From positions 3,008,001 through 3,072,000 of the forward strand of contig CBDASK010000003.1 in the NCBI GenBank assembly GCA_965199495.1: DNA of 64,000 nt. Reading direction: 5' to 3'. A model generated the notes under the pieces. It did not search any database. It saw only the letters and a list, made by a program, of their open reading frames with translations, and was not told the DNA's origin. This document shows positions 1 to 64,000 of the stretch, one piece after another (position 1 is the stretch's first letter; each line of letters starts with the position of its first letter). A program made the translations under genes and the position numbers. The stretch comes from Abditibacterium sp. (GTDB lineage Bacteria; Armatimonadota; Abditibacteriia; Abditibacteriales; Abditibacteriaceae).

Positions 1-242
1 GTGTCCGCGCCATCTTCAAAAGTGAAAATCGGCTGGTCAACTTTTACCGTGTCGCCCGCTTTAATCAAAATTTCTTTGATGGTGCCTTTGACGGTGGAAG
101 GCACTTCTAAAACCGCTTTGTCGGTTTCGAGTTCTAAAATCGATTGGTCTTGTTCGACGCTGTCGCCAACGGCAACGAGAAGTTTGGCAACAACGCCAGA
201 ATCGGCGCTTTCGCCCAGGGTCGGCAATTTATATTCGGCCAT
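1..242 (-). CDS. Lipoyl-domain protein, most likely 2-oxoacid dehydrogenase E2 (dihydrolipoamide acyltransferase); 5' part only, runs off the window edge
   Basis: My translation from ATG at 242 (not in the ORF track): MAEYKLPTLGESADSGVVAKLLVAVGDSVEQDQSILELETDKAVLEVPSTVKGTIKEILIKAGDTVKV..., with the lipoyl-lysine motif ETDKA. Confidence 0.9.
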   Translation of the reverse strand, partial: MAEYKLPTLGESADSGVVAKLLVAVGDSVEQDQSILELETDKAVLEVPSTVKGTIKEILIKAGDTVKVDQPIFTFEDGAD

Positions 243-335
243 AAAAAGGGAGTTCTCCAAAAATTGCGCGTGATGCGCGCTTCGGCTTGCTCGCTAAACA
301 GGATAGCAAATTAAGCGCGCACTCATCTTTTTACT

Positions 336-913
336 TCAATCCGATAATTCAATATCTTCGTAAATCTCGTCCAGCGACAACTGACAATTGATCGCCGTTA
401 GTCGCACAATGTTGTTGGCATCGGCCAACGTTTCGCTGCGCCAGATTTCGCCGTCGAGAAAATGATGTTCGACTTCAAATGGCGTTTGCGCAATCAGCAA
501 ATAATGGCGCAACGACGGCAACTGTTTGTAGACGGTAAATTTGGCGTTGCAGTCGTTAAAGCGAGCAGAGCGCGACAAAACTTCCACGATAACGACGGCA
601 TCGAGCAGAGTGTCGGATTGATTCGCGTCGTATTTTAAAGGCGGACAGACGACCATGACATCGGGGAAAGTCTGAATTTCGGCGGACGCGATTTTGAGGC
701 GTTGATCGCCCACGAAAGGCTCGCAAGGGCGCCCGCGCAACTGAACTTGGAGTGAAGACCCAATGCTTAAAGAGATGCGATTATGATCGGTGCTGGCCCC
801 GCCATCGCGTAGATTTGCCCACACCAAAACTCGTGTTTCAGGTTCGAGTCGTTGTCCATTTGCCAGTATTCTGCTTCGGTGTAATTGTATTCGGGTTGAC
901 GTTGCGCGCTCAT
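336..913 (-). pseudogene. Uma2-family (PD-(D/E)XK) endonuclease split by a single-base frameshift
   Basis: ATG 913 gives MSAQRQPEYNYTEAEYWQMDNDSNLKHEFWCGQIYAMAG. The rest (ASTDHNRI...FPDVMVVC...VIVEVLS...K...YLLIAQ) is in another frame. The shift falls at the C4 run 797-800. Confidence 0.8.
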
Positions 914-940
914 GCTCTAAGTATCGCCAATTGTCCGATG

Positions 941-1035
941 GTGAGACGCCGATTTATCGCGTCTAAAACCTATCGCTTGCCGCAAACGTGACAACAATTT
1001 CAACGTTTTAAAACGCGATAAATCGGCGTCTCTAC
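941..1035. repeat. REP-like doublet, family A (GTAGAGACGCCGATTTATCGCGTCT ... AGACGCGATAAATCGGCGTCTCTAC)
   Basis: Inverted pair of GTAG-type imperfect palindromes; the same unit recurs at 23148, 36994 and 60082/60511. Confidence 0.85.
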
Positions 1036-2378
1036 GCCGCAAACGTCCGCACCGTTTCGACATCGCAATTCAACAGTTTTGCCGCCGCTTTCTGGTCGCC
1101 CTTGGACTTATCCAACGCCATTTTTACCAATTCCGGCAACGTCGGAATCGTGTTCACGTTGCCGGTGGCTGCATTGGGCATATAGGAATTGCCACCGTTG
1201 AGATTGCCGCCCAACAATAGATGCCGCGTCTCGATTTGGTCGCCTTCGGCCAAAATCATCGCGCGCTCGATGCAGTTTTCCAATTCGCGAATGTTGCCCT
1301 TCCAATTGTGATTACGCATTGAAGCCATCGCTTCGTCGGCGACTTTCATGTCTAATCTGCCGGTTTCTTCGCCGTATTTCTGTAAGAAATGATTGACGAA
1401 ATACGGCATATCGCCCGGTCGCTCGCGTAATGCTGGAAGTTCAATCGGAACGACATTCAAACGGTAAAACAAATCTTCGCGGAAAGTGCCGTCGGCAATG
1501 GCGCGGCTCAAATCGCGATTGGTCGCGGCGACAATTCTCACATCCACTTTGATGGTTTTGCTGCTCCCGATGCGCTCGAATTCGCGCTCTTGCAACACGC
1601 GCAATAATTTGACTTGAACGCTGGGCGCGACTTCGCCGATTTCGTCCAAGAATAACGTGCCGCCGTGCGCCCATTCAAACCTGCCGATACGCTGTTGCGA
1701 AGCGTCGGTAAAGGCGCCTTTTTCGTGGCCGAACAGTTCGTCTTCCAACAAATGTTCCGGCAGCGCCGCGCAATTGACTTTAACGAACGGTTTGTCGGCG
1801 CGCTTACTTTGATAATGAATCGCGCGCGCCAGAACTTCTTTGCCGGTTCCGCTTTCGCCGGTAATTAGCACGGTCGCGTTGCTTTTGGCGACTTTGGCGG
1901 CGGTGACGTAGGCGGCCTGCATTTTTTCCGATTCGCCGATGACTGTCTCGAATTTATAGCGCGACATCAATTCGTTTTGCAGATATTTATTTTCGTCAAT
2001 CAAGCGCGTGCGCTCCAACGCGCGCTTGGCGACATGAGCGATTTCGGCGATGTTGAACGGTTTGGTCAGGTAATCGTAGGCGCCCAGACGCATCGCTTCG
2101 ACGGCGCCGTCTTTGGTGGCGAAACCGGTCACGACGACGACCGGCAAATTGGGACGGCGCTTTTTGACTTCGCGCAACACGTCGTTGCCAGTGATGTCGG
2201 GCAGTTTCATGTCAGTGAAAACCATGCCGATCTCGTCGCCTAATTCGTCCAATTTGGTGATGCCATCTTCGCCTTTATATGCGACATGGACTTTATGGCC
2301 TTCGTTTTCCAAAACGTCGACAAACAATTGGGCGAGCTTTTTCTCGTCGTCAATAACTAATACGCTGGTTTCGTGCAT
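1032..2378 (-). CDS. Sigma-54-dependent response regulator (NtrC/AtoC family)
   Basis: Receiver domain (VLVIDDE, FTDMKLP), AAA+ Walker A GESGTGKE, GAFTDA loop, C-terminal Fis-like HTH. Confidence 0.95.
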   Translation of the reverse strand: MHETSVLVIDDEKKLAQLFVDVLENEGHKVHVAYKGEDGITKLDELGDEIGMVFTDMKLPDITGNDVLREVKKRRPNLPVVVVTGFATKDGAVEAMRLGAYDYLTKPFNIAEIAHVAKRALERTRLIDENKYLQNELMSRYKFETVIGESEKMQAAYVTAAKVAKSNATVLITGESGTGKEVLARAIHYQSKRADKPFVKVNCAALPEHLLEDELFGHEKGAFTDASQQRIGRFEWAHGGTLFLDEIGEVAPSVQVKLLRVLQEREFERIGSSKTIKVDVRIVAATNRDLSRAIADGTFREDLFYRLNVVPIELPALRERPGDMPYFVNHFLQKYGEETGRLDMKVADEAMASMRNHNWKGNIRELENCIERAMILAEGDQIETRHLLLGGNLNGGNSYMPNAATGNVNTIPTLPELVKMALDKSKGDQKAAAKLLNCDVETVRTFAA

Positions 2379-2674
2379 GATGAATTATAAATCAAAAATT
2401 CGGCAAATACGCCTGTTTGTTCTACCGAAAGGTTTTAGCCTTATTCTTCTGTTTGAATGCGTTACCTGTCAAGTCCCAACGCAAGTTTGATTTATTCGCG
2501 CAACCTTTGGGGAAATAATTTGATTTGTCCTCGCTACGACAGAGGACGCAACAGAACTGGGGGAGCCACGGCGGCGGCGCTTCGTTTAAAGACGGACTCG
2601 CCATTTCCTTGTATCATAGGAAGAACGCGCGCATTTTTTAACGCGCAGTTCTCTCGTTGAGTCCTTTAGATTAT

Positions 2675-4969
2675 ATGCCGGAAACCCTTACTTCCACCGA
2701 CGATACGCAGGTCAAACCGTTGCCCGACGCCGTGCGCGACATTCTGGGCACCGTCGGCGTCAACGGCGATGCCGTGTTGCAGTTGCAGACCGACATCGGT
2801 TCCAACGGCCACTTCGCCGAACGTTATCTGGTGGCCACGCCGCAAAAGTTAGTCATCGTCGCCAACAACGGCTCCGCCAAAATAGAGCGCGAAGTGCCCT
2901 TGTCGGAAATCGGCCACATCGAATCGCGTGGACTGGCGGGCACGGCCAGTTTAGAAGCGCGCCTCAAAACGCGCGACGGCGAAAAAGTCGTCGAGCTTTT
3001 GCGCGGCTCTAACGCGCGCGCGCGCGAAATGTCGCAGGCCGCCGAAAAGATCAACCAACTGCGCGAAACCGGCGAAATCCCGGCGCCGCGCACCAAAGAA
3101 AAAACCAAGTTTTGCCCCAAGTGTGGGCGGCCTTTGCCGGTTGATTCCAACGTCTGCGCGTTCTGCAATGACCGCGTCGCCACGCTCAAACGGCTTTACA
3201 GCTATATGATTCCCTACAAGCGGATGGCGATTGTTTCGGCGCTGCTCAACTTGTTCACGGTCGGTTTGGGATTCGTGCCCGCGCTGTTGACGCGCCAACT
3301 GATTAACGGCGTTTTCACACCTGCGGTTGATAAAGGCGCGGCGGCGGCGGTGGCCAATCAAAAATCGGGCGAGGCGATGCAGACGCTTTATTGGATGGTC
3401 GGCGCGATTCTGCTGACGGCGGCTCTCAACGCCGTGGCTGGTGTTGTGCGCGGGCGCATCGCTTCGTATCTGGGCGCCGCCGTGTTGCACGACATCCGCG
3501 CGCAACTCTATTCGCATTTGCAGCGTTTGTCGGTTTCGTATTACGACAAACGTGAAGTCGGCGCCGTGATGAGCCGCGTGCAAAACGATGTCGGCGCGAT
3601 TCAGAACTTTTTGCTCGACACCGCCGAATCCACCATTATTTCGCTGCTCACGATTGCGGGTGTGGTCACGGTGATGCTTTATCATTCGCCGTCGCTGGCG
3701 TTTTTCGTGCTGCTGCCGATTCCGTTTGTGATTCGCGCGACCTTCAAATACTGGACGGGCCTGATGCAGTTGTGGCGCCGCGTGTGGCACCAGAACTCGG
3801 TTTTGGGCGCGCGGTTGGCCGACGCATTGGGCGGCGTGCGCGTGGTGCGCGCCTTTGGCGCCGAAGAGCGCGAAGTCGGCAACTTCGTGTCGCGTTCGGG
3901 TTCGCTGCGCGACGCCACCATGAACGTCGAAACCAAGGCGGCCAACTTCTACCCGATCATCAGTTTCGTGATGGGTTTGAGCTTGCCCATCGTCTACGTT
4001 TACGGCGGCTCGTTGGTTTTGAAAGGCACGCTCGACTTTGGCACGCTCATTCTGTTCACCATGCTTTTGGGCATGATCGCCGGGCCGGTCACGCAGTTGA
4101 CGCGTCAGGTTTCGGCCATCACGCGCGCGACGACTGCCGCCGAGCGCGTCTTTGAAGTGATGGATTCCGAACCCGAAATTCAGGAAGCCGAAAAACCCGT
4201 CGCGATGCCGAAGATGGAAGGCGATGTTGAATTTCGCAACGTTTCGTTTGGCTACGAGCGCGAGCGCCCGGTTTTGAAGAACGTCAACCTCGACATCAAA
4301 GCGGGCGAAATGATCGGTTTGGTCGGCCATTCGGGCGCGGGCAAGTCAACGCTGATTAACCTGTTGTTGCGCTTCTACGATGTGACCGAAGGCGCGCTTT
4401 TGATTGACGGCGTGGATATTCGCGACATCAATCGCGACGATTTGCGCCGTCAGGTCGGCGTGGTTTTGCAGGAATCGTATCTGTTCCACGGCACGATTTA
4501 CGACAACATCGCCTACGGCAACCCCGACGCGACGCCCGCGCAGGTCATGGCGGCGGCGCGCGCGGCGCACGCCCATCACTATATCGTCGGTTTCCCTGAT
4601 GGTTACGATACGCTCGTCGGCGAGCGCGGCACACGTTTGAGCGGCGGCGAACGCCAGCGCATCGCGATTGCGCGCGCGATTTTGCACAACCCGAAAATCT
4701 TGATCTTGGACGAAGCCACGGCGAGCGTGGACACCCAGACCGAAGCCGCGATTCAAGGCGCGTTGCAGAATTTGACCAAGGGCCGCACGACGTTCGCGAT
4801 TGCTCACCGTTTGTCAACGCTGAAAAACGCGGATCGTCTGGTCGTCATCGAAGGCGGCCAGGTTGTCGAAGTCGGCACGCACGACGAACTCATGCAAAAG
4901 CGCGGCGCGTTTTACCGTCTGGTGCAAGCTCAACAGAGCATGAACCAAATCGTCACCGTTGGCGGTTAA
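2675..4969 (+). CDS. ABC exporter (fused permease + ATPase) with an N-terminal extension and CxxC...CxxC zinc ribbon
   Basis: Walker A GHSGAGKS, signature LSGGERQR, ILDEAT, six-TM region, CPKCG...CAFC. Confidence 0.93.
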   Translation: MPETLTSTDDTQVKPLPDAVRDILGTVGVNGDAVLQLQTDIGSNGHFAERYLVATPQKLVIVANNGSAKIEREVPLSEIGHIESRGLAGTASLEARLKTRDGEKVVELLRGSNARAREMSQAAEKINQLRETGEIPAPRTKEKTKFCPKCGRPLPVDSNVCAFCNDRVATLKRLYSYMIPYKRMAIVSALLNLFTVGLGFVPALLTRQLINGVFTPAVDKGAAAAVANQKSGEAMQTLYWMVGAILLTAALNAVAGVVRGRIASYLGAAVLHDIRAQLYSHLQRLSVSYYDKREVGAVMSRVQNDVGAIQNFLLDTAESTIISLLTIAGVVTVMLYHSPSLAFFVLLPIPFVIRATFKYWTGLMQLWRRVWHQNSVLGARLADALGGVRVVRAFGAEEREVGNFVSRSGSLRDATMNVETKAANFYPIISFVMGLSLPIVYVYGGSLVLKGTLDFGTLILFTMLLGMIAGPVTQLTRQVSAITRATTAAERVFEVMDSEPEIQEAEKPVAMPKMEGDVEFRNVSFGYERERPVLKNVNLDIKAGEMIGLVGHSGAGKSTLINLLLRFYDVTEGALLIDGVDIRDINRDDLRRQVGVVLQESYLFHGTIYDNIAYGNPDATPAQVMAAARAAHAHHYIVGFPDGYDTLVGERGTRLSGGERQRIAIARAILHNPKILILDEATASVDTQTEAAIQGALQNLTKGRTTFAIAHRLSTLKNADRLVVIEGGQVVEVGTHDELMQKRGAFYRLVQAQQSMNQIVTVGG

Positions 4970-4984
4970 AGTTGGAAATTGCAA

Positions 4985-5016
4985 AAAAGGGACGCCGTGT
5001 CTGCGGCGTCCCTTTT
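4985..5016 (+). terminator. Intrinsic terminator
   Basis: AAAAGGGACGCCG-loop-CGGCGTCCCTTTT just after the ABC stop codon. Confidence 0.8.
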
Positions 5017-5210
5017 CGTTAGCCAAGCGCGGGATTTGGAAAAACGGATGATTTTTAGAAAAAACTTAAATTTTTCCTGCGCAGGAGATTTCCCTTGTCA
5101 AGGCACCTCACTTGCTTGTTATTTATTTCAATTGCCCGCATCAGAAATAACGGACAATAGAAATTTAGCGGCGTGTCAAGTGAGAGACGCCGATTCACAG
5201 GAAAACAAAA

Positions 5211-5984
5211 ATGCAATATCCAAACGATTTAGCTCCCCTTCACGACCTCAAAAACTGGAAAATCGCCGATGGCGAAACCGACCCGCGTGGCCTGACTTTG
5301 ATCGGTCGCGGCAATCAGGAACTCGGCACCATCGAGACGTTGCTGGCCAGCCCGACGACCCGCAAAGCCCATTTCGCGATTGTCAACCCGACGGGGAGCG
5401 GCAACAAGTTTTCCGTGCCCTTGGACAATGTGCGCTTCGACATGAAAAATCGCCGCGCCTATGCGCCCATCGCGATGGAAAATTTCGCCGATGCGCCCGG
5501 CTACACGGCGGGCAATACCGATTACTCAGCGTCGCACGATTACTGGACGCAAGCCGTCGCCGCCCAGCCGGTGGCTGATACCGACCGCTACGATCAGCAC
5601 CATCACGCCGACGATGTGATTCAGTTGAGCGAAGAAGAATTGCACGTCAGCAAAGACCGCGTGCAGGCGGGCGAAGTCGCCGTCGGCAAGCACGTCGTGT
5701 CCGAGCAAAAGAGCGTGACCGTTCCGGTCGAACACGAAGAAGTCGTGGTCACGCGCCACGCCGTAGACCGCGAGATTGATCCGTCGCAAATTGGCGCCGA
5801 AACCGAAACCGTTAGAGTTCCAGTCATGGCCGAACAGGTTTCGACCAACGTGACGGCGCGCGTCGTCGAAGAAGTCGAAGTTGGCACGCGCACTGTGCAG
5901 GAAGAGAAAACAGTGACTGACACGATTCGCAAAGAGAAACTGGACGTGAATAGCGATGGCAGCGTTGACGTTAAAAACGCGTAG
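5211..5984 (+). CDS. PRC-barrel + YsnF/AvaK (DUF2382) protein
   Basis: N-terminal PRC-barrel-like (DPRGLTLIGRGNQELGTI); C-terminal IQLSEEELHVSK...GEVAVGKHVV...VPVEHEEVVVTR. Confidence 0.88.
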   Translation: MQYPNDLAPLHDLKNWKIADGETDPRGLTLIGRGNQELGTIETLLASPTTRKAHFAIVNPTGSGNKFSVPLDNVRFDMKNRRAYAPIAMENFADAPGYTAGNTDYSASHDYWTQAVAAQPVADTDRYDQHHHADDVIQLSEEELHVSKDRVQAGEVAVGKHVVSEQKSVTVPVEHEEVVVTRHAVDREIDPSQIGAETETVRVPVMAEQVSTNVTARVVEEVEVGTRTVQEEKTVTDTIRKEKLDVNSDGSVDVKNA

Positions 5985-6100
5985 TCGCAAAAGCAAGAAA
6001 GCCGGAGTTTGCCAACGCAAATTTCGGCTTTTTCTTGTCTGTGATTGCGGTCAAACGTTTTTTCCAAATGGCAACAATGCGTCATACTTCTTCCATCTCT

Positions 6101-6586
6101 ATGACCGACTTCATTAATTTATCTCAACTGCATCTCGAAATCGCGCCCGACGATACGTTGCGCGCTGTTATCGAAGGCGATAGATGTGGCCGCGACCTTC
6201 AGGTTTTGCGCGCCTTCCCGTTGTCTTCGCCCGACGAACACATCGTTTTGCGCGACGGCGCAGGCAAAGAGTTGGGCGTTATAGAAAAATTAAGCGATCT
6301 CGACCACGACCGGCGCGAGTTAGTGAAAATCGCCTTAGACCGCCAGTATTTTCTGCCGCGCATCTTGAAGATTAACTCGCTCTACGAACGTTTCGGTTCG
6401 GCGCAATGGGACGTGGAAACGGATCGCGGGCCGGTAATAATTAGCTCGAAATCCATTATTGATTCGCTCGCCGAAATCGGCAAGGGGCGTTATTTGTTGC
6501 GCGACACCGAAGATAATCGTTATGAAATCCGCGAAGTCGAAAAGATGGATGAAGTTTCGCGCCAATTCTTCGCGGGCAAACAGTAG
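6101..6586 (+). CDS. DUF1854-family protein
   Basis: RAFPLSSPDEHIVL...ELGVI...YFLPRI...WDVETDRG matches my recollection of DUF1854. Confidence 0.8.
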   Translation: MTDFINLSQLHLEIAPDDTLRAVIEGDRCGRDLQVLRAFPLSSPDEHIVLRDGAGKELGVIEKLSDLDHDRRELVKIALDRQYFLPRILKINSLYERFGSAQWDVETDRGPVIISSKSIIDSLAEIGKGRYLLRDTEDNRYEIREVEKMDEVSRQFFAGKQ

Positions 6587-6710
6587 TTTTCGTTTGAGGA
6601 TTCATTGAGTAACAGGTTAGCTATGCGAGCGAATTTATTCGCTGAATTGAGTAAAATTGCACTCCTCTTCTTTCTCCTGACGAAATTAGAACGGTTGGGA
6701 GAGGTGGGTT

Positions 6711-8420
6711 TTAAAAATCCACGATACCAAACTCGCGCCGCACTTTGCGCGCGATAACGAGCCACATCAACGCGCCGAAAAGGAGCGCAACCCACAAAAA
6801 TGGCAAACCCAGTTGGGTGAATAAATCGAGGTTACGCCAATCGCTGGTCGCGGCCCACGCGACGAACGGGTTGAGCGCCGCCGCCCATTTCTCGGCGCTC
6901 TGGGAACCAAACGTAAACAAAACGCTCGGCACGCCAATCAGCCACGCCGTGATTGTGCCCAGTGTCGCGCCAGTCGCCGAACTGCTTTTGCGCGTGCGAA
7001 GTCCCATCCACAAACCCCACATCGTGGTCGCGATAACGCAGCCTACCCAGATGAATCCAACCGCGAAAAACTGGGTGACAGAAATCGCATCGCTGTATCC
7101 AATTCTTGTGAGGCTCCAGCCTACGCAGGGCAGCAGCAACGGCCAAACCGGCAGCGAAAATAGCGCGCACGCCAGCGCGATGCCCCAAAATTTGCCCGCT
7201 ACAATCGCACCGGGCCGCAGCAGCGAAAGTCGCACGCCTTCCCATGTCCCGCTCTCGAACTCGCGCGCAAATCCGTTGGCGCCCATCACCGCGCACGAAA
7301 TCAGCGTGACGACAAAGCCAGTTACCGTAACGCCCGCGAAAATGATCTCGCGCGAGCCGGTGTCGGTCAGCGCCGTCCAAATCGTCCAAACGTAAAAATA
7401 GGCGACGGCCAGCGCCAGCCCTATTTCGACGATAATGACGACCAACGGCGGTTGGCGCAGACGAAATTTCGAGCGCACTTCGCGCCCCAAAACCGGATTG
7501 GAAAAACGGAGGGCGCCCACTAACGGCATCTCAAAATGGCTGGAATCCACCGGCTTTTTCGCGGCCCGTTCCCCCGTTTTTGTCGCGTTCTTAGCGCCGA
7601 TAAATGGCGCCTGCGTTAGTGGTCTGCGCACACCCTGCATCGCCGCCCACAAACAAAAAATCAGGATTATCCACAGTGACAGCGCTGAGCCGAACCAGCG
7701 ATCTTCCAATCCGCCCGGCACGATCAAATCGTAGGCGCCCAGAAACGGGTTAGTGCGCCCGATGAAATCCACATAAAACGGCGGCGCGTTGCCACCGGGC
7801 CAACCGCCCAAAATGGTGCCGCCCGACAAAAACGCCGCGACGCCCGATCCCAAAATCCACAAAATGACCAAACCGTAAGCCGAGCGCAACGCCAAATGCG
7901 CGCGATGCGACCAAGCCGAACAGGCCAGCCCAATCGCCGCCCCCGTTGCCAATAATAAAACCTGAAACGCCAGCGTAACGCCCAGCGCTTGAATGCCCAA
8001 TCCGCCCAGAAAGTTGATGATGAGCAAAAACGGCAAAAGCACCAGCCAGATCAAAAGCAACGGCGCCATGCCGCCGACCCATTTTTCCAGCACGATGCGC
8101 GCGGGCGTAATCGGCGCCAGCATCAGATTTTCCAGCAATCCGCGTTCGCGTTCGCGCGCGATATTGCCCGCCGTTTGCGCGGGCGCGACCAGTAAAGCTA
8201 ACACCGTCTGCAAAAAGCCGATTTGCCACCACAACGTTTGGCCGACTTCGCGCAATCGCTCGGTCATATCGCTTGTGGGTGAGGTGGAAACCGATTCGTC
8301 GGCGTAGCGCCACAGCAGAAATAGCGCGACGGCGCCCGCCAAACCCAGCAACAGCAAAAAACTGCGCCGGTCGCGCCAATGCGTTCGCAACGCGCGCTGG
8401 AGAATCGGGAGGGAAGTCAT
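6711..8420 (-). CDS. ABC-2-type permease-like membrane protein with an internal duplication
   Basis: Two copies of the ABC-2 motif (IARERERGLLENLMLAPI...IVLEK and FAREFESGTWEGVRLSLL...IVAGK); many TM segments. Confidence 0.8.
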   Translation of the reverse strand: MTSLPILQRALRTHWRDRRSFLLLLGLAGAVALFLLWRYADESVSTSPTSDMTERLREVGQTLWWQIGFLQTVLALLVAPAQTAGNIARERERGLLENLMLAPITPARIVLEKWVGGMAPLLLIWLVLLPFLLIINFLGGLGIQALGVTLAFQVLLLATGAAIGLACSAWSHRAHLALRSAYGLVILWILGSGVAAFLSGGTILGGWPGGNAPPFYVDFIGRTNPFLGAYDLIVPGGLEDRWFGSALSLWIILIFCLWAAMQGVRRPLTQAPFIGAKNATKTGERAAKKPVDSSHFEMPLVGALRFSNPVLGREVRSKFRLRQPPLVVIIVEIGLALAVAYFYVWTIWTALTDTGSREIIFAGVTVTGFVVTLISCAVMGANGFAREFESGTWEGVRLSLLRPGAIVAGKFWGIALACALFSLPVWPLLLPCVGWSLTRIGYSDAISVTQFFAVGFIWVGCVIATTMWGLWMGLRTRKSSSATGATLGTITAWLIGVPSVLFTFGSQSAEKWAAALNPFVAWAATSDWRNLDLFTQLGLPFLWVALLFGALMWLVIARKVRREFGIVDF

Positions 8421-8455
8421 GATGACGGGCGAGTAGAACGCTTAATTCGCAATTT

Positions 8456-8484
8456 GTAGAGACACGACAAGTCGGTGTCTCTAC
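8456..8484. repeat. Compact GTAG-type palindrome related to family A
   Basis: GTAGAGACAC-GACAAGTCG-GTGTCTCTAC. Confidence 0.6.
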
Positions 8485-8499
8485 GGATTCGCTGACGAA

Positions 8500-9315
8500 T
8501 TAAAGTTCGCCCGCTTCCCAACTCAAAATCGTCGCGGCGACGAGGGCCGCCGTTTCCGTTCGCAAAATTCTCGAACCCAAACTCACGCTTTGTGCGCCGT
8601 AACGCTCAGCTTCTTCTCGTTCGCGCTCCGTCCAACCGCCTTCTGGCCCAACCACGATCATTGCCCGTGGCTGCACTTCGGCGTCGTATTCAATCGGCGA
8701 TTGTTTCAACGTTTCGCGTAGTGCCAATGCGTCCTCGCTTTCGTCCAGAAAAAAACAATGGCCGTCGGATGTGCCCAGCGAAAGCACCGTCGCCAAATCG
8801 GCGATGGCGTGAACGATGGGCACGTCGGCGCGCCCGCACTGCGAAGCGGCGCCTTCGACGATGCGGCGCCAACGTTGCGCGCGCGCCGTGGCTCGCTCGG
8901 CTTCTTCGTCGGGCGATAAGCGCGAAATCGTGCGATCCGAATCGAACGGCCAGAAATCGGTCGCGCCCAATTCGGTGCCTTTTTGCAGCACGAACTCCAT
9001 TTTATCGCCCTTGGGAATGGACTGCGCGATGCTGATTTTCACGCGCCGCACGATGCGCGTGTCGAGCTTTTCTAAAATGGCCGCGCGCGCGCGCGCTTTG
9101 CCGTCGCTCGAAACTTCGGTCAACGCGCATTCCCATTCGCCGCCGCGCCCATCGAAGGCGACAAACGTTTCGCCGGGCGTCATGCGCAGAACTTTGACCA
9201 GTTTCTTGGCGTTGTCGGCGTCTAAATCGAACTCTTGTTCGTCGGTTTCCAGCGCGCCTTCCAAAAGCGAAGGCGAAAGATGAAGTCGGGGCACGCTTTG
9301 GAGTTTATAATTCAC
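8500..9315 (-). CDS. rsmE: 16S rRNA m3U1498 methyltransferase RsmE
   Basis: KVLRM, KGDKMEFVLQKGTELG, QCGR, VGPEGG, LGSRILRTETAA. Confidence 0.95.
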   Translation of the reverse strand: MNYKLQSVPRLHLSPSLLEGALETDEQEFDLDADNAKKLVKVLRMTPGETFVAFDGRGGEWECALTEVSSDGKARARAAILEKLDTRIVRRVKISIAQSIPKGDKMEFVLQKGTELGATDFWPFDSDRTISRLSPDEEAERATARAQRWRRIVEGAASQCGRADVPIVHAIADLATVLSLGTSDGHCFFLDESEDALALRETLKQSPIEYDAEVQPRAMIVVGPEGGWTEREREEAERYGAQSVSLGSRILRTETAALVAATILSWEAGEL

Positions 9316-9322
9316 AACGCTC

Positions 9323-9613
9323 TCAATCCATATCCGTCCAGAACGCGGAGTTCATCGTATAACTTTCGCCAGAACTACTGGTAAATATTGGCGCTGTCGA
9401 AAGCGCTTCAACGGATTCGATTTCGGACTGCTCCAAACGCAACGCGAATTGAGTCAGCAGACCGTCTTCGTTTTCGATCATGCCATCCAATCGAAGTAAT
9501 TTGAAAAGTTCGAGGTCTTGAGCCGCGAAGCCGGATAATTGCGGCCCGTTTTTGAGTTGAATGGATGCGAAGCCGCCGCTTTTGAGTTGTTGAAATTGTG
9601 CCGGAGTAATCAT
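9323..9613 (-). CDS. Hypothetical protein (96 aa)
   Basis: ORF directly upstream of rsmE, with TACAAT 6 nt before its ATG; no recognisable motif. Confidence 0.6.
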   Translation of the reverse strand: MITPAQFQQLKSGGFASIQLKNGPQLSGFAAQDLELFKLLRLDGMIENEDGLLTQFALRLEQSEIESVEALSTAPIFTSSSGESYTMNSAFWTDMD

Positions 9614-9631
9614 AGCGAGATTGTAAATGAC

Positions 9632-9663
9632 AAAAAAGACGCGAACAGAGTTCGCGTCTTTTT
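9632..9663 (-). terminator. Intrinsic terminator
   Basis: AAAAAAGACGCGAAC-AGA-GTTCGCGTCTTTTT. Confidence 0.75.
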
Positions 9664-9693
9664 GAATTGTCAACTGAAACTTACTTTCCAACT

Positions 9694-10014
9694 TTAGCCC
9701 ACGGGGGAGTGTTTGCGGTAGTTTTTGCCGTAACGATTGCGGTAGTATTTACGACGCTTTTTGTTGTTTTCTTTCTTTTTGTCGCTACGATACTTCAGGT
9801 AAGAACCGGCAGTGGCGATGGCGCCCAAAGTTTGCGCTTTGCCGTTATGCTTGAGCAGACCGTATCCCGTCACGGCAGCGGAGCCAATCGCGACTTTTTT
9901 CCATGTTTTGGAATCGGCGTGCGCCGCCGGAGCGGTCAGCGCGCCGCCAAAAGCGGTGGCTCCGAAAATGGTGAGCGTGGCCAGTGCGAGTGAACGTTGT
10001 TTGGTGATTTTCAT
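9694..10014 (-). CDS. Small secreted basic protein
   Basis: Signal peptide MKITKQRSLALATLTIFGATAFGGALTAPAAHA, then DSKTWKKVAIGSAAVTGYGLL... and a Lys/Arg/Tyr-rich tail. Confidence 0.75.
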   Translation of the reverse strand: MKITKQRSLALATLTIFGATAFGGALTAPAAHADSKTWKKVAIGSAAVTGYGLLKHNGKAQTLGAIATAGSYLKYRSDKKKENNKKRRKYYRNRYGKNYRKHSPVG

Positions 10015-10107
10015 TGTGAAACCTCGTTGGGGTAAACCGCTATCATGCGAATTTACTGCCCAACAGACGGGATACAGTAAAGTTGTGTTCAAAAAAATAT
10101 TGGACAA

Positions 10108-11043
10108 TCAAAAATGAAATTTCTGCACGCGATTGTTATTTGTATCGGCGACGTAAACCGTGCCATTGGACGCAACGCTCAATCCCCACGGATTTTGCAG
10201 TTGGCCCGGCTTGCGCCCGACGCTGCCCCAAGTCGCAACCCATTTGTGTTCGGGCGTCCACTTTTGCACGCGATGATTGGAGTATTCGACGGTGTAAATA
10301 AAGCCTTGCCCATCAACAGCCACGCCGTAGGGATAGGTGAGTTCGCCATTTGCGCGTCCGCGCGGGCCGAACTGGCCTTTGTAAGCGCCGGTTTTTCGAT
10401 CCAAAATCTGAATGCGATGATTGCCGATGTCGGCAACCAATAAATCGCCATTTTTGTCAATCGCCAAACCGCACGGGCGCCGAAACTGGCGTGGCCCTTC
10501 GCCGTGTCCGCTCCAACTGGCGATCTGCTTTCCGTCGCGCGTATATTTGGAAACGCGGTCGAATTCGCCGCCGTAATCGGCCAGATAAATGTAACCATCT
10601 TTGTCGGTTGTGATGCCGGTGACGAGCAAAAATTGTCCTTTGCCGGTGCCGTAACTGCCGAACTGAGATTTGAGCTGGCCGTCGGGACTGTAAATTAAAA
10701 CGCGCGAGGCGTGCGTGTTGGTGACGGCGATGTCGCCATTCGCCAAGTCGGTGATGCCTTCCGGCCCCTCGAAACGCCCGTTGTTCGATACTGGCGATAA
10801 CCATTGCTTGACGAATTTGCCGTCTTTGCTCCACTTGGAAATATGCGAGGCGCGGTCGGCGACATAGACATAGCCGTCGCGCGCCGCGACGATGGCGCGC
10901 GGCCCACGAAATTCGCCCGCATCGGTTCCTTCGCTGCCCCAGACCTGCGCCTGCGGCACCGGCGTGGCTGCTATTTTCGGCGCGCGCGTGCATCCGGCGA
11001 GAGAGCCGAGCAGAGCGAGGGCGAAAAGCGCGCGGGGAATCAT
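10108..11043 (-). CDS. NHL-repeat beta-propeller lipoprotein
   Basis: Lipobox LAGC; six repeats of G.F..P.G.A.D..G.IYVAD..N.RV. Confidence 0.9.
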   Translation of the reverse strand: MIPRALFALALLGSLAGCTRAPKIAATPVPQAQVWGSEGTDAGEFRGPRAIVAARDGYVYVADRASHISKWSKDGKFVKQWLSPVSNNGRFEGPEGITDLANGDIAVTNTHASRVLIYSPDGQLKSQFGSYGTGKGQFLLVTGITTDKDGYIYLADYGGEFDRVSKYTRDGKQIASWSGHGEGPRQFRRPCGLAIDKNGDLLVADIGNHRIQILDRKTGAYKGQFGPRGRANGELTYPYGVAVDGQGFIYTVEYSNHRVQKWTPEHKWVATWGSVGRKPGQLQNPWGLSVASNGTVYVADTNNNRVQKFHF

Positions 11044-11081
11044 TTGACGTTGTTACTACGGTGGAAGAAATCTGAGCGTTC

Positions 11082-11151
11082 GCGGGGCTAACGCCCTCTT
11101 CCAATCTTGGTGCGAAGAAAACTCCCGATTGGAAGAGGGCGTCAGCCCCGC
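11082..11151. repeat. Palindrome family C variant
   Basis: GCGGGGCTAACGCCCTCTTCCAATC...GATTGGAAGAGGGCGTCAGCCCCGC; related to copies at 57255 and 60200. Confidence 0.75.
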
Positions 11152-11159
11152 CAGCGACA

Positions 11160-11810
11160 TCAGTCGCTCTGCGCTACATCCGCTAATTTCCGGCTGCGCA
11201 ACACGCGATAACCTTTGTCGAGCGCGATGGTGTCGCAGTTGCCCCAGCTTTGTTCCAGACGTTTGGCCCAGCTTTTGGCGCCCTGCGCGGTGCGGATGAC
11301 GATCCACAATTCGCCGCGCAGTTTTAGGGCGCGCTGGGCGTCTTCAAATAAACGGGCGATGGCGGCGTTGCCCGCACGAATCGGCGGGTTGCACAAGATG
11401 TCATCGAAGAACTCGGCGCGCGCGGATTTGAGGCCGTTGCCGCTCCAACTGGCGGCATTGGTCAATTCGTTTCTATCAAAATTGTGGGCGCTTAATTGAG
11501 CCGCACGCGGGTTGAGGTCAACGGCCCAGACGTGGCTTTGGGGAAAGCGCGCCGCCACAAAAGCGGCGATGGCGCCCCAACCGCAACCCAAGTCGACGAC
11601 ATAGCCGTTAAACTCTGGGGGCGCTTGAAGTAGCCAATGATGCAGCAACAAACGAGAGCCTTCATCCAGACCTTCGCGCGAAAAGACGCCGCGTGAAGTC
11701 AAAAATTGTAAAGTCAAGCCGTTTACGGTTTGGGGGTGAGACTGGAAACTTTCGAGCTGTTGAACGTCCAAAAGAGTGGTTTGCGGAGAGAAGTAGTGAG
11801 AGGGCGCCAC
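11160..11810 (-). CDS. Class I SAM methyltransferase, RsmC/MTS-like
   Basis: SHYFS, GVFSREGLDEGS, VDLGCGWG, CNPPIRAG. Confidence 0.88.
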   Translation of the reverse strand: MAPSHYFSPQTTLLDVQQLESFQSHPQTVNGLTLQFLTSRGVFSREGLDEGSRLLLHHWLLQAPPEFNGYVVDLGCGWGAIAAFVAARFPQSHVWAVDLNPRAAQLSAHNFDRNELTNAASWSGNGLKSARAEFFDDILCNPPIRAGNAAIARLFEDAQRALKLRGELWIVIRTAQGAKSWAKRLEQSWGNCDTIALDKGYRVLRSRKLADVAQSD

Positions 11811-11957
11811 GAGAAAATTCAGTGTAGGTCGCTGACACCGAGTTTTGGCAAGGTCGCTCGATTATTCTTCGCATTATAGTGAGCATAAAGAGGCACCACC
11901 CTTGCACAGGGCGCGTCTCGAAAAGCGGAAAGAAAATTACACGAATTCTTAAAAAGG

Positions 11958-12725
11958 ATGGCAATGAGCAAAGATTTAACTGTTTTGCTGCAAGATTGGG
12001 ATTATAATCCCAATGAAGTCACGGCCCGCAGAATACAGGGCATAGATGGGCGCGAAAAAATTCAGATGCGTCTCGATCTGGGCGTATTGCAGATGGAAAT
12101 CACTGGTCGTCCCGATGGAAAAAGACCTTTTGGTTACGAATCTCTGTTGGAATTTCATCAGGAACGCCTCGAAGAAGCGCAAATTGAAGCCGACGATAGC
12201 GGTCGCTGGCTCGAATGGAGCCTCGACTCCGATGCTTGCACCCATCTGAAACAGGAGGCGATGCAATATTATTATCGTTACCTCTCGATGTTTCACCTGA
12301 GCGATTACGAGGGCGTTATCCGCGATACCAACCGCAATATCCGCGTTTTCGACTTGATTCACGAATACGCCGAAGACGAAAACGACCGTATGTCGTTGGA
12401 ACAGTTTCGCCCCTACGTCTTGATGATGCGCGCGCGCGCTTTGGCTTGTATCGCGCTCGAAGAGAAACAATATAATCAGGCGATGGAACTCATCGAAATT
12501 GGCGTCGAAGAAATTAAAGATTTCTTTTACCAAATCGGGCGCGAAGATTTGATGGGCGAATGTCGCGAGCTGCAATTTCTCGAAGAGTGGGCCGAGCGCA
12601 TCGAAACCAACAAACCGCTTTCGACCGCCGACAAACTGCGCCGCGAACTCAGCCACGCCGTCGAGCAGGAAGATTATGAGCGCGCGGCGAAACTGCGCGA
12701 TCAGTTGCGCGGAATCGCGATTTAG
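11958..12725 (+). CDS. Conserved protein with C-terminal UvrB/UvrC motif
   Basis: KIQMRLDLGVLQMEITGRPDGKRP; C-terminal LSHAVEQEDYERAAKLRDQL. Confidence 0.85.
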   Translation: MAMSKDLTVLLQDWDYNPNEVTARRIQGIDGREKIQMRLDLGVLQMEITGRPDGKRPFGYESLLEFHQERLEEAQIEADDSGRWLEWSLDSDACTHLKQEAMQYYYRYLSMFHLSDYEGVIRDTNRNIRVFDLIHEYAEDENDRMSLEQFRPYVLMMRARALACIALEEKQYNQAMELIEIGVEEIKDFFYQIGREDLMGECRELQFLEEWAERIETNKPLSTADKLRRELSHAVEQEDYERAAKLRDQLRGIAI

Positions 12726-12740
12726 AATTGGAGATTATAG

Positions 12741-12773
12741 AAAAAGCCCGTCGCGAAAGCGGCGGGCTTTTTT
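12741..12773. terminator. Bidirectional intrinsic terminator
   Basis: AAAAAGCCCGTCGC-GAAA-GCGGCGGGCTTTTTT between convergent genes. Confidence 0.85.
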
Positions 12774-12800
12774 GTGTTTTGGATTGAGGTAACAATTACC

Positions 12801-13775
12801 TCAATCCAAAACACCGCGATACCATTCCACCGTCTCATTCAACCCGCGCTCCAACTCGAACTCGGCGCGCCAGCCCAATTCTTCGCGCGCTTTGGTCGCG
12901 TCCAAACTTTGATTGACAATTTCGTCCTGCGCCTGATTTAACACAACCGGCGCTAAATCGGCCCGACCGCACGCGGCCAAGATTTGTTCGACCAAAGTCA
13001 ACACCGAGACTGGCGCATTCGAGCCGAAATTGAACGCCGCGCCACGCAGTTCGTGCCGGTGGCTCAATGACTGCGCCAGAGTCAAATAGGCGCTCACGCC
13101 ATCGGCGGCATAAATATAATCGCGTTGATGTTTTCCATCGCTACGAATAATTGGCGCCTCGCCCTGCAACGCCGAGCGAATGGTGCCGGGCACGATGCGA
13201 TTCCAGTTCAAATCGCCCGGCCCGTAAAAGTTGCCACAACGCGTGATGGCGACCGGTAAATCGTAGGTTTGCGCGTAAGTCTGCGCGATCAAATCGGCGC
13301 AACTTTTCGAGACCGCATACGGCTGACGACCTTCGAGGCGCGTGCTTTCGGTGTAAGGCAAAACCTCGCTTTCGCCATAGGCCTTATCGGACGAAGCCAA
13401 AATGATGTCGGGCGATTTAGACAATTGGCGCGCGGCTTCCAATAATCGGTAAGTTCCAGCGATATTGACTTCTAATGTTGTCAGTGGGTCGGCATGAGCC
13501 ACGCCGACCAGAGTCTGCGCGGCCAGATGAAAAACCGTCTGGATTTCATATTCGGCGAGCGTGCGCTTGAGCAAATCGAAATTGGTGCAATCGCCATGAA
13601 CAACGCTCACGCGCTCGGACAAACCCTCGCGTGCGAACAGCGAATGCGGCACCCAATCGCGCGTCAAAGCCACGACATCGGCGCCCAGATCGAGCAATTT
13701 TGCGGTCAAATGCCCGCCGATTAAGCCGGTCGCGCCGGTGATAAATACGCGCCTATCGCGCCAGAAATTTGACAT
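12801..13775 (-). CDS. NAD-dependent sugar epimerase/dehydratase (CDP-glucose 4,6-dehydratase-like SDR)
   Basis: FWRDRRVFITGATGLIG, SSDKAYG, PYAVSK. Confidence 0.9.
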   Translation of the reverse strand: MSNFWRDRRVFITGATGLIGGHLTAKLLDLGADVVALTRDWVPHSLFAREGLSERVSVVHGDCTNFDLLKRTLAEYEIQTVFHLAAQTLVGVAHADPLTTLEVNIAGTYRLLEAARQLSKSPDIILASSDKAYGESEVLPYTESTRLEGRQPYAVSKSCADLIAQTYAQTYDLPVAITRCGNFYGPGDLNWNRIVPGTIRSALQGEAPIIRSDGKHQRDYIYAADGVSAYLTLAQSLSHRHELRGAAFNFGSNAPVSVLTLVEQILAACGRADLAPVVLNQAQDEIVNQSLDATKAREELGWRAEFELERGLNETVEWYRGVLD

Positions 13776-13809
13776 AGATTGATTTTACCGTAAGCGATTT
13801 TTGAAAAAT

Positions 13810-14514
13810 TTAAGGCATCCGAAAACGCAGCGTTTGGCTTAATGCCAGCGCAGCGATTTTCCAGATTTTACTGCTCGCCAGTGAACCGGTGCCGGTTTTG
13901 CGGTTTTCGTGGATAACAGGCAAGTTCAACACGCGGCGACGACGTTTGCCTAAAACGCCCGAAATTAGAATGTTGGGCGCGAAGGTATCATCGGGAATCG
14001 CGGCGACAATTGGTTTGAGCGTGCGGGCGCGTAGCAAACGATAGGGCACATTGACATCGCGCACGCCGCGACTATACAAAAATTTGATCGTCGCGCGCGA
14101 ACCGGCGCTGAGAAATTTGCGGGCGCTGTCCTGTTCGCGCGCCACGCGCACGCCGAAAATCGCGTCGTATTTTTCGCGTCGCTTCCAGAAATTGGGAAAA
14201 GCGTCCGGCTTCATTTCGTCGTCGGAATCAATTTGAAACACCCACTGGGCGCGCGTGGCTGCATCGCGGTAGCCCTGCAAAATGGTGGGACCGTGACCGG
14301 AATTGGCTTTGTTGACGACGGTCACGCGCGGATCGTTTTCGTAGGCCGACAGAACTTGCGCGGTGTCGTCCTTCGAGCCGTCGTTGAGCGCCAAAATCTC
14401 GAAATCAATGTCCAACGCGGATAACGCCACGCTCCAATCGTTGATGACGGCGCCGATACATTCGGCTTCGTTGTAGACCGGCATGACGACGATCAGTTCG
14501 CGGGGATTATTCAT
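13810..14514 (-). CDS. Glycosyltransferase family 2
   Basis: VVMPVYNE, NDGSKD, QIDSD. Confidence 0.9.
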   Translation of the reverse strand: MNNPRELIVVMPVYNEAECIGAVINDWSVALSALDIDFEILALNDGSKDDTAQVLSAYENDPRVTVVNKANSGHGPTILQGYRDAATRAQWVFQIDSDDEMKPDAFPNFWKRREKYDAIFGVRVAREQDSARKFLSAGSRATIKFLYSRGVRDVNVPYRLLRARTLKPIVAAIPDDTFAPNILISGVLGKRRRRVLNLPVIHENRKTGTGSLASSKIWKIAALALSQTLRFRMP

Positions 14515-14679
14515 AGGCAGAGACGTTGGAGATGCAACCAATTGGCGAAATATCGGACGTGGGCGCGCTAAATTGATAAAATTTCAACGGGAATCCTAAA
14601 TTATAAACCGTTTCTCAATTAACAGCGAATTTATTTGCTGAACATTCCCCATTCGCCGTTTTCATCGCAGAATTCATCC

Positions 14680-17526
14680 ATGTCCCATTCCGACTTTCCG
14701 CCTGACGAGTTCGATATTGCCTTCGAGGTGCCGCCGCGCCGCGACGCGCGGCCCTCATCGAACTCGCAACCCAATCGTCGCAAAAGCGCGCCGCCGCGCG
14801 CCAAAGCGGGCGCTCGGTCGGGGCGTGGCTCGTCGGCGCTCGACACATTGGACGACGATTTCGATTTCGTGCCCGCCCCACCGCGCCGCAAAACCAACGC
14901 GAAAACCAATTCCAATGCGCGCCCGAAAACCACCAAAGCGCCCGCTTCGTCGCGCAAACTGCGCGCGGTTCACTACGAAATCGCGGGCGTTTTGTTGGTG
15001 GCGTTCGGCGGCTTGTTGGGCTACTACTCGTTGCACCGCCCGATTGATGGCGCCCTGCCGCGCGCGATTCTGGGCGGTTTGCAATTGGCGCTGGGCATCG
15101 GCGCCGTCATCGTGCCGTTTTTGCTGGCGTATTTGGGAGTTTTACTTTTGGTCAAACGTGGACACGCTAATTTGCGTTCGTTCTGGCGCGGCGCGGGCGT
15201 GGCACTTTTGGTTGTGATTACCGCCAAAGCGTTGACGTTGCCGCGCGGCGAAGAGTTTCTCGGTCTCGACGTGATTCGAGCGCACGGCGGCTACATCGGC
15301 AACGGCACCGCCTGGGCGTTGCGGCGCGCGCTGGGCGACTTGGGCGCGATTGTGACGCTCGTCGCGTTTGGCGTCGTGGCGATGATGTTATGGACGGAAC
15401 ACACCGTCGCCGAAATGGGCGAAGAAGTGCGCGGGAAAATGAGCGATTGGTGGCGCGCCGCGCGCGATAAATGGAAGGGCGAGGCGAATGATTGGAAACA
15501 ACAACGCGCTGGAAAAGCGCGCGAAAAAGCCGCGCGTCAGCAGGACAGAGACGTTTTTGACGAGGAAGAATACGATGAAGACGAGGAACTCGGCGCCGTC
15601 GAACTGGAGCCACGGCGCGCTTTGCCCTCTCGCGTTGTGCGCGAGGCGCGCGAAAGCGCGCCGCAAAACGCGTTGCCGATGCGCGAGCCGAAGCGTCAAT
15701 CGCCGTTTTTGCCGATTGAAGATTTGCTCGAAATCGCGCCGATTGATGGCCGCTTGATGCCCGTTAAAGCGACGCCCGAATCGCAGGCGCCGCCCTCGCG
15801 CCCGACGTTTGCGGTTGATCCAGATTCTTTGATTGACGCGCCCAAATTTGAGCGTCCGCGCGTCGAATATCTCGATAGCGCGCCGCCAGTTTCGGTCGTG
15901 GATAATCCGCAAATTGACCTGCGCGCCGTCGTCGCGGGCGAAAACGCCGACCGCGATTTGACGCCGAGTGAAGCTTTGGAAGCCCAAGCGCTTTTATCAG
16001 CCACGGCGGGCGAGAACATCGAAGCGCTCAAACCCGCACGCATCGAAAAGCCGCGCCGTCGCTTTGGCGACGGGCCGCTGATGCCCGAATATTTCGATGA
16101 CGGCGTGCGCGCGCTCGATCCGCCAGTTCCGCCCGATAACGAAGGCGCCGAAGAAGAAATCGCGGCGGGCGTCGAAGGCGTGCAGGAAACGTTGGCCTCG
16201 TTCAAAATTGATGCGCGCGTCACCGATGTGAAGCGCGGCCCGGTCATCACGCGCTACGAAGTGCAACCCGGTTCGGGCGTGCGCGTGAATGCCATCGCCA
16301 ATTTGGACAAAGATTTGGCGCGCGCTTTGAGCGCGCTCGCGGTGCGAATCGAAGCGCCGGTGCCCGGCAAAAACGTCGTCGGCATCGAAATTCCCAACAA
16401 GAAAGTTCATTTGGTGCGCATGCGCGACGTGTTGGAACAGCCCGAATTTCTGGCGCATCCGTCGAAGTTAGCGTTCGTTTTGGGCAAGGACATCGCGGGC
16501 CAACCGAAATGGGGCGACCTCACCAAGATGCCGCACATGCTGATCGCGGGCGCGACGAATTCGGGCAAGTCGGTCTGTCTTAACTCGATTATCGCCTCGA
16601 TTTTGGTGCGCGCGCGGCCCGATGAAGTGCGTCTCTCGCTGATTGACCCCAAACGCGTCGAACTGACGCTTTATAATGGCATTCGCCACCTGATGCACGA
16701 TGTCGTCGTCGAGCCGAAACAAGCCGTTATCGCCTTGCGGCGCTCTATCGAAGAGATGGACAGGCGCTACAAACTGTTCGCCGCGCGCGGCGTGCGCAAC
16801 ATCGTTTCGTATAACGCGAAATTGAAAGAGGGCGAGAAACCGTTGCCTTATATCGTCATCGTCATTGACGAATTGGCCGACCTGATGATGACCGCCGCCG
16901 CCGAATTCGAGAAGCTGATTTGTCGTCTGGCGCAATTGGCGCGCGCGACCGGCATTCACTTGATCGTGGCGACGCAACGACCGAGCGTCAACGTGATTAC
17001 CGGCGTGATTAAAGCCAACATTCCCGCGCGCATCGCGTTCGCCGTGGCTTCGCAGGTGGACTCGCGCACGATTTTGGATTCGGTCGGCGCCGAACGGTTA
17101 ATCGGGTCGGGCGATATGCTTTACGATTCCAACAACGGCGGCAAATCCGTTCGTATTCAGGGCGCGTATTTGAGCGAAGAAGAAGTCAATCGCGTGGTCG
17201 AAGTCGTAAAAGCGGCTTACCAATACGACGATGACGACGAGTTCGATGATTTGCCCGAATTCGATTTGTTCGTGTCCGACGATGACGATGGCGAGAACGA
17301 TTATCAAGAGATGGGCGACGAGAAGAAAGACGCGCTTTACGATGAAATCGTCGAGTTCGTCAAGCGCCATCAGGAGATGAGCGCCAGCAACATTCAGCGC
17401 AAATTCGGCATCGGTTATCCGCGTGCCGGGCGCATCGTTGACCAGTTGGAACGCCACGGCATCGTCGGCCCGGCGGACGGGCCAAAAGCCCGCAAAGTGT
17501 TGGCGCAACGCGATGAAGACGAATAA
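14680..17526 (+). CDS. ftsK: DNA translocase FtsK/SpoIIIE
   Basis: N-terminal TMs, long linker, PHMLIAGATNSGKS, IDELADLM, ATQRPS, gamma domain SNIQRKFGIGYPRAGRI. Confidence 0.96.
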   Translation: MSHSDFPPDEFDIAFEVPPRRDARPSSNSQPNRRKSAPPRAKAGARSGRGSSALDTLDDDFDFVPAPPRRKTNAKTNSNARPKTTKAPASSRKLRAVHYEIAGVLLVAFGGLLGYYSLHRPIDGALPRAILGGLQLALGIGAVIVPFLLAYLGVLLLVKRGHANLRSFWRGAGVALLVVITAKALTLPRGEEFLGLDVIRAHGGYIGNGTAWALRRALGDLGAIVTLVAFGVVAMMLWTEHTVAEMGEEVRGKMSDWWRAARDKWKGEANDWKQQRAGKAREKAARQQDRDVFDEEEYDEDEELGAVELEPRRALPSRVVREARESAPQNALPMREPKRQSPFLPIEDLLEIAPIDGRLMPVKATPESQAPPSRPTFAVDPDSLIDAPKFERPRVEYLDSAPPVSVVDNPQIDLRAVVAGENADRDLTPSEALEAQALLSATAGENIEALKPARIEKPRRRFGDGPLMPEYFDDGVRALDPPVPPDNEGAEEEIAAGVEGVQETLASFKIDARVTDVKRGPVITRYEVQPGSGVRVNAIANLDKDLARALSALAVRIEAPVPGKNVVGIEIPNKKVHLVRMRDVLEQPEFLAHPSKLAFVLGKDIAGQPKWGDLTKMPHMLIAGATNSGKSVCLNSIIASILVRARPDEVRLSLIDPKRVELTLYNGIRHLMHDVVVEPKQAVIALRRSIEEMDRRYKLFAARGVRNIVSYNAKLKEGEKPLPYIVIVIDELADLMMTAAAEFEKLICRLAQLARATGIHLIVATQRPSVNVITGVIKANIPARIAFAVASQVDSRTILDSVGAERLIGSGDMLYDSNNGGKSVRIQGAYLSEEEVNRVVEVVKAAYQYDDDDEFDDLPEFDLFVSDDDDGENDYQEMGDEKKDALYDEIVEFVKRHQEMSASNIQRKFGIGYPRAGRIVDQLERHGIVGPADGPKARKVLAQRDEDE

Positions 17527-17533
17527 TCGCGCG

Positions 17534-18130
17534 CTACTTTTGTTTCAATAGTTTAGCGACGACCTGTTCCAATTCCCGCGCGTTTTCGTCCGAATAACCA
17601 GTTTGCTGCAAACGCACGACGCCTTTCTTATCCAAAACCAAAATCGTTGGATAGAACATCAGCTCGTTCTTGTCGAAAAACGCGTGGTTTTTGTCGAAGG
17701 CGATGGGATAAGCCAAACCCCAGTTTTTGATTTGGAGTTTGACTTTGTGCCAATCGTTTTCGGCGTTCGCCGCATTTTTGGTATCGCCGGGCGATTGAAA
17801 ACCGACCATTTTTAAGCCGCTTCGACGATATTTGCGATAGAGCGCGCGCCGCGAAGGCGCCTCGTCCTGGCAATGCGAACAGTTAATGCGGAAAAATTCG
17901 ATGACGGTGACTTGGCCTTGCAAGCCGCCGAGCCAAATCGGTTCGCGCGTGTTCATCCAATATTTTTGCGGAATCACCCAGCCGCCGAATTTCTGGCCTT
18001 CCAAATCCTGTTTATGATCGTTCTCGACAATAATGGTTTCGCTTTTTACTTTGGGCTGCTGAGCCAAATTTTGAGGCGCGATGAGAGAACCTGAAAGTAG
18101 AGCGAGGGCGATGAAAGAAAAAAGCTTCAT
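17534..18130 (-). CDS. Exported TlpA/redoxin-family thioredoxin-like protein
   Basis: Signal peptide; EFFRINCSHC; YPIAFD; YPT.LVLDKKG. Confidence 0.85.
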   Translation of the reverse strand: MKLFSFIALALLSGSLIAPQNLAQQPKVKSETIIVENDHKQDLEGQKFGGWVIPQKYWMNTREPIWLGGLQGQVTVIEFFRINCSHCQDEAPSRRALYRKYRRSGLKMVGFQSPGDTKNAANAENDWHKVKLQIKNWGLAYPIAFDKNHAFFDKNELMFYPTILVLDKKGVVRLQQTGYSDENARELEQVVAKLLKQK

Positions 18131-18183
18131 AGATTTTTCCGTGAGGTTAGCAAATTATCTCACACTTACGCTCTTCCGACACT

Positions 18184-19302
18184 ATGCGCTCAGTTCACTT
18201 TCTCAGCCAAAATCGGCCCGGCCCACAGATGGGCATGGGCCATTACGAACGGATGCTCATCGCCGCGTTGGGCCGCGAAGCCAATGCCGAAATTTGGCAA
18301 TTCGACATCACGTTCGAGGGCCGCAAACCCGCGCAACCGCTCGACGTGGCTGCATTCGACGCGATGTTAAATCATGCCGACTTTCTCGGTTATTCGACGG
18401 CACGATTGTCGAAATTGCCGTTGAGCGCAGTCCAAACTTTGTTGAATTTGCGCTTCAAAAACAAGCCCGCCGTCACTCATTCGCTGGCTTTATCGTTTCC
18501 TTTGCCGACGAATGCGCCGGGCGTTTTCACGATTCACGATTTGCCGCCCGCGCGCTTTCCCGACGAAGGCCAGCTCGCGCCGTGGGCCAAACGCGCCGCG
18601 CAAAGTGCGCGCTTTGTGATGACGCCTTCGCAGTTCGCCAAACGAGAGTTGGTCGAACTTTTGAATTTGCCCAACGAACGCGTCGTCGTGATTCCCTACG
18701 GCTGCGAACACGAACGTTATCATCCGGGTGTGGCGCCCGCCGATAAAAACCAGTTGAAAAGTTGGGGCATCGAGGGCGAATTTTTGCTTTACGCGGGCGG
18801 TTTCACGCGGCGCAAAAACGTGGCGGCGTTGCTCGAAGCGTGGAAACAAATCGCGGCGGATACTCCCGAATTAACGTTAGTTTTGGCCGGGCCGCAAGCC
18901 AAACTCTCCGCGCTGGCCGATGCAGCCACGGCGCCGCGCGTGTGTCCGATGGGTTACGTCGCGCACACGCAAATGCCCGCTTTGATGAAGGCGGCGCGCG
19001 CCTTAGTTTTCCCGTCGATTTACGAAGGCTTCGGATTGCCGCCGCTCGAAGCGATGGCGCTGGGCGTGCCGGTGATAATCAGCGCGCAAGGCGGCGCGAC
19101 GCCCGAAATCGTCGGCGACGCGGGCGTTATCGCGCGCGACGGTTCGGCTGATGCGCTCGCTGACGCAATGCGCGAATTGTTGGACGACGAAGTGTTGCAA
19201 TCGCGGCTGAAATTAGCGGGGCCAGCGCGCGCAAAAACGTTCGATTGGTCGGATCACGCGCGTGCGGTGTTGGACGTTTATCGGCGGGCGATGGAAAAGT
19301 AA
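18184..19302 (+). CDS. Glycosyltransferase family 4
   Basis: TIHDL, RKNV, FPSIYEGFGLPPLEAMALG. Confidence 0.93.
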   Translation: MRSVHFLSQNRPGPQMGMGHYERMLIAALGREANAEIWQFDITFEGRKPAQPLDVAAFDAMLNHADFLGYSTARLSKLPLSAVQTLLNLRFKNKPAVTHSLALSFPLPTNAPGVFTIHDLPPARFPDEGQLAPWAKRAAQSARFVMTPSQFAKRELVELLNLPNERVVVIPYGCEHERYHPGVAPADKNQLKSWGIEGEFLLYAGGFTRRKNVAALLEAWKQIAADTPELTLVLAGPQAKLSALADAATAPRVCPMGYVAHTQMPALMKAARALVFPSIYEGFGLPPLEAMALGVPVIISAQGGATPEIVGDAGVIARDGSADALADAMRELLDDEVLQSRLKLAGPARAKTFDWSDHARAVLDVYRRAMEK

Positions 19303-19321
19303 AACTCGCTGTAGAAAATAG

Positions 19322-19356
19322 AAAAAGGGCCGCCGATTCAATCGGCGGCCCTTTTT
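19322..19356. terminator. Bidirectional intrinsic terminator
   Basis: AAAAAGGGCCGCCGATT-C-AATCGGCGGCCCTTTTT. Confidence 0.85.
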
Positions 19357-19360
19357 CCGT

Positions 19361-20089
19361 CTATCTTTCTGCGCCCCATGTTTCTTTGACGAAACCGGCT
19401 AAATCGCCGGTATCGGGTTTTTCGCCTTTGACTTCGTGCGCGGGCAATGCGGCCATTAACGGTTCGAGGGCTTGCGACGAAACCGACAGCACGCCAGTGC
19501 GCGCCAGAGATTCGCCGCTTTTGTAGTTGCCGCCGCCAAAGCCGGTGCCGCCAACACGACGGCTACGCACCTGCCAGAAAATTAAATCGTCCTTGCCGAC
19601 ATCAGCCACGGCGAGGCGCATCGAAGCCCACATCAATTTGGTCGTCTTGATGAACGTCTCTTTTTTATAGGGGCGCAACTCTTTGACCTCGCCATAAACG
19701 ACCCAATCGGCGCCCAGCGCCTTTCCGATGCGAAGCGCGTCGGACTTGCGGAGCGGCAAGCCCGGCTCGACATCAGCGTCTTTTTTGAGCGCCTCAATGC
19801 TGTCTTTGAGTGGAATCATCTGGAAACCTTCGTGCTGAAAAAGCAGCCAGTTGGCGCCGGTTCCAATGCGGACGTGGCTGGCATCGGACGCCGTGTCGGC
19901 AAACGGCAAGACGGCGACTTTAGTTTGAGCAGGCGCGGGCAGAGGTTTGAGCGCCGCGACTTCGGCGGCGGTCGTGCCGTCGGTGCTTTCGATCATTTTG
20001 TCTTTGGCAAAACCGGTTTGGGAAAGCGCGAGCGTGCACAACAAAAGTCCGCCGAAAAGCGGCGCATGGGAACGAGAAGAAAATTTCAT
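19361..20089 (-). CDS. Exported hypothetical protein (TolB-N/CsgG-like alpha/beta pattern)
   Basis: Signal peptide; KVAVLPF ... IGKALGADWVVYGEV. Confidence 0.65.
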   Translation of the reverse strand: MKFSSRSHAPLFGGLLLCTLALSQTGFAKDKMIESTDGTTAAEVAALKPLPAPAQTKVAVLPFADTASDASHVRIGTGANWLLFQHEGFQMIPLKDSIEALKKDADVEPGLPLRKSDALRIGKALGADWVVYGEVKELRPYKKETFIKTTKLMWASMRLAVADVGKDDLIFWQVRSRRVGGTGFGGGNYKSGESLARTGVLSVSSQALEPLMAALPAHEVKGEKPDTGDLAGFVKETWGAER

Positions 20090-20179
20090 CGCGCACAATT
20101 TAACAGATTGCACGGAATACAACAACGAAAAAGTTTTCTTCGCCCGGAATACTCAAACTTCGCCGTAAACTAAAGATTA

Positions 20180-23140
20180 ATGTCTTTCCAAGATTACCCC
20201 GATTTTCAACTGACGCGCGAAGTCGAACTTCCGCAAATCCGTGCCCGCGCGCTCGAATTTAAACATTTGCCGACCGGCTTGCGCTTGATGCACCTGGCGA
20301 CCGACGATCCCGAAAACTGTTTTGCGCTCGCGTTTGCCACACCGCCCGCCGATTCGAGTGGCGTGCCGCATATTCTGGAACACGCGGTTTTGGCGGGCAG
20401 CGAAAAGTTTCCCGTGCGCGAGCCGTTCTTTGAACTGATCAAAACTTCGCCCGCCGGTTTCATCAATGCGATGACATCGGACGTTTGGACGATTTATCCG
20501 ATTGCGACGACTTTGGCGCCCGACTTTTGGAATTTGGCCGAGGTTTACGCCGATGCCGTTTTTCATCCGCAACTGACGCGCGAGACGTTTGAGCGCGAAG
20601 GGCATCATTTGGAATTGGCCGAGCCGGGCGACGTGGCTGCTCCGCTCGTGCGTTCGGGCATCGTTTATAACGAGATGAAGGGCGCCTATTCCAATACCGA
20701 AATGGTCATCGGTTGGCGCTTGAAAAACAAGCTGTTTCCCGGTGGCGCTTTGGGCGTGGATTCGGGCGGCGATCCGCAGCATATTCCGAGTCTGGATTGG
20801 GAAGATTTGCGCGGATTTTACCAGCAGTTTTACGCGGCGGGCAACTGCTTTTTGATGGTTTACGGCGATATTTCAACCGAAGAACATCTGGCGTTTTGGA
20901 GCGAAAAACTCAAAGGCGCGCCACAAATGCCATCGCTGGCGGCGCGTCCAACATTCGATGCGTGGGAGCAGCCACGGCGCATCGAAGAAACTTTCGGTAT
21001 CGAGCCGGGCGCCGACGCGAGCGAGCAAACATTTCTTTCGATGCGCTGGCGTTGCGGTGACGGTTTGGATAAATACGAAGAAACCAAATGGGATGTGCTT
21101 TCTCGGCTTCTCAGTGGACACGATGGCGCACCGCTCAAAAAAGCGTTGGTTAGTTCCAAGTTGGGCGCCGATGTCATGGCGGCGGGCGTCGAGGGCGTCG
21201 AATCGGAATTGACGTTTCACGTCGCGGTCAAAGGCTCGGAACCGGAGCGCGCCGATGAATTTGAATCGTTCGTGTTGCGCACGCTCGAATCTATCGCCGA
21301 CGCCGGTTTTGGCGCCGAAGAAATCGGCACGGCGTTGCGTCAGGCGGCTTACGAAACTCTGGAAGTTCCGTCGCTGTTTCCGCTCCATTTGGCGATGGAC
21401 GCCGCGCGTTATGCGACGTGCGGCGCCGATCCGCTCGACGTGACGCGTTCGCGCGAAATGCTCGACAAAGTGCGCGCGCAAAGCGAAAGCGACGACCTGT
21501 TTTTTTCGTGCATGATTCGCGACGGATTGTTGAATAATCCGCATCGTTTGCTGACGGTTTTTCGGCCCGACGAAACGCAGGCCGCGCGCGAAGAAGCTCG
21601 CGAACGCGACGAATTGGCGGCGCTCAAAGCGACTTTGGACGAAGCGCAGTTGCGCGCGATTGACGAGCGCGCCCGCGAATTGGAAGCCTCGCAAAACGAG
21701 CCGAATTCGCCCGAAGCGTTGGCGACGTTGCCGCGTTTGGCCAAGGGCGATTTGCCCGACGCGCCGCGCGAAATTCCGACGCAAATCATCGAAACCGAAG
21801 GTTTTACCGTGTTGCGCAACGACGTATTTTCCAACGGCGTGGTTTATCTGCGCGCGGCGGTTGACGTGCGCGACTTGCCGCCGCATTTGTGGAAATGGGT
21901 GCCGCTGTGGGCCGAGGCGTTCGAGAAAATGGGCGCCGATGGCGAAAACTGGGCGACAACGGCGGCGCGGCGCGCCAAATATACCGGTAGTCTGGGCGTC
22001 GGGCCACGCGCGGTTACAAAGGCGCGGAGCGGCGTGCCGGTTGTTGACATCGAATTGTCGCTCAAAACGTTGGATGGCGATATCCACGGCGCTTTGGATT
22101 TGGTCGGCGATTTGTTGTGGAAACTCGACGCGACCGACCGCGAGCGTTTGCTCGAAATCGCCACGCAACGCGCGGCGGGTCTGCGCGACGATTTGGTCAA
22201 CGGCGCGATGACGACGGTGCAATTGGCGTCGGCGCAGAGCGTTTCGCCGGTCGGTTGGTTGCCCTATCTGTGGCATTCGCCGCTCGCGTTGAAATGGACG
22301 AAAGAATTGACCGGATCGTTTGCGGCCCAAGCCGACGAGATTATCGAAGGCATCAATGGCGTGCGCGACTTTTTGCTTCAGCGCGCGCGTTGGACGTGGA
22401 GTTTTACGGGCGGCGACGCACCGTTTGGCGCCTTTGAGAAACGTTTAAACGAGTGGGGCGGACAAATGAGCGGCGATGTTTTGCCCGGCGCCATCGAGCC
22501 GACGGCAGGACAGAGCGAAAGGGATGGTGGGCAAACGTTGCCGCAAATGCTCGGATTGGCAGCGCCTTTGGATGTTCAGTTTTGCGCGCAAAGTTTTAAG
22601 GCGCCCGCCGAATCCGATCAGCCGCTCGTTGATTTGGGATTGGCGTTGATGCGTTTCGATTATTTTCTGCCCGAAATTCGCTTGAAAGGCAACGCTTACG
22701 GCGGCGGCGGCAACTTGCGAGGCGAAGCAGGCGTGACGACGTTTTTCTCCTATCGCGACCCGCGTTTGAGCGAAACTTTGAATGTGTTCGCGGGCGCGCT
22801 CCCTTGGGCCAAAAAGCAAAAGTGGACGGACGACGATCTGGAACGCGCGTTGTTGGGCAATGTGGGCGACGCGGTTCCAGCGATTCGCCCGGCGGCTTCG
22901 ACGGCGAGCGCGATTCATCGTTATCGGCGCGGCGAAACCGCCGAAATGCGCGCCGAAAATTACGCGAAGAAGTTGGGCGCCAAAGCGTCGGATGTTCAAA
23001 GCACCCTCGTTGAATATTTAGAGGCCGAGTTGCCAAGCAGCCACGTCGCCGTGGCTGCATCGCGCGTGGCCTTGGAAAAAGCCAATGCCACGCGCGGAGA
23101 GCAGGGCAAAACGGTGTTGGAAATTCGCGATATGGTTTGA
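20180..23140 (+). CDS. M16C insulinase-family metallopeptidase (presequence-protease-like)
   Basis: GVPHILEH inverted zinc motif, FINAMT, GIVYNEMKG, IRLKGNAYGG, SYRDP. Confidence 0.93.
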   Translation: MSFQDYPDFQLTREVELPQIRARALEFKHLPTGLRLMHLATDDPENCFALAFATPPADSSGVPHILEHAVLAGSEKFPVREPFFELIKTSPAGFINAMTSDVWTIYPIATTLAPDFWNLAEVYADAVFHPQLTRETFEREGHHLELAEPGDVAAPLVRSGIVYNEMKGAYSNTEMVIGWRLKNKLFPGGALGVDSGGDPQHIPSLDWEDLRGFYQQFYAAGNCFLMVYGDISTEEHLAFWSEKLKGAPQMPSLAARPTFDAWEQPRRIEETFGIEPGADASEQTFLSMRWRCGDGLDKYEETKWDVLSRLLSGHDGAPLKKALVSSKLGADVMAAGVEGVESELTFHVAVKGSEPERADEFESFVLRTLESIADAGFGAEEIGTALRQAAYETLEVPSLFPLHLAMDAARYATCGADPLDVTRSREMLDKVRAQSESDDLFFSCMIRDGLLNNPHRLLTVFRPDETQAAREEARERDELAALKATLDEAQLRAIDERARELEASQNEPNSPEALATLPRLAKGDLPDAPREIPTQIIETEGFTVLRNDVFSNGVVYLRAAVDVRDLPPHLWKWVPLWAEAFEKMGADGENWATTAARRAKYTGSLGVGPRAVTKARSGVPVVDIELSLKTLDGDIHGALDLVGDLLWKLDATDRERLLEIATQRAAGLRDDLVNGAMTTVQLASAQSVSPVGWLPYLWHSPLALKWTKELTGSFAAQADEIIEGINGVRDFLLQRARWTWSFTGGDAPFGAFEKRLNEWGGQMSGDVLPGAIEPTAGQSERDGGQTLPQMLGLAAPLDVQFCAQSFKAPAESDQPLVDLGLALMRFDYFLPEIRLKGNAYGGGGNLRGEAGVTTFFSYRDPRLSETLNVFAGALPWAKKQKWTDDDLERALLGNVGDAVPAIRPAASTASAIHRYRRGETAEMRAENYAKKLGAKASDVQSTLVEYLEAELPSSHVAVAASRVALEKANATRGEQGKTVLEIRDMV

Positions 23141-23147
23141 GTTTTCC

Positions 23148-23240
23148 GTAGAGAGCCGATTTATCGCGTCTAAAATGCCGATTTGCTTCTTACGTGGAGG
23201 TAAGTTGAACGTGTTAGACGCGATAAATCGGCGTCTCTAC
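23148..23240. repeat. REP-like doublet, family A
   Basis: GTAGAGAGCCGATTTATCGCGTCT ... AGACGCGATAAATCGGCGTCTCTAC. Confidence 0.85.
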
Positions 23241-23335
23241 GGAAATCCGGTGCTAACCTAAATTCGTCCGTCGCAACCGCAGCCCAATTTAATCGTCACC
23301 TTTGGCAACTCCGTCGCTTTATCGCGACGCAAATT

Positions 23336-25114
23336 ATGTTGACTTCTCGCAACGAACGCACGCAATCCGGCCAGAAACTTTCGGTGGGCGTGGCTTACCC
23401 CAAACGCTATGTTTTGCGGCGTTTGGTGCGCGGCCTCACCATCAAAGGCGCGATTTTGGGCGCGATCTTGGGCTTTGGTTATGCTGTCTTCGCTGGCGGC
23501 GCGCAGGGCACGGGACTACAAATGGCGTTGCAGACTGTAACTGGTGCGGCCATTGGCACCGTCGCCGGTCTGGTCGGTTCGCTGGCTTACGCGTTTGTCG
23601 GCGGTGCGCCGGGCGCGGCGCTGGGACTTTTGGGTGCCGGTTTAATCGGCAGCAGCAGTTTTTTGGCGTTTCCCACTTTGGCCGCCGCGCCGCGCGCGTT
23701 GACACCGCAAGAAAGCGGCGTGACCGACGTTTCGCCGCTTTCGACTGCGGCGGATGTTTCCGAGGTTTCGGATGGCGCCGATGCGCTTTCGACTTCGACC
23801 GATTTGGGTTTCGTCGAGCCGGGCAAAACCGGCAACGCCTACACGCCGGTTTTATCGGACGATACGATTAAAGAAGCCGCACCGCCTGCCGCGCCGCTTT
23901 ATAAAGGCCCGTTCAACGATAAGGTGGTTTATCTGGGCATGAACCGTGATTCGACGCTCAAAGCCACGCGCCTGATGAGTCGTCACGCATCCGTCACCAC
24001 AATCAGCGACGACGGCCAGCAAGATCATGTGCGCAACGGCGACAAAATCTACGATTTGCGCAATCCCAACGGCATCAACGCGTTCGCCGCCAGTCTGGGT
24101 TTGGATAAAACGCAGCAAACGGGCGTCGTGCGCGCGCTCACGATGTGCGAGAAAAACGCGAAAGATGAATTGGGCGAACTCGCCAAAGTTTGGGCGGCGG
24201 GCGAAAAGGGCTCCAAAATTCCGTCGCGATTGGTTTTGGCCGGGCACTCCAACGGCGACGGCGTGTGGGGCGATAATAACGGTTCGCTGCGTTTGGGGCC
24301 GTTATTGGAACTTTCGCGCGCTTTGCCCGATGCGACATCGCAAATCGAAGACGCGTTTGTGACCGGCTGTTATTCGGGCGGCGAAGTGACGATGGATCAA
24401 TATCTGTTGATTTTTCCGCGCGCCAAAACGATCTGGGCCTACGACGCGCAGGCGCCCGGCGTGGACAACGGCGCGACTTTAGATCAGGCGGGCTGGGAAG
24501 AGGCCACGCGCGGTCGCCAGCACAAAACGCTCAATCAGACGAGCGCCTCGGCGGGCAAGCACATGGCGGTGTGGAACTACGATTCCGGTTATCACGCGGC
24601 TTCGGGCCAGCTCAACTTGAACGATTTGCGCGGCAAAGTGCAGTGGATGGAAGAACATTTTTATCGCCCGGCGCTTAAGGGCGAAGACTTCGCTTCCGAC
24701 GGCGAACAGCGCATCCCAATTCGCATCACCGATCCGCACACCGGTTTGATTCGGCAGTATTACTCGTGGCTGGTGCGCCTGACGCAGCACAAAAACTTGC
24801 CCGAAGACGAGCGCGCGTATTGGAACGAAAAGAAAAATCAGACGATTCGGTTGCTCTATTTCTCGGATACCGTCGCGCCCGCTTTCGCTAAAAGTCATGC
24901 CAAAGAGATCGAGCAGGGCTATGCAAAAATGGGTTTGAAGGCGCCCGATTACGGCAAATTATCGCGTGCGGCGGCACTCCACGAGATCGCCAGTTTCAAC
25001 GCGAAATTGCAGCAGAATCCTAATGCCCCCGGCGATTCGCAACAACTGGGCATTCTGCTCGAACGAGGTTTGGGCGATTTGGACACGAGCATCATCCCCG
25101 ATGGCTGGGTGTAG
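23336..25114 (+). CDS. Hypothetical membrane-anchored protein with a possible caspase/CHAT-like His-Cys dyad
   Basis: Gly-rich hydrophobic N-terminus, low-complexity linker, then RLVLAGHS and AFVTGCYSG. Confidence 0.75.
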   Translation: MLTSRNERTQSGQKLSVGVAYPKRYVLRRLVRGLTIKGAILGAILGFGYAVFAGGAQGTGLQMALQTVTGAAIGTVAGLVGSLAYAFVGGAPGAALGLLGAGLIGSSSFLAFPTLAAAPRALTPQESGVTDVSPLSTAADVSEVSDGADALSTSTDLGFVEPGKTGNAYTPVLSDDTIKEAAPPAAPLYKGPFNDKVVYLGMNRDSTLKATRLMSRHASVTTISDDGQQDHVRNGDKIYDLRNPNGINAFAASLGLDKTQQTGVVRALTMCEKNAKDELGELAKVWAAGEKGSKIPSRLVLAGHSNGDGVWGDNNGSLRLGPLLELSRALPDATSQIEDAFVTGCYSGGEVTMDQYLLIFPRAKTIWAYDAQAPGVDNGATLDQAGWEEATRGRQHKTLNQTSASAGKHMAVWNYDSGYHAASGQLNLNDLRGKVQWMEEHFYRPALKGEDFASDGEQRIPIRITDPHTGLIRQYYSWLVRLTQHKNLPEDERAYWNEKKNQTIRLLYFSDTVAPAFAKSHAKEIEQGYAKMGLKAPDYGKLSRAAALHEIASFNAKLQQNPNAPGDSQQLGILLERGLGDLDTSIIPDGWV

Positions 25115-25118
25115 GGGC

Positions 25119-25314
25119 AAGGATTAGAAGTGAAGCAGTTGTTCCGCGTTTGTCATTTCGAGCTTGCCGAGAAATCTTTCGCCCGCGCGGCAGCGCAAGT
25201 CCACATGGCTTTAACGTTCAAAGTTGCCTGCTATTTCCGCTGGCGCGGGGCCGCAAGATTTCTCGGCAAGCTCGAAATGACAAACGCGGAACAACTGCTT
25301 CACTTCTAATCCTT
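25119..25314. repeat. MITE-like hairpin, family B
   Basis: About 60-bp inverted arms containing GTCATTTCGAGCTTGCCGAGAAATCT; a homologue lies in the opposite orientation at 61607-61756. Confidence 0.85.
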
Positions 25315-25328
25315 TCCTAAATTTTCCC

Positions 25329-25357
25329 TTGCGCTCTTTGCGAAGTCGCGGTATAAT
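25329..25357 (+). promoter_or_regulatory. Sigma-70 promoter of tRNA-Glu
   Basis: TTGCGC-N17-TATAAT, ending 31 nt before the tRNA. Confidence 0.75.
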
Positions 25358-25388
25358 TTCTTGTTGCCCATTGGCAGGTTTGCCAAAT

Positions 25389-25460
25389 GGCGCCATCGTC
25401 TATCGGTTAGGACGCCGGCCTTTCACGCCGGTAAGGCGGGTTCGATTCCCGCTGGCGCTA
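25389..25460 (+). tRNA. tRNA-Glu (TTC)
   Basis: Acceptor GGCGCCA/TGGCGCT, anticodon arm CCGGC-CTTTCAC-GCCGG, T-loop GGTTCGATTCC; CCA is not encoded directly. Confidence 0.96.
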
Positions 25461-25468
25461 AACCAAAT

Positions 25469-25502
25469 AAAACGCTCGATTCTTTGGAATCGGGCGTTTT
25501 TT
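25469..25502 (+). terminator. Intrinsic terminator after the tRNA
   Basis: AAAACGCTCGATTC-TTTG-GAATCGGGCGTTTTTT. Confidence 0.75.
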
Positions 25503-25593
25503 GTTTTGGCTGCAATGCTTTTTCTCGGTTTCATCCGCTCTAATTTGATAAATTAGAAGTGTTCGATTTTTCGGATATCAAGGAGAAGAGCTT

Positions 25594-26715
25594 TTGGAAC
25601 CCGTTCGTTTTGGAGTAATTGGAGTCGGTGGCATGGGCGGCAATCACGCGCGTTCTTTCGCCAAAGTTGAGGAAGTGACCCTGGTCGCCGTGGCTGATGT
25701 CAACGCTGAGACCACCGCCAAAGTCGCGCAGGAAACCGGCGCGAAAGGCTTTGCCAGTGCCGAAGAACTCATCGAGAAAGGCGATGTCGAAGCGATTTTG
25801 ATCGCGACGCCGCACTTTTTTCATCCGCCGGTCGCGATGCACGCCGCCAAACATGGCGTTCACGTTTTGAGCGAAAAACCAATCGCTGTCACCGTTGCGG
25901 CGGCGGACGCGATGGTCGAGGCCGCCGACCAAGCGGGCACTTTGCTGGGCGTCGTTTTTCAGCAGCGTTTGGAAGATAAACGCGTCAAAATGAAGCAGAT
26001 GATTGATGACGGTCTGCTGGGCGAACTGCACCGCATTTCCGTTGTCGCGCCGTGGTATCGCCCGCAGGCTTATTACAATTCGGGCGCGTGGCGCGGCACC
26101 TGGAAGGGCGAGGGCGGCGGCATTTTGATGAATCAGGCGCCGCACTCGATGGATCAGTTCATCTGGCTGATGGGCGAAACTCCACGCAACGTGCAGGCGA
26201 TGGCGCAGACGCGTTTGCACGACATCGAAGTCGAAAACACCGCGATGGCGCTGGTGGATTTCGGGCCGGGCAAAAGCGGCTATTTTTATGCCTCGACCGC
26301 CGATATTCCCGGCGGCGAACGCGTCGAACTGGCAGGCGACAAAGGTTTGCTCACGCTCGATCAAAACGGTTTGCGTTTCTACGAACTCGAAATGCCCTTG
26401 TCGCAGCATCTCGCGACGGCAACAGGCAATTTCGATTCTCCCAAAGGTTCGTGGCGCGATGTCGAAATTGATGTGCCCAACGGCAGTCATACCAATGTGG
26501 TGCGCGCGTTTTGTCGCGCGGTGCGCGCCAACGATGATTCGCTCATGGTAGCCACCGGGCGCGATGGCGTCAAAGCTCTCGAACTCGCCAACGCGATTTT
26601 GATGGCGGGCTACACTCGTCGCGAAGTTCAATTTCCCATTGACCGCAACGCCGTTGACGCGATGCTCAAAAGTTTGCAAGAGGGCGTCACGCCCGAACAA
26701 TTAAAAATTGGATAA
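25594..26715 (+). CDS. Gfo/Idh/MocA oxidoreductase
   Basis: GVIGVGGMG, IATPH, HVLSEKP, GGGILMNQAPH; TTG start after GGAGAAG. Confidence 0.92.
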   Translation: MEPVRFGVIGVGGMGGNHARSFAKVEEVTLVAVADVNAETTAKVAQETGAKGFASAEELIEKGDVEAILIATPHFFHPPVAMHAAKHGVHVLSEKPIAVTVAAADAMVEAADQAGTLLGVVFQQRLEDKRVKMKQMIDDGLLGELHRISVVAPWYRPQAYYNSGAWRGTWKGEGGGILMNQAPHSMDQFIWLMGETPRNVQAMAQTRLHDIEVENTAMALVDFGPGKSGYFYASTADIPGGERVELAGDKGLLTLDQNGLRFYELEMPLSQHLATATGNFDSPKGSWRDVEIDVPNGSHTNVVRAFCRAVRANDDSLMVATGRDGVKALELANAILMAGYTRREVQFPIDRNAVDAMLKSLQEGVTPEQLKIG

Positions 26716-26812
26716 TCGGATTTCAGATGACAGATTTCGGATAGGTTTGAAGAAAGCGTTTACGTTTAATCCTTTTCAAACCTATCCGAAATCTGAAATC
26801 TGAAATCCGGTA
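26716..26812. repeat. Inverted short-tandem (heptamer-like) repeat GATTTCA/G ... TGAAATC
   Basis: CGGATTTCAGATGACAGATTTCGGATAGGTTTGAA...TTCAAACCTATCCGAAATCTGAAATCTGAAATCCG; a similar unit lies at 51960-52122. Confidence 0.7.
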
Positions 26813-26826
26813 TCCTTATTCCCTCA

Positions 26827-27759
26827 ATGCGCATTGTAATTACTGGTGGAGCCGGGTTTCTCGGTTCCCATTTAACCGACCGTTGTCTGGCCGAGGGGCA
26901 TGAAGTCGTTGTTGTTGATAACTTGGTTACGGGCAACCTCGACAATCTGGCTCATATCCATAATCCGAAATTGTCGGTTCTCGATCAGAATATTTCGGAT
27001 GAAATTAAAGTGGACGGCGACGTTGATTTCATTCTTCACTTTGCTTCTCCCGCCTCGCCGGTAGATTATCTCGAACTGCCGATTCAAACGCTCAAAGTCG
27101 GTGCTTTGGGCACGCACAACGCGCTGGGATTGGCGCGCGCCAAGGGCGCCGGTTTGCTGCTGGCTTCGACGTCCGAGGTTTATGGCGATCCCCTCGTTCA
27201 TCCGCAAAAAGAGGATTACTGGGGCAACGTCAACCCGATTGGCCCCCGTGGCTGCTATGACGAAGCGAAGCGTTTTGCCGAGGCCATCACGATGGCTTAC
27301 CACAAAATGCACGCGATTAATACCAAAATCGTGCGCATCTTCAACACTTATGGGCCACGCATGCGCCTGCGCGATGGACGTATCGTGCCCAACTTTATGC
27401 GTCAGGCATTAACCGGCGAGCCACTGACGGTTTATGGGGATGGCAGCCAGACGCGCTCGTTTTGCTACGCGACCGATTTGATTGACGGCATCTATCGTTT
27501 GATGCTTTCGGACGAACATCTGCCGACCAACATCGGCAACCCGACCGAATTCACCGTTTTAGAATTCGCCCACGAAGTGTTGAAATTATCGGGTTCCAAA
27601 TCGGAGATCATTTTCGAGCCTTTGCCGCAGGACGACCCAAAACAACGCAAACCCGATATTTCCAAGGCGCGCGAAATTTTGGGTTGGGAACCGACAATCG
27701 AACTGCAAGAGGGACTGGCAAAAACCTTGGAATATTTCCAAACGCGGTTGGATTTATAA
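26827..27759 (+). CDS. UDP-glucuronate decarboxylase (UXS-like SDR)
   Basis: [55 protein letters not shown]. Confidence 0.93.
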
Positions 27760-28160
27760 GTGTCTCGAAACGCGCGAAAGACGTATCAGTGTCAAGTATT
27801 CAAGATTTGAACGAAAGTTTTGCAGAAATGTAGCGCAGGGGAATATTGACCTGAGGGCAAAAATTCGCTAAAATAAATCTGCTTTTCTAAAACTTCCTCT
27901 TCAACACCGCGTGGAAAACGTAATTTCGAGTCCGCCCTTGGTCTTGCTTGTGAGCGACAAATTGGCGGCTTCGGCAAGTTATGTTGGAAACGTTTTAGAG
28001 TGAGGCGCAACTCTCTTTTGAGTGCAACGTCTAACAAAGCCGTTTCCGGGACGGACAGATTGTCCATTGTAGCGCTCGCTCTGCGGCGCACGTAAAAGGG
28101 CTTGATATGCGGCAAAAACGCCGAAATCGGCCCAGTGTTTTGTAGTTTTACCTTCTCTCG

Positions 28161-31100
28161 ATGGCACATTCCTCTTTGCGGATGCAAACCGATGCTTCTT
28201 TTGGTTTGCCTCCTGCCACTGGCTCTCATGCCAGCCCTCCAACTATGTTCAGAACTCAACTCAGCAGCGCACTTTCGCGCCTGTTGTGCTTTGTGGCGTT
28301 TGCCCTCTGTTTTGGCGGCGTCGCCCACGCGCAGACAATCACTATTACCCCGCCCACTCTCAACGAAAGAGTCGAAGGTAACGTCCAAACTTTCGTGCTG
28401 ACGACTGACCGTATTGTCACACAGCGCCTCACGGTGAGAGTTGATAGTTTCGAGGGTACGGCTTTCGAGGCCGCCCGCCCGGACGGTAGGCCCGCCGATT
28501 ACACGGGATTTCACCAAGATGTGACCTTTGAAATTGGGCGGCAGAGTGTATCCGTTCCAATTCAAACCATCGCCGATACTCGTTACGAGTTTGACGAAAC
28601 ATTTGGTATTCAAGTAACGAACCCTCGTTTTAACGGTGTTGCCACCAGCGCTGTTACATTTTCGGGAAGCAACTTTTCTACGACGACGATTCCAAACGAT
28701 GATGGCCCTCCAACGCTGACTTTGCGCCGGCCCGATGCCGTCATCGAAGGCGCCGCAACCGATCCCAAAAAACTTGTACGCGTTATTGTTGACATTGATG
28801 TGCCCGCCGAACGTCCCTTGCAGGTCGCGTTCGATACTTCCGATAACACTACCCAACCCGGCTCGATGGATGGCACGGCCACTGCTGGTCAGGATTATCA
28901 GGAAGTCAAAAATAACATCGTGACAATTCCTGCGAATGCGCAGCAATATACCTATCCGCCGCCAGCGGCGCCAACAGATCCGCCAGGTTCTTTTTCATCC
29001 GATCCCAATGCGCAGGGCGTTTTCATCTTGGGCGATAACGTTTATGAAGGCGATGAAGCGTTCACCTTGACCGCGAGATATTCACCCGCTCTCGTCAATA
29101 CTACCCCCACCAGTACCATCATTACTATTACGGATGATGACCTGCCCTCTTTCACCCTCACCGGTGGCCGCACGTTTGAAGGCGGCAACATTCCTTTTGT
29201 CATCACCCTGAACGACATCACAACTGGTCAGCCCATCGCTGCCAAAGCGCCGATTACGTTCACCTACGCTCTTGACAATGGCCCGAATAACCAAGCGGAA
29301 TTTGGAACAGACTTCACCAACACGCCTGGGCCCGACGCCAACAAGAATACAGGGACTTTTGTTATTCCCATAGGTAACACGAATGCGACGATCAATATTC
29401 CCACTCTGACAGACACCATTGCCGAACCCACTGAGCAATTTAGCTTTCGCATAGTCAGTGTGACTGGCGCTCGTCTCTCTCCAAATAGTAGCGCCACGGG
29501 AACAATTGACAATGTGAATGGCAACCCGGTTATCAGCATTTCCAATGCTTCGGTTGTCGAAGGCACGGGCGGCGTCACCAATTTGGTGTTCACCGTGAAT
29601 TTGTCCAATTCTTCGACGCAGCAGATCACCGCTCAATACGAAACTGTGGATGATAACAGCGTGCCCGCCGCACAGCGAGCCACGTCGGGTGTGGACTACG
29701 CCGCGCAACGTGGCACCGTTACCTTCCCCGCTGTGACTGGAGCTGCGGGTGCTGCCAACACCACTCAGTCAATCTCGATTCCGATTACCACGGACAACAT
29801 CAACGAACAGAACGAAAATTTCCGCATCCGTTTGTTTAACCCGGCGGGCGGCTTCGCTTCGTTCTCCAACAACGTGCCCGAAGTCTTCGCAACCGGCACC
29901 ATCATTGATGATGATTCTGCTGGCACTGTCAGCGTCGCCAAAACCGAAGTTTCGGTGCTTGAGAACGTTCAGGGCGGCATGGTTAACGTCTTGGTCAACT
30001 TCGTGCCCAATGGCACGCCCGCTCGTCCGGTAACCGTGGATTTCACCACGTTGCCGGGGACGGCAGTTCAAGCTGGTCAGCGGGATTACTTTGGTAAAAC
30101 TGGTCGCGTGACTTTCCAGCCCCAGGCTGGTAACTCGTCGGTTGCGATTCCTATCGAGATTATAAACGATGATATTCGCGAAGGCGATGAAACCTTCACC
30201 GTGCGTTTGACGGCAGTGGATGGAGCGACTCTCGATCCCGATAACAGTGACACCGTTGTCACAATTGTAGATGACGATCCGTTGCCTGTTGTCAGCGTTT
30301 TTCCCGCCAGCCCAATTCGTGAAGACGGCGGCATCAAAAACTTTGTCGTTGCGATCAAAGGCAAATCGCAGGCTCCCGTGACCGTTAATTACGCTTTTGG
30401 CGACATCAAAGACACTGCCACGCCAAATCTTGATTATGAAGCGGTGGATGCGCTTAATCCTTTGTCTGGTTCGAAAACGTTCACCCTGGGTGGCCCCGTT
30501 TCGTATTTCGTGCCCGTCAGAATTTTGCAGGACAATATCGCTGAGGGCAATGAAACCTTGACCTTGACCCTGTCCAAAGATCAGAACGACCTCAGCTTTT
30601 CGTTAGACCCGAAAGCCACCCAATCGGTTGTGACCATCGTGGACGACGACCCAACGCCCGAACTTACGATCAGTGACGCGCAGGTTTTGGAAGGTAGTAC
30701 TGGCGACATTAACAGCGGAAACGTGCTGACTTTCAACGTTTCGTTGAGCCGTCCCAGTTCGCGTCCCTCCAGCTTCACTTACTCGACGCTCAACTTGCGG
30801 CAGGCCAACTGCAAACCTTCCAACGGGTGCGATGTCGCTTCCGATGACGATTACGCCAGCGTGCGCAACGTCGTAGTGACGATTCCCGCTGGCCAGACTA
30901 CCGCGACCATCACAGTCAGAGTGGCTCCCGATACGGGCAACGAATACAATGAGCAGTTCGCGGTTGTCGCTCGCTCGCTCAACAACACGGTGCCTTCGGT
31001 GACTGCGGCCACCAGCAGTTCGGAACAGCGTTTTGGCACGGTCGCCTTCGGCACCATCGTCAACGATGATCCCGGTGGCGCCATCACCCTCTCTGGCCCG

Positions 31101-33296
31101 TTCACCGATAGCACGGGAACAACGTTATCGGGCGATCTTATCGAAGGCTATCAGCGTAACGCGACTACCGCGAGAATTGGTAGCGTAGGTAATTTCCGAG
31201 TGACTTTGCCCACGCCTGCTCGTCGCACGGTGACGGTGAACTACAAGATCACCGGTTCGGTGTCCGATAGCGATATCAACGATCTCACGACCGGCCCCGG
31301 CAGAACCGGCGACCGCACAGGTGCAGTCACCTTCTTTGCTGGCGACACGACGCGCAACATCGTGTTGCGCGCTGCGGCTGACAATGTGAGAGAAGATTTG
31401 GAAAGCCTGAGAGTGACGATTTCGATCAACGATGTCAATGGTGCCAACAGCTATACCGTTGATCCCAAGGCATCGTTCGCGACGACAAATATCGTGGATC
31501 GCACGCCTTCCATTGACTCCTTCGCCCCAGCCACTGGCTTCCCAGCTTATGGGAGCGTCGCGGCCTCGAAGGTGACGATCAATGGTCGTCTGTTGCGCAC
31601 TGATGGCAACCCGCGCGTGGCTGCCGTTATCTTCGGCGGAGGCGGCGAAGTTGGACTGGGCGGCATTCAATATACCTCGGATAACTCACTCGTTGTGAGC
31701 GTGCCCGACAATGCCAAGAGTGGGCCGATTACGCTGCGGTTGACGGACGGCACGACCACTCTCGCTTTCCCAAGCGTGGCCGGAAGTGCAACGGCTCCCA
31801 ACTTCATCGTGCAACCAGTGATTCAGAGCTTTACGCCCACTTCGGGCACGCGTGGCGCAGTGACGATTACCATTACGGGCCGCAACTTCAAGGATGGTTT
31901 GAATCCCGTCACTGGAGTCCAGTTCAGCAATGGTGTTGTCGTTTCCAACGTGACTCCGGTTAGCGACACACAAATTCAAGTGACGGCTCCCGCCGCCGCT
32001 GTGACTGGGCCGCTCAGCATCGTGACCACACGGGGCATCGGCCCGGCTTCGCAGACGAGCTTCACCGTGGTGAATGCTTCCGCGGGTAGCCTGCGATTCG
32101 GCGATAACCCGGATAACAATCCGATTCTCGAAGGATCAACGGGGACAATCTCGCAACCTGTGCGCAACTTCAATGGCGCTGGCGACACGACGTTCCACCG
32201 TTTGTATCAGGTGTTTGTCAATCCGGCGGTTCAGACGAGCGGCCCCAATGCCGGACAGCCGCTCACGCCGCAAACCCCGATTACGGTTCGCATCGCGATC
32301 TCGGCTAACGCCAACAGTGCGGCGGCTGGCGCGGCCACACCGCAAATCGCCGTGCGCGCTGACTTGATCGGTCGGGGAAGCGCAAACTTCCTGAAGTCCA
32401 GCACCAACGGAATTGTGGATGTCGATCTACCAGCATCGTTCAATCCCGCGTCGCCTTTGGAAGTCGCCATCACCGCTTCGGGCGTGGATGACATCTCTCC
32501 CGTTGAGGGACAGGCGGGCGCAACCGTGACGATTACGGCGACGATTGTCAAGACCGATTCGCCGGGCCTGTTCCCGATCACTCCGGCTGGACAAGTGCCT
32601 TCGGTTTCCGTCGAGCGTCGCGAAGTCGTCACGCCCGGCAATCAGACCGCCATCGTGTTCGCTGCGAATACCAACACCGATTTCTCGGTGCCTTATTCGA
32701 CCAACGGCACTGGCACTGTTTCTCAGACCGAGGTCTTCAATTCGGCGCCCGTCAGCACCAACGGTTTGACGCGCTTCTATCAGGTTTACCGCTTCAATGC
32801 GGCCAACCAGTTGAACAATCGCACCCTTGCCAATGACTTTACGCCCCTCGGCAACGACGAGCGTTTGCAACGTGGAGTTGGCTATCGGTTAGTTGTTGGT
32901 GACCGCGATGTGCGCCTCAATGCCAGAGGCACGAACCTGCAAGTCATTTCGGATCGTAGCTTCGCGCTCAACCTGACCCGCAATGTTCCTTTGGCAGCCA
33001 ATTCGTCGGCAATGGCGAACGCGACCAACGGTTACAACTACATCGGTTTCCCGTTCGATAATACCCAATTCGGCGGCGTGAACCTCAACAACTCGACGGT
33101 CACCGTAGATGGAGCCACGCGTTCCTTCAGCGATGCCGTCGCGGCTGGATTGATTAACTCGCAACTCTTCACAGTTAGCGCAGACGGCACTCTGACTGCG
33201 GTCGATGGTGCCCCGATCATCCGTCCGTTCAAGGCTTACTTTGTGCAGATTTACCGTAATAACCTTACGCTAACTTTGAACAACCCGACGCCGTAA
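28161..33296 (+). CDS. Large secreted Calx-beta/IPT-TIG repeat surface protein (start may be 28245)
   Basis: Signal peptide ending AHAQ; repeated TA..G.DY...G.VTF...I.I..D...E..E.F...L...I.DDD units; two IPT-like units (PSIDSFAP, PVIQSFTP). Confidence 0.88.
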   Translation: MAHSSLRMQTDASFGLPPATGSHASPPTMFRTQLSSALSRLLCFVAFALCFGGVAHAQTITITPPTLNERVEGNVQTFVLTTDRIVTQRLTVRVDSFEGTAFEAARPDGRPADYTGFHQDVTFEIGRQSVSVPIQTIADTRYEFDETFGIQVTNPRFNGVATSAVTFSGSNFSTTTIPNDDGPPTLTLRRPDAVIEGAATDPKKLVRVIVDIDVPAERPLQVAFDTSDNTTQPGSMDGTATAGQDYQEVKNNIVTIPANAQQYTYPPPAAPTDPPGSFSSDPNAQGVFILGDNVYEGDEAFTLTARYSPALVNTTPTSTIITITDDDLPSFTLTGGRTFEGGNIPFVITLNDITTGQPIAAKAPITFTYALDNGPNNQAEFGTDFTNTPGPDANKNTGTFVIPIGNTNATINIPTLTDTIAEPTEQFSFRIVSVTGARLSPNSSATGTIDNVNGNPVISISNASVVEGTGGVTNLVFTVNLSNSSTQQITAQYETVDDNSVPAAQRATSGVDYAAQRGTVTFPAVTGAAGAANTTQSISIPITTDNINEQNENFRIRLFNPAGGFASFSNNVPEVFATGTIIDDDSAGTVSVAKTEVSVLENVQGGMVNVLVNFVPNGTPARPVTVDFTTLPGTAVQAGQRDYFGKTGRVTFQPQAGNSSVAIPIEIINDDIREGDETFTVRLTAVDGATLDPDNSDTVVTIVDDDPLPVVSVFPASPIREDGGIKNFVVAIKGKSQAPVTVNYAFGDIKDTATPNLDYEAVDALNPLSGSKTFTLGGPVSYFVPVRILQDNIAEGNETLTLTLSKDQNDLSFSLDPKATQSVVTIVDDDPTPELTISDAQVLEGSTGDINSGNVLTFNVSLSRPSSRPSSFTYSTLNLRQANCKPSNGCDVASDDDYASVRNVVVTIPAGQTTATITVRVAPDTGNEYNEQFAVVARSLNNTVPSVTAATSSSEQRFGTVAFGTIVNDDPGGAITLSGPFTDSTGTTLSGDLIEGYQRNATTARIGSVGNFRVTLPTPARRTVTVNYKITGSVSDSDINDLTTGPGRTGDRTGAVTFFAGDTTRNIVLRAAADNVREDLESLRVTISINDVNGANSYTVDPKASFATTNIVDRTPSIDSFAPATGFPAYGSVAASKVTINGRLLRTDGNPRVAAVIFGGGGEVGLGGIQYTSDNSLVVSVPDNAKSGPITLRLTDGTTTLAFPSVAGSATAPNFIVQPVIQSFTPTSGTRGAVTITITGRNFKDGLNPVTGVQFSNGVVVSNVTPVSDTQIQVTAPAAAVTGPLSIVTTRGIGPASQTSFTVVNASAGSLRFGDNPDNNPILEGSTGTISQPVRNFNGAGDTTFHRLYQVFVNPAVQTSGPNAGQPLTPQTPITVRIAISANANSAAAGAATPQIAVRADLIGRGSANFLKSSTNGIVDVDLPASFNPASPLEVAITASGVDDISPVEGQAGATVTITATIVKTDSPGLFPITPAGQVPSVSVERREVVTPGNQTAIVFAANTNTDFSVPYSTNGTGTVSQTEVFNSAPVSTNGLTRFYQVYRFNAANQLNNRTLANDFTPLGNDERLQRGVGYRLVVGDRDVRLNARGTNLQVISDRSFALNLTRNVPLAANSSAMANATNGYNYIGFPFDNTQFGGVNLNNSTVTVDGATRSFSDAVAAGLINSQLFTVSADGTLTAVDGAPIIRPFKAYFVQIYRNNLTLTLNNPTP

Positions 33297-33309
33297 GATG
33301 CAGTGAAAC

Positions 33310-33347
33310 CAGAAAGGCGGGGCAACAGTTGTTGCCCCGCCTTTCTG
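33310..33347 (+). terminator. Intrinsic terminator
   Basis: CAGAAAGGCGGGGCAAC-AGTT-GTTGCCCCGCCTTTCTG. Confidence 0.8.
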
Positions 33348-33579
33348 TCGTCTGGCCCGCAGGTTAGTCGGGTAATGCACGCTCACAAATATAGCTCTTG
33401 CCACTGCGGATGCCACTGCGAATGCTACTTCTATCAATCTTCGTGCGAAGGAAAATATCGGTTGGAAAAGGGCGCAATCCACGACCGTATAACCTCTGCA
33501 TTATGAAGCGCTATTATATGCAAATCTCCCAAATTGACTAAACGTTGCTCCCAACCCAGTCCGTCCTAAACTAAACCCG

Positions 33580-34131
33580 ATGAAACCTTCCGCAATCTTC
33601 TTCGCTGGCATGGCGCGCGCCGTGGCTCTGCTGGGCATCGGCATCTGGGTTGGCGGCATGACGTTCTTTGGCGCTGTGACCGCGCCGCTGATGTTTCGCG
33701 CCGCGCGTGCCAGTGCCGCGCCCGAACTGGCGCCGATTTTAGTCGGTCAAATGCTGGGGCGCTTCACTTACGTCACATATATCTGCGGCGCACTGATGCT
33801 GTTAGGCTGGCTCATTGATGGCCTAATTATGCGCGACCATCGCTGGCTCTGGCAAATACAGGGTTTATTCACCATCGTTTGCGTTGGGTTGGCCATTTTT
33901 CTGGGCACCGCGATTTTGCCGCGCACCATCGCGCAACAGGGCGCCATCGTGCCGTTATTTGTGAAGGACGCGCGTCATCAATCGCTCACGCCCGCCGAGA
34001 AAGCGCGGCGCGCGGCCTTCGATGTCGGCCACGAAGATTACCAAAAATTAGGCGCTGCCAACGTCTATATTTTGATCGGTTTATTGTGTATCATCGTCGC
34101 GCGCACGCGCGTCGTCGAAACCAAACGCTAA
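33580..34131 (+). CDS. DUF4149-like membrane protein
   Basis: IWVGGMTFFGAVTAPLMF; four TM segments; F..GH near the C-terminus. Confidence 0.75.
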   Translation: MKPSAIFFAGMARAVALLGIGIWVGGMTFFGAVTAPLMFRAARASAAPELAPILVGQMLGRFTYVTYICGALMLLGWLIDGLIMRDHRWLWQIQGLFTIVCVGLAIFLGTAILPRTIAQQGAIVPLFVKDARHQSLTPAEKARRAAFDVGHEDYQKLGAANVYILIGLLCIIVARTRVVETKR

Positions 34132-34251
34132 ATTTGTTGGCTTCCGGCGCGAGATATTTGCGGCTGCTAATCAAGTAAACGCGACGGTCAGACGTTAATT
34201 TTGTTGGCCTCCCACCTTTATGCCCGCGCCTTTATCTTCTATCCTTTCTCA

Positions 34252-34869
34252 ATGGCTTCTTATTCCGACCCTTCCTCGTCCGCCTCGCCTTCGTGGGTGA
34301 GCGGGCCTCGCGCCGAAATTGCCGATGAACGTTGGTCAGGCGTGCAATTGCTTGCGTGCGATGTGGACGGGGTTTTGACCGATGGTAGTCTGGCGTTCGA
34401 TGAAGAGGGCCGTTTGATTCAAACCTTTTATGTGCGCGACGGTTTCGGTCTGGTTGCGGCGCGGCGCGCGGGCATCAAGGTCGCCTGGGTTTCGGGACGC
34501 CCATCCAAAGTCGCGCAAAAACGTTTTGATGAATTGGGCCTCGATCATTGCTTGTTGGGATGCGACGACAAAGCGCGAGCGTTGCGCGAATTACAGGCAG
34601 AACTGGGCATTGAACCCGCCGCTTGCTGCTTCATCGGCGACGATATTCCCGACCTTTCGGCCTTCGCGGTGTGCGGCCTCAATGTCGCCGTGGCTGATGC
34701 CGAGCCGGTTGTCGTAGCGCGCGCCGATTACATCACACGCGCGCGCGGCGGGCGCGGCGCGGTGCGCGAAATCATTGACCTGATGTTGACTTCGCGCGGC
34801 TACTTCGACATGATGGTAGATATGTTCGAGCGCCCCGATTCGCCCGACCCGGACAACTTGCAACGATAA
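34252..34869 (+). CDS. kdsC: KdsC-family HAD phosphatase (KDO 8-phosphate phosphatase)
   Basis: DVDGVLTDG, F.VRDG.G, IGDDIPD, GGRGAVRE. Confidence 0.9.
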   Translation: MASYSDPSSSASPSWVSGPRAEIADERWSGVQLLACDVDGVLTDGSLAFDEEGRLIQTFYVRDGFGLVAARRAGIKVAWVSGRPSKVAQKRFDELGLDHCLLGCDDKARALRELQAELGIEPAACCFIGDDIPDLSAFAVCGLNVAVADAEPVVVARADYITRARGGRGAVREIIDLMLTSRGYFDMMVDMFERPDSPDPDNLQR

Positions 34870-34879
34870 AAAGCCCAAA

Positions 34880-34981
34880 ATGAAAAACGAATTTTCGCCG
34901 CTCGATGTCGCGCTCTCGCTGTGGCTGTTGGTCATGTTCGGGATTTTCTTCGGCTTCTCCGGGCCATTGCTGAATTTGTGA
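34880..34981 (+). CDS. Small single-pass membrane protein (33 aa)
   Basis: MKNEFSPLDVALSLWLLVMFGIFFGFSGPLLNL; starts 10 nt after the kdsC stop; host-like codons. Confidence 0.5.
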   Translation: MKNEFSPLDVALSLWLLVMFGIFFGFSGPLLNL

Positions 34982-35034
34982 TTTTGGTTTGAATTATTCC
35001 GCGAAATCCATCCCAATTCTAAAACCTCTGCCCG

Positions 35035-36978
35035 ATGCCCTATCTCGCCGACGCATTCCTATTCACATTCTTTGCTCTCGCGTTGCTCTCGCTGGGATTG
35101 GGGGCTTTTACGCCACAATGGTCGCTACTCGAATCGCTGATTTTGCCCGCGCTCGCCACGCTGGGCGCGCTGGGGTTGGCCATCTGGATCGTCGGCTCGC
35201 TGGGCGTTTTTCGCGGCGCTCTCTGGGCGGTAATTTTCGTCGTCGGCTGGCTCATCTGGATGATCTGGCGCCGCGATTTAGTTCGTCAAAACGCGCGACG
35301 CATTTTACCGGCGCTGCTCACTTTAAGCGCGACCGAAAAACTGTTGGCGCTTTATCTATTGGCGACGTGGGCGCTGATTTTTGTCTTATCTCTGGCACCG
35401 CCGGAGGGCGCCGATTACGATAGTCTGGTCTATCATCTGGCCGTCCCCGCGCAATACAGCCACGCCGGGCGCATCGAGCAGTTGGCGTTCGATCATCACT
35501 CGTATTTTCCGTTCACGATGGAGATGCTTTACGGCGTCGCGCTACAATTGCGCGGGCCGGTTTTCGCCAAATTATTCCACTGGCTGATGCTGCCGTTGGG
35601 CGCTCTAACTCTCGTTGCATTCGGCCAACGCGCCCAATCGCGCGTCGGCGGATTGTTGGCGGCGTGCCTCTTTACTTCGTTGCCGATGACGCTCACCGAA
35701 GCCTCGACGGCCTATGTAGACCTCGCGTTTGTCGCGTTTTCTGTCGCCGCCGTTTTGTGTTTCGCGGGCGCGCCGACGACCAATCGCACGCACAATCTGT
35801 TGTGGAGCGGCGCGTTTTGCGGGTTCTGTCTGGGCACCAAATATTTCGGTTGGCTCATCTTCGGTTTTCTGGGAGTTTGGCTGCTCGCCGAAACACTCAA
35901 AACTAAACCGCCAGACGGCGCGCGCGGCGTTTGGTTATTCGGCTTGAGCGCGCTCGCCATTGGCGGCGGATGGTATGCGCGCAACTGGATTTGGACGGGC
36001 AATCCGGTTTATCCGTTCGCCTATGGCCTTTTCGGTGGGCGCGGCTGGACGGCGCAAATGGCGACGCTTTACGATCAATCGCAAGCGATTTACGGTTTTG
36101 GCCGCTCGCCATTTGATTTGATTGCGCTGCCGTTTCGCCTCGCCATGACGCCAGTCAACGTCGGCGGTTTTGAAGGTCTGGGCGTGCGCGGTCAACCGCT
36201 GTGGCCTTTAATCCCCGGCCCGGTCGGCACCGCCGATCCGAATTCGCTCACCGGGATTTTTGAAGTGCCCGGCCTGTTTTTAGTCACGTTCCCTGGCCCG
36301 GCGATTTTCGCGTTCGGCTGGCCCGCGCTTCTGGGCCGCGATAAACCGCGCCCGATTTTAATCGCGGCGTCGCTGTTTATTTTTCTGTGGATATTCTGGG
36401 CGCTGACCAGCCAACAGGTGCGCTATCTGTTTCCGGCGTTGGCGCTGTTGGCGGTCGTAGCCGGGTGGGGCATGGCGAAATGGGCGCCCCAATTAACGCT
36501 CGCTCGCTGGATTGGCGCCGCCGCTCTGGCGGCGTGGCTGCTGCTGGCGCCGCTGTTTATCGCGCGCAATGCGAGCGGAATATCGCGCGTTATCAGTGGC
36601 GCGCAAACGCCCGATGATTATCTGACGCGCAGCTTCGCGGGTTACAGCGCGATGCAATGGATCAACCTCAACACGCCCAAAACCGCGCGAGTTGCGGTTT
36701 ACGGCGAGCCGCGCGATTTCTATTTGAACCGCTCTTACTTTTGGGCCGACGACGCGCACAACCAACTAATTGATTATCCGAACATTTCGACTGGAGCGCA
36801 GTTGGCCGCCGCGCTCAAAGCGCAGGGCGCGACCATCGTTTTGGCGAACTTCGCTGCCGCGCGCAACGGCGGCGCCTTTGGCCCGCCCCAACCTTTGTTC
36901 GACGCGATGGTGAGTTCGGACGATGCCACTCTGATTTTCGATAACGAACGCGGTTATCGCGTTTACCAGTTGAAGTAA
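35035..36978 (+). CDS. GT-C-fold (ArnT/PMT-like) membrane glycosyltransferase
   Basis: PP..DYDSLVYHL, YVDLA, GTKYFG, WYARNWIWTGNPVYP, QVRYLFP; more than 10 TM segments. Confidence 0.82.
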   Translation: MPYLADAFLFTFFALALLSLGLGAFTPQWSLLESLILPALATLGALGLAIWIVGSLGVFRGALWAVIFVVGWLIWMIWRRDLVRQNARRILPALLTLSATEKLLALYLLATWALIFVLSLAPPEGADYDSLVYHLAVPAQYSHAGRIEQLAFDHHSYFPFTMEMLYGVALQLRGPVFAKLFHWLMLPLGALTLVAFGQRAQSRVGGLLAACLFTSLPMTLTEASTAYVDLAFVAFSVAAVLCFAGAPTTNRTHNLLWSGAFCGFCLGTKYFGWLIFGFLGVWLLAETLKTKPPDGARGVWLFGLSALAIGGGWYARNWIWTGNPVYPFAYGLFGGRGWTAQMATLYDQSQAIYGFGRSPFDLIALPFRLAMTPVNVGGFEGLGVRGQPLWPLIPGPVGTADPNSLTGIFEVPGLFLVTFPGPAIFAFGWPALLGRDKPRPILIAASLFIFLWIFWALTSQQVRYLFPALALLAVVAGWGMAKWAPQLTLARWIGAAALAAWLLLAPLFIARNASGISRVISGAQTPDDYLTRSFAGYSAMQWINLNTPKTARVAVYGEPRDFYLNRSYFWADDAHNQLIDYPNISTGAQLAAALKAQGATIVLANFAAARNGGAFGPPQPLFDAMVSSDDATLIFDNERGYRVYQLK

Positions 36979-36993
36979 AATTTCTTCGCGCCC

Positions 36994-37088
36994 GTAGAGA
37001 CGCCGATTTATCGCGTCTAAAATGGTTTGCTCGTCTTATACGTAAACGCAAGTTTGACATTTTAGACGCGATAAATCGGCGTCTCTAC
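36994..37088. repeat. REP-like doublet, family A
   Basis: GTAGAGACGCCGATTTATCGCGTCTAAAATG ... CATTTTAGACGCGATAAATCGGCGTCTCTAC. Confidence 0.88.
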
Positions 37089-37101
37089 AAAAGAAAATTC
37101 C

Positions 37102-38379
37102 ATGTTTCGCCACCCGCTTTTTCTCTTGCTGCTGATATTTCTCGCGCTGGGCGCCGCGCTCATCGCGCGCGTGCCGCTCGACAAATCGCCCGACGAAGCG
37201 GCGCACTGGCAATACATCGAATACCTTGCGGCCAATCATGCGCTGCCGGTTTTTCGCGGCGAAGTGCCGCCCGCGCCCGGCTACGAATTTCACCAACCGC
37301 CGCTTTATTATGCTTTGGCCGCGCCCGGTTGGGCGATTTTACCGGCGGGCGCGCAAAATTATTGGGCGCGTCTGGTTTCGCTATTGTGCGGCGCCGCGAC
37401 TCTGATTTTCATCTGGAAAAGCGCGCGTTTGTTGTTTGCCGATGACCGCACTATCGCGATATTAGCGACGGCTTTTGCCGCGTTGTGGCCGTTGCATTTG
37501 GCCGTAAGTTCCGGCGCCAACAACGACGCTCTGGCCGGATTGTGGTCGGCGGCGCTATTTTGGTGCGGCACGCGCGTTACAATGCGCGGCTCCAATTTGC
37601 GCGACGCCGCGCTGATGGGCGCTTTAATCGGTTTGGGCGCTTTGACCAAAAACACGGTTTTGGTGGTCGGGTTTGTCGCTTTGGTGGCGCTTTGGGTGGC
37701 GCCATCCTCCGAAAAATCGCCTTCGCGTGCGATTCAATTGTTGGTCGCGCTGGCAACGATGACGATTATCGCCGGGCCTTGGTGGGCGCGCAACATCTTC
37801 GTCTATGGCGACCCTTTAGCGTTTCGCGCATTTTCGGAGGCCGCGACTAAAGGCACGCCAGGGCTGGCTCAATTGCCTTTCGATATGTTCACTTATCTGG
37901 TCTACTGGCGTGGCATGGCGTGGCTTTTGTTGATGACGGCGTGGGGATTTTTCGGCGGTGTCAACACCGCCTTGGACAAGACCTCCGCCTTTTCGCCCGA
38001 TGGCCCCGTCATGCGGCAGTTATGGCTTTTACCGTTCGTTGCAGTCTTCGCGTTGGCGCCGTTGGCCGCGCTCGTGGGTTGGCGCAAATTGCGCGGCGAA
38101 GCCGAATGGACGCCCGCGCAAAAACTTGTGCTTCGTTTTTGGAGCATCGGTTTTGTGCTCGTTTTTCTGGCGTGGTTGCAATTCGTTTACGGACATTTTT
38201 CGGGAGGCCAAGCGCGCTATCTGCACGCCGCACTGCTGCCGATGTCCGTTCTGCTCGCCGCCGGATGGCGCGGATTGTGGAGCCAAAATCGCGCGCTAAA
38301 CATCGCTTCCTGTGCGCTGGCGGCGCTGCTGCTGACGATGACGTTGCTCAATTTACTCGTATGGAAAACTCTGGTTTAA
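37102..38379 (+). CDS. GT-C-fold membrane glycosyltransferase
   Basis: PDEAAH, YEFHQPPLYY, NND, LTK, WWARN..YGDP, QARYL. Confidence 0.82.
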   Translation: MFRHPLFLLLLIFLALGAALIARVPLDKSPDEAAHWQYIEYLAANHALPVFRGEVPPAPGYEFHQPPLYYALAAPGWAILPAGAQNYWARLVSLLCGAATLIFIWKSARLLFADDRTIAILATAFAALWPLHLAVSSGANNDALAGLWSAALFWCGTRVTMRGSNLRDAALMGALIGLGALTKNTVLVVGFVALVALWVAPSSEKSPSRAIQLLVALATMTIIAGPWWARNIFVYGDPLAFRAFSEAATKGTPGLAQLPFDMFTYLVYWRGMAWLLLMTAWGFFGGVNTALDKTSAFSPDGPVMRQLWLLPFVAVFALAPLAALVGWRKLRGEAEWTPAQKLVLRFWSIGFVLVFLAWLQFVYGHFSGGQARYLHAALLPMSVLLAAGWRGLWSQNRALNIASCALAALLLTMTLLNLLVWKTLV

Positions 38380-39101
38380 CGATTTTACAAAAGCGTGCGG
38401 CGCTGGCCTTCACACTCATTCTCGCAATCCCAATTCAAGCCGCGCCCGCGACAAATCCCGCCAAACTCTTCGAGCGCGCCGCCACAATTTACGGCGACGC
38501 CCAATCATTGTCGCTCGATTATCGTATCACGTCCGATAACCAAGCCGCGATTCCACTTAATGAACGCGGCCAAATTCTGTGGAGCAAACCCAAACTCTAC
38601 GCGCAGAGCTGGACGTATTCCGGCGGACGCGGCCACGTCGCCGCCGATGATGAACAGATTTACTCGACCGACGTTGACGGCAAATCCGCGCGCCAGAATT
38701 GGAGCGGCGATTTCGGTTTCTGGACGAGCTTGCCGTGGCCGATTCCAGGCAATTTAGAATTTTTATTGCGCGGCCAAAAAATCTCGATGCGCGGCGCCGT
38801 TACACGCCCGCTCGCGCCGCAAAAACTCGAAGGCATTTTGTGCGATGGCGCCACGCTCGATTTGCGCCGCGTCAACGGCGACACGATTCGCTTCTGGTTC
38901 GCGCGAAAAACCGGATTATTAATGCGAGAAAGTTGGGCGGTGTGGCTGCCCGATTCGACGCAAATCGTGCAAGTGCAAACGCGCTATTTTAATATCCGGC
39001 TCAATCCGAAATTAGAACGCCGCGATTTCGTGCGCGCGGAAGAGGAAACGGCGCTGTTACTTGAGCAACCACTTTCCCAAAACGACGGAGCCGCTAATTA
39101 A
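38361..39101 (+). CDS. Exported LolA-like protein
   Basis: Signal peptide; SLSLDY...WSKPK...; RFWFARKTGLL...YFNIRLNP..F is a LolA-like pattern. The ATG at 38361 lies inside the longer ORF 37920-39101. Confidence 0.6.
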   Translation: MENSGLTILQKRAALAFTLILAIPIQAAPATNPAKLFERAATIYGDAQSLSLDYRITSDNQAAIPLNERGQILWSKPKLYAQSWTYSGGRGHVAADDEQIYSTDVDGKSARQNWSGDFGFWTSLPWPIPGNLEFLLRGQKISMRGAVTRPLAPQKLEGILCDGATLDLRRVNGDTIRFWFARKTGLLMRESWAVWLPDSTQIVQVQTRYFNIRLNPKLERRDFVRAEEETALLLEQPLSQNDGAAN

Positions 39102-39917
39102 GGCGGCGCACGAGAGCAAAGCGAGGGGCAAACCGAAAAACTGTAATCCGACCGAAATCATGCCGATGCAACCCAGCACGTTTCCCAAAACTAAACCGAC
39201 GATTGGGCTGAGGCGATAGGTTTGCTCGGCGGCGATGGGACTTTGTTTGAACCGCGCGCTGAACTGCCAGGGACGGTCGGCGCGCTCGCGCTTATAAAGC
39301 CAAAAGTAAAGCGACGAGCAGAGCATTATGAAGACGAAAATCCCTCGTGTTCGCCATGTTCCGCCCCAATCATAATTTCCGCTAATATCCACGAGGCAAT
39401 TCGCTCCCAGCAGGTAAGAAGAAAATAAACCAACAATCATTGAAGGTTTCAATCCTCCGCTTTTTCGAGCATCGGATACGATTCCAAAGAAAGGACAACC
39501 AAAATAAATCGCCGCGAGAACTGGAATTTGCCAACCCGTGTTATTCTTTGGCGAGACGGCCAGCGTCGCGAACGCATAAACCACAACGCAAGCTACAACT
39601 GGCAACACAAATATCCACCATTTGCGTTTTAGCGAAAGCGGCACGCCTTCGCTTTCCAACTGTGCCGAATCCGCCCACTGCCGACGCAATTCGCGCCCGA
39701 CTTTTTCGGGTTCGCCAAACTCCGCCGCCGTTTGCAGCCACACCGCCTCTGCATCCAAACCGTCGGCGCGTTTGGCTTCGACCATCGCGTGCAAATGCGC
39801 GCGCACTTCGTCCATGAACTCGGCGCGGCGCACGGCGGGCACGTCGCGCAGAGACTTTTCCAGCGCGGCGAAGTAAATCTCCTGCTCGCACTTTAAATTC
39901 GATTCTTTGTCAATCAT
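39057..39917 (-). CDS. HAAS/permease-prefix-domain membrane protein, paralogue 2
   Basis: Y...LE..LRDVP..RRAEFMDEVRAHL...EFGEPEKVG, followed by TM segments. Confidence 0.78.
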   Translation of the reverse strand: MIDKESNLKCEQEIYFAALEKSLRDVPAVRRAEFMDEVRAHLHAMVEAKRADGLDAEAVWLQTAAEFGEPEKVGRELRRQWADSAQLESEGVPLSLKRKWWIFVLPVVACVVVYAFATLAVSPKNNTGWQIPVLAAIYFGCPFFGIVSDARKSGGLKPSMIVGLFSSYLLGANCLVDISGNYDWGGTWRTRGIFVFIMLCSSLYFWLYKRERADRPWQFSARFKQSPIAAEQTYRLSPIVGLVLGNVLGCIGMISVGLQFFGLPLALLSCAALISGSVVLGKWLLK

Positions 39918-39950
39918 ATCGCGTCTCCTTTGGCGTTTGAACCAAACAAT

Positions 39951-40766
39951 TCACTTTTGCAGCCACCATCCAAAAATAATGGCGCCACCGATTGTCCCAA
40001 CGCACGGAAGCAGCGCCGAAGTCAAACCGAAAATCGAAATTAATCCAGCACAACCCATTGTCGTCCCTATTGCCAAACCAATAAGTGGACTGAGCCGGTA
40101 TTCCTGTTCTGCGGCGACGGGACTACTTTTGAAAAGCGCGCTCCACTGCCACGGACGGTTGGCTCTATCGCGCTTCCAAAGCCAAATCATAAACAGACCA
40201 ATTCCCAGTGCTGTTGGCGGCCCCAAATCGCCCATGTCAAAGGCAGGCCACTGCATGTGCGCGACTGGCTCCATCATCAGCACAAACGCGAACAAATAAG
40301 CCACGATGTTATAAATCGTCCATTGTTTGCCTTGGCGCTGGAAACGAAAAATCCAAAATCCAAAGATCGCCAATATAAGTGCCACATAATCCGAAGGCTT
40401 GCTCAATTGCTCCCACGCAGATTCCGGGAGAGTCACTGCTGCTGTTCCAATTGCCGTAACGGCAACCAATCGCCAACCAAACTTACGCGCGAAATCCCAC
40501 TTCGACAACGGCACGCCTTCGGTTTCCATTTGCCCCGAACTTGCCCACTGCCGACGCAAATCGCGCCCGACTTTATCGGGTTCGCCGAACTCGCGCATCG
40601 AATGCAGCCACGCCGTGGCTGCATCGAAGCTGTCGGCGCGTTTGGCTTCCCACTGCGCGTGTAAATGCGCGCGAACTTCGTCCATAAACTCAGCTTTGCG
40701 CGCGGCGGGCACGTCGCGCAATTGCGCTTCGATGGCGGCCAAATACGATTCGAGATTATTTTCCAT
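39951..40766 (-). CDS. HAAS/permease-prefix-domain membrane protein, paralogue 1
   Basis: MENNLESYLAAIEAQLRDVPAARKAEFMDEVRAHL...EFGEPDKVG; GGAGG RBS; overlaps the padR stop. Confidence 0.8.
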   Translation of the reverse strand: MENNLESYLAAIEAQLRDVPAARKAEFMDEVRAHLHAQWEAKRADSFDAATAWLHSMREFGEPDKVGRDLRRQWASSGQMETEGVPLSKWDFARKFGWRLVAVTAIGTAAVTLPESAWEQLSKPSDYVALILAIFGFWIFRFQRQGKQWTIYNIVAYLFAFVLMMEPVAHMQWPAFDMGDLGPPTALGIGLFMIWLWKRDRANRPWQWSALFKSSPVAAEQEYRLSPLIGLAIGTTMGCAGLISIFGLTSALLPCVGTIGGAIIFGWWLQK

Positions 40767-41103
40767 GTTTCGCCTCCGTCGCCGTGGGCGCCATAATTTC
40801 CGAAACCGCCGCCGAAAACTTCGCCCACACACCGCGTCGCCGTTCCAAATCGTCAGAACCCGCGTCGGTCAAACGGTAGGTTTTGCGCGACGGCCCGCGC
40901 TCGACGGTTTCCCATTGCGCGCTCACAAATCCTTGATCTTCCAAAGCGTGCAGCGCCGGGTAAAGCGTGCCTTCTTTGAACGACAAAGCCGCGCCGCTCC
41001 GCCGCTCGATTTCGCGCGCGATGGCGTAACCGTGCAGCTCGCCATCGGCCAAAACCGCCAGAATCAGACCGGGCACGTTGCCCTTAATTAGCTGTTTATC
41101 CAT
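40756..41103 (-). CDS. PadR-family transcriptional regulator
   Basis: LIKG...ILAVL..GELHGYAI...EGTLYPALH.LE..G...RKTYRLT..G. Confidence 0.93.
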   Translation of the reverse strand: MDKQLIKGNVPGLILAVLADGELHGYAIAREIERRSGAALSFKEGTLYPALHALEDQGFVSAQWETVERGPSRKTYRLTDAGSDDLERRRGVWAKFSAAVSEIMAPTATEAKHGK

Positions 41104-41122
41104 TGTTCATATCCTTTCGACT

Positions 41123-41166
41123 TGCATCGGAAAACTATGTATAAGATAACGGGATGAGTTTGTCAA
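41123..41166 (-). promoter_or_regulatory. Candidate padR promoter with overlapping operator
   Basis: Minus strand: TTGACA-N17-TATACA, overlapping the imperfect palindrome TACATAG-N5-CGATGCA. Confidence 0.45.
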
Positions 41167-41292
41167 CAGGTTAAACTTGAGTGGCTTATCGATGTAAGTC
41201 ATACGGCAAATGTAAAGCGGTGATTAGTAACTGGAGAAATGTCAAAAGTTAGAGTCAACGAATTTTACCAGTTTTCCCCCGACTACTTAACT

Positions 41293-42015
41293 ATGAAACT
41301 CAGCGTTTTGATGCCGGTGTGGAACGAGTCCGCCACGCTCGAAGAAATTTTACGGCGCGTGCAAGCGGTAGATTTGGACAAAGAAATTATCATCGTGGAC
41401 AACGTTTCGAGCGACGGCACGCGCGAGATTTTGCAGGCTATGCTCGACAACAGCCACGCCGGGTCAGCCGATAGTTCGGCGCGTATTCGCATCGCGTTTC
41501 AAGAGGAAAATTTGGGCAAAGGCGCCAGCGTGCGGCGCGCGCTCGAATTGGCGCGCGGCGATTGGGTGATCGTGCAAGACGCCGATTTGGAATACGATCC
41601 GCGCGATTATCTGCGCTTGATGAAAGCGGCGCAAAAGCGTAAGTTGGATGTGGTTTTCGGCACGCGACTTAAAGGCGATACGCGGGCGGGGCAACCGCGT
41701 ACTTCGTTTTTTTACGGGCGCGTTGGTTTGTCGGTCTTCTTCCGATTGCTTTACGGTTCCCCGCTTTCGGACGTGGCGACTTGTTACAAACTGCTCAAAC
41801 GCCCGTTCGCCCAGACGCTCGATTTGCAAAGTAGCGGTTTCGACTTGGATTTTGAAATCGCCGCCAAAGTCGCGCGCGCGGCGCGCAAACGAAAAATTCG
41901 CGTCGGAGAAATCCCGATTTCTTATGCGCCGCGCACCGAACTCGAAGGCAAAAAAATCCGTGCCGTCCACGACGGTTGGCGCGCGGCGCGGGCGTTATTG
42001 AAATTTCGTTGGTAG
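41293..42015 (+). CDS. Glycosyltransferase family 2 (polyprenol-phosphate type)
   Basis: LSVLMPVWNE, VDNVSSDGT, NLGKGAS, QDADLEYDP, D..TCYK. Confidence 0.9.
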   Translation: MKLSVLMPVWNESATLEEILRRVQAVDLDKEIIIVDNVSSDGTREILQAMLDNSHAGSADSSARIRIAFQEENLGKGASVRRALELARGDWVIVQDADLEYDPRDYLRLMKAAQKRKLDVVFGTRLKGDTRAGQPRTSFFYGRVGLSVFFRLLYGSPLSDVATCYKLLKRPFAQTLDLQSSGFDLDFEIAAKVARAARKRKIRVGEIPISYAPRTELEGKKIRAVHDGWRAARALLKFRW

Positions 42016-42025
42016 GATTGGCTCA

Positions 42026-42182
42026 AGCCACAGAGGACGCAGAGAACACCCAGAAAAACACAGAGGGGGGAAAAAGAGAGTAGAAACGAAGCAATGGAAA
42101 AATAGGGTTTCTTTCTTGATTTATTTGCTCTCTTTTTCCCCCTTCTGTGTTTTTCTGGGTGTTCTCTGCGTCCTCTGTGGCT
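42026..42182. repeat. Long inverted repeat (CACAGAG/CTCTGTG type)
   Basis: AGCCACAGAGGACGCAGAGAACACCCAGAAAAACACAGA... paired with ...TCTGTGTTTTTCTGGGTGTTCTCTGCGTCCTCTGTGGCT. Confidence 0.8.
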
Positions 42183-42190
42183 AAAAAATT

Positions 42191-43903
42191 ATGAATCGTC
42201 TCACTTCTCTCGCTCTTTTTGCCGCGCTCGCGGGCGGTTGCGCGCGCTCGGATTTGGGCGAGCGCGCGGCCTCGGAAGTGGTGAAATCTGCCGTCAAAGA
42301 AGAAGCGGGCAAAGCCAAATCGAGTCTGCAGAAGATCGGCAACGTGACAATGAAGGACTCCAAATTTGTCGGTGCCGATGCCAAAGGCAATCCGTTGTGG
42401 GAAGTCGGCGCCAAGTTAGTGGTGACCAAAGACCAGGTGCAGAGCGGCACTCCCAAACGCGCGACGCTGTCCGATGCGACGGTCAAGCTCTATCACGAAG
42501 GCAAACTCGAATCTACTTTTGCGGCGCCGCTCATCGAGTTTTTTAACACCGACAAAGGTCTGCGTTTGTCCATGACCAAAGGTGTTAAAGCCTCGAACGT
42601 GGGCGCGTTGGGCAAAGATGGCGTGCCGATTCAGGTCGCGGCGCCGCGCGGCGATGTGGATGTCGCCAAACGTTTAGTCAGTCTGAGCGGCGGCGCGCGC
42701 GTGGTGCGCGGGCCGATTACCGTGACTGGAAAAACGCTGCGCACCCAAACCGATCTGGCGCGCGCAAATTTGATCGGCGATGTCTTGGCGCAATCTCCGC
42801 AGGGGCAAACCAAAGCGAAGGACGCGATTTTCGCGTGGAAAGCCAACACGCTCGCGGCCAACGGCGTGACGTTTATTCGGCCCGATTTGACACTCACTGG
42901 CGATAAACTCAGCGCCGACACCGCCGCCGAAAAAGGCACCTTAACTGGCAACGTCCGCGCCGTGGCTGTTGGTGCGGGCGTGACTTCGAGCGCGACGGCG
43001 CCGAGCGTGGATTTCGATTGGAAAGCCGACATGATTCGCGCGGCCAACGCGAATTTGTCGCGCGAGGGCGCGCAGATGGAGACGGCGCAGTTGCAAACCG
43101 ATTCCAAACTGAAAGTCGCCGATGCACAGGGCGTGACGATTCGCAAAGATGGCGCGACTTTAAAAGCCGCCAGCGCGCGCGGTTTCGACGGCTTGAAGCA
43201 ATTGACTGGAACCAAAGTCATCATCGTGCGCGACGGCACGACGCTGACGGCGGCGAGCGCCAAAGCCGACAATTGGAGCGCGAGTTCGGGCACAATTACG
43301 GGGAGCGGTGGCGTGACCGCGACCAATGCCGATGGCAAACTCAACGCGCAAAGCGCGGTTTGGAGCGGCGGCAAAGACGGGCAAATCACGGCGTCGGGCG
43401 GCGTCGAAATCGTCTCCAAAGGCACCACGATTCGCGGCGCGCGCGGCACCAGCGACGCGAGCATGAACGTCGCGAATTTGAGCGGCGATGTGCGCGCGAC
43501 GCTCAAAGACGGCTCGACTTTGCGCGCGCCCGTCGTGCGCAAAAGCGGCGATCAAATCGTGGCGAGCGGCGGAACGACAGCGCAGTTCAAGACGCAAGAT
43601 CAATTGCTTACCGTCCAAGCGCCGCGTGTCGAAACGACCGTCGGTGGCCAAACCGCGCGCGCATCGGGCGGCGTGAACTTGAAAAGTTCCAGCGGCGCCA
43701 CAGCCACGGCGCCGACGGCGACGTTTAATCGCGCGACGCAACAAGTCGTGGCGAGCGGCGGGGTGAAATATACCGATCCGAAAATGGGCACGCTCAACGG
43801 CAAAACGCTGCGCGCCAATCTGCGCTTGCAAAGCGCGGTGATGGACAATGGTAGCGCTCAGATTAACAGCGATTTCTTTGGCGATAAAGGTTTGTTTAAT
43901 TAA
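42191..43903 (+). CDS. Lipoprotein with an LptC-like N-domain followed by multiple OstA/LptA-like beta repeats
   Basis: Lipobox AGGC; D.KG..LWEV.A (LptC-like); repeated A.L.GDV.A / I.ASGGV.. units; G/A/T-rich all-beta composition. Confidence 0.65.
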   Translation: MNRLTSLALFAALAGGCARSDLGERAASEVVKSAVKEEAGKAKSSLQKIGNVTMKDSKFVGADAKGNPLWEVGAKLVVTKDQVQSGTPKRATLSDATVKLYHEGKLESTFAAPLIEFFNTDKGLRLSMTKGVKASNVGALGKDGVPIQVAAPRGDVDVAKRLVSLSGGARVVRGPITVTGKTLRTQTDLARANLIGDVLAQSPQGQTKAKDAIFAWKANTLAANGVTFIRPDLTLTGDKLSADTAAEKGTLTGNVRAVAVGAGVTSSATAPSVDFDWKADMIRAANANLSREGAQMETAQLQTDSKLKVADAQGVTIRKDGATLKAASARGFDGLKQLTGTKVIIVRDGTTLTAASAKADNWSASSGTITGSGGVTATNADGKLNAQSAVWSGGKDGQITASGGVEIVSKGTTIRGARGTSDASMNVANLSGDVRATLKDGSTLRAPVVRKSGDQIVASGGTTAQFKTQDQLLTVQAPRVETTVGGQTARASGGVNLKSSSGATATAPTATFNRATQQVVASGGVKYTDPKMGTLNGKTLRANLRLQSAVMDNGSAQINSDFFGDKGLFN

Positions 43904-43939
43904 CATCCGAAAGCCGAAAAACCCGTCAAACTAAATCGC

Positions 43940-44884
43940 GTGTTAAATTCCGCACTTTCTTCGCCCAAGCGTCTGGCTTTGGGCTGCATGGGCATGGCTG
44001 GTTCCGGCCCCGCCGACGATCTTTCGCCGATTCGCATCAAGAACGCCATTGAAGCGTTCGAGGCCGCTTTGGTTTCGGGCATTACGCTCTTCGATCACGC
44101 CGATATTTATGGCGGTGGCGCCTGCGAAAGCGTTTTCAAATCGTGTCTCGAAGCCCTCCCCGATGCGCGCGAGCGAATCCAAATTTGGAGCAAAGGCGGC
44201 ATTCGCGCCGGGCATTATAATTTGTCCAAAGATTACTTGCTCGAATGTATCGAACGCTCGCGCTCGCGCATGGGCATTGATAAAATTGATCTGTTCCAGT
44301 TGCATCGTCCCGACCCGGTGGCTCATCCGTCCGAGACCGCCGAAGCGCTCAATCAAGCGCTCAAGGCCGGGCACATCGGCGCGATTGGCGTTTCCAATTA
44401 TTTCCCCGAACAGACGCGCGCGCTGCAAAAATATCTCGATGCGCCGATTGTTTCCAATCAATTCGAGATCAACGCGCTTCGTCTGGCGCCGTTTTACGAA
44501 GGTTGGGAAGTGCCCGCGTTCAAAGGTTATAGCGGCGGCACTGGCACCATCGGCGACGGCTTGCTCGATTTCTGTATGGCCAACGAGATCACGCCGCTCG
44601 CCTATAGCCCGCTTGCGCGCGCGACGTTATCGAAAGCCGAATCGCAGGATGGGCGCGAACAGGACACGCTCGACGTTATCGGCGAACTCAGCCAGAAATA
44701 CGAGGCCACGCGCACCCAAATCGCTCTGGCGTGGCTGCTGACGCACCCGGCGGGCATTATTCCAATTGTCGGCAGCAACAATCCCGCGCACATCTTCGAG
44801 GCGGCCCAGCGCAACGATTTGCGTTTGGAACGTGAAGATTGGTATCGCATTTGGACGGCTTCGTGGGGCCGTAACGCGCCGTGA
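43940..44884 (+). CDS. Aldo/keto reductase
   Basis: LALGCM, GITLFDHADIYG, IDLFQLHRPD, IGVSN, AYSPL, IALAWLL.HP. Confidence 0.93.
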   Translation: MLNSALSSPKRLALGCMGMAGSGPADDLSPIRIKNAIEAFEAALVSGITLFDHADIYGGGACESVFKSCLEALPDARERIQIWSKGGIRAGHYNLSKDYLLECIERSRSRMGIDKIDLFQLHRPDPVAHPSETAEALNQALKAGHIGAIGVSNYFPEQTRALQKYLDAPIVSNQFEINALRLAPFYEGWEVPAFKGYSGGTGTIGDGLLDFCMANEITPLAYSPLARATLSKAESQDGREQDTLDVIGELSQKYEATRTQIALAWLLTHPAGIIPIVGSNNPAHIFEAAQRNDLRLEREDWYRIWTASWGRNAP

Positions 44885-45007
44885 TTTTTCGGTTTCTCGC
44901 AAAGTCACGCAAAGAAAACAAGCAAACCTTTGTGTGGCTTTGTGAGAAACCGCCATCTAAAAATTGCCACTTTGATGGCGCGAGCGTTTCTGATTAAATC
45001 TCCCGCG

Positions 45008-45790
45008 ATGCGTTTACTTTTACTGCTTCCGTTTATTTTTGCTGCGCCCGTTTGGGCGCAAGACGCCAATCCAACACCGCCCACTGGCATGGTTTACGTT
45101 CCGGCGGGCGAATTCACGATGGGCACCAACGCTGCCGACGGCAGCGATTTCAACCAGCGCGACAACACGCCGCTCAGTGCCAACGACGCCCGCCCGCAAC
45201 ACAAAGCCACGACGGGCGCGTTCTTCATGGATAAAACCGAAGTCACCAACGCGCAATACCAAAAATATTGCGAAGCGACGGGCGCACTCGTGCCGCCCTA
45301 TTGGATTGGCGGCAAAATTCCCGATGGCCAAGCCGATTTCCCGGTTCACCACGTCAACTGGTATGAAGCCAGCGCCTACGCCAAATGGGCGGGCAAGCGT
45401 TTGCCGACCGAAGCCGAATGGGAAAAGGCCGCGCGCGGAACCGACGGGCGAAATTTTCCGTGGGGCAACGATTTTGACGGGAACAAAGTCGCCAATGGCG
45501 GCGACGGGCCGCAGGCTGTCGGCGCGCATCCGGGCGGCGCGTCGCCTTATGGCGCGCTCGATATGTCGGGCAATGTCAATGAGTGGACGACGACATGGTT
45601 TGATGGCTATCCCAACTCGCCGACAAAGCAGCCGGATTTTGGCACCAAATATAAAGTCGTGCGCGGCGGCGCTTGGTGGAGCGGCGAGCAATTGGGCCAA
45701 ACGTGGTATCGCGAAGTCGCCCGCCCGCAAACGCGCATCACTATGATCGGTTTTCGCTGCGTCCAAGACGTTCAGAAAAACGTTCAATAA
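45008..45790 (+). CDS. Exported FGE-sulfatase (SUMF1/PvdO/EgtB-type) domain protein
   Basis: MVYVPAGEFTMG, EVTNAQY, KRLPTEAEWEKAARG, DMSGNVNEW, IGFRC. Confidence 0.92.
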   Translation: MRLLLLLPFIFAAPVWAQDANPTPPTGMVYVPAGEFTMGTNAADGSDFNQRDNTPLSANDARPQHKATTGAFFMDKTEVTNAQYQKYCEATGALVPPYWIGGKIPDGQADFPVHHVNWYEASAYAKWAGKRLPTEAEWEKAARGTDGRNFPWGNDFDGNKVANGGDGPQAVGAHPGGASPYGALDMSGNVNEWTTTWFDGYPNSPTKQPDFGTKYKVVRGGAWWSGEQLGQTWYREVARPQTRITMIGFRCVQDVQKNVQ

Positions 45791-45804
45791 ATCAGATTTT
45801 CGCC

Positions 45805-46272
45805 ATGTCAAACGCAACGCAATGGGGTTTGCCCGCCGATTTCACGCCCGCGCGCTTTCCGATTCCCGACGAAGCCAAATCCGCCGTTCGTCCTTTGCTG
45901 ACGCCCGGCGATCCGGTCGTTATTTCGCTCGCCAACGACGAAGACGCCCTCGTTTTGGTCGGCACGCCGCAGCGATTGTTGGTCGTCAAACTCAGCGGAC
46001 TATCGGCGGGCGCGGCGGGCGTGGCTGTGCGCGAGTTCCCGTGGGAAGGCATCACGCGCATTGTCGCCACGCCCTTATCGTTTCAACTCAAAATCGCGTT
46101 GCATTTCCGTTCCAGCAACGGGCGCACCGTCGAAGTCGGGCGGCGCGCACAGTTGGGCAAACCGGGCGTCGAGAATTTGGCCGGATTCGATTTAGATAAC
46201 GGCAACACCGTTTTGGCGGCGATAATGCAAATCTGGGAAAGCAAACGCGACGACAATCTGCTCAGCGACTAA
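45805..46272 (+). CDS. Hypothetical protein (bacterial PH-like pattern)
   Basis: L.PG..V...LVGTPQRLLVVK...FPWEGI. Confidence 0.6.
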   Translation: MSNATQWGLPADFTPARFPIPDEAKSAVRPLLTPGDPVVISLANDEDALVLVGTPQRLLVVKLSGLSAGAAGVAVREFPWEGITRIVATPLSFQLKIALHFRSSNGRTVEVGRRAQLGKPGVENLAGFDLDNGNTVLAAIMQIWESKRDDNLLSD

Positions 46273-46289
46273 AAAGCGTGAATTTCAGT

Positions 46290-46652
46290 TCACCAGTCGC
46301 GCCATTCGGTGACAGTTTCTTCTTCCTCGTCCACGTCAATTCCGGCGGCCTGACCGATTTGATTGAGCAGTTCACACAGCTCTTCGCGCTCGCCGGTTTC
46401 GATCAAATCGGTTTGATCGTTCAAACCGTTGAGCGCTTCGACGGCGTGCTGAAACAAAACGATTTTCTCGTCTTCGCTGGCGTCTTCGCCCAGTTCGATG
46501 AGCGATTCGATCAGATCATCGAAAATCGTGGCAGCGGCTTCGCAGTTGGGGCGCGTATATTGTTCCATGCCCTCTTCACCTTCGCTGTAGGTGAGCCACT
46601 TTTCAAAGGGATAATTTTTCTTGGTGGCGAGCAATTTCGCTTGGTAATCCAT
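46290..46652 (-). CDS. Small acidic hypothetical protein
   Basis: 120 aa; VEALN.LN...LIETGEREELCELL...WRDW; GGAG RBS. Confidence 0.8.
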   Translation of the reverse strand: MDYQAKLLATKKNYPFEKWLTYSEGEEGMEQYTRPNCEAAATIFDDLIESLIELGEDASEDEKIVLFQHAVEALNGLNDQTDLIETGEREELCELLNQIGQAAGIDVDEEEETVTEWRDW

Positions 46653-46679
46653 TTTAATCTCCGGGAAATGTAAAGGCCT

Positions 46680-47348
46680 TTAGATGGAATTTATTTCGTC
46701 GCGTTCCAAAACAGCGCGCACTGGCCCAAACGTTTTGCGATGAATCTCGCACGCCCCCAATTCATCGAGTACGGCATAATGGGCGCGCGTTGGATAACCT
46801 TTATGCGTCGCAAAACCGTAGCCGGGAAACTGCGCATCGAACTCGATCATCATCTCATCGCGCGCGACTTTGGCTAAAATCGAAGCCGCAGCAATCGAAA
46901 AACTGCGCGCATCGCCTTTGACGAGCGCTTCGTAAGGCCACGGCCACGCGATTTCGCGGGCGGCTAAACCGTCAGCCAAAACGAAATCAACCGCGCCAAA
47001 GCGCGTTTCCAAATCTTCGATGGCGCGCCGCATCGCCAGCCACGACGCGACTCGAATGTTGATTTTGTCAATCTCGCTCGCATTGCAAATGCCGATGCCC
47101 CACTGCGCGTGTTGTCGAATCTGCTGCGCTAACCGCTCGCGAACTGTGGACGTTAGTTTTTTGGAATCGTTAAGTTGGGCAGTGAACGCATGAGCCACGT
47201 CGCGCGGCAACAACGCCGCGCCCGCCACGACCGGCCCCGCCAGCGGCCCGCGCCCGGCTTCGTCAACGCCGCAGACGCGCGCATAATCGCGAGCGAGCAG
47301 GGCGTCTTCGTGGGCGAAATCGGGGACATAGGCTGCAATTTTGGGCAC
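46680..47348 (-). CDS. rnhB: Ribonuclease HII
   Basis: GVDEAGRGPLAGPV, DSKKL, KGD...SIAAASILAKV.RD, HKGYPT. Confidence 0.96.
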   Translation of the reverse strand: MPKIAAYVPDFAHEDALLARDYARVCGVDEAGRGPLAGPVVAGAALLPRDVAHAFTAQLNDSKKLTSTVRERLAQQIRQHAQWGIGICNASEIDKINIRVASWLAMRRAIEDLETRFGAVDFVLADGLAAREIAWPWPYEALVKGDARSFSIAAASILAKVARDEMMIEFDAQFPGYGFATHKGYPTRAHYAVLDELGACEIHRKTFGPVRAVLERDEINSI

Positions 47349-47407
47349 GATGGGCAGGTGTGAAAATAGCGGAGCAAATGCCCCGCTATTTAAAAGCTAA
47401 ATTATTT

Positions 47408-48259
47408 TCACTGCACCGGAATCGCTTCGCCCTCGGCGTTGCGTTGTTCTGGCGCGCGCGGATGAAAGCTCAAACTGTCCACCAAACCCAGGCGCGTCGG
47501 CGGCCAAAACACGCAAATCGCTTTGCCGACGACATTCTCGCGCGGCGTAAAACCCCAGACGTGGCCGTCGTTGGAATTGGAACGATGGTCGCCCAGCATC
47601 AGTAGATGACCGGCGGGCACCGGGCCGGGTTTGGCGGCATCAATCTGTTTCTGGTCAGCATCAGCCGCGACCAGATTATTCTTTGCCCACGCTTCGGGCT
47701 TGTTAATCGCGTAATACTCGCGCGAATAAACCGCGCCGTCCACGATTTTCATATCGTAAGAAATCGTCGGGCCGTTCCACAATTTATACGGTTCTTGAAC
47801 GAATTTGCCGTTGCGATAAAACTTGCCGTTGCGCATTTCGACGACATCGCCGGGCGTGCCCATGCAGCGCTTGATGAAATCGGTGTGCGGTGGCTGCGCG
47901 GCGGCAGGCGGCGCCTCGAAAACCACGACATCCTGAAATTGCGGGTCTTTCATGCGATAGACCAAGCGCGAAACCAGCAAGCGGTCGGAGATGCGTAATG
48001 TGTCTTCCATCGAACCGGACGGAATGAAAAACGCCTGCAAAATGAACGGCTGAATCACGAACAAGACCAGACCAATGGCAATCGTCGCCGAATCGAGCGT
48101 TTCGATGAGCCACTTGCTGGTCTCATTGGCCTCGGAAATTGTCGCGCCGCTGCCAACTTTAATTTCGCGCGGCGAAAGCAGACGCACGAACTCGCGCATG
48201 CCCAGCAAACCCGCGACGATAGCGAGTTTCCATAAAGGATTTTCGATGTTGAATTCCAT
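47408..48259 (-). CDS. lepB: Signal peptidase I (copy 2)
   Basis: FFIPSGSMEDTL, FIKRC, LGDHRSNSNDG; start at ATG 48259. Confidence 0.93.
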   Translation of the reverse strand: MEFNIENPLWKLAIVAGLLGMREFVRLLSPREIKVGSGATISEANETSKWLIETLDSATIAIGLVLFVIQPFILQAFFIPSGSMEDTLRISDRLLVSRLVYRMKDPQFQDVVVFEAPPAAAQPPHTDFIKRCMGTPGDVVEMRNGKFYRNGKFVQEPYKLWNGPTISYDMKIVDGAVYSREYYAINKPEAWAKNNLVAADADQKQIDAAKPGPVPAGHLLMLGDHRSNSNDGHVWGFTPRENVVGKAICVFWPPTRLGLVDSLSFHPRAPEQRNAEGEAIPVQ

Positions 48260-48282
48260 GATTAAAAGGGAGCTTCTACAAT

Positions 48283-49077
48283 TTAAGGCGCTACGCGCGG
48301 ATTGCGCGTCATCTCGTCCAGTAATCCGAAGCGACGCGGCGGCCAAAACACGCACATCGCTTTGCCAATGACTTTTTCTCGCGACACAAAGCCCCAGAAG
48401 TGTCCGTCCAACGAATTGGAACGATGGTCGCCCAACATTAAGAGTTGACCGTTGGGCACGCGTCCAGGTGTCGCGGTCGAAATCAAGAATTGATTGGCGG
48501 CGGGCACAACGAGTTGATTTTGCTGCCACGCGCCGGGCAGATTGGGCGCGTAATAATCGCGCGAATAGACCGCCCCTCCCACAATTTTCATATCGTAGGG
48601 CAACGTGGGACTATTCCATAATTGATAAATTTCGGGCACCGCGCGGCCATTGCGAAACAAAACGCCCCGGCGCATTTCGATGACATCGCCGGGCGTGCCG
48701 ATGCAGCGTTTGATGAAATCGGTGCCAGCTTCCTGATGCGCGGCGGGTGGAGCTTCAAAAACGACGACATCTTGAAAATGTGGCTCCTGCAACCGGTAAA
48801 TCGCGCGCGAAACCAACACGCGGTCTTGCTCGCGCAAGGTGTTTTTCATCGAACCCGTCGGTATAACGAACGCTTCGGCGATGAACGGCTGAACCACGAA
48901 GAAAACCACTGCCAGAGCGATTGTCGCCGAGTTGAGCGTCTCGATTGTCTCTTTACTCTCCTCGCGCGAGCGCACCGTTTTGCGACGCAACCACAAACCA
49001 ACCGCCGCCAGCACCACGACAACGGCGATCTTCCACCAGAATCCTTCGATATCATGCTGCATGAGATTATTTTCCAT
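48283..49077 (-). CDS. lepB: Signal peptidase I (copy 1)
   Basis: FVIPTGSMKNTL, FIKRC, LGDHRSNSLDG. Confidence 0.92.
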   Translation of the reverse strand: MENNLMQHDIEGFWWKIAVVVVLAAVGLWLRRKTVRSREESKETIETLNSATIALAVVFFVVQPFIAEAFVIPTGSMKNTLREQDRVLVSRAIYRLQEPHFQDVVVFEAPPAAHQEAGTDFIKRCIGTPGDVIEMRRGVLFRNGRAVPEIYQLWNSPTLPYDMKIVGGAVYSRDYYAPNLPGAWQQNQLVVPAANQFLISTATPGRVPNGQLLMLGDHRSNSLDGHFWGFVSREKVIGKAMCVFWPPRRFGLLDEMTRNPRVAP

Positions 49078-49087
49078 TCTCGAAACT

Positions 49088-49127
49088 AAAAAAGGGCACG
49101 AATCGCCAATGGATTCGTGCCCTTTTT
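49088..49127 (-). terminator. Intrinsic terminator after rplS
   Basis: AAAAAAGGGCACGAATC...GATTCGTGCCCTTTTT. Confidence 0.8.
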
Positions 49128-49502
49128 CTATGCGGCCTTGCGTGCGCCACGACCCTTTTCTTTGATGCGGATGGCTTTCGAGCCGACGCGGTCGCGCAGA
49201 TAATACAGCTTGGCGCGACGGACTTTGCCTTTGCGGCGCACTTCGATGGAATCAACGCGCGGCGAATGCACGGGAAACGTGCGCTCGACGCCGACGCCCG
49301 ACGCGATGCGGCGCACGGTGAAAGTCGCGTTGGTGCCGCCACCGTCGCGCGCGATGCAGGTGCCCTCGAACGCCTGAATGCGCTCGCGCGTGCCTTCGAC
49401 AACTTTCACGTTGACGCGCAGAGTGTCGCCCGGCCAAAAGCCGGGGACTTCGCTTTTCAAATGTCTCGCTTCAACCGAGCGAACCAAATCTTGTTTGTTC
49501 AT
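49128..49502 (-). CDS. rplS: 50S ribosomal protein L19
   Basis: PGDTLRV...RERIQAFEG...FTVRR...GVERTFP..SP...[12 protein letters not shown]. Confidence 0.97.
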
Positions 49503-49522
49503 ATTCGTAATATCTTCCTCTT

Positions 49523-50311
49523 TTATTCCGGCGATTCGCTCGCCTGATCTCGCTCCCAAACCTCTTTCATTTCCTGACAAATTTTCGTCTGTCCCGCCGT
49601 CAACGCGCCATTTTGCAACGCCGCGTCAATCAAATCGGGCCGCCGTTCCAGCGTGCGCTGCACGCCCTGCCGAAACCGCCACTCCTCGATCTTCGCGTGA
49701 TGACCACTCATCAAAATCTCCGGCACATCGTGGCCGCGCCACTGCGCCGGACGCGTGTAATGCGGCGTTTCGAGCAAACCGTTGGCAAACGAATCGCCCG
49801 GCGCCGAATTTTCGTTGCCCAAAACTTCGGGCACGAACCGAGCGACAGCTTCGATGAGAATCGCCGCCGCGCCTTCGCCGCCAGTCAACACAAAGTCGCC
49901 CAGCGAGATTTCGTTGGTCACGCAACTTTGGATCGCGCGTTCGTCCACGCCTTCGTAATGTCCGCACAGCAGCGCGAGGCGCGGCAGAACGGCGAGTTCG
50001 TTGACAATATTTTGATTCAAGGTGCGACCCTGCGGCGATAAATAAATTATCGGGCAAGGCGGAGCGGAGACGCCAACATCAAAATTTAACACACTTTCCA
50101 GTGCGCTTGCCACTGGCTCGGCTTTCATCACCATGCCAGCGCCACCGCCAAACGGATAATCGTCGGTTACCCGATGCTTATCCGTTGCCCAATTGCGAAT
50201 GTCATGCAGCCCAACTTCAATCGCGCCTTTCTCGATGGCGCGCGCCAAAATCGAAGTCGAAAGCGGCCCCTCGAAGTAAGCGGGAAACAGCGTGAAAACG
50301 TCAAAACGCAT
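49523..50311 (-). CDS. trmD: tRNA (guanine-N1)-methyltransferase
   Basis: [48 protein letters not shown]. Confidence 0.97.
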
Positions 50312-50316
50312 GAACT

Positions 50317-50826
50317 TTAACTACGAAGACCCGGATCGTCGCGCACGATGACGGCTTGTTTTTCGCCGTCAATGCGCACGATCCATTCGGGCACATCGGG
50401 CACCATCGCTTGCGCCGTCACGTAAGTGTCGTGCGAAGGCGATTCCATGATTTCCTCGATGGCGCCCAAATCCTCGCCGTTTTCCGTCACGATGTGCATG
50501 CCGATGATCTGATCCGGGTAAAACTCGCCCGGCCCCAGTTCGGGACGCATCGAGACGTGAACATAAACTTCGCCCCGCACCAGCGCCTCGGCCTCTTCGA
50601 CGGTGCGCAAATCGCAATCGCAAATCCACAAGCCGTTTTTGCTTTCGGATTCGCGAATTTTCAGCAGACGGCGCGGCCCTTCGACGGGCGAGACGGCCAA
50701 CGTGGCTCCTGCGGCGAAGCGGCCTTCGACTTCCGAAAACGGCTGAATGCGCAGTTTGGCGTGATCCCAGCGGCCCTTGACGCGGCCCACTAAAACGTCC
50801 CAACTGTCTAAATCGGTTTGGCTCAT
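50317..50826 (-). CDS. rimM: Ribosome maturation factor RimM (divergent)
   Basis: Lies between khpA and trmD; EEAEAL.RGEVYV...L..GEFY..QIIG...GE.LG.I.EI. Confidence 0.88.
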   Translation of the reverse strand: MSQTDLDSWDVLVGRVKGRWDHAKLRIQPFSEVEGRFAAGATLAVSPVEGPRRLLKIRESESKNGLWICDCDLRTVEEAEALVRGEVYVHVSMRPELGPGEFYPDQIIGMHIVTENGEDLGAIEEIMESPSHDTYVTAQAMVPDVPEWIVRIDGEKQAVIVRDDPGLRS

Positions 50827-50904
50827 GTAATTTGTGATGAAAATTTCCCCACGCAAAACAAAGGGCGAACTTGGGAGTTCGCCCCGCTTTGCGCCGACAG
50901 ATTC

Positions 50905-51234
50905 TCAATCGTCTTCGGTTAGAACCTCGACGGTGACGTGCGTGCCAACTTTAGTCGCCGCCGCTTTGGCCAAATTGCGGAGCGCCCCCGCGACGCGCCC
51001 TTCGCGTCCGATGACGCGACCGGTATCGTCGGGATGCACGCGCACGCCATAGACGAGGCCCGCGCTATCGGTGAACTCCTCGACTTCGACATCTTCGGGA
51101 TGCTCGACGATGCCCTGCACCAGAAAACCGACCAACTCAATCACGCGCGATTCTTCATCGGAAGATGAAATATCGCGCGTCATTGAATTATCGGTTTCGG
51201 GCAATTGCTGCGCGGAAGTTTCGAGGGCGTCCAT
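50905..51234 (-). CDS. khpA: KH-domain RNA-binding protein KhpA
   Basis: LV..LV..IVEHPEDV...VHPDDTGRVIGREG; follows rpsP. Confidence 0.9.
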   Translation of the reverse strand: MDALETSAQQLPETDNSMTRDISSSDEESRVIELVGFLVQGIVEHPEDVEVEEFTDSAGLVYGVRVHPDDTGRVIGREGRVAGALRNLAKAAATKVGTHVTVEVLTEDD

Positions 51235-51256
51235 GACAGAGAAGGGCAGCTAAAAT

Positions 51257-51805
51257 TTACGCGGATGCGTCGGCGGGCGCCGGTGCGGGTTCGGCGGATT
51301 CAACGTTGGGCATGACCTGTTCGGCGTCGGGCGCGGCGGGCGTCGCGACGGGCGAATCGGGGTTGGGCATCTCGTGTTCCGGGTTGGGCGCCGGATCGGC
51401 GATAACTTCGCCGACGGGCGCGTCATCCGCAGCCACGGGCGCTTCGGCAACAGGCGCTTCCACGGCGGGCGCTTCGGCCACGACTTCAGCGGCGGGCGCT
51501 TTTTTGGGCGCGACGGCTTTGGGTTCCGGGGCGGGCGTGCCTTCGGGCGTGATTTTGTTGTTGCTGTCCAAAATGCCTTTCTGGCGCAAAAGGCCAGCGG
51601 CGGTGTCGGACGGCTGAGCGCCTTTGCCCAACCATTCGCGGGCTTTGGCCTCGTTGATTTCAACAACGTGCGGTTGACGGGTGGGCAGATAGTGACCGAT
51701 CGTTTCGATGAAGGCGCCATCGCGCGGAGCGCGTTGGTCGGCGACAACGAGACGATAAGTCGGATTATTTTTCGCGCCGGTGCGGCGCAGACGAATGCGA
51801 ACCAT
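51257..51805 (-). CDS. rpsP: 30S ribosomal protein S16 with a Pro/Ala/Glu-rich tail
   Basis: [35 protein letters not shown]...[11 protein letters not shown]. Confidence 0.97.
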
Positions 51806-51959
51806 GAAAGTTTGTGTGACTCCTAAGTCTTCTTACTCTGAACTCTTTCCGATAAACGGCGCAACGCCCATTGCGTTTCGTGCCATTTGACCTTGATTTT
51901 GTGTAACGACGGAAAATGTTGCCTTTATATTTTGCCGCAAAGCGCGCCGCATTGCAACT

Positions 51960-52122
51960 GTTTCGGATTTCGGATAACGGATTTCAGATGTCAGATAACG
52001 CGTTTGTGCGCCGAACCACGATGCAATCGCGCGCCGGAAAAAGACAAACGCGGCCACGAAAATGGCCGCGTTTGCTTTGGAATATCCGAAATCTGAAAAC
52101 CGGCATCCGATGATCCGAAATT
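51960..52122. repeat. Inverted heptamer-like repeat (same family as 26716)
   Basis: TTTCGGATTTCGGATAACGGATTTCAGAT ... ATCCGAAATCTGAAAACCGGCATCCGATGATCCGAAAT. Confidence 0.6.
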
Positions 52123-53375
52123 TAAAACGACGCCTGAAAAGCGGTGCGCAGTTCGGTGCCTTTGTTCTGGCCGCTCGCGCCCGAATCGCCGTTGTGGTCA
52201 ATCAAGTTGACCTGCACTTTGGCCTCGTTGCCCTTGAGGAAATAGTTCAATCCCAGCGTGTAATCCTGGAGCGTCGTGTTGCCTTTGCTGCGGTCGGTAT
52301 CGAAATTATCGTAGCGGAACAGACCCTGCAATTTGGGCGTGAACATATAACCGACAGCGGCATAATAACCTTCGATGTCGCGGCCCGCCGCCGTGACGCC
52401 GGGCGTCCCGCCGCTGGCTGGCGTCAGCGTAATCGGCACCGCGTCGCCGCGCAGATATTCGCTGGCCGCGTAGATTTTGTTCTTATTATAGGCCGCGAAC
52501 AGGTTGAACAAAGTGCGGTCGGCGCGGCGCGTTTGCGAGACGGCGCCCGACGTGGCTGTGACGCCCGTATTACCCGCGCCACCCGAAACGCCAAATGTCA
52601 GGTTTTTTACGCCGTTATAGGCCAAATGGGCCAAAATCGCCTTGTTATCGGACAATGCCAGCGCATTCTGGCGGTCGCCGATGCCGTTGAAAACGCCGAC
52701 TTTCAAATCGAAATCGTCGAACGTTGAGTTCAACTGCACGCCGGTATCGCGCACATCGCCATAACCGCCGTCGAACGGATCGCGCGAGGTAAAAATCAGC
52801 GGGCGCTCGACAAATGGCAACGCGGCGGAAGAAACCAGACTCTCGTAGCCGACCGGAATTTTGAACTGGCCGACATCCACCGAATTGCTGTTGGTTTTGG
52901 TTTTGTTGAGCTGATAGGACAGCACGATTTCCTGTAAGATATTGTTGCGCGCGCGGCTGGACGTGGTGTCTTTGGCCGGATCGAACATCACCGTCGCCGA
53001 GACTTTGTCGGTGATCTGCGGCGCGGTAATGCGCAGTTCGCCACGACGCAAGCGAAAGGTATCGGCGCGGCGCGAATTGCTGGTGCCGCCCTGATTCAAA
53101 TAATCGAGCGTTTGCACCTGTAATAAACCCGAAATTTTGATCGGCGTTTTTGTCGAGACGACCGGTTTGGCGTTTTTGATGGTTTTGTCGGTCTCTTTTT
53201 GCGCGGCATCAAGCGCATCAAGGCGCTTTTGCAAATCGGCGATTTGCTGGCGCAACGCGTCCATATCGGATTGTTGCGCTTGCGCCTGAGCGGGCGCACC
53301 ATAAAACGCGGCGCTGGCTCCGACGAGAGCAGCCACGGCCAGGACGCGGCGAGCAGAATGTGTTGAGAAATTCAT
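52122..53375 (-). CDS. Outer-membrane porin, OprO/OprP phosphate-selective-like
   Basis: Signal peptide, N-terminal coiled coil, FRLRR, GQFK.P.G.E, FVERP, RDTGV, C-terminal F. Confidence 0.8.
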   Translation of the reverse strand: MNFSTHSARRVLAVAALVGASAAFYGAPAQAQAQQSDMDALRQQIADLQKRLDALDAAQKETDKTIKNAKPVVSTKTPIKISGLLQVQTLDYLNQGGTSNSRRADTFRLRRGELRITAPQITDKVSATVMFDPAKDTTSSRARNNILQEIVLSYQLNKTKTNSNSVDVGQFKIPVGYESLVSSAALPFVERPLIFTSRDPFDGGYGDVRDTGVQLNSTFDDFDLKVGVFNGIGDRQNALALSDNKAILAHLAYNGVKNLTFGVSGGAGNTGVTATSGAVSQTRRADRTLFNLFAAYNKNKIYAASEYLRGDAVPITLTPASGGTPGVTAAGRDIEGYYAAVGYMFTPKLQGLFRYDNFDTDRSKGNTTLQDYTLGLNYFLKGNEAKVQVNLIDHNGDSGASGQNKGTELRTAFQASF

Positions 53376-53482
53376 GGAAGTTGGTGAAAATCGCCCGCGC
53401 GTTTCATGCGTAACGCTCCCATCTTTCAGGTCGAGCGCAGCTGTTACGTCAGGGGAATCGCCCTAATCTCAACCAAAGCGAC

Positions 53483-53520
53483 TTAACTTTCTTTTAAAAA
53501 AAGATTAAGCCCATGTTAAA
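53483..53520. promoter_or_regulatory. Pho-box-like array: four TTAA repeats at 11-bp spacing
   Basis: TTAA at 53483, 53494, 53505 and 53516, between the divergent porin and regulator genes. Confidence 0.7.
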
Positions 53521-53682
53521 TTGAATCTTTTGAAGCGCTGGCAACAACGCGCCGTGTTCCTGCTGTGGATCGTTGCGATAATCGGGCGCGGCCTGATTTC
53601 AGAGAAAAAATTCGATTTTAAACTGCTCTTAATAACTGCGTGCGCGCTCTGCCTTACACTTCGCCTCGAACAATTCCGCACT

Positions 53683-54393
53683 ATGAGCGCCACAATTTTA
53701 GTCGTTGACGACGAGCGCATGCTCGCCGAAACCATTTCGTTCAATCTCGAAAAAGAGGGATTCACGGTCATAACCGCGCACGATGGCGAAGCCGCGCTCG
53801 CGCAGTCGCAGGCGCACACGCCCGATTTAGTCGTACTCGATTTGATGTTGCCCAAAATATCCGGTTGGGAAGTCTGCCGCGCGCTCCGTCAAAGCGCCGA
53901 ATACAAGCTCGATTCGCCGATTTTGATGCTGACCGCGCGCGGCGAAGAGGCCGACAAAGTGTTGGGTTTGGAACTGGGCGCCGACGATTATCTGGTCAAA
54001 CCGTTCGGCATGCGCGAACTCGTCGCGCGCGTGCGCGCTTTGCTGCGCCGCTCGATCAAAGCGCCCGAATTGGGCGGCGAGATTTTGCGCGCCTCGCGCG
54101 TCGAAATGGACACTGCGCGCCACGAAGTGCGCGTCACCGACAAAAACGGCGGCGTGCGCGAGATTAATCTGTCGCTCAAAGAGTTCGAGTTACTGCGCGT
54201 TTTGCTGGGCAAGGCGGGCCACGCCGTGCCGCGCGAGATGCTGCTCGAACGCGTGTGGGGCGACGATTTTACCGGCGACGAACGCACGCTCGACGTTCAT
54301 GTGCGCTGGCTGCGCGAAAAGTTGGAAGAACACCCGTCGCAACCGGAGTTTCTGCTGACGGTGCGCGGCGTGGGCTATAAATTTAAAGCGTGA
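53683..54393 (+). CDS. OmpR/PhoB-family response regulator
   Basis: ILVVDDE, LDLMLP, LTARGEE.DKV.GLELGADDY..KPF, RTLDVHVRWLREK, TVRGVGY. Confidence 0.94.
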   Translation: MSATILVVDDERMLAETISFNLEKEGFTVITAHDGEAALAQSQAHTPDLVVLDLMLPKISGWEVCRALRQSAEYKLDSPILMLTARGEEADKVLGLELGADDYLVKPFGMRELVARVRALLRRSIKAPELGGEILRASRVEMDTARHEVRVTDKNGGVREINLSLKEFELLRVLLGKAGHAVPREMLLERVWGDDFTGDERTLDVHVRWLREKLEEHPSQPEFLLTVRGVGYKFKA

Positions 54394-54465
54394 GTTACAG
54401 CACCTTGACTTTCTAATCCGACATTGGGGCAAGCTAATGTTTAGCGGGGCTGACGCCCAAGGCAA

Positions 54466-54628
54466 ACGCACACCAAATTGAGCGTGAAACGTAGGGTCAC
54501 CGGCTTGCCGTGACCGCAAACGTCACGGCTTCAGGTCGATCAAGCTCTTGTCAGGCAACAAATTCAATTGACGTTTGCGGTCACGGCAAGCCGGTGACCC
54601 TACATTTCACGCTCAATTTGGTGTGCGT
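54466..54628. repeat. About 60-bp inverted repeat enclosing a GTAG-type REP pair (family D)
   Basis: GTAGGGTCACCGGCTTGCCGTGACCGC ... GCGGTCACGGCAAGCCGGTGACCCTAC. Confidence 0.82.
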
Positions 54629-54666
54629 CAGCCCTGCTACTTCAATCCGATTATTACAGACGAAGA

Positions 54667-56046
54667 TCATTTCGCCGCCACGGGCAAGTTATCTTTCACG
54701 ACCGAACTCAAGAAATACGGCGATTTGGTCAGCGAGCGATAAACGTCCAATTCCTGCTGCTTATAGGGGCTGACCTGATCGCGAGCCACGCCGCCGCCGA
54801 TGCGATAATCGGCCCATTCGTTCTCGAACCACACGAATTTGCCGTCGGGCCGTTGCGCTGGGACGAATTCGCGTTTGGCGATTTGAAACCAAACCACAGC
54901 TTTGATCATCGGAAACGTCGTGTCAATCGGATCTAAAAACTTCATCGCCGGATAACTCGATGTGCCGTAAACCGCCGGGAGCCAGCCGTATTCGTTGGAG
55001 TTCCAGTAGCCGACGCGCCAATCGCGCGACATTTGCGCGCGCTGCGCCAAAGTCAAATCGGTGCGAAACGAGAGTGTTGCGCTCGTTTCGCAAATCATAA
55101 TCGGCTTGCGTTTCCACTGGCCGTACAATTGGTAAAAATCAACGCTTTCGTTTTTCGGCGTTTTGGTGTCGTCGGCCATGTCGTGCGTCAGGTTATAAGC
55201 GAACTGGCCGCCCCACAAATGGGCGCCCGGTTGCGGCATCGTCCAGCCGCGCTCGTAAACGTCCAGGCCGACCCAATCCACTACGTCGTCGCCCGGATAA
55301 AAAGGCCGAAAAACATCGCGTTTGTCGCCGCCCAAAAGTCCCGAATTGGGACACCAGATCAAAGCCGCGTTGGGCGCGTATTGCCGAAACATCAGCGCGA
55401 CGTTGCGATACATCTGAACGTAATCGGCGGCGGTAAAACCGGTTTCTTCGCCCGGATCGCGGCGCATATTTTTGTTGAGATCGTTCCACTCGCTCCACGG
55501 ATACCACGAACCGTTCATCTCGTGAGCGAACCGGATGAAAACCGGTTTGCCCCAATTGCCCGCGCCCTGCGCGAACGCCTTGGTCGCTTCGTAACTGCGG
55601 CTGCCCGGCTTCCAATCCAAAAACGATTTGGGCGCGAACGGCTCCATCGTGATAATCGGCGTCGCGCCAACTTTAGCCGTCGCATCGGCGAAAGTCGCCG
55701 CCGAAATCCAGCCGTTGGCGTCTTTGTCCCACGTCCCGAACTCGCCTTCGAGATTGGGAAACTGCACGAAGTGCATGAAAAGCGCCTGCTTGCGGCCCGC
55801 CGCATCGAAATCGCTCATCGCGCCCGCCAGCGAAGTCGTCGCATCGCCGCTCGTCTCGGACGTATCGAGTGCCGCGCCCAGATAAACACCTGATTTCGGT
55901 TCATACATCGCCGGTTTGACTGGGCCAACTGGTTTATCGGCGGCAAACGGATCGAGCTTAATCGGCGGCGTGGCTGCCTTGGAGGCGCAGGCGCTCAGCA
56001 GACTGGTTAAGGCGAGCGCGGCGCACAAAAGCGGATGTTGTTTCAT
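54667..56046 (-). CDS. Glycoside hydrolase family 26 lipoprotein
   Basis: Lipobox LSAC; IRFAHEMNGSWYPW, FYPGDDVVDWVGLDVY, KPIMICET. Confidence 0.88.
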   Translation of the reverse strand: MKQHPLLCAALALTSLLSACASKAATPPIKLDPFAADKPVGPVKPAMYEPKSGVYLGAALDTSETSGDATTSLAGAMSDFDAAGRKQALFMHFVQFPNLEGEFGTWDKDANGWISAATFADATAKVGATPIITMEPFAPKSFLDWKPGSRSYEATKAFAQGAGNWGKPVFIRFAHEMNGSWYPWSEWNDLNKNMRRDPGEETGFTAADYVQMYRNVALMFRQYAPNAALIWCPNSGLLGGDKRDVFRPFYPGDDVVDWVGLDVYERGWTMPQPGAHLWGGQFAYNLTHDMADDTKTPKNESVDFYQLYGQWKRKPIMICETSATLSFRTDLTLAQRAQMSRDWRVGYWNSNEYGWLPAVYGTSSYPAMKFLDPIDTTFPMIKAVVWFQIAKREFVPAQRPDGKFVWFENEWADYRIGGGVARDQVSPYKQQELDVYRSLTKSPYFLSSVVKDNLPVAAK

Positions 56047-56175
56047 AAATTGGGCGGCGCGAATTAGCGGGCGAAAAAAGCGCGACATAAGCGAATCGGC
56101 GGGTAAGACGTTCTGTGCTGCGTCGGGTTACGAACGCTTTTGGCCACGCTCGATAGAAATGGCAATACTTCGCTC

Positions 56176-57177
56176 ATGTCAAACGAAACGTTGGAATTGA
56201 GCGAACACGAGTTATATTTTCTGCCACCCGGCACACCAGCCACGGCGCCCGCCACGCGCGTCGAAGTCGAAGTTAACGGCGAAATGCGCGTGTTTTTGGC
56301 GCGCTTGGAATGGCAGTATCAAGATATAGAAGACAGCAGTTTCTATTTTGTATTCTATAGAGACCGAGACATTGACGCTGAAAATTCGGTGATTTTAGGC
56401 AAAGGTTTTTATATTACTGCCGAAGAGTCTTTTGTATCGGAGCAAAAAAAGGCTGCGCGAATTCAACAATGTGTTGCTATGAGGCACTTCGAGCGTTTTT
56501 GGTGTGCGCCCAACGCTCAATTTGGGATACGCTTTCTTTTATCTGGAAAAGTAACGGTTATGTGGCGCGAGTCAGGGGGAATGTATGCGGAAGAAACTTT
56601 CATTGGACTCCACTGGGAAAAAGCCGTATTAAGAAGTTGGTCTCAATACGAATTTATTGAATTTTGCAAGCAGCTTTATGCTGACCAACAATCACAATTA
56701 CACTTCGTTCTGCACTGGCACAATATGCTTCCAGAAGAAAGAGACGAGATTGCTTTTGCATGCGAAAATAGCAATTGGGAAAATTTACGAAATCTATTTT
56801 CTTGCGCTTTGAAATTGATAACTTACCGAAGTGGTTTTTTTCCTCCTTCCTCTAAGTCATCTTCTTATTAGAGTTTCACGCGTGATTACGTTAGCACGTC
56901 CAGAACACTAAACCCACATAAATCCCTTTTGTGGGCCGACTTTTGGCGTAGCACTCTTTGTAATATCGTGCGTCCTTCATTTTGGAGAGATGAACCGTAT
57001 TGCATTTATTTATGGCGTATTCGCGCACCTCAACGCGAAAAACGTCTCTATGTAACTTGCACAATGCCAACCCATCACGAAGTTCTCGAAGCGCAACTTC
57101 AACTGCGCGAATTTCTGCGTCCGCATTTGTCCGACGACGAAATCGAGGCGTTGATGCGGCCCGAACCAATGGCATGA
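56176..57177 (+). pseudogene. Hypothetical gene interrupted by one in-frame TAG (56869-56871)
   Basis: ORFs 56140-56871 and 56929-57177 share a frame, with no other stop between them; the middle is AT-rich. Confidence 0.6.
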
Positions 57178-57254
57178 CAGTTTTATCGATAGAAGTTACG
57201 CAGTTGGCTGATGAACTCTCTGCTTTTCACGCTCAAATCAGCCTCATCATTGCG

Positions 57255-57364
57255 TTTCTGCAAGTGTCATGTGAGTGGGGCTTGCGCCTCCTTCCAATCA
57301 AGAATTCGCCTTCACACCCGATTGGAAGGAGGCGCAAGCCCCGCTCACATGACACTTGCAGAAA
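57255..57364. repeat. Palindrome family C
   Basis: GGGGCTTGCGCCTCCTTCCAATC ... GATTGGAAGGAGGCGCAAGCCCC with extended arms. Confidence 0.82.
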
Positions 57365-57495
57365 CCTAAAATTCGCTCATTGCCGCCCTTTTCAAGCCGT
57401 AAGCGTGTTCCGTCCTCAGAATGACAGACAAAGCCAATTGCGTGACGATTTTATCGAATCAAATATAATTTCCGTTGTATTTTTAACTCCGATTC

Positions 57496-60075
57496 ATGCT
57501 CGCCCAATTCGGCTCGCTCTTTTCCATTTTACGCACGCTCGCGCGCCCGTTGCGCTTTCGTCCGATGCTGTGGATGGCGCTATGCGCTTTGATCGGCATC
57601 GCGCTGGGCGGCGCGTTGGCGATGAGTCTGGGCGTGCCAAACGATGTCACGCGCGCCGATGGACGTTTGATTTGGCCATTGCCGCTCGCGATTATCGCGC
57701 TGGCGATTGCATTCGTGATGCGCCAGCACGCTTTGTGGTGGCGCGTGGCTGTGGCGGGCGCGCTCATTCTCGGTTTCGCCGCGCACGCCGCGCGTCGAGT
57801 TGCGCCTCCGGCGGGCGATATTTCGCGCTTGGCGCGTTTGCCCGCGCGCGTGAATGGCCCGTTGGTTGCGCCCGTGGCTGTGGTGCGCGGCATCGTCGCC
57901 GATTATCCCCGGCGCGCCGAATTTAACACGCAGTTTCCGCTCGATTGTCGAGGCCAATATGCGGGCCGCGTCTGGGTGCGCGCGCCGTTCGATTTTTCGG
58001 CGCGCGTTGGCGACGAAGTCGAGATGCAATTGGAACTCAAGCCGCTTCAAAGTGCGACCAATCCCGGCGAGCGCGACGATTTTTGGAGTTCGATTGGCGC
58101 CAATTGTTGGGTCGAAGGCAATCTGTATCGCGCGCCGCGCCAACGCGCGCAGTGGCGCATCGTCCGGCGCGGCGCGGCTTTGCCGGTCGCGCGCGCCGTT
58201 GACCTTTGGCGTAGCGCGATTTTGAATCGCTACGAAACCGTATTTCGCGGGCGAGACAGCGCGCCGTTTCCCGGTCGGCCCTTTCCCTCAGCCACGGCGC
58301 AGTTGCTCACGGCGATGGTGTTTGGCGAAGGCGGACTTTCGCGCCCTTTGCCGCGCGAATTGCGCGATAATTTTCGCGCGGCGGGTTTGTCGCACTTGCT
58401 TGTCGCCAGTGGAACGCAGGTCACGTTCATCGCGGGCGCGCTTATTTTCGGATTGCAGGCGTTGGGCGTGCGGCGCTTTTGGTTGGTTGTGGGCGTGTTG
58501 CCGGGACTTTTGGCCTATGCGCTGTTGGCGGGCACGGCGCCCTCGATTTGGCGCGCGACGTTGGGCGGAGTTTTGGTGGCGTTCGCGCTCGCGAGTGGGC
58601 GCGAAGTGGACGGATTATCGCTGTGGGGCGCGGCGTTGCTGGCGCTTTTACTGATCGATCCAGCTTTGGCGTGGAGTTTGTCGTTGCAACTCACGTTTGC
58701 CGCGACGTGGGGTTTAATCTGTTTGTCGCCGGTCATTTTACGTTTGATTCGCCACGTCGCCGATGGTTACCTGGCGCAGTTGGCGGCGCTTTCGCTGGGC
58801 GCGCAGTGGGCGACGTTACCGATTTCGCTGTTTCATTTCGGCACTTTCAGCATCGTCGGTTTGGGCGCCAATTTCTTCGCCGTGCCGCTCGCGGGCGTCT
58901 TGGTTTTTACCGGCGCTCTGGGTTTGATAATTCCCGCTTTCGTCACGCTGAATTATTGGCAGACGCGCGCTATCGAAGGTGTCGCGCAGGGTTTTGCCCA
59001 GTTGCCGGGCGCGGGCGTGCAGGGCAGCAACGTGAAAATCGCGTGGGTTTTCGTCTGTTATGGTCTATGTTTACTTTCGATGGCGACGGTCTATTCCGAA
59101 GAACCCGGCGCGTGGGGCCGCGCTGTTATCTGGCTTCGGTATCGTTGGAACAAACTCAAATCGAGCGATCCGCGTCCGTATCTGGCGCTCGCAGTTTTGG
59201 CGGGCGCCGGTCTGTTGTGGTGGCGATTTGCCCCGGCGCCGCAGACACTACGCGCCATCGTTTTGGATGTCGGGCAGGGCAACGCCACGCTAATCATTTC
59301 GCCGCGCGGACGCGCGATTTTGGTGGATGCCGGAACCGGCGATGGGCGCGCTGACGTCGGGCAATCTGTTGTTTTGCCCGCGCTCAAAGAGTTGGGCGTC
59401 GAGCGTTTGGACGCGGTTTTCGTGACGCGTTCCGACGCCGCGCATTGCAGCGGTTTGCCCGCCGTGTTACGCGAAATCCCCGTCGCGATGCTGGTGGACG
59501 GTGCGCAGGCCGCAGAAATTCAACGTCCGCCATCCGAATTGGATTTATTGGCGCCCGATCCGTCCGAAGTGGATTATTTGGCGTTGCGACAAATCGCGCA
59601 AACGCAAAAAATTCCGCTCGTGGTTCCGCGCGCCGGGCAAGGTTACGATTTCGATGGTGTCGCCGTGCGCGTGTTGGCGCCGACGATTCCGCCGCTGCAA
59701 ACGAGCGGCGATAATTCGCTGGCGTTGCGCATCAGTTGGGGCGCGTCCTCGATTTTGATGCCGGGCGATTTGGAAAACGCGGGCGAAGAACGCTTGCTAC
59801 GGCGCGGCGGCGAATTGCGCTCGACGGTTTTAATCGTCGGTAATCACGGCGGAAATCAAAGTTGCAGCGCCGACTTCCTGCGCGCCGTGGCTGCTCGCAT
59901 CGCGCTGATTCCGGTCGGCAAGTATAATCGCGAAAAAACTCCGACGCGCGGCGTTTTGCAACGCCTGAACGCCGCGCGCGCCGTGGTTTTGCGCACCGAT
60001 TTGGATGGCGCATTGAGCGTCGAATGTTCGCGCGAGAATTGTAGCGTCAGCGCGGCGCGGCAAGCGGGACAATAG
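57496..60075 (+). CDS. comEC: DNA internalisation competence protein ComEC/Rec2
   Basis: OB-like region (NPG), F..AGLSHLL..SG, SLQLTF.AT, N..AVP; MBL-like domain LDVGQG...LVDAG...GD.E...RTD.DG. Confidence 0.9.
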   Translation: MLAQFGSLFSILRTLARPLRFRPMLWMALCALIGIALGGALAMSLGVPNDVTRADGRLIWPLPLAIIALAIAFVMRQHALWWRVAVAGALILGFAAHAARRVAPPAGDISRLARLPARVNGPLVAPVAVVRGIVADYPRRAEFNTQFPLDCRGQYAGRVWVRAPFDFSARVGDEVEMQLELKPLQSATNPGERDDFWSSIGANCWVEGNLYRAPRQRAQWRIVRRGAALPVARAVDLWRSAILNRYETVFRGRDSAPFPGRPFPSATAQLLTAMVFGEGGLSRPLPRELRDNFRAAGLSHLLVASGTQVTFIAGALIFGLQALGVRRFWLVVGVLPGLLAYALLAGTAPSIWRATLGGVLVAFALASGREVDGLSLWGAALLALLLIDPALAWSLSLQLTFAATWGLICLSPVILRLIRHVADGYLAQLAALSLGAQWATLPISLFHFGTFSIVGLGANFFAVPLAGVLVFTGALGLIIPAFVTLNYWQTRAIEGVAQGFAQLPGAGVQGSNVKIAWVFVCYGLCLLSMATVYSEEPGAWGRAVIWLRYRWNKLKSSDPRPYLALAVLAGAGLLWWRFAPAPQTLRAIVLDVGQGNATLIISPRGRAILVDAGTGDGRADVGQSVVLPALKELGVERLDAVFVTRSDAAHCSGLPAVLREIPVAMLVDGAQAAEIQRPPSELDLLAPDPSEVDYLALRQIAQTQKIPLVVPRAGQGYDFDGVAVRVLAPTIPPLQTSGDNSLALRISWGASSILMPGDLENAGEERLLRRGGELRSTVLIVGNHGGNQSCSADFLRAVAARIALIPVGKYNREKTPTRGVLQRLNAARAVVLRTDLDGALSVECSRENCSVSAARQAGQ

Positions 60076-60081
60076 GTTCTC

Positions 60082-60531
60082 GTAAAGACGCAGATTTATC
60101 GCGTTTAAAGCGTTAGAATTGCCCTCACATATCGCGGTTTCTACGTTTTAAGTGCCCGGTAAAAATAGGCCCGGCTCTTACTGCACCAGCCAATTCACCT
60201 ATGGCGGGGCTTGCGCCTCCTTCCAATCGAGATTCCCTCCGCACCCGATTGGAAGGAGGCGCAAGCCCCGCCATAAGTAGTGCAGCAAATATTTGGCGGT
60301 AGAATGCGATATAAAATCGCAGCCAAGGAAGTCGTCGGCCTTCGCCGACAGAAGAAAGTTCAAACTGTCGGCGAAGGCCGACGACTTCCTTGGCTGCGAT
60401 TTTATATCGCATTCACAAACTTGGCGAATTACCGGTTTTCTTTTCCCTGATTACTTAAGTGAATCAACCTTCACGAGAATGGTTTAACTTAAATGTGTCA
60501 GACCACTTATGACGCGATAAATCGGCGTCTC
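60082..60531. repeat. Nested palindrome cluster
   Basis: Family A arms at 60082-60106 and 60511-60531 enclose a family C hairpin (60200-60275) and a perfect 50-bp inverted repeat (60302-60351 / 60365-60414). Confidence 0.82.
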
Positions 60532-60580
60532 ACCAGTTGCGCCCCGTAAACTCTGAGGCACGTCGAAGCCCTTTAATTCA

Positions 60581-61585
60581 ATGGAAACCGTTCCTTTATC
60601 AACCGAAGAAGCCGCCATCGCGCGCGATGGGATGCGCCGCGTTATCGCCCAAGTCGAGCGCGTTATTGTTGGCAAACGCAGCGTCGTCGAATTGTGCGCT
60701 CTGGCTTTGCTGGCGCGCGGCCACGTTCTCATCGAAGATGTGCCGGGCACTGGCAAAACCATGCTCGCCAAAGCGTTCGCGCGCGCGATGGGCGGCGAGT
60801 TCAAGCGCATTCAGTTCACGCCCGATCTGCTGCCGGGCGATGTGACCGGGCTTTCGATTTACAGCCCGAAAACCGGCGATTTTTCGTTTGTGCCCGGCCC
60901 GATTTTCGCTCACGTTTTGCTGGCCGACGAAATTAATCGCGCCACGCCCAAAACGCAGGCGGCGCTTTTGGAAGCGATGGAAGAAGCGCAAGTCACCAAC
61001 GACGGCCAGACGCGCGCTTTGCCGCGCCCGTTTTTGGTGTTGGCCACGCAAAATCCCATCGAATATCGCGGCACTTACCCGCTGCCCGAAGCGCAAATGG
61101 ACAGATTTTTGTTGCGCGTCGGTTTGGGCTATCCGACGAGAGCGCAGGAAATCGAAATGGTCTCGCGCCACGTCCATTCGGGCGCGGGCGCCAGCGAGCG
61201 GGGCGCCCTCGCCGGACAAGCTGGATCGTTGCTCAACGCCGTCGAACCGATTTTGTCGGTTGAGGAAGCGCGGCGTTTTCAGGCCGACCGAATGCGCGTT
61301 CAAATCGCGCCCGAACTGCACGAATATCTGGTGGATTTAGTTCACGCCACACGCAGCCACGTCGCCGTGGCTCTGGGCGCCTCGCCGCGCGCGACGCTGG
61401 CGCTGCAACGCGCGGCGCAGGCCAACGCGTTGCTCGATGGCCGCACTTATGTCGTGCCCGAAGACATCAAAACTCTGGCGCCTCATGTGTTGTCGCACCG
61501 TCTGATTTTGCACGGCGAAAGCGGTAACCCGCGCGCCTCGCACGATTTGGTATGCGCCATTTTAGACGAAGTCGCCGTCAGGTGA
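60581..61585 (+). CDS. MoxR-family AAA+ ATPase
   Basis: GHVLIEDVPGTGKT, RIQFTPDLLP.D, LADEINR..PKTQ.ALLE.M, ATQNP.E..GTYPLPEAQ.DRF, GASPR. Confidence 0.95.
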   Translation: METVPLSTEEAAIARDGMRRVIAQVERVIVGKRSVVELCALALLARGHVLIEDVPGTGKTMLAKAFARAMGGEFKRIQFTPDLLPGDVTGLSIYSPKTGDFSFVPGPIFAHVLLADEINRATPKTQAALLEAMEEAQVTNDGQTRALPRPFLVLATQNPIEYRGTYPLPEAQMDRFLLRVGLGYPTRAQEIEMVSRHVHSGAGASERGALAGQAGSLLNAVEPILSVEEARRFQADRMRVQIAPELHEYLVDLVHATRSHVAVALGASPRATLALQRAAQANALLDGRTYVVPEDIKTLAPHVLSHRLILHGESGNPRASHDLVCAILDEVAVR

Positions 61586-61606
61586 ATGTCGGCTTGACAG
61601 ATATTG

Positions 61607-61756
61607 GCGCGACACGTCATTTCGAGCGAAGCCGAGAAATCTTGCGGCCCCGCGCCAGCGGAAATGATGCGCGAGCTTAAACGTAAAGATCGCTTCAACC
61701 TGCGCTGCCGCGCGGGCGAAAGATTTCTCGGCTTCGCTCGAAATGACGTGTCGCGC
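61607..61756. repeat. MITE-like hairpin, family B
   Basis: GTCATTTCGAGCGAAGCCGAGAAATCT ... AGATTTCTCGGCTTCGCTCGAAATGAC; the interior is the reverse complement of the 25119 copy. Confidence 0.85.
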
Positions 61757-61780
61757 TCACATCCGATTATCCGATAAATT

Positions 61781-62449
61781 ATGAAAAGCATTAAATATCC
61801 GCGCACTTTGCATTTGCCGTGGAGCGATACCATCGGGCCGGACGGCGATCACGTTTTGGCAAGTGCCGAAGTTTTCGCGGGCCAGGAAGTCGTGGTGACC
61901 GAGAAGTTGGACGGCGAAAATACCACGATTTATCGCGATCACCAGCACGCGCGTTCGCTCGATTCGGGACATCACATTTCGCGCGGTTGGGTCAAAAATT
62001 TCGGCGCGCGCATCGGGCCGCACATTCCCGACGACGTTCGCATCAACGGCGAAAATATGTTCGCGCTCCACTCGATTGCTTACGACGATTTGCCGTCGTA
62101 TTTTCTGGTCTTCGCCGTTTGGCGCGGCGAGACTTTGCTTGCGTGGGACGAAAGCGCCGATTTATGCGCACAAATCGAACGCGACGGTGGCGAAAAACTT
62201 CCGTTAGCGCCGGTGTTATATCGCGGCGTGTGGAACGAGAAAACCGTGCGCGCTTTATACGATGTGGACAATCCGTCCGCCTCGCGCTTTGGCCCGGCCA
62301 GCGAAGGTTATGTCGTACGCTTGGCGCGCGCTCTCAATCGCGACGAATGGGAGCGCGGCATCGCCAAATATGTCCGTCCGCGCCATGTGCAAAGTGGGTC
62401 GCACTGGATGCTCAAACCGGTCGAGAAAAATGGACTCCGCACCCCTTAA
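61781..62449 (+). CDS. ATP-dependent RNA ligase family protein
   Basis: KYPRTLHLPWS; nucleotidyltransferase motifs TEKLDGEN (I), NGEN (III), FLVF (IIIa), EGYVVR (IV), AKYVR (V). Confidence 0.88.
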   Translation: MKSIKYPRTLHLPWSDTIGPDGDHVLASAEVFAGQEVVVTEKLDGENTTIYRDHQHARSLDSGHHISRGWVKNFGARIGPHIPDDVRINGENMFALHSIAYDDLPSYFLVFAVWRGETLLAWDESADLCAQIERDGGEKLPLAPVLYRGVWNEKTVRALYDVDNPSASRFGPASEGYVVRLARALNRDEWERGIAKYVRPRHVQSGSHWMLKPVEKNGLRTP

Positions 62450-62900
62450 ATTGCCCGAAATCTGGCGTTATCTGCGCGGCGCGCGCGTTTACGTGGACGC
62501 CAACGCGTGGATTTACGCGCGCGAACCGTTGCCGAAATGGGACGATTTGCGTTTGTTTTTGCAACTGGCGCACGCCGGATATTGGCGTTTGGTGACGAGC
62601 GAACTTTCGCTCGCCGAAGCGCTCGTGCACCCGATTCGCGACCGCGACCGCCGCGCGCAATCCGAGTTCGGGCGCGCCCTGCAAAGCGACGAACAGTTGG
62701 CGGTGGCTGCTGTTTCGCGCCCAATATTAATCGAGGCCGCGACACTTCGCGCCACGCGCGGCCTCGAAATGCCCGACGCGATTCACGCCGCGACCGCCAA
62801 AATCGCGCGCTGCACGCACTTTCTGACCGGCGACGAAGCCTTAGCGCGCGCCGTTCACTTGCCGGTTTTGCGCGTCGAAAATTTGCGCGGCGACGCGTAA
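62430..62900 (+). CDS. PIN-domain (VapC-like) ribonuclease
   Basis: VYVDANAWIY, TSELSLAEALV.P, PDAIHAATA, FLTGD; all four acidic residues present; ATG at 62430. Confidence 0.88.
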   Translation: MDSAPLKLPEIWRYLRGARVYVDANAWIYAREPLPKWDDLRLFLQLAHAGYWRLVTSELSLAEALVHPIRDRDRRAQSEFGRALQSDEQLAVAAVSRPILIEAATLRATRGLEMPDAIHAATAKIARCTHFLTGDEALARAVHLPVLRVENLRGDA

Positions 62901-62902
62901 CT

Positions 62903-63054
62903 TTTGGAGCGCGGGCTTTAGCCCGTCCGAAAATAGACTTCTTGCAAACGTGCCAGCGAATAAATTCGCTGGCACGTTTGCAAAAGTCTATTTAGAAATC
63001 GCTTGAATCGAAGTCAATAAACGGAATTTTACGGGCTAAAACCCGCGCTCCAAA
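62903..63054. repeat. Nested palindrome (family E)
   Basis: TTTGGAGCGCGGGCTTTAGCCCGT ... ACGGGCTAAAACCCGCGCTCCAAA enclosing TTGCAAACGTGCCAGCGAAT-AA-ATTCGCTGGCACGTTTGCAA. Confidence 0.8.
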
Positions 63055-63068
63055 CAACTTTTCAATCC

Positions 63069-64000
63069 ATGCCACTGCTCAATAAAAATCGGCTTGTTTT
63101 GCTGATCGCGATTCTGTCGGCGGCGGCGGGCGCGCTCGTTTTCAAAACGCCCGCCGTGCTGTTTTTGTTGGCGACGCTGGTTTGCGCGCCGATTTTGGCG
63201 AGCGCGATTGGTCGCTTGATGTCGCGCGGCTTGAAAATTTCGCGGCAGATGCCGCTCGTCGCCAGTGTGGGCGATGAACTGCGCGCGCGCTTAACCGTGC
63301 GCAACGTCGGGCCGCTCCCGGCGCTTTTGGTTCATGCGCAGGGGCGTGGTAGCGACGAACCAATCCGATCTGCGTCGTGGCGCCAGCGCAAATCCGAAAC
63401 GCGCGTCAATAACGCGAGCGTTCCCTTTTACGAAGTTGTGGGCGAGGCCGAATTGGTGGTGCCGGTGCTGATGCCGGGCGCGAGTTTTACGGGCGAAGTC
63501 GTCTGGAAACTGACGCGGCGCGGCGTTTATCCGTGGCCCGGCGCGCGCGCGGGCACGCTCGACCCGGTCGCGCTGAGCGACTTGCTGCGCGCGTGGAGCG
63601 CGCCCGCCGAGCTGACGGTTTGGCCGCGTCCGCTCAAGCTACGCCGTTTTCAGTTGGGCGGCAGCTCGCCCAGCGTTCAGCCGCACCGAAGAGCCACGGC
63701 GTCCGCCGATGCCGCCGAAGTTCACGGCGTGCGGCCCTATCAGGCGGGCGAAGGCGGGCGGCGCATTCACTGGCGCGCGACGGCGCGCACTGGCGAACTG
63801 CACGTCATCGAATGGGAAGAAGATTCCGCCGCCGACCTGACGATTTTATTGGACGTTCAAGCCGCTTTGGTCGCCGGAACGTCGGGGCAGGATTCGCTGG
63901 AAATGGCGATTGTGGCGGCGGCTTCGGTGGCGGCGTTCACGCTGGAAAATGGCCAGCGCGCCCGCATTTTCTGGTGGGCCGACGACCCGGCGAACCCAAA
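63069..64000 (+). CDS. DUF58-domain protein (MoxR-associated), truncated by the window edge
   Basis: My translation: two N-terminal TMs, RRGVY, DP, V.PR, VHGVRPYQAGEGGRRIHWRATARTGELHV.E.E, ILLD. Confidence 0.88.
   Translation, partial: MPLLNKNRLVLLIAILSAAAGALVFKTPAVLFLLATLVCAPILASAIGRLMSRGLKISRQMPLVASVGDELRARLTVRNVGPLPALLVHAQGRGSDEPIRSASWRQRKSETRVNNASVPFYEVVGEAELVVPVLMPGASFTGEVVWKLTRRGVYPWPGARAGTLDPVALSDLLRAWSAPAELTVWPRPLKLRRFQLGGSSPSVQPHRRATASADAAEVHGVRPYQAGEGGRRIHWRATARTGELHVIEWEEDSAADLTILLDVQAALVAGTSGQDSLEMAIVAAASVAAFTLENGQRARIFWWADDPANP

Follow-up and report, generated by a model that had tools for sequence, protein, structure and literature searches.

Copies of the word in the window

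The 64-kb window (the whole stretch of DNA analysed here) contains 63 matches to the heptamer CGTGGCT, 32 on the + strand and 31 on the - strand, against a mean of 8.70 (sd 2.71, maximum 17) in 100 dinucleotide-preserving shuffles. The initial annotation had put CGTGGCT and AGCCACG at about 32 and 30 copies and described the motif as over-represented and strand-symmetric, and both statements hold. The 9-mer CGTGGCTGC, for which about 20 copies had been claimed, gives 20 matches with 0.89 expected, and all 15 positions listed for it are among them. As was also stated, the copies lie nearly all inside genes (58 of the 63 in called ORFs), and four of them belong to comEC (57496..60075, + strand; DUF4131, Competence and Lactamase_B domains, assigned with Pfam), with cores at 57744 (+), 57873 (+), 58290 (-) and 59886 (+).

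The remaining copies were located by pattern matching and are given by the coordinates of their cores. The full 11-mer word occurs on the + strand at 3433..3439, 10963..10969, 18345..18351, 20632..20638, 25689..25695, 34689..34695, 36533..36539, 42961..42967, 52551..52557 and 55969..55975, and on the - strand at 6940..6946, 10318..10324, 12651..12657, 15999..16005, 18924..18930, 19604..19610, 20970..20976, 35458..35464, 41452..41458, 43702..43708, 47038..47044 and 56238..56244, the last of which has an orthologous site in L002 with the GGA dialect flank (see below). Two full words make up each of the close inverted pairs at 23037..23058 (cores 23039-23045 on - and 23050-23056 on +, in the 3' end of the ORF 20180-23140) and 40604..40622 (cores 40606-40612 on - and 40614-40620 on +), and a third close inverted pair (61353..61372; cores 61355-61361 on - and 61366-61372 on +) lies in a MoxR-type ATPase ORF, 60581-61585. 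The 8-mer core is found on the + strand at 8666..8672, 14254..14260, 19873..19879 (flanked by GGA...GG as in the dialect of G004), 24765..24771, 27247..27253, 31616..31622, 44730..44736 and 46020..46026, and on the - strand at 51431..51437 and 53331..53337. The core 7-mer is present on the + strand at 8887..8893, 11531..11537, 14824..14830 (in the ftsK ORF), 17043..17049, 23389..23395, 33621..33627, 37919..37925 and 50701..50707, and on the - strand at 2564..2570 (with a CGC flank and no 3' G), 4714..4720, 13497..13503, 13668..13674, 15608..15614, 23962..23968, 29678..29684, 33113..33119, 40299..40305, 45205..45211, 47193..47199, 54784..54790 and 63692..63698.

Form of the word and its placement in genes

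The enrichment is not limited to the window: the 4.72-Mb chromosome carries 4,533 copies of CGTGGCT, i.e. 0.96 per kb. The informative form of the word is CG-N-CGTGGCTG(C) rather than the (GC)CGTGGCT(GC) originally proposed. The 11-mer CG-N-CGTGGCTG (CGnCGTGGCTG) has 2,179 chromosomal copies, about one per two kb on either strand, while each of its single-base variants has just 4-331, and the most frequent genomic 10-, 11- and 12-mers all derive from it. One-off variants of the core mostly reach 0.15-0.8 of their synonymous-shuffle expectation, compared with 10.7 times for the perfect core, which fits the conversion of near-words into words. The host is a soil-type bacterium of the little-studied genus Abditibacterium, and the word runs against its own codon habits.

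Within genes, 1,997 copies of the 11-mer are found, compared with 59.6 expected under a synonymous-codon shuffle (20 replicates), 24 under codon permutation (20 replicates) and 127.6 under a dicodon Markov model (10 replicates). The 14.4% of the chromosome outside called genes holds 177 of the 2,179 copies (8.1%). In a comparison with Markov models, 176 copies outside genes stand against 1.3-2.0 at order 1-3 and 14.3 at order 5, an approximately 100-fold enrichment. As the initial annotation supposed, every frame is read, although the use of the six frames is very uneven genome-wide: 890, 149 and 26 copies in the sense frames, with the peptides xAVAA, AAWL and RRGC, and 650, 247 and 35 in the antisense frames, with AATA, SSHx and QPRR. 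The alanine codon bias that it noticed is real for GCT, whose share of the alanine codons is 9.5% elsewhere but 58.9% where the codon lies wholly within the word; it is not for GCA, which was never found wholly inside the 7-mer. The occupation of six frames in both orientations and the use of the rare GCT codon show that the excess of the word acts on DNA, not on protein.

It might be argued that the word merely reflects codon, dipeptide or oligonucleotide composition, or that it belongs to a longer dispersed repeat, since the favoured frames yield common alanine-rich peptides (xAVAA, AATA) and CG-containing oligomers abound in the genome. However, all three codon-level nulls fall short of the observed number of 11-mers by 16-fold or more, the enrichment is equally strong outside genes, the information around the core drops to background no more than 3-4 bases away, and congeners of similar composition have core counts at background. 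We consider this explanation rejected, its residual probability being negligible.

Distribution among replicons and relatives

In what follows, G000 is the genome under study, and G004, G009, G011, G016 and G017 are other genomes of the family compared with it (27 in the set). The expected depletion in foreign DNA was found. The two small replicons of G000 have 0 and 1 copies of the 11-mer, whereas about 11 and 30 would correspond to the chromosomal density, and nine of the 235 chromosomal 20-kb windows contain five or fewer 8-mers (2.4 expected). The five of these nine that were annotated carry serine recombinases, DUF3854, TIR and ubiquitin-like defence genes, and prophage capsid and portal genes; a further stretch without the word belongs to an element that encodes ParB, DUF932 and a serine recombinase. 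The word is thus at background on small replicons and sparse in prophage and island DNA, a contrast between self and foreign.

Only three of the 27 family genomes are enriched in the core (about 10-fold), and one of these, G004, has its own flank dialect, GGA-CGTGGCT-GGTGTC. G004 contains 1,693 copies of GACGTGGCTGG, compared with 78 for G000 and 63 for G011. Conservation among sister genomes, another expectation from the outset, is therefore confined to close relatives and accompanied by dialect change. In G011-type DNA, 37 of 52 8-mer sites of G000 are intact, compared with 40% of all aligned 8-mers, i.e. the sites survive better than the average 8-mer does; between the dialects of G000 and G004 the figures are 25 of 93 and 29% for controls, so that the sites turn over. 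Other family members have unrelated hyper-abundant words.

Orientation, spacing and possible readers

The absence of strand polarisation noted initially extends to the whole chromosome: the 11-mer has no replichore polarity, either overall (1,072 vs 1,107) or in any of the 24 200-kb bins, and in a 200-kb sample of G004 the word is split 77 to 83 between the strands. At distances under 300 bp, g_same of the 11-mer is 0.06-0.14; it rises to 0.46 at 500-750 bp and is close to 1 beyond 1.5 kb, while g_opp stays at 0.8-1.3. Among pairs within single genes 60-1000 bp apart, 212 have the same orientation and 545 opposite orientations. Orientation alternates between successive copies with a frequency of 0.629, never exceeding 0.530 in 2,000 label permutations and ranging over 0.46-0.50 for twelve control 7-mers; alternation is also seen in G004 (99/159) and G011 (79/117). 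This mutual exclusion of same-orientation copies up to about 1 kb, from which opposite-orientation copies are exempt, is a new observation.

Frequent, borne on both strands and accommodated in genes, the word resembles the DUS of Neisseria and the USS of Haemophilus, and all the sequence-level predictions from its description as a lineage-specific recognition word agree with the data. The initial interpretation as an uptake or recognition sequence is partly supported, and three properties differ from DUS/USS. Roughly half of all DUS and USS sites are reported to lie in terminators (bioRxiv 10.1101/2025.10.24.684340), in contrast to this word, only 8% of whose copies are intergenic, and the close inverted pairs are mostly within genes (99 of the 121 pairs within 30 bp). 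The third is the strength of the same-orientation exclusion, of which Neisseria-type DUS showed only a weak form. In 36 non-redundant loci (533 kb), singleton pairs of Neisseria-type DUS 60-1000 bp apart comprised 72 same- and 111 opposite-orientation cases (p = 0.005), most of the effect coming from the 60-200 bp bin (5 vs 24), without which the numbers are 67 and 87. Strong per-orientation exclusion is therefore no established property of uptake sequences. Uptake by H. influenzae is reported to be unaffected by orientation (PMC1939737).

The explanation that we favour, to which the sequence data allow us to give nearly an even chance, is that CG-N-CGTGGCTG(C) serves as a self-DNA tag of one Abditibacterium subclade, spread by biased recombination in the manner of DUS, USS or HIP1 and read on one strand. 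Some protein of the cell would read the word base by base across 10-16 positions, and word-bearing DNA would be favoured in homologous exchange between conspecific cells, most likely via natural transformation; as a consequence, changes creating the word should spread and those destroying it should be replaced. Such a process would be molecular drive, which has been argued for DUS/USS and lately put forward for HIP1 as well. The benefit should saturate: less than about 1 kb from an existing copy, an additional one of the same orientation would add nothing and would not be kept, while one of the opposite orientation would be kept independently. From this per-orientation saturation we infer that reading takes place on one strand or in one direction, for example on the single strand entering the cell and recombining rather than on the duplex regardless of orientation, and that each copy serves a unit about 1 kb long. 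The spacing of DUS is reported to correspond to the length of gene-conversion tracts, about 1.1 kb (PMC2397512), and HIP1 has been proposed as an uptake sequence (PMC13756078) and reported to boost natural transformation, an effect that depends on methylation (bioRxiv 10.1101/2024.09.10.611283).

As to the transformation genes, apart from comEC G000 has one HHH_3/ComEA-type ORF, dprA, and eight matches each to secretins and T2SSE ATPases. Competence genes are common in bacteria without any uptake sequence, and their presence here is therefore merely permissive. The search for ComP_DUS gave zero matches, the positive control of the same search being silent as well.

Orientation-specific saturation is also what a directional reader within the cell would produce. 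The word might be a Chi-like signal for recombination or repair, recognised in one orientation by an end-tracking helicase-nuclease, with selection or drive keeping at least one oriented copy per 1-2 kb each way, in both orientations because two-ended breaks need both. The copies are evenly spread (per-strand mean of the 7-mer about 2.1 kb, CV 0.81-0.84), G000 encodes a 1,421-aa protein combining a PD-(D/E)XK nuclease with an SF1 helicase, and the G004 dialect contains GCTGGTG, i.e. seven of the eight bases of the Chi of E. coli. A Chi-like step has been raised for HIP1, too (bioRxiv 10.1101/2024.09.10.611283). We regard this possibility as unlikely. RecC is missing from all 27 family genomes (the control matched in E. 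coli) and G000 has no AddB-like ORF; in tblastn with the addA- and addB-like ORFs of G009, AddB was unmatched and the sole match to AddA was UvrD-like and 22% identical. The absence of RecC and AddAB weakens the Chi reading, the nuclease-helicase is shared with two genomes devoid of the word (G016 and G017), and the word is not co-oriented with replication. Known Chi sites, moreover, have 5-8 nt and modest enrichment, unlike a word with 10-16 informative positions enriched about 100-fold.

The regular per-strand spacing would suit a site for a chromosome-organising or replication-linked factor serving forks or loops that move either way. The very weak GC skew (cumulative range about 1.2 over 472 windows) hints at no fixed direction of replication, and a connection between HIP1 and chromosome structure has been reported (PMC5861425). 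However, plasmid, phage and island DNA of the same cell lives without the word, 17 of the 27 family members do not show any of the four words searched for, and the flanks change between species with 77% identity in ComEC. None of this would be expected of an essential housekeeping site, and we find this explanation quite improbable.

Finally, the word could be HIP-like without any role in DNA exchange, an asymmetric methyltransferase target arising from methyltransferase-linked repair bias (Elhai's model). Several methyltransferases of the C5 and N4/N6 types are indeed present in G000, and alternate HIPs of cyanobacteria are reported to accompany matching methyltransferases (PMC4390886). Nevertheless, no methyltransferase profile separates carriers from non-carriers: C5 methylases are missing in five of the ten word-carrying genomes and merely partial in one, while N6_N4 methylases occur in all 27 family genomes. 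Vsr was not found in G000 at the Pfam cut-off (top match 24.5 bits, cut-off 27), and for HIP1 it has been argued that selection, not biased repair, maintains the sites (PMC5861425). A one-base repair bias alone should not be able to lift a 10-base word 100-fold, and it leaves unexplained why only same-orientation neighbours are lost. This model thus seems improbable to us, although it gains from the sister genera, where AGTACT-centred palindromes are hyper-abundant (2,695-4,371 sites per genome). The same site is nearly missing from most other family members (5 sites in G000 vs 117 for a control pattern), a distribution pointing to modification or restriction enzymes. These palindromes lend support to the HIP-like half of the initial proposal of an uptake or HIP-like signal.

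Abundance, shape and genic placement of the word

The initial annotation had singled out CGTGGCT as over-represented and strand-symmetric in the window, and both properties were borne out: there are 63 matches, as against 8.70 ± 2.71 (maximum 17) in 100 dinucleotide-preserving shuffles, 32 of them on the forward and 31 on the reverse strand. The reported excess of the 9-mer extension was recovered as well (20 matches, 0.89 expected), all 15 of the coordinates listed for it being among these 20. comEC does carry the four core copies ascribed to it; the gene occupies 57496-60075, its product matches the Pfam families Competence, Lactamase_B and DUF4131, and the relatives of this ComEC are from Abditibacterium or Abditibacteriaceae MAGs. 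The source genome (G000), in which the window spans G000:C3:3008001-3072000, consists of three contigs (a chromosome of 4.72 Mb with 55.7% G+C and two small replicons, one of 24.7 kb and one of 64.6 kb); its chromosome holds 4,533 CGTGGCT cores, or 0.96 per kb, and its most frequent 10-, 11- and 12-mers are words containing this core. The commonest 7- to 9-mers of the chromosome are alternating CG runs, e.g., CGCGCGC, despite a G+C content of only 55.7%.

The logo of all cores has information at positions -3 (C 69%), -2 (G 77%), +7 (G 68%) and +8 (C 51%) and none further out, background being reached 3-4 bases from the core, which rules out a fragment of a longer repeat as the source of the word. 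A repeat of the REP/MITE type was rejected too, since the logo contains no longer conserved unit and 92% of the copies lie in genes (intergenic share 8.1%). The full word, the 11-mer CG-N-CGTGGCTG, is present in 2,179 copies, its single-base variants in 4-331 copies each; it is asymmetric, that is, not a palindrome of the kind that defines the highly iterated palindromes (HIP) of cyanobacteria. Full 11-mers account for 29 of the 63 cores in the window, and 8-mers for 41. The free base (C 1,051, G 640, A 421, T 67) falls on an amino-acid-changing codon position. Variants that differ from the core at one base generally fall short of what the synonymous shuffle predicts, at ratios of 0.15-0.8 as compared with 10.7 for the perfect core.

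That selection acts on the DNA and not on the protein had been suggested from reading frames and codon choice. Genes were called by a crude ORF and codon-score method (3,613 genes, 85.7% coding) and compared with a synonymous-codon shuffle within genes, a codon permutation and a genome-wide dicodon Markov chain. The excess outlasts all three: the 11-mer occurs 1,997 times in genes versus 59.6 ± 6.9, 24 ± 4.5 and 127.6 ± 13, respectively, and the 7-mer 4,134 times versus 752, 655 and 1,971, so that a codon or dicodon artefact is ruled out. In the DNA outside the called genes (672 kb, 49.4% G+C), 176 copies of the 11-mer were found versus 1.3-2.0 under Markov chains of orders 1-3 and 14.3 under order 5. 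All six frames are used, as had been stated, albeit unevenly (sense 890/149/26, antisense 650/247/35), the usual peptide readings being xAVAA and AATA/AATP, and the noted preference for GCT is strong: this codon makes up 58.9% of the alanine codons inside the word and 9.5% outside. Copies are spread evenly along genes, with no position bias found. The absence of strand polarity also stood up on the scale of replichores, with 1,072 versus 1,107 copies on the chromosome and balance in 24 of 24 200-kb bins; the strands are balanced too in a 200-kb sample of a relative (G004), and polarity of the Chi/KOPS type is thereby ruled out. The cumulative GC skew of the chromosome is almost flat (span of about 1.2 over 472 10-kb windows). 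A role of the word as a structural or replication site is another rival explanation, which seems to us very unlikely.

Spacing of copies by orientation

Adjacent 7-mers alternate in orientation in 2,799 cases and share it in 1,733, and the alternation of the 8-mer amounts to 0.629 versus 0.500 ± 0.009 in 2,000 label permutations; twelve control 7-mers of similar abundance alternate at 0.46-0.50 and have a CV above 1. Pair correlation of the 11-mer (g) traces this to copies in the same orientation, for which g is 0.06-0.14 below 300 bp, 0.27 at 300-500 bp, 0.46 at 500-750 bp, 0.65 at 750-1000 bp and about 1 beyond 1.5 kb, whereas no exclusion is seen between copies in opposite orientation (g 0.8-1.3), which are in excess below 30 bp, with no notable asymmetry between convergent and divergent pairs. 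The exclusion is strongest within single genes (212 pairs in the same and 545 in opposite orientation), and therefore gene orientation is not the cause of the alternation. Nor is the word mainly a form of terminator, since 99 of the 121 inverted pairs at up to 30 bp lie in genes and 17 are intergenic. Alternation was also observed in samples from two relatives, G004 (99 of 159) and G011 (79 of 117). We regard exclusion per orientation as a new property of this word. It narrows the possible mechanisms to those that read the word directionally or on one strand, over some 1 kb, and as a quantitative signature it can be searched for in any genome with a hyper-abundant word.

As a comparator for the uptake words of Neisseriaceae (DUS), we used metagenome contigs with an inverted Neisseria DUS pair, which after removal of overlaps gave 36 loci, 533 kb and 322 singleton DUS. 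At 60-1000 bp, 72 pairs share orientation and 111 are opposite (p = 0.005), as compared with 430 and 445 at 1-6 kb. Most of the signal comes from the 60-200 bp bin (5 versus 24), without which the counts are 67 and 87, and so the exclusion in DUS is at best weak, in a sample itself conditioned on an inverted DUS pair; a hand-picked set, checked for redundancy, gave 69 versus 118. This weak trace speaks against a property already familiar from DUS, and in the accessible part of a survey of DUS and of the uptake words of Pasteurellaceae (USS), the terms 'orientation' and 'spacing' do not occur (10.1101/2025.10.24.684340).

Several features are shared with DUS. According to the portions available of PMC2397512 and PMC7371117, DUS are, like our word, non-palindromic, 10-12 bp long, found on either strand at a density of about one per kb with no replichore bias, placed in genes in favoured frames, missing from mobile elements and built of a conserved core whose flanks differ between species (dialects), with a spacing scale of about 1 kb; their spacing is said in the former to match conversion-tract length. 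An excerpt of PMC12061091 cites a preference for one of the strands when DUS DNA is single-stranded. The differences are the host phylum (Abditibacteriota/Armatimonadota), the intergenic share of only 8%, the scarcity of terminator-like inverted pairs and the same-orientation exclusion, strong for the word and weak in the DUS sample. As for USS, they share with the word a hyper-abundant asymmetric core fitted into common peptides and a spacing more even than random, the latter after Karlin et al. as cited in PMC1939737. The same source, in the part at hand, describes AT-rich flanking segments, many one-off variants and an orientation irrelevant to uptake; in contrast, the flanks of our word are free of signal past 3-4 bases and its one-off variants fall under expectation.

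Words and dialects within Abditibacteriaceae

The word proved lineage-specific, as predicted: of 30 relatives, only G011 (1,838 copies) and G004 (739) have the 11-mer in abundance, and the remaining 28 have 1-112 copies, near the reversed-pattern control. The 8-mer core is enriched about 10-fold in three of the 27 family genomes, namely these two and the source genome. G004 has its own dialect, GACGTGGCTGG, with 1,693 copies versus 78 in the source genome and 63 in G011; its logo reads (T)nGGA-CGTGGCT-GGTGTC. Of the aligned 8-mer sites of the source genome, 37 of 52 are intact in G011-type DNA, where identity is found in 40% of 8-mer windows overall, but only 25 of 93 are intact relative to G004 (controls 29%), and a comparison of the comEC neighbourhood site by site gave the same picture.

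Other members of the family carry other words. RAGTACTY is present in 2,695-4,371 copies in six genomes (G032-G035, G014 and G018), where palindromes centred on AGTACT occur about once per kb (loci L230-L249, L009, L032, L036 and L038). G035 has TCGAGTACTCGA as its full palindromic word and G014 has TGCAAGTACTTGCA, both with short-range exclusion (CV 0.80 and 0.63, respectively), and a further form is CAAAGTACTTTG. The same RAGTACTY is nearly absent (0-7 copies) from the source genome and about eight others, including G011, G003, G008, G016 and G036-G038, where the reversed control has 117-348 copies, which is as expected for restriction avoidance. In the congener G001, with a genome of 3.2 Mb and roughly 56-60% G+C, the word CCACAAAAAATG has 2,162 copies against one of its control; in the form (T)CCACAAAAAATGAA it is AT-rich, asymmetric and unrelated, is frequently found in close inverted pairs (L003), and slightly exceeds the control in G008 (25 copies) and G005 (13). 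A start-codon context was ruled out for it, as most of the ATGs within open short frames only. Taken with the core of the source genome, G004 and G011 and with the AGTACT words, this makes 10 of the 27 family species with some hyper-abundant word.

The palindromes of two genera, TCGAGTACTCGA and TGCAAGTACTTGCA, are HIP-like. In the available sections of PMC5861425 and PMC4390886, HIP1 and alternate HIPs are 15- to 300-fold over-represented, have sites conserved between genomes and are exchanged for another word in some lineages, and in strong over-representation, conserved sites and replacement the word resembles them; it differs in not being a palindrome. A methylation-linked repair bias, as discussed for such words in the part seen of PMC4390886, is a further rival explanation, which we consider unlikely. 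Methyltransferase families are present, but across the 27 family genomes none separates carriers from non-carriers, so that methyltransferase presence or absence fails as a marker, and no Vsr match in the source genome passed the cut-off.

Acquired DNA, candidate readers and interpretation

The expected depletion in acquired DNA was found: the 11-mer is missing from one small replicon and occurs once on the other, versus expectations of about 11 and 30. On the chromosome, nine of the 235 20-kb windows contain five or fewer 8-mers versus 2.4 expected (Poisson). Annotation of five of these windows revealed genes for TIR and DUF3854 proteins, for large serine recombinases (two) and for ubiquitin-like E2/ThiF defence, as well as phage capsid and portal genes adjacent to QueC/QueF. 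Word-poor integrative elements and defence islands lie at G000:C3:430001-446000 (L062) and 1140001-1220000 (L251-L253), and together contain ParB, DUF932, a Cas4-like nuclease, large serine recombinases, TIR and E2/ThiF/JAB; a further word-free stretch falls within an element that encodes ParB, DUF932, a Cas4-like nuclease, a serine recombinase and E2/ThiF/JAB. Several large ORFs of these islands (1,118 and 1,556 aa) have no Pfam match. In the word-poor, prophage-like stretch G000:C3:4240001-4260000 (L254), capsid and portal genes adjoin a fusion of QueC and QueF, a hint that the phage DNA may be modified with 7-deazaguanine. Enrichment of the word is 4.1-fold in the decile of genes with the least typical codon usage and 5-7-fold elsewhere. 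In practice, the word separates native from acquired DNA in carrier genomes.

The source genome encodes ComEC, a ComEA-type HHH_3 ORF, DprA, secretins and PilB/PilT-type ATPases, a transformation machinery that is permissive only as support for uptake; ComP_DUS (PF16732) had no match in it, nor in any of 14 control genomes. As to a Chi-like intracellular signal, an orientation-dependent function would fit the saturation of each orientation, but the known readers are missing: none of the 27 family genomes encodes RecC, and no AddB-like ORF was found in the source genome, G004 or G011. PD-(D/E)XK matches in the source genome are limited to two proteins, one of 268 aa encoded in an island and one of 1,421 aa (G000:C3:4111365-4115630, minus strand; L061 6365-10630) with this nuclease domain at the N-terminus and an SF1 (AAA_11/AAA_12) helicase at the C-terminus. 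The gene of the latter adjoins one for a bacterial topoisomerase IB, and its product could possibly be an end-processing enzyme in a genome that lacks RecBCD and AddAB. An addB-like and addA-like operon is found in most congeners, and is absent from the three carriers of CGTGGCTG: eight word-less congeners have AddB-like ORFs of about 1,000-1,160 aa, that of G009 adjoining an AddA-like ORF (L250 4065-10544), and tblastn of these two G009 ORFs against the source genome returned no AddB and one weak UvrD-like match. In the family, AddB-like ORFs occur in one of 10 word carriers and nine of 17 non-carriers (partial ORFs of G007 and G015 counted), which is only a lead to an anti-marker, because the carriers fall into few clades. 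With canonical readers lacking, no co-orientation with replication, and a word longer and far more enriched than Chi, we hold a Chi-like signal improbable.

The reading that we prefer, and to which we would give somewhat less than an even chance, is that the word may tag DNA as self, having spread through a bias in homologous DNA exchange, and may be read per strand or directionally. Such biased exchange is reportedly argued for both DUS and USS. It is now also proposed for HIP1, in the accessible parts of 10.1101/2024.09.10.611283 and PMC13756078. Going further, and more speculatively, one may suppose that Abditibacteriaceae possess a quickly re-targetable word-writing system, by which a word of 12-16 bp would saturate the chromosome in the 10 of 27 species at about one copy per kb. 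These words would be either asymmetric (the CGTGGCTG core in two flank dialects; CCACAAAAAATG) or palindromic (TCGAGTACTCGA; TGCAAGTACTTGCA; CAAAGTACTTTG). The reader would act on a single strand or in a single direction, so that the two strands would be tagged separately, with no less than about 1 kb between tags, and the single mechanism might be the tagging of single-stranded DNA on its entry, by which recombination would be gated. This broader proposal seems to us rather unlikely as a whole; if true, words of the DUS/USS and HIP types would be two faces of one mechanism, well outside Proteobacteria and Cyanobacteria.

Among the papers listed for Abditibacterium, for competence in Abditibacteriota and for uptake sequences in Armatimonadetes, we found none that describes such a word. 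To our knowledge, sequence-specific DNA uptake is established in two proteobacterial families only, and cyanobacterial HIP1 is just now being linked to transformation. A third, unrelated lineage would allow natural comparisons of the readers of such words and of changes in specificity. In this one, the word matches DUS in sharpness and abundance, sister species differ in dialect, neighbouring species have unrelated and partly palindromic words, and some relatives have no word at all. Inclusion of the word in constructs may be needed for transforming these barely tractable bacteria.

Two other repeats were observed. A contig of G004 (G004:C1, L022; 7.9 kb) consists nearly entirely of one repeat unit in about 106 copies and is probably a CRISPR array. 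Separate from the word is an REP/MITE-like intergenic repeat of about 100 nt, found in the window at 23141-23250, 943-1036 and 36993-37088, in about 89 places on the source chromosome and in none on the small replicons; it forms a hairpin (RNA fold -67.4 kcal/mol, z = -12.6) and explains the over-represented k-mers TATCGCGTCT and GTCTCTA.
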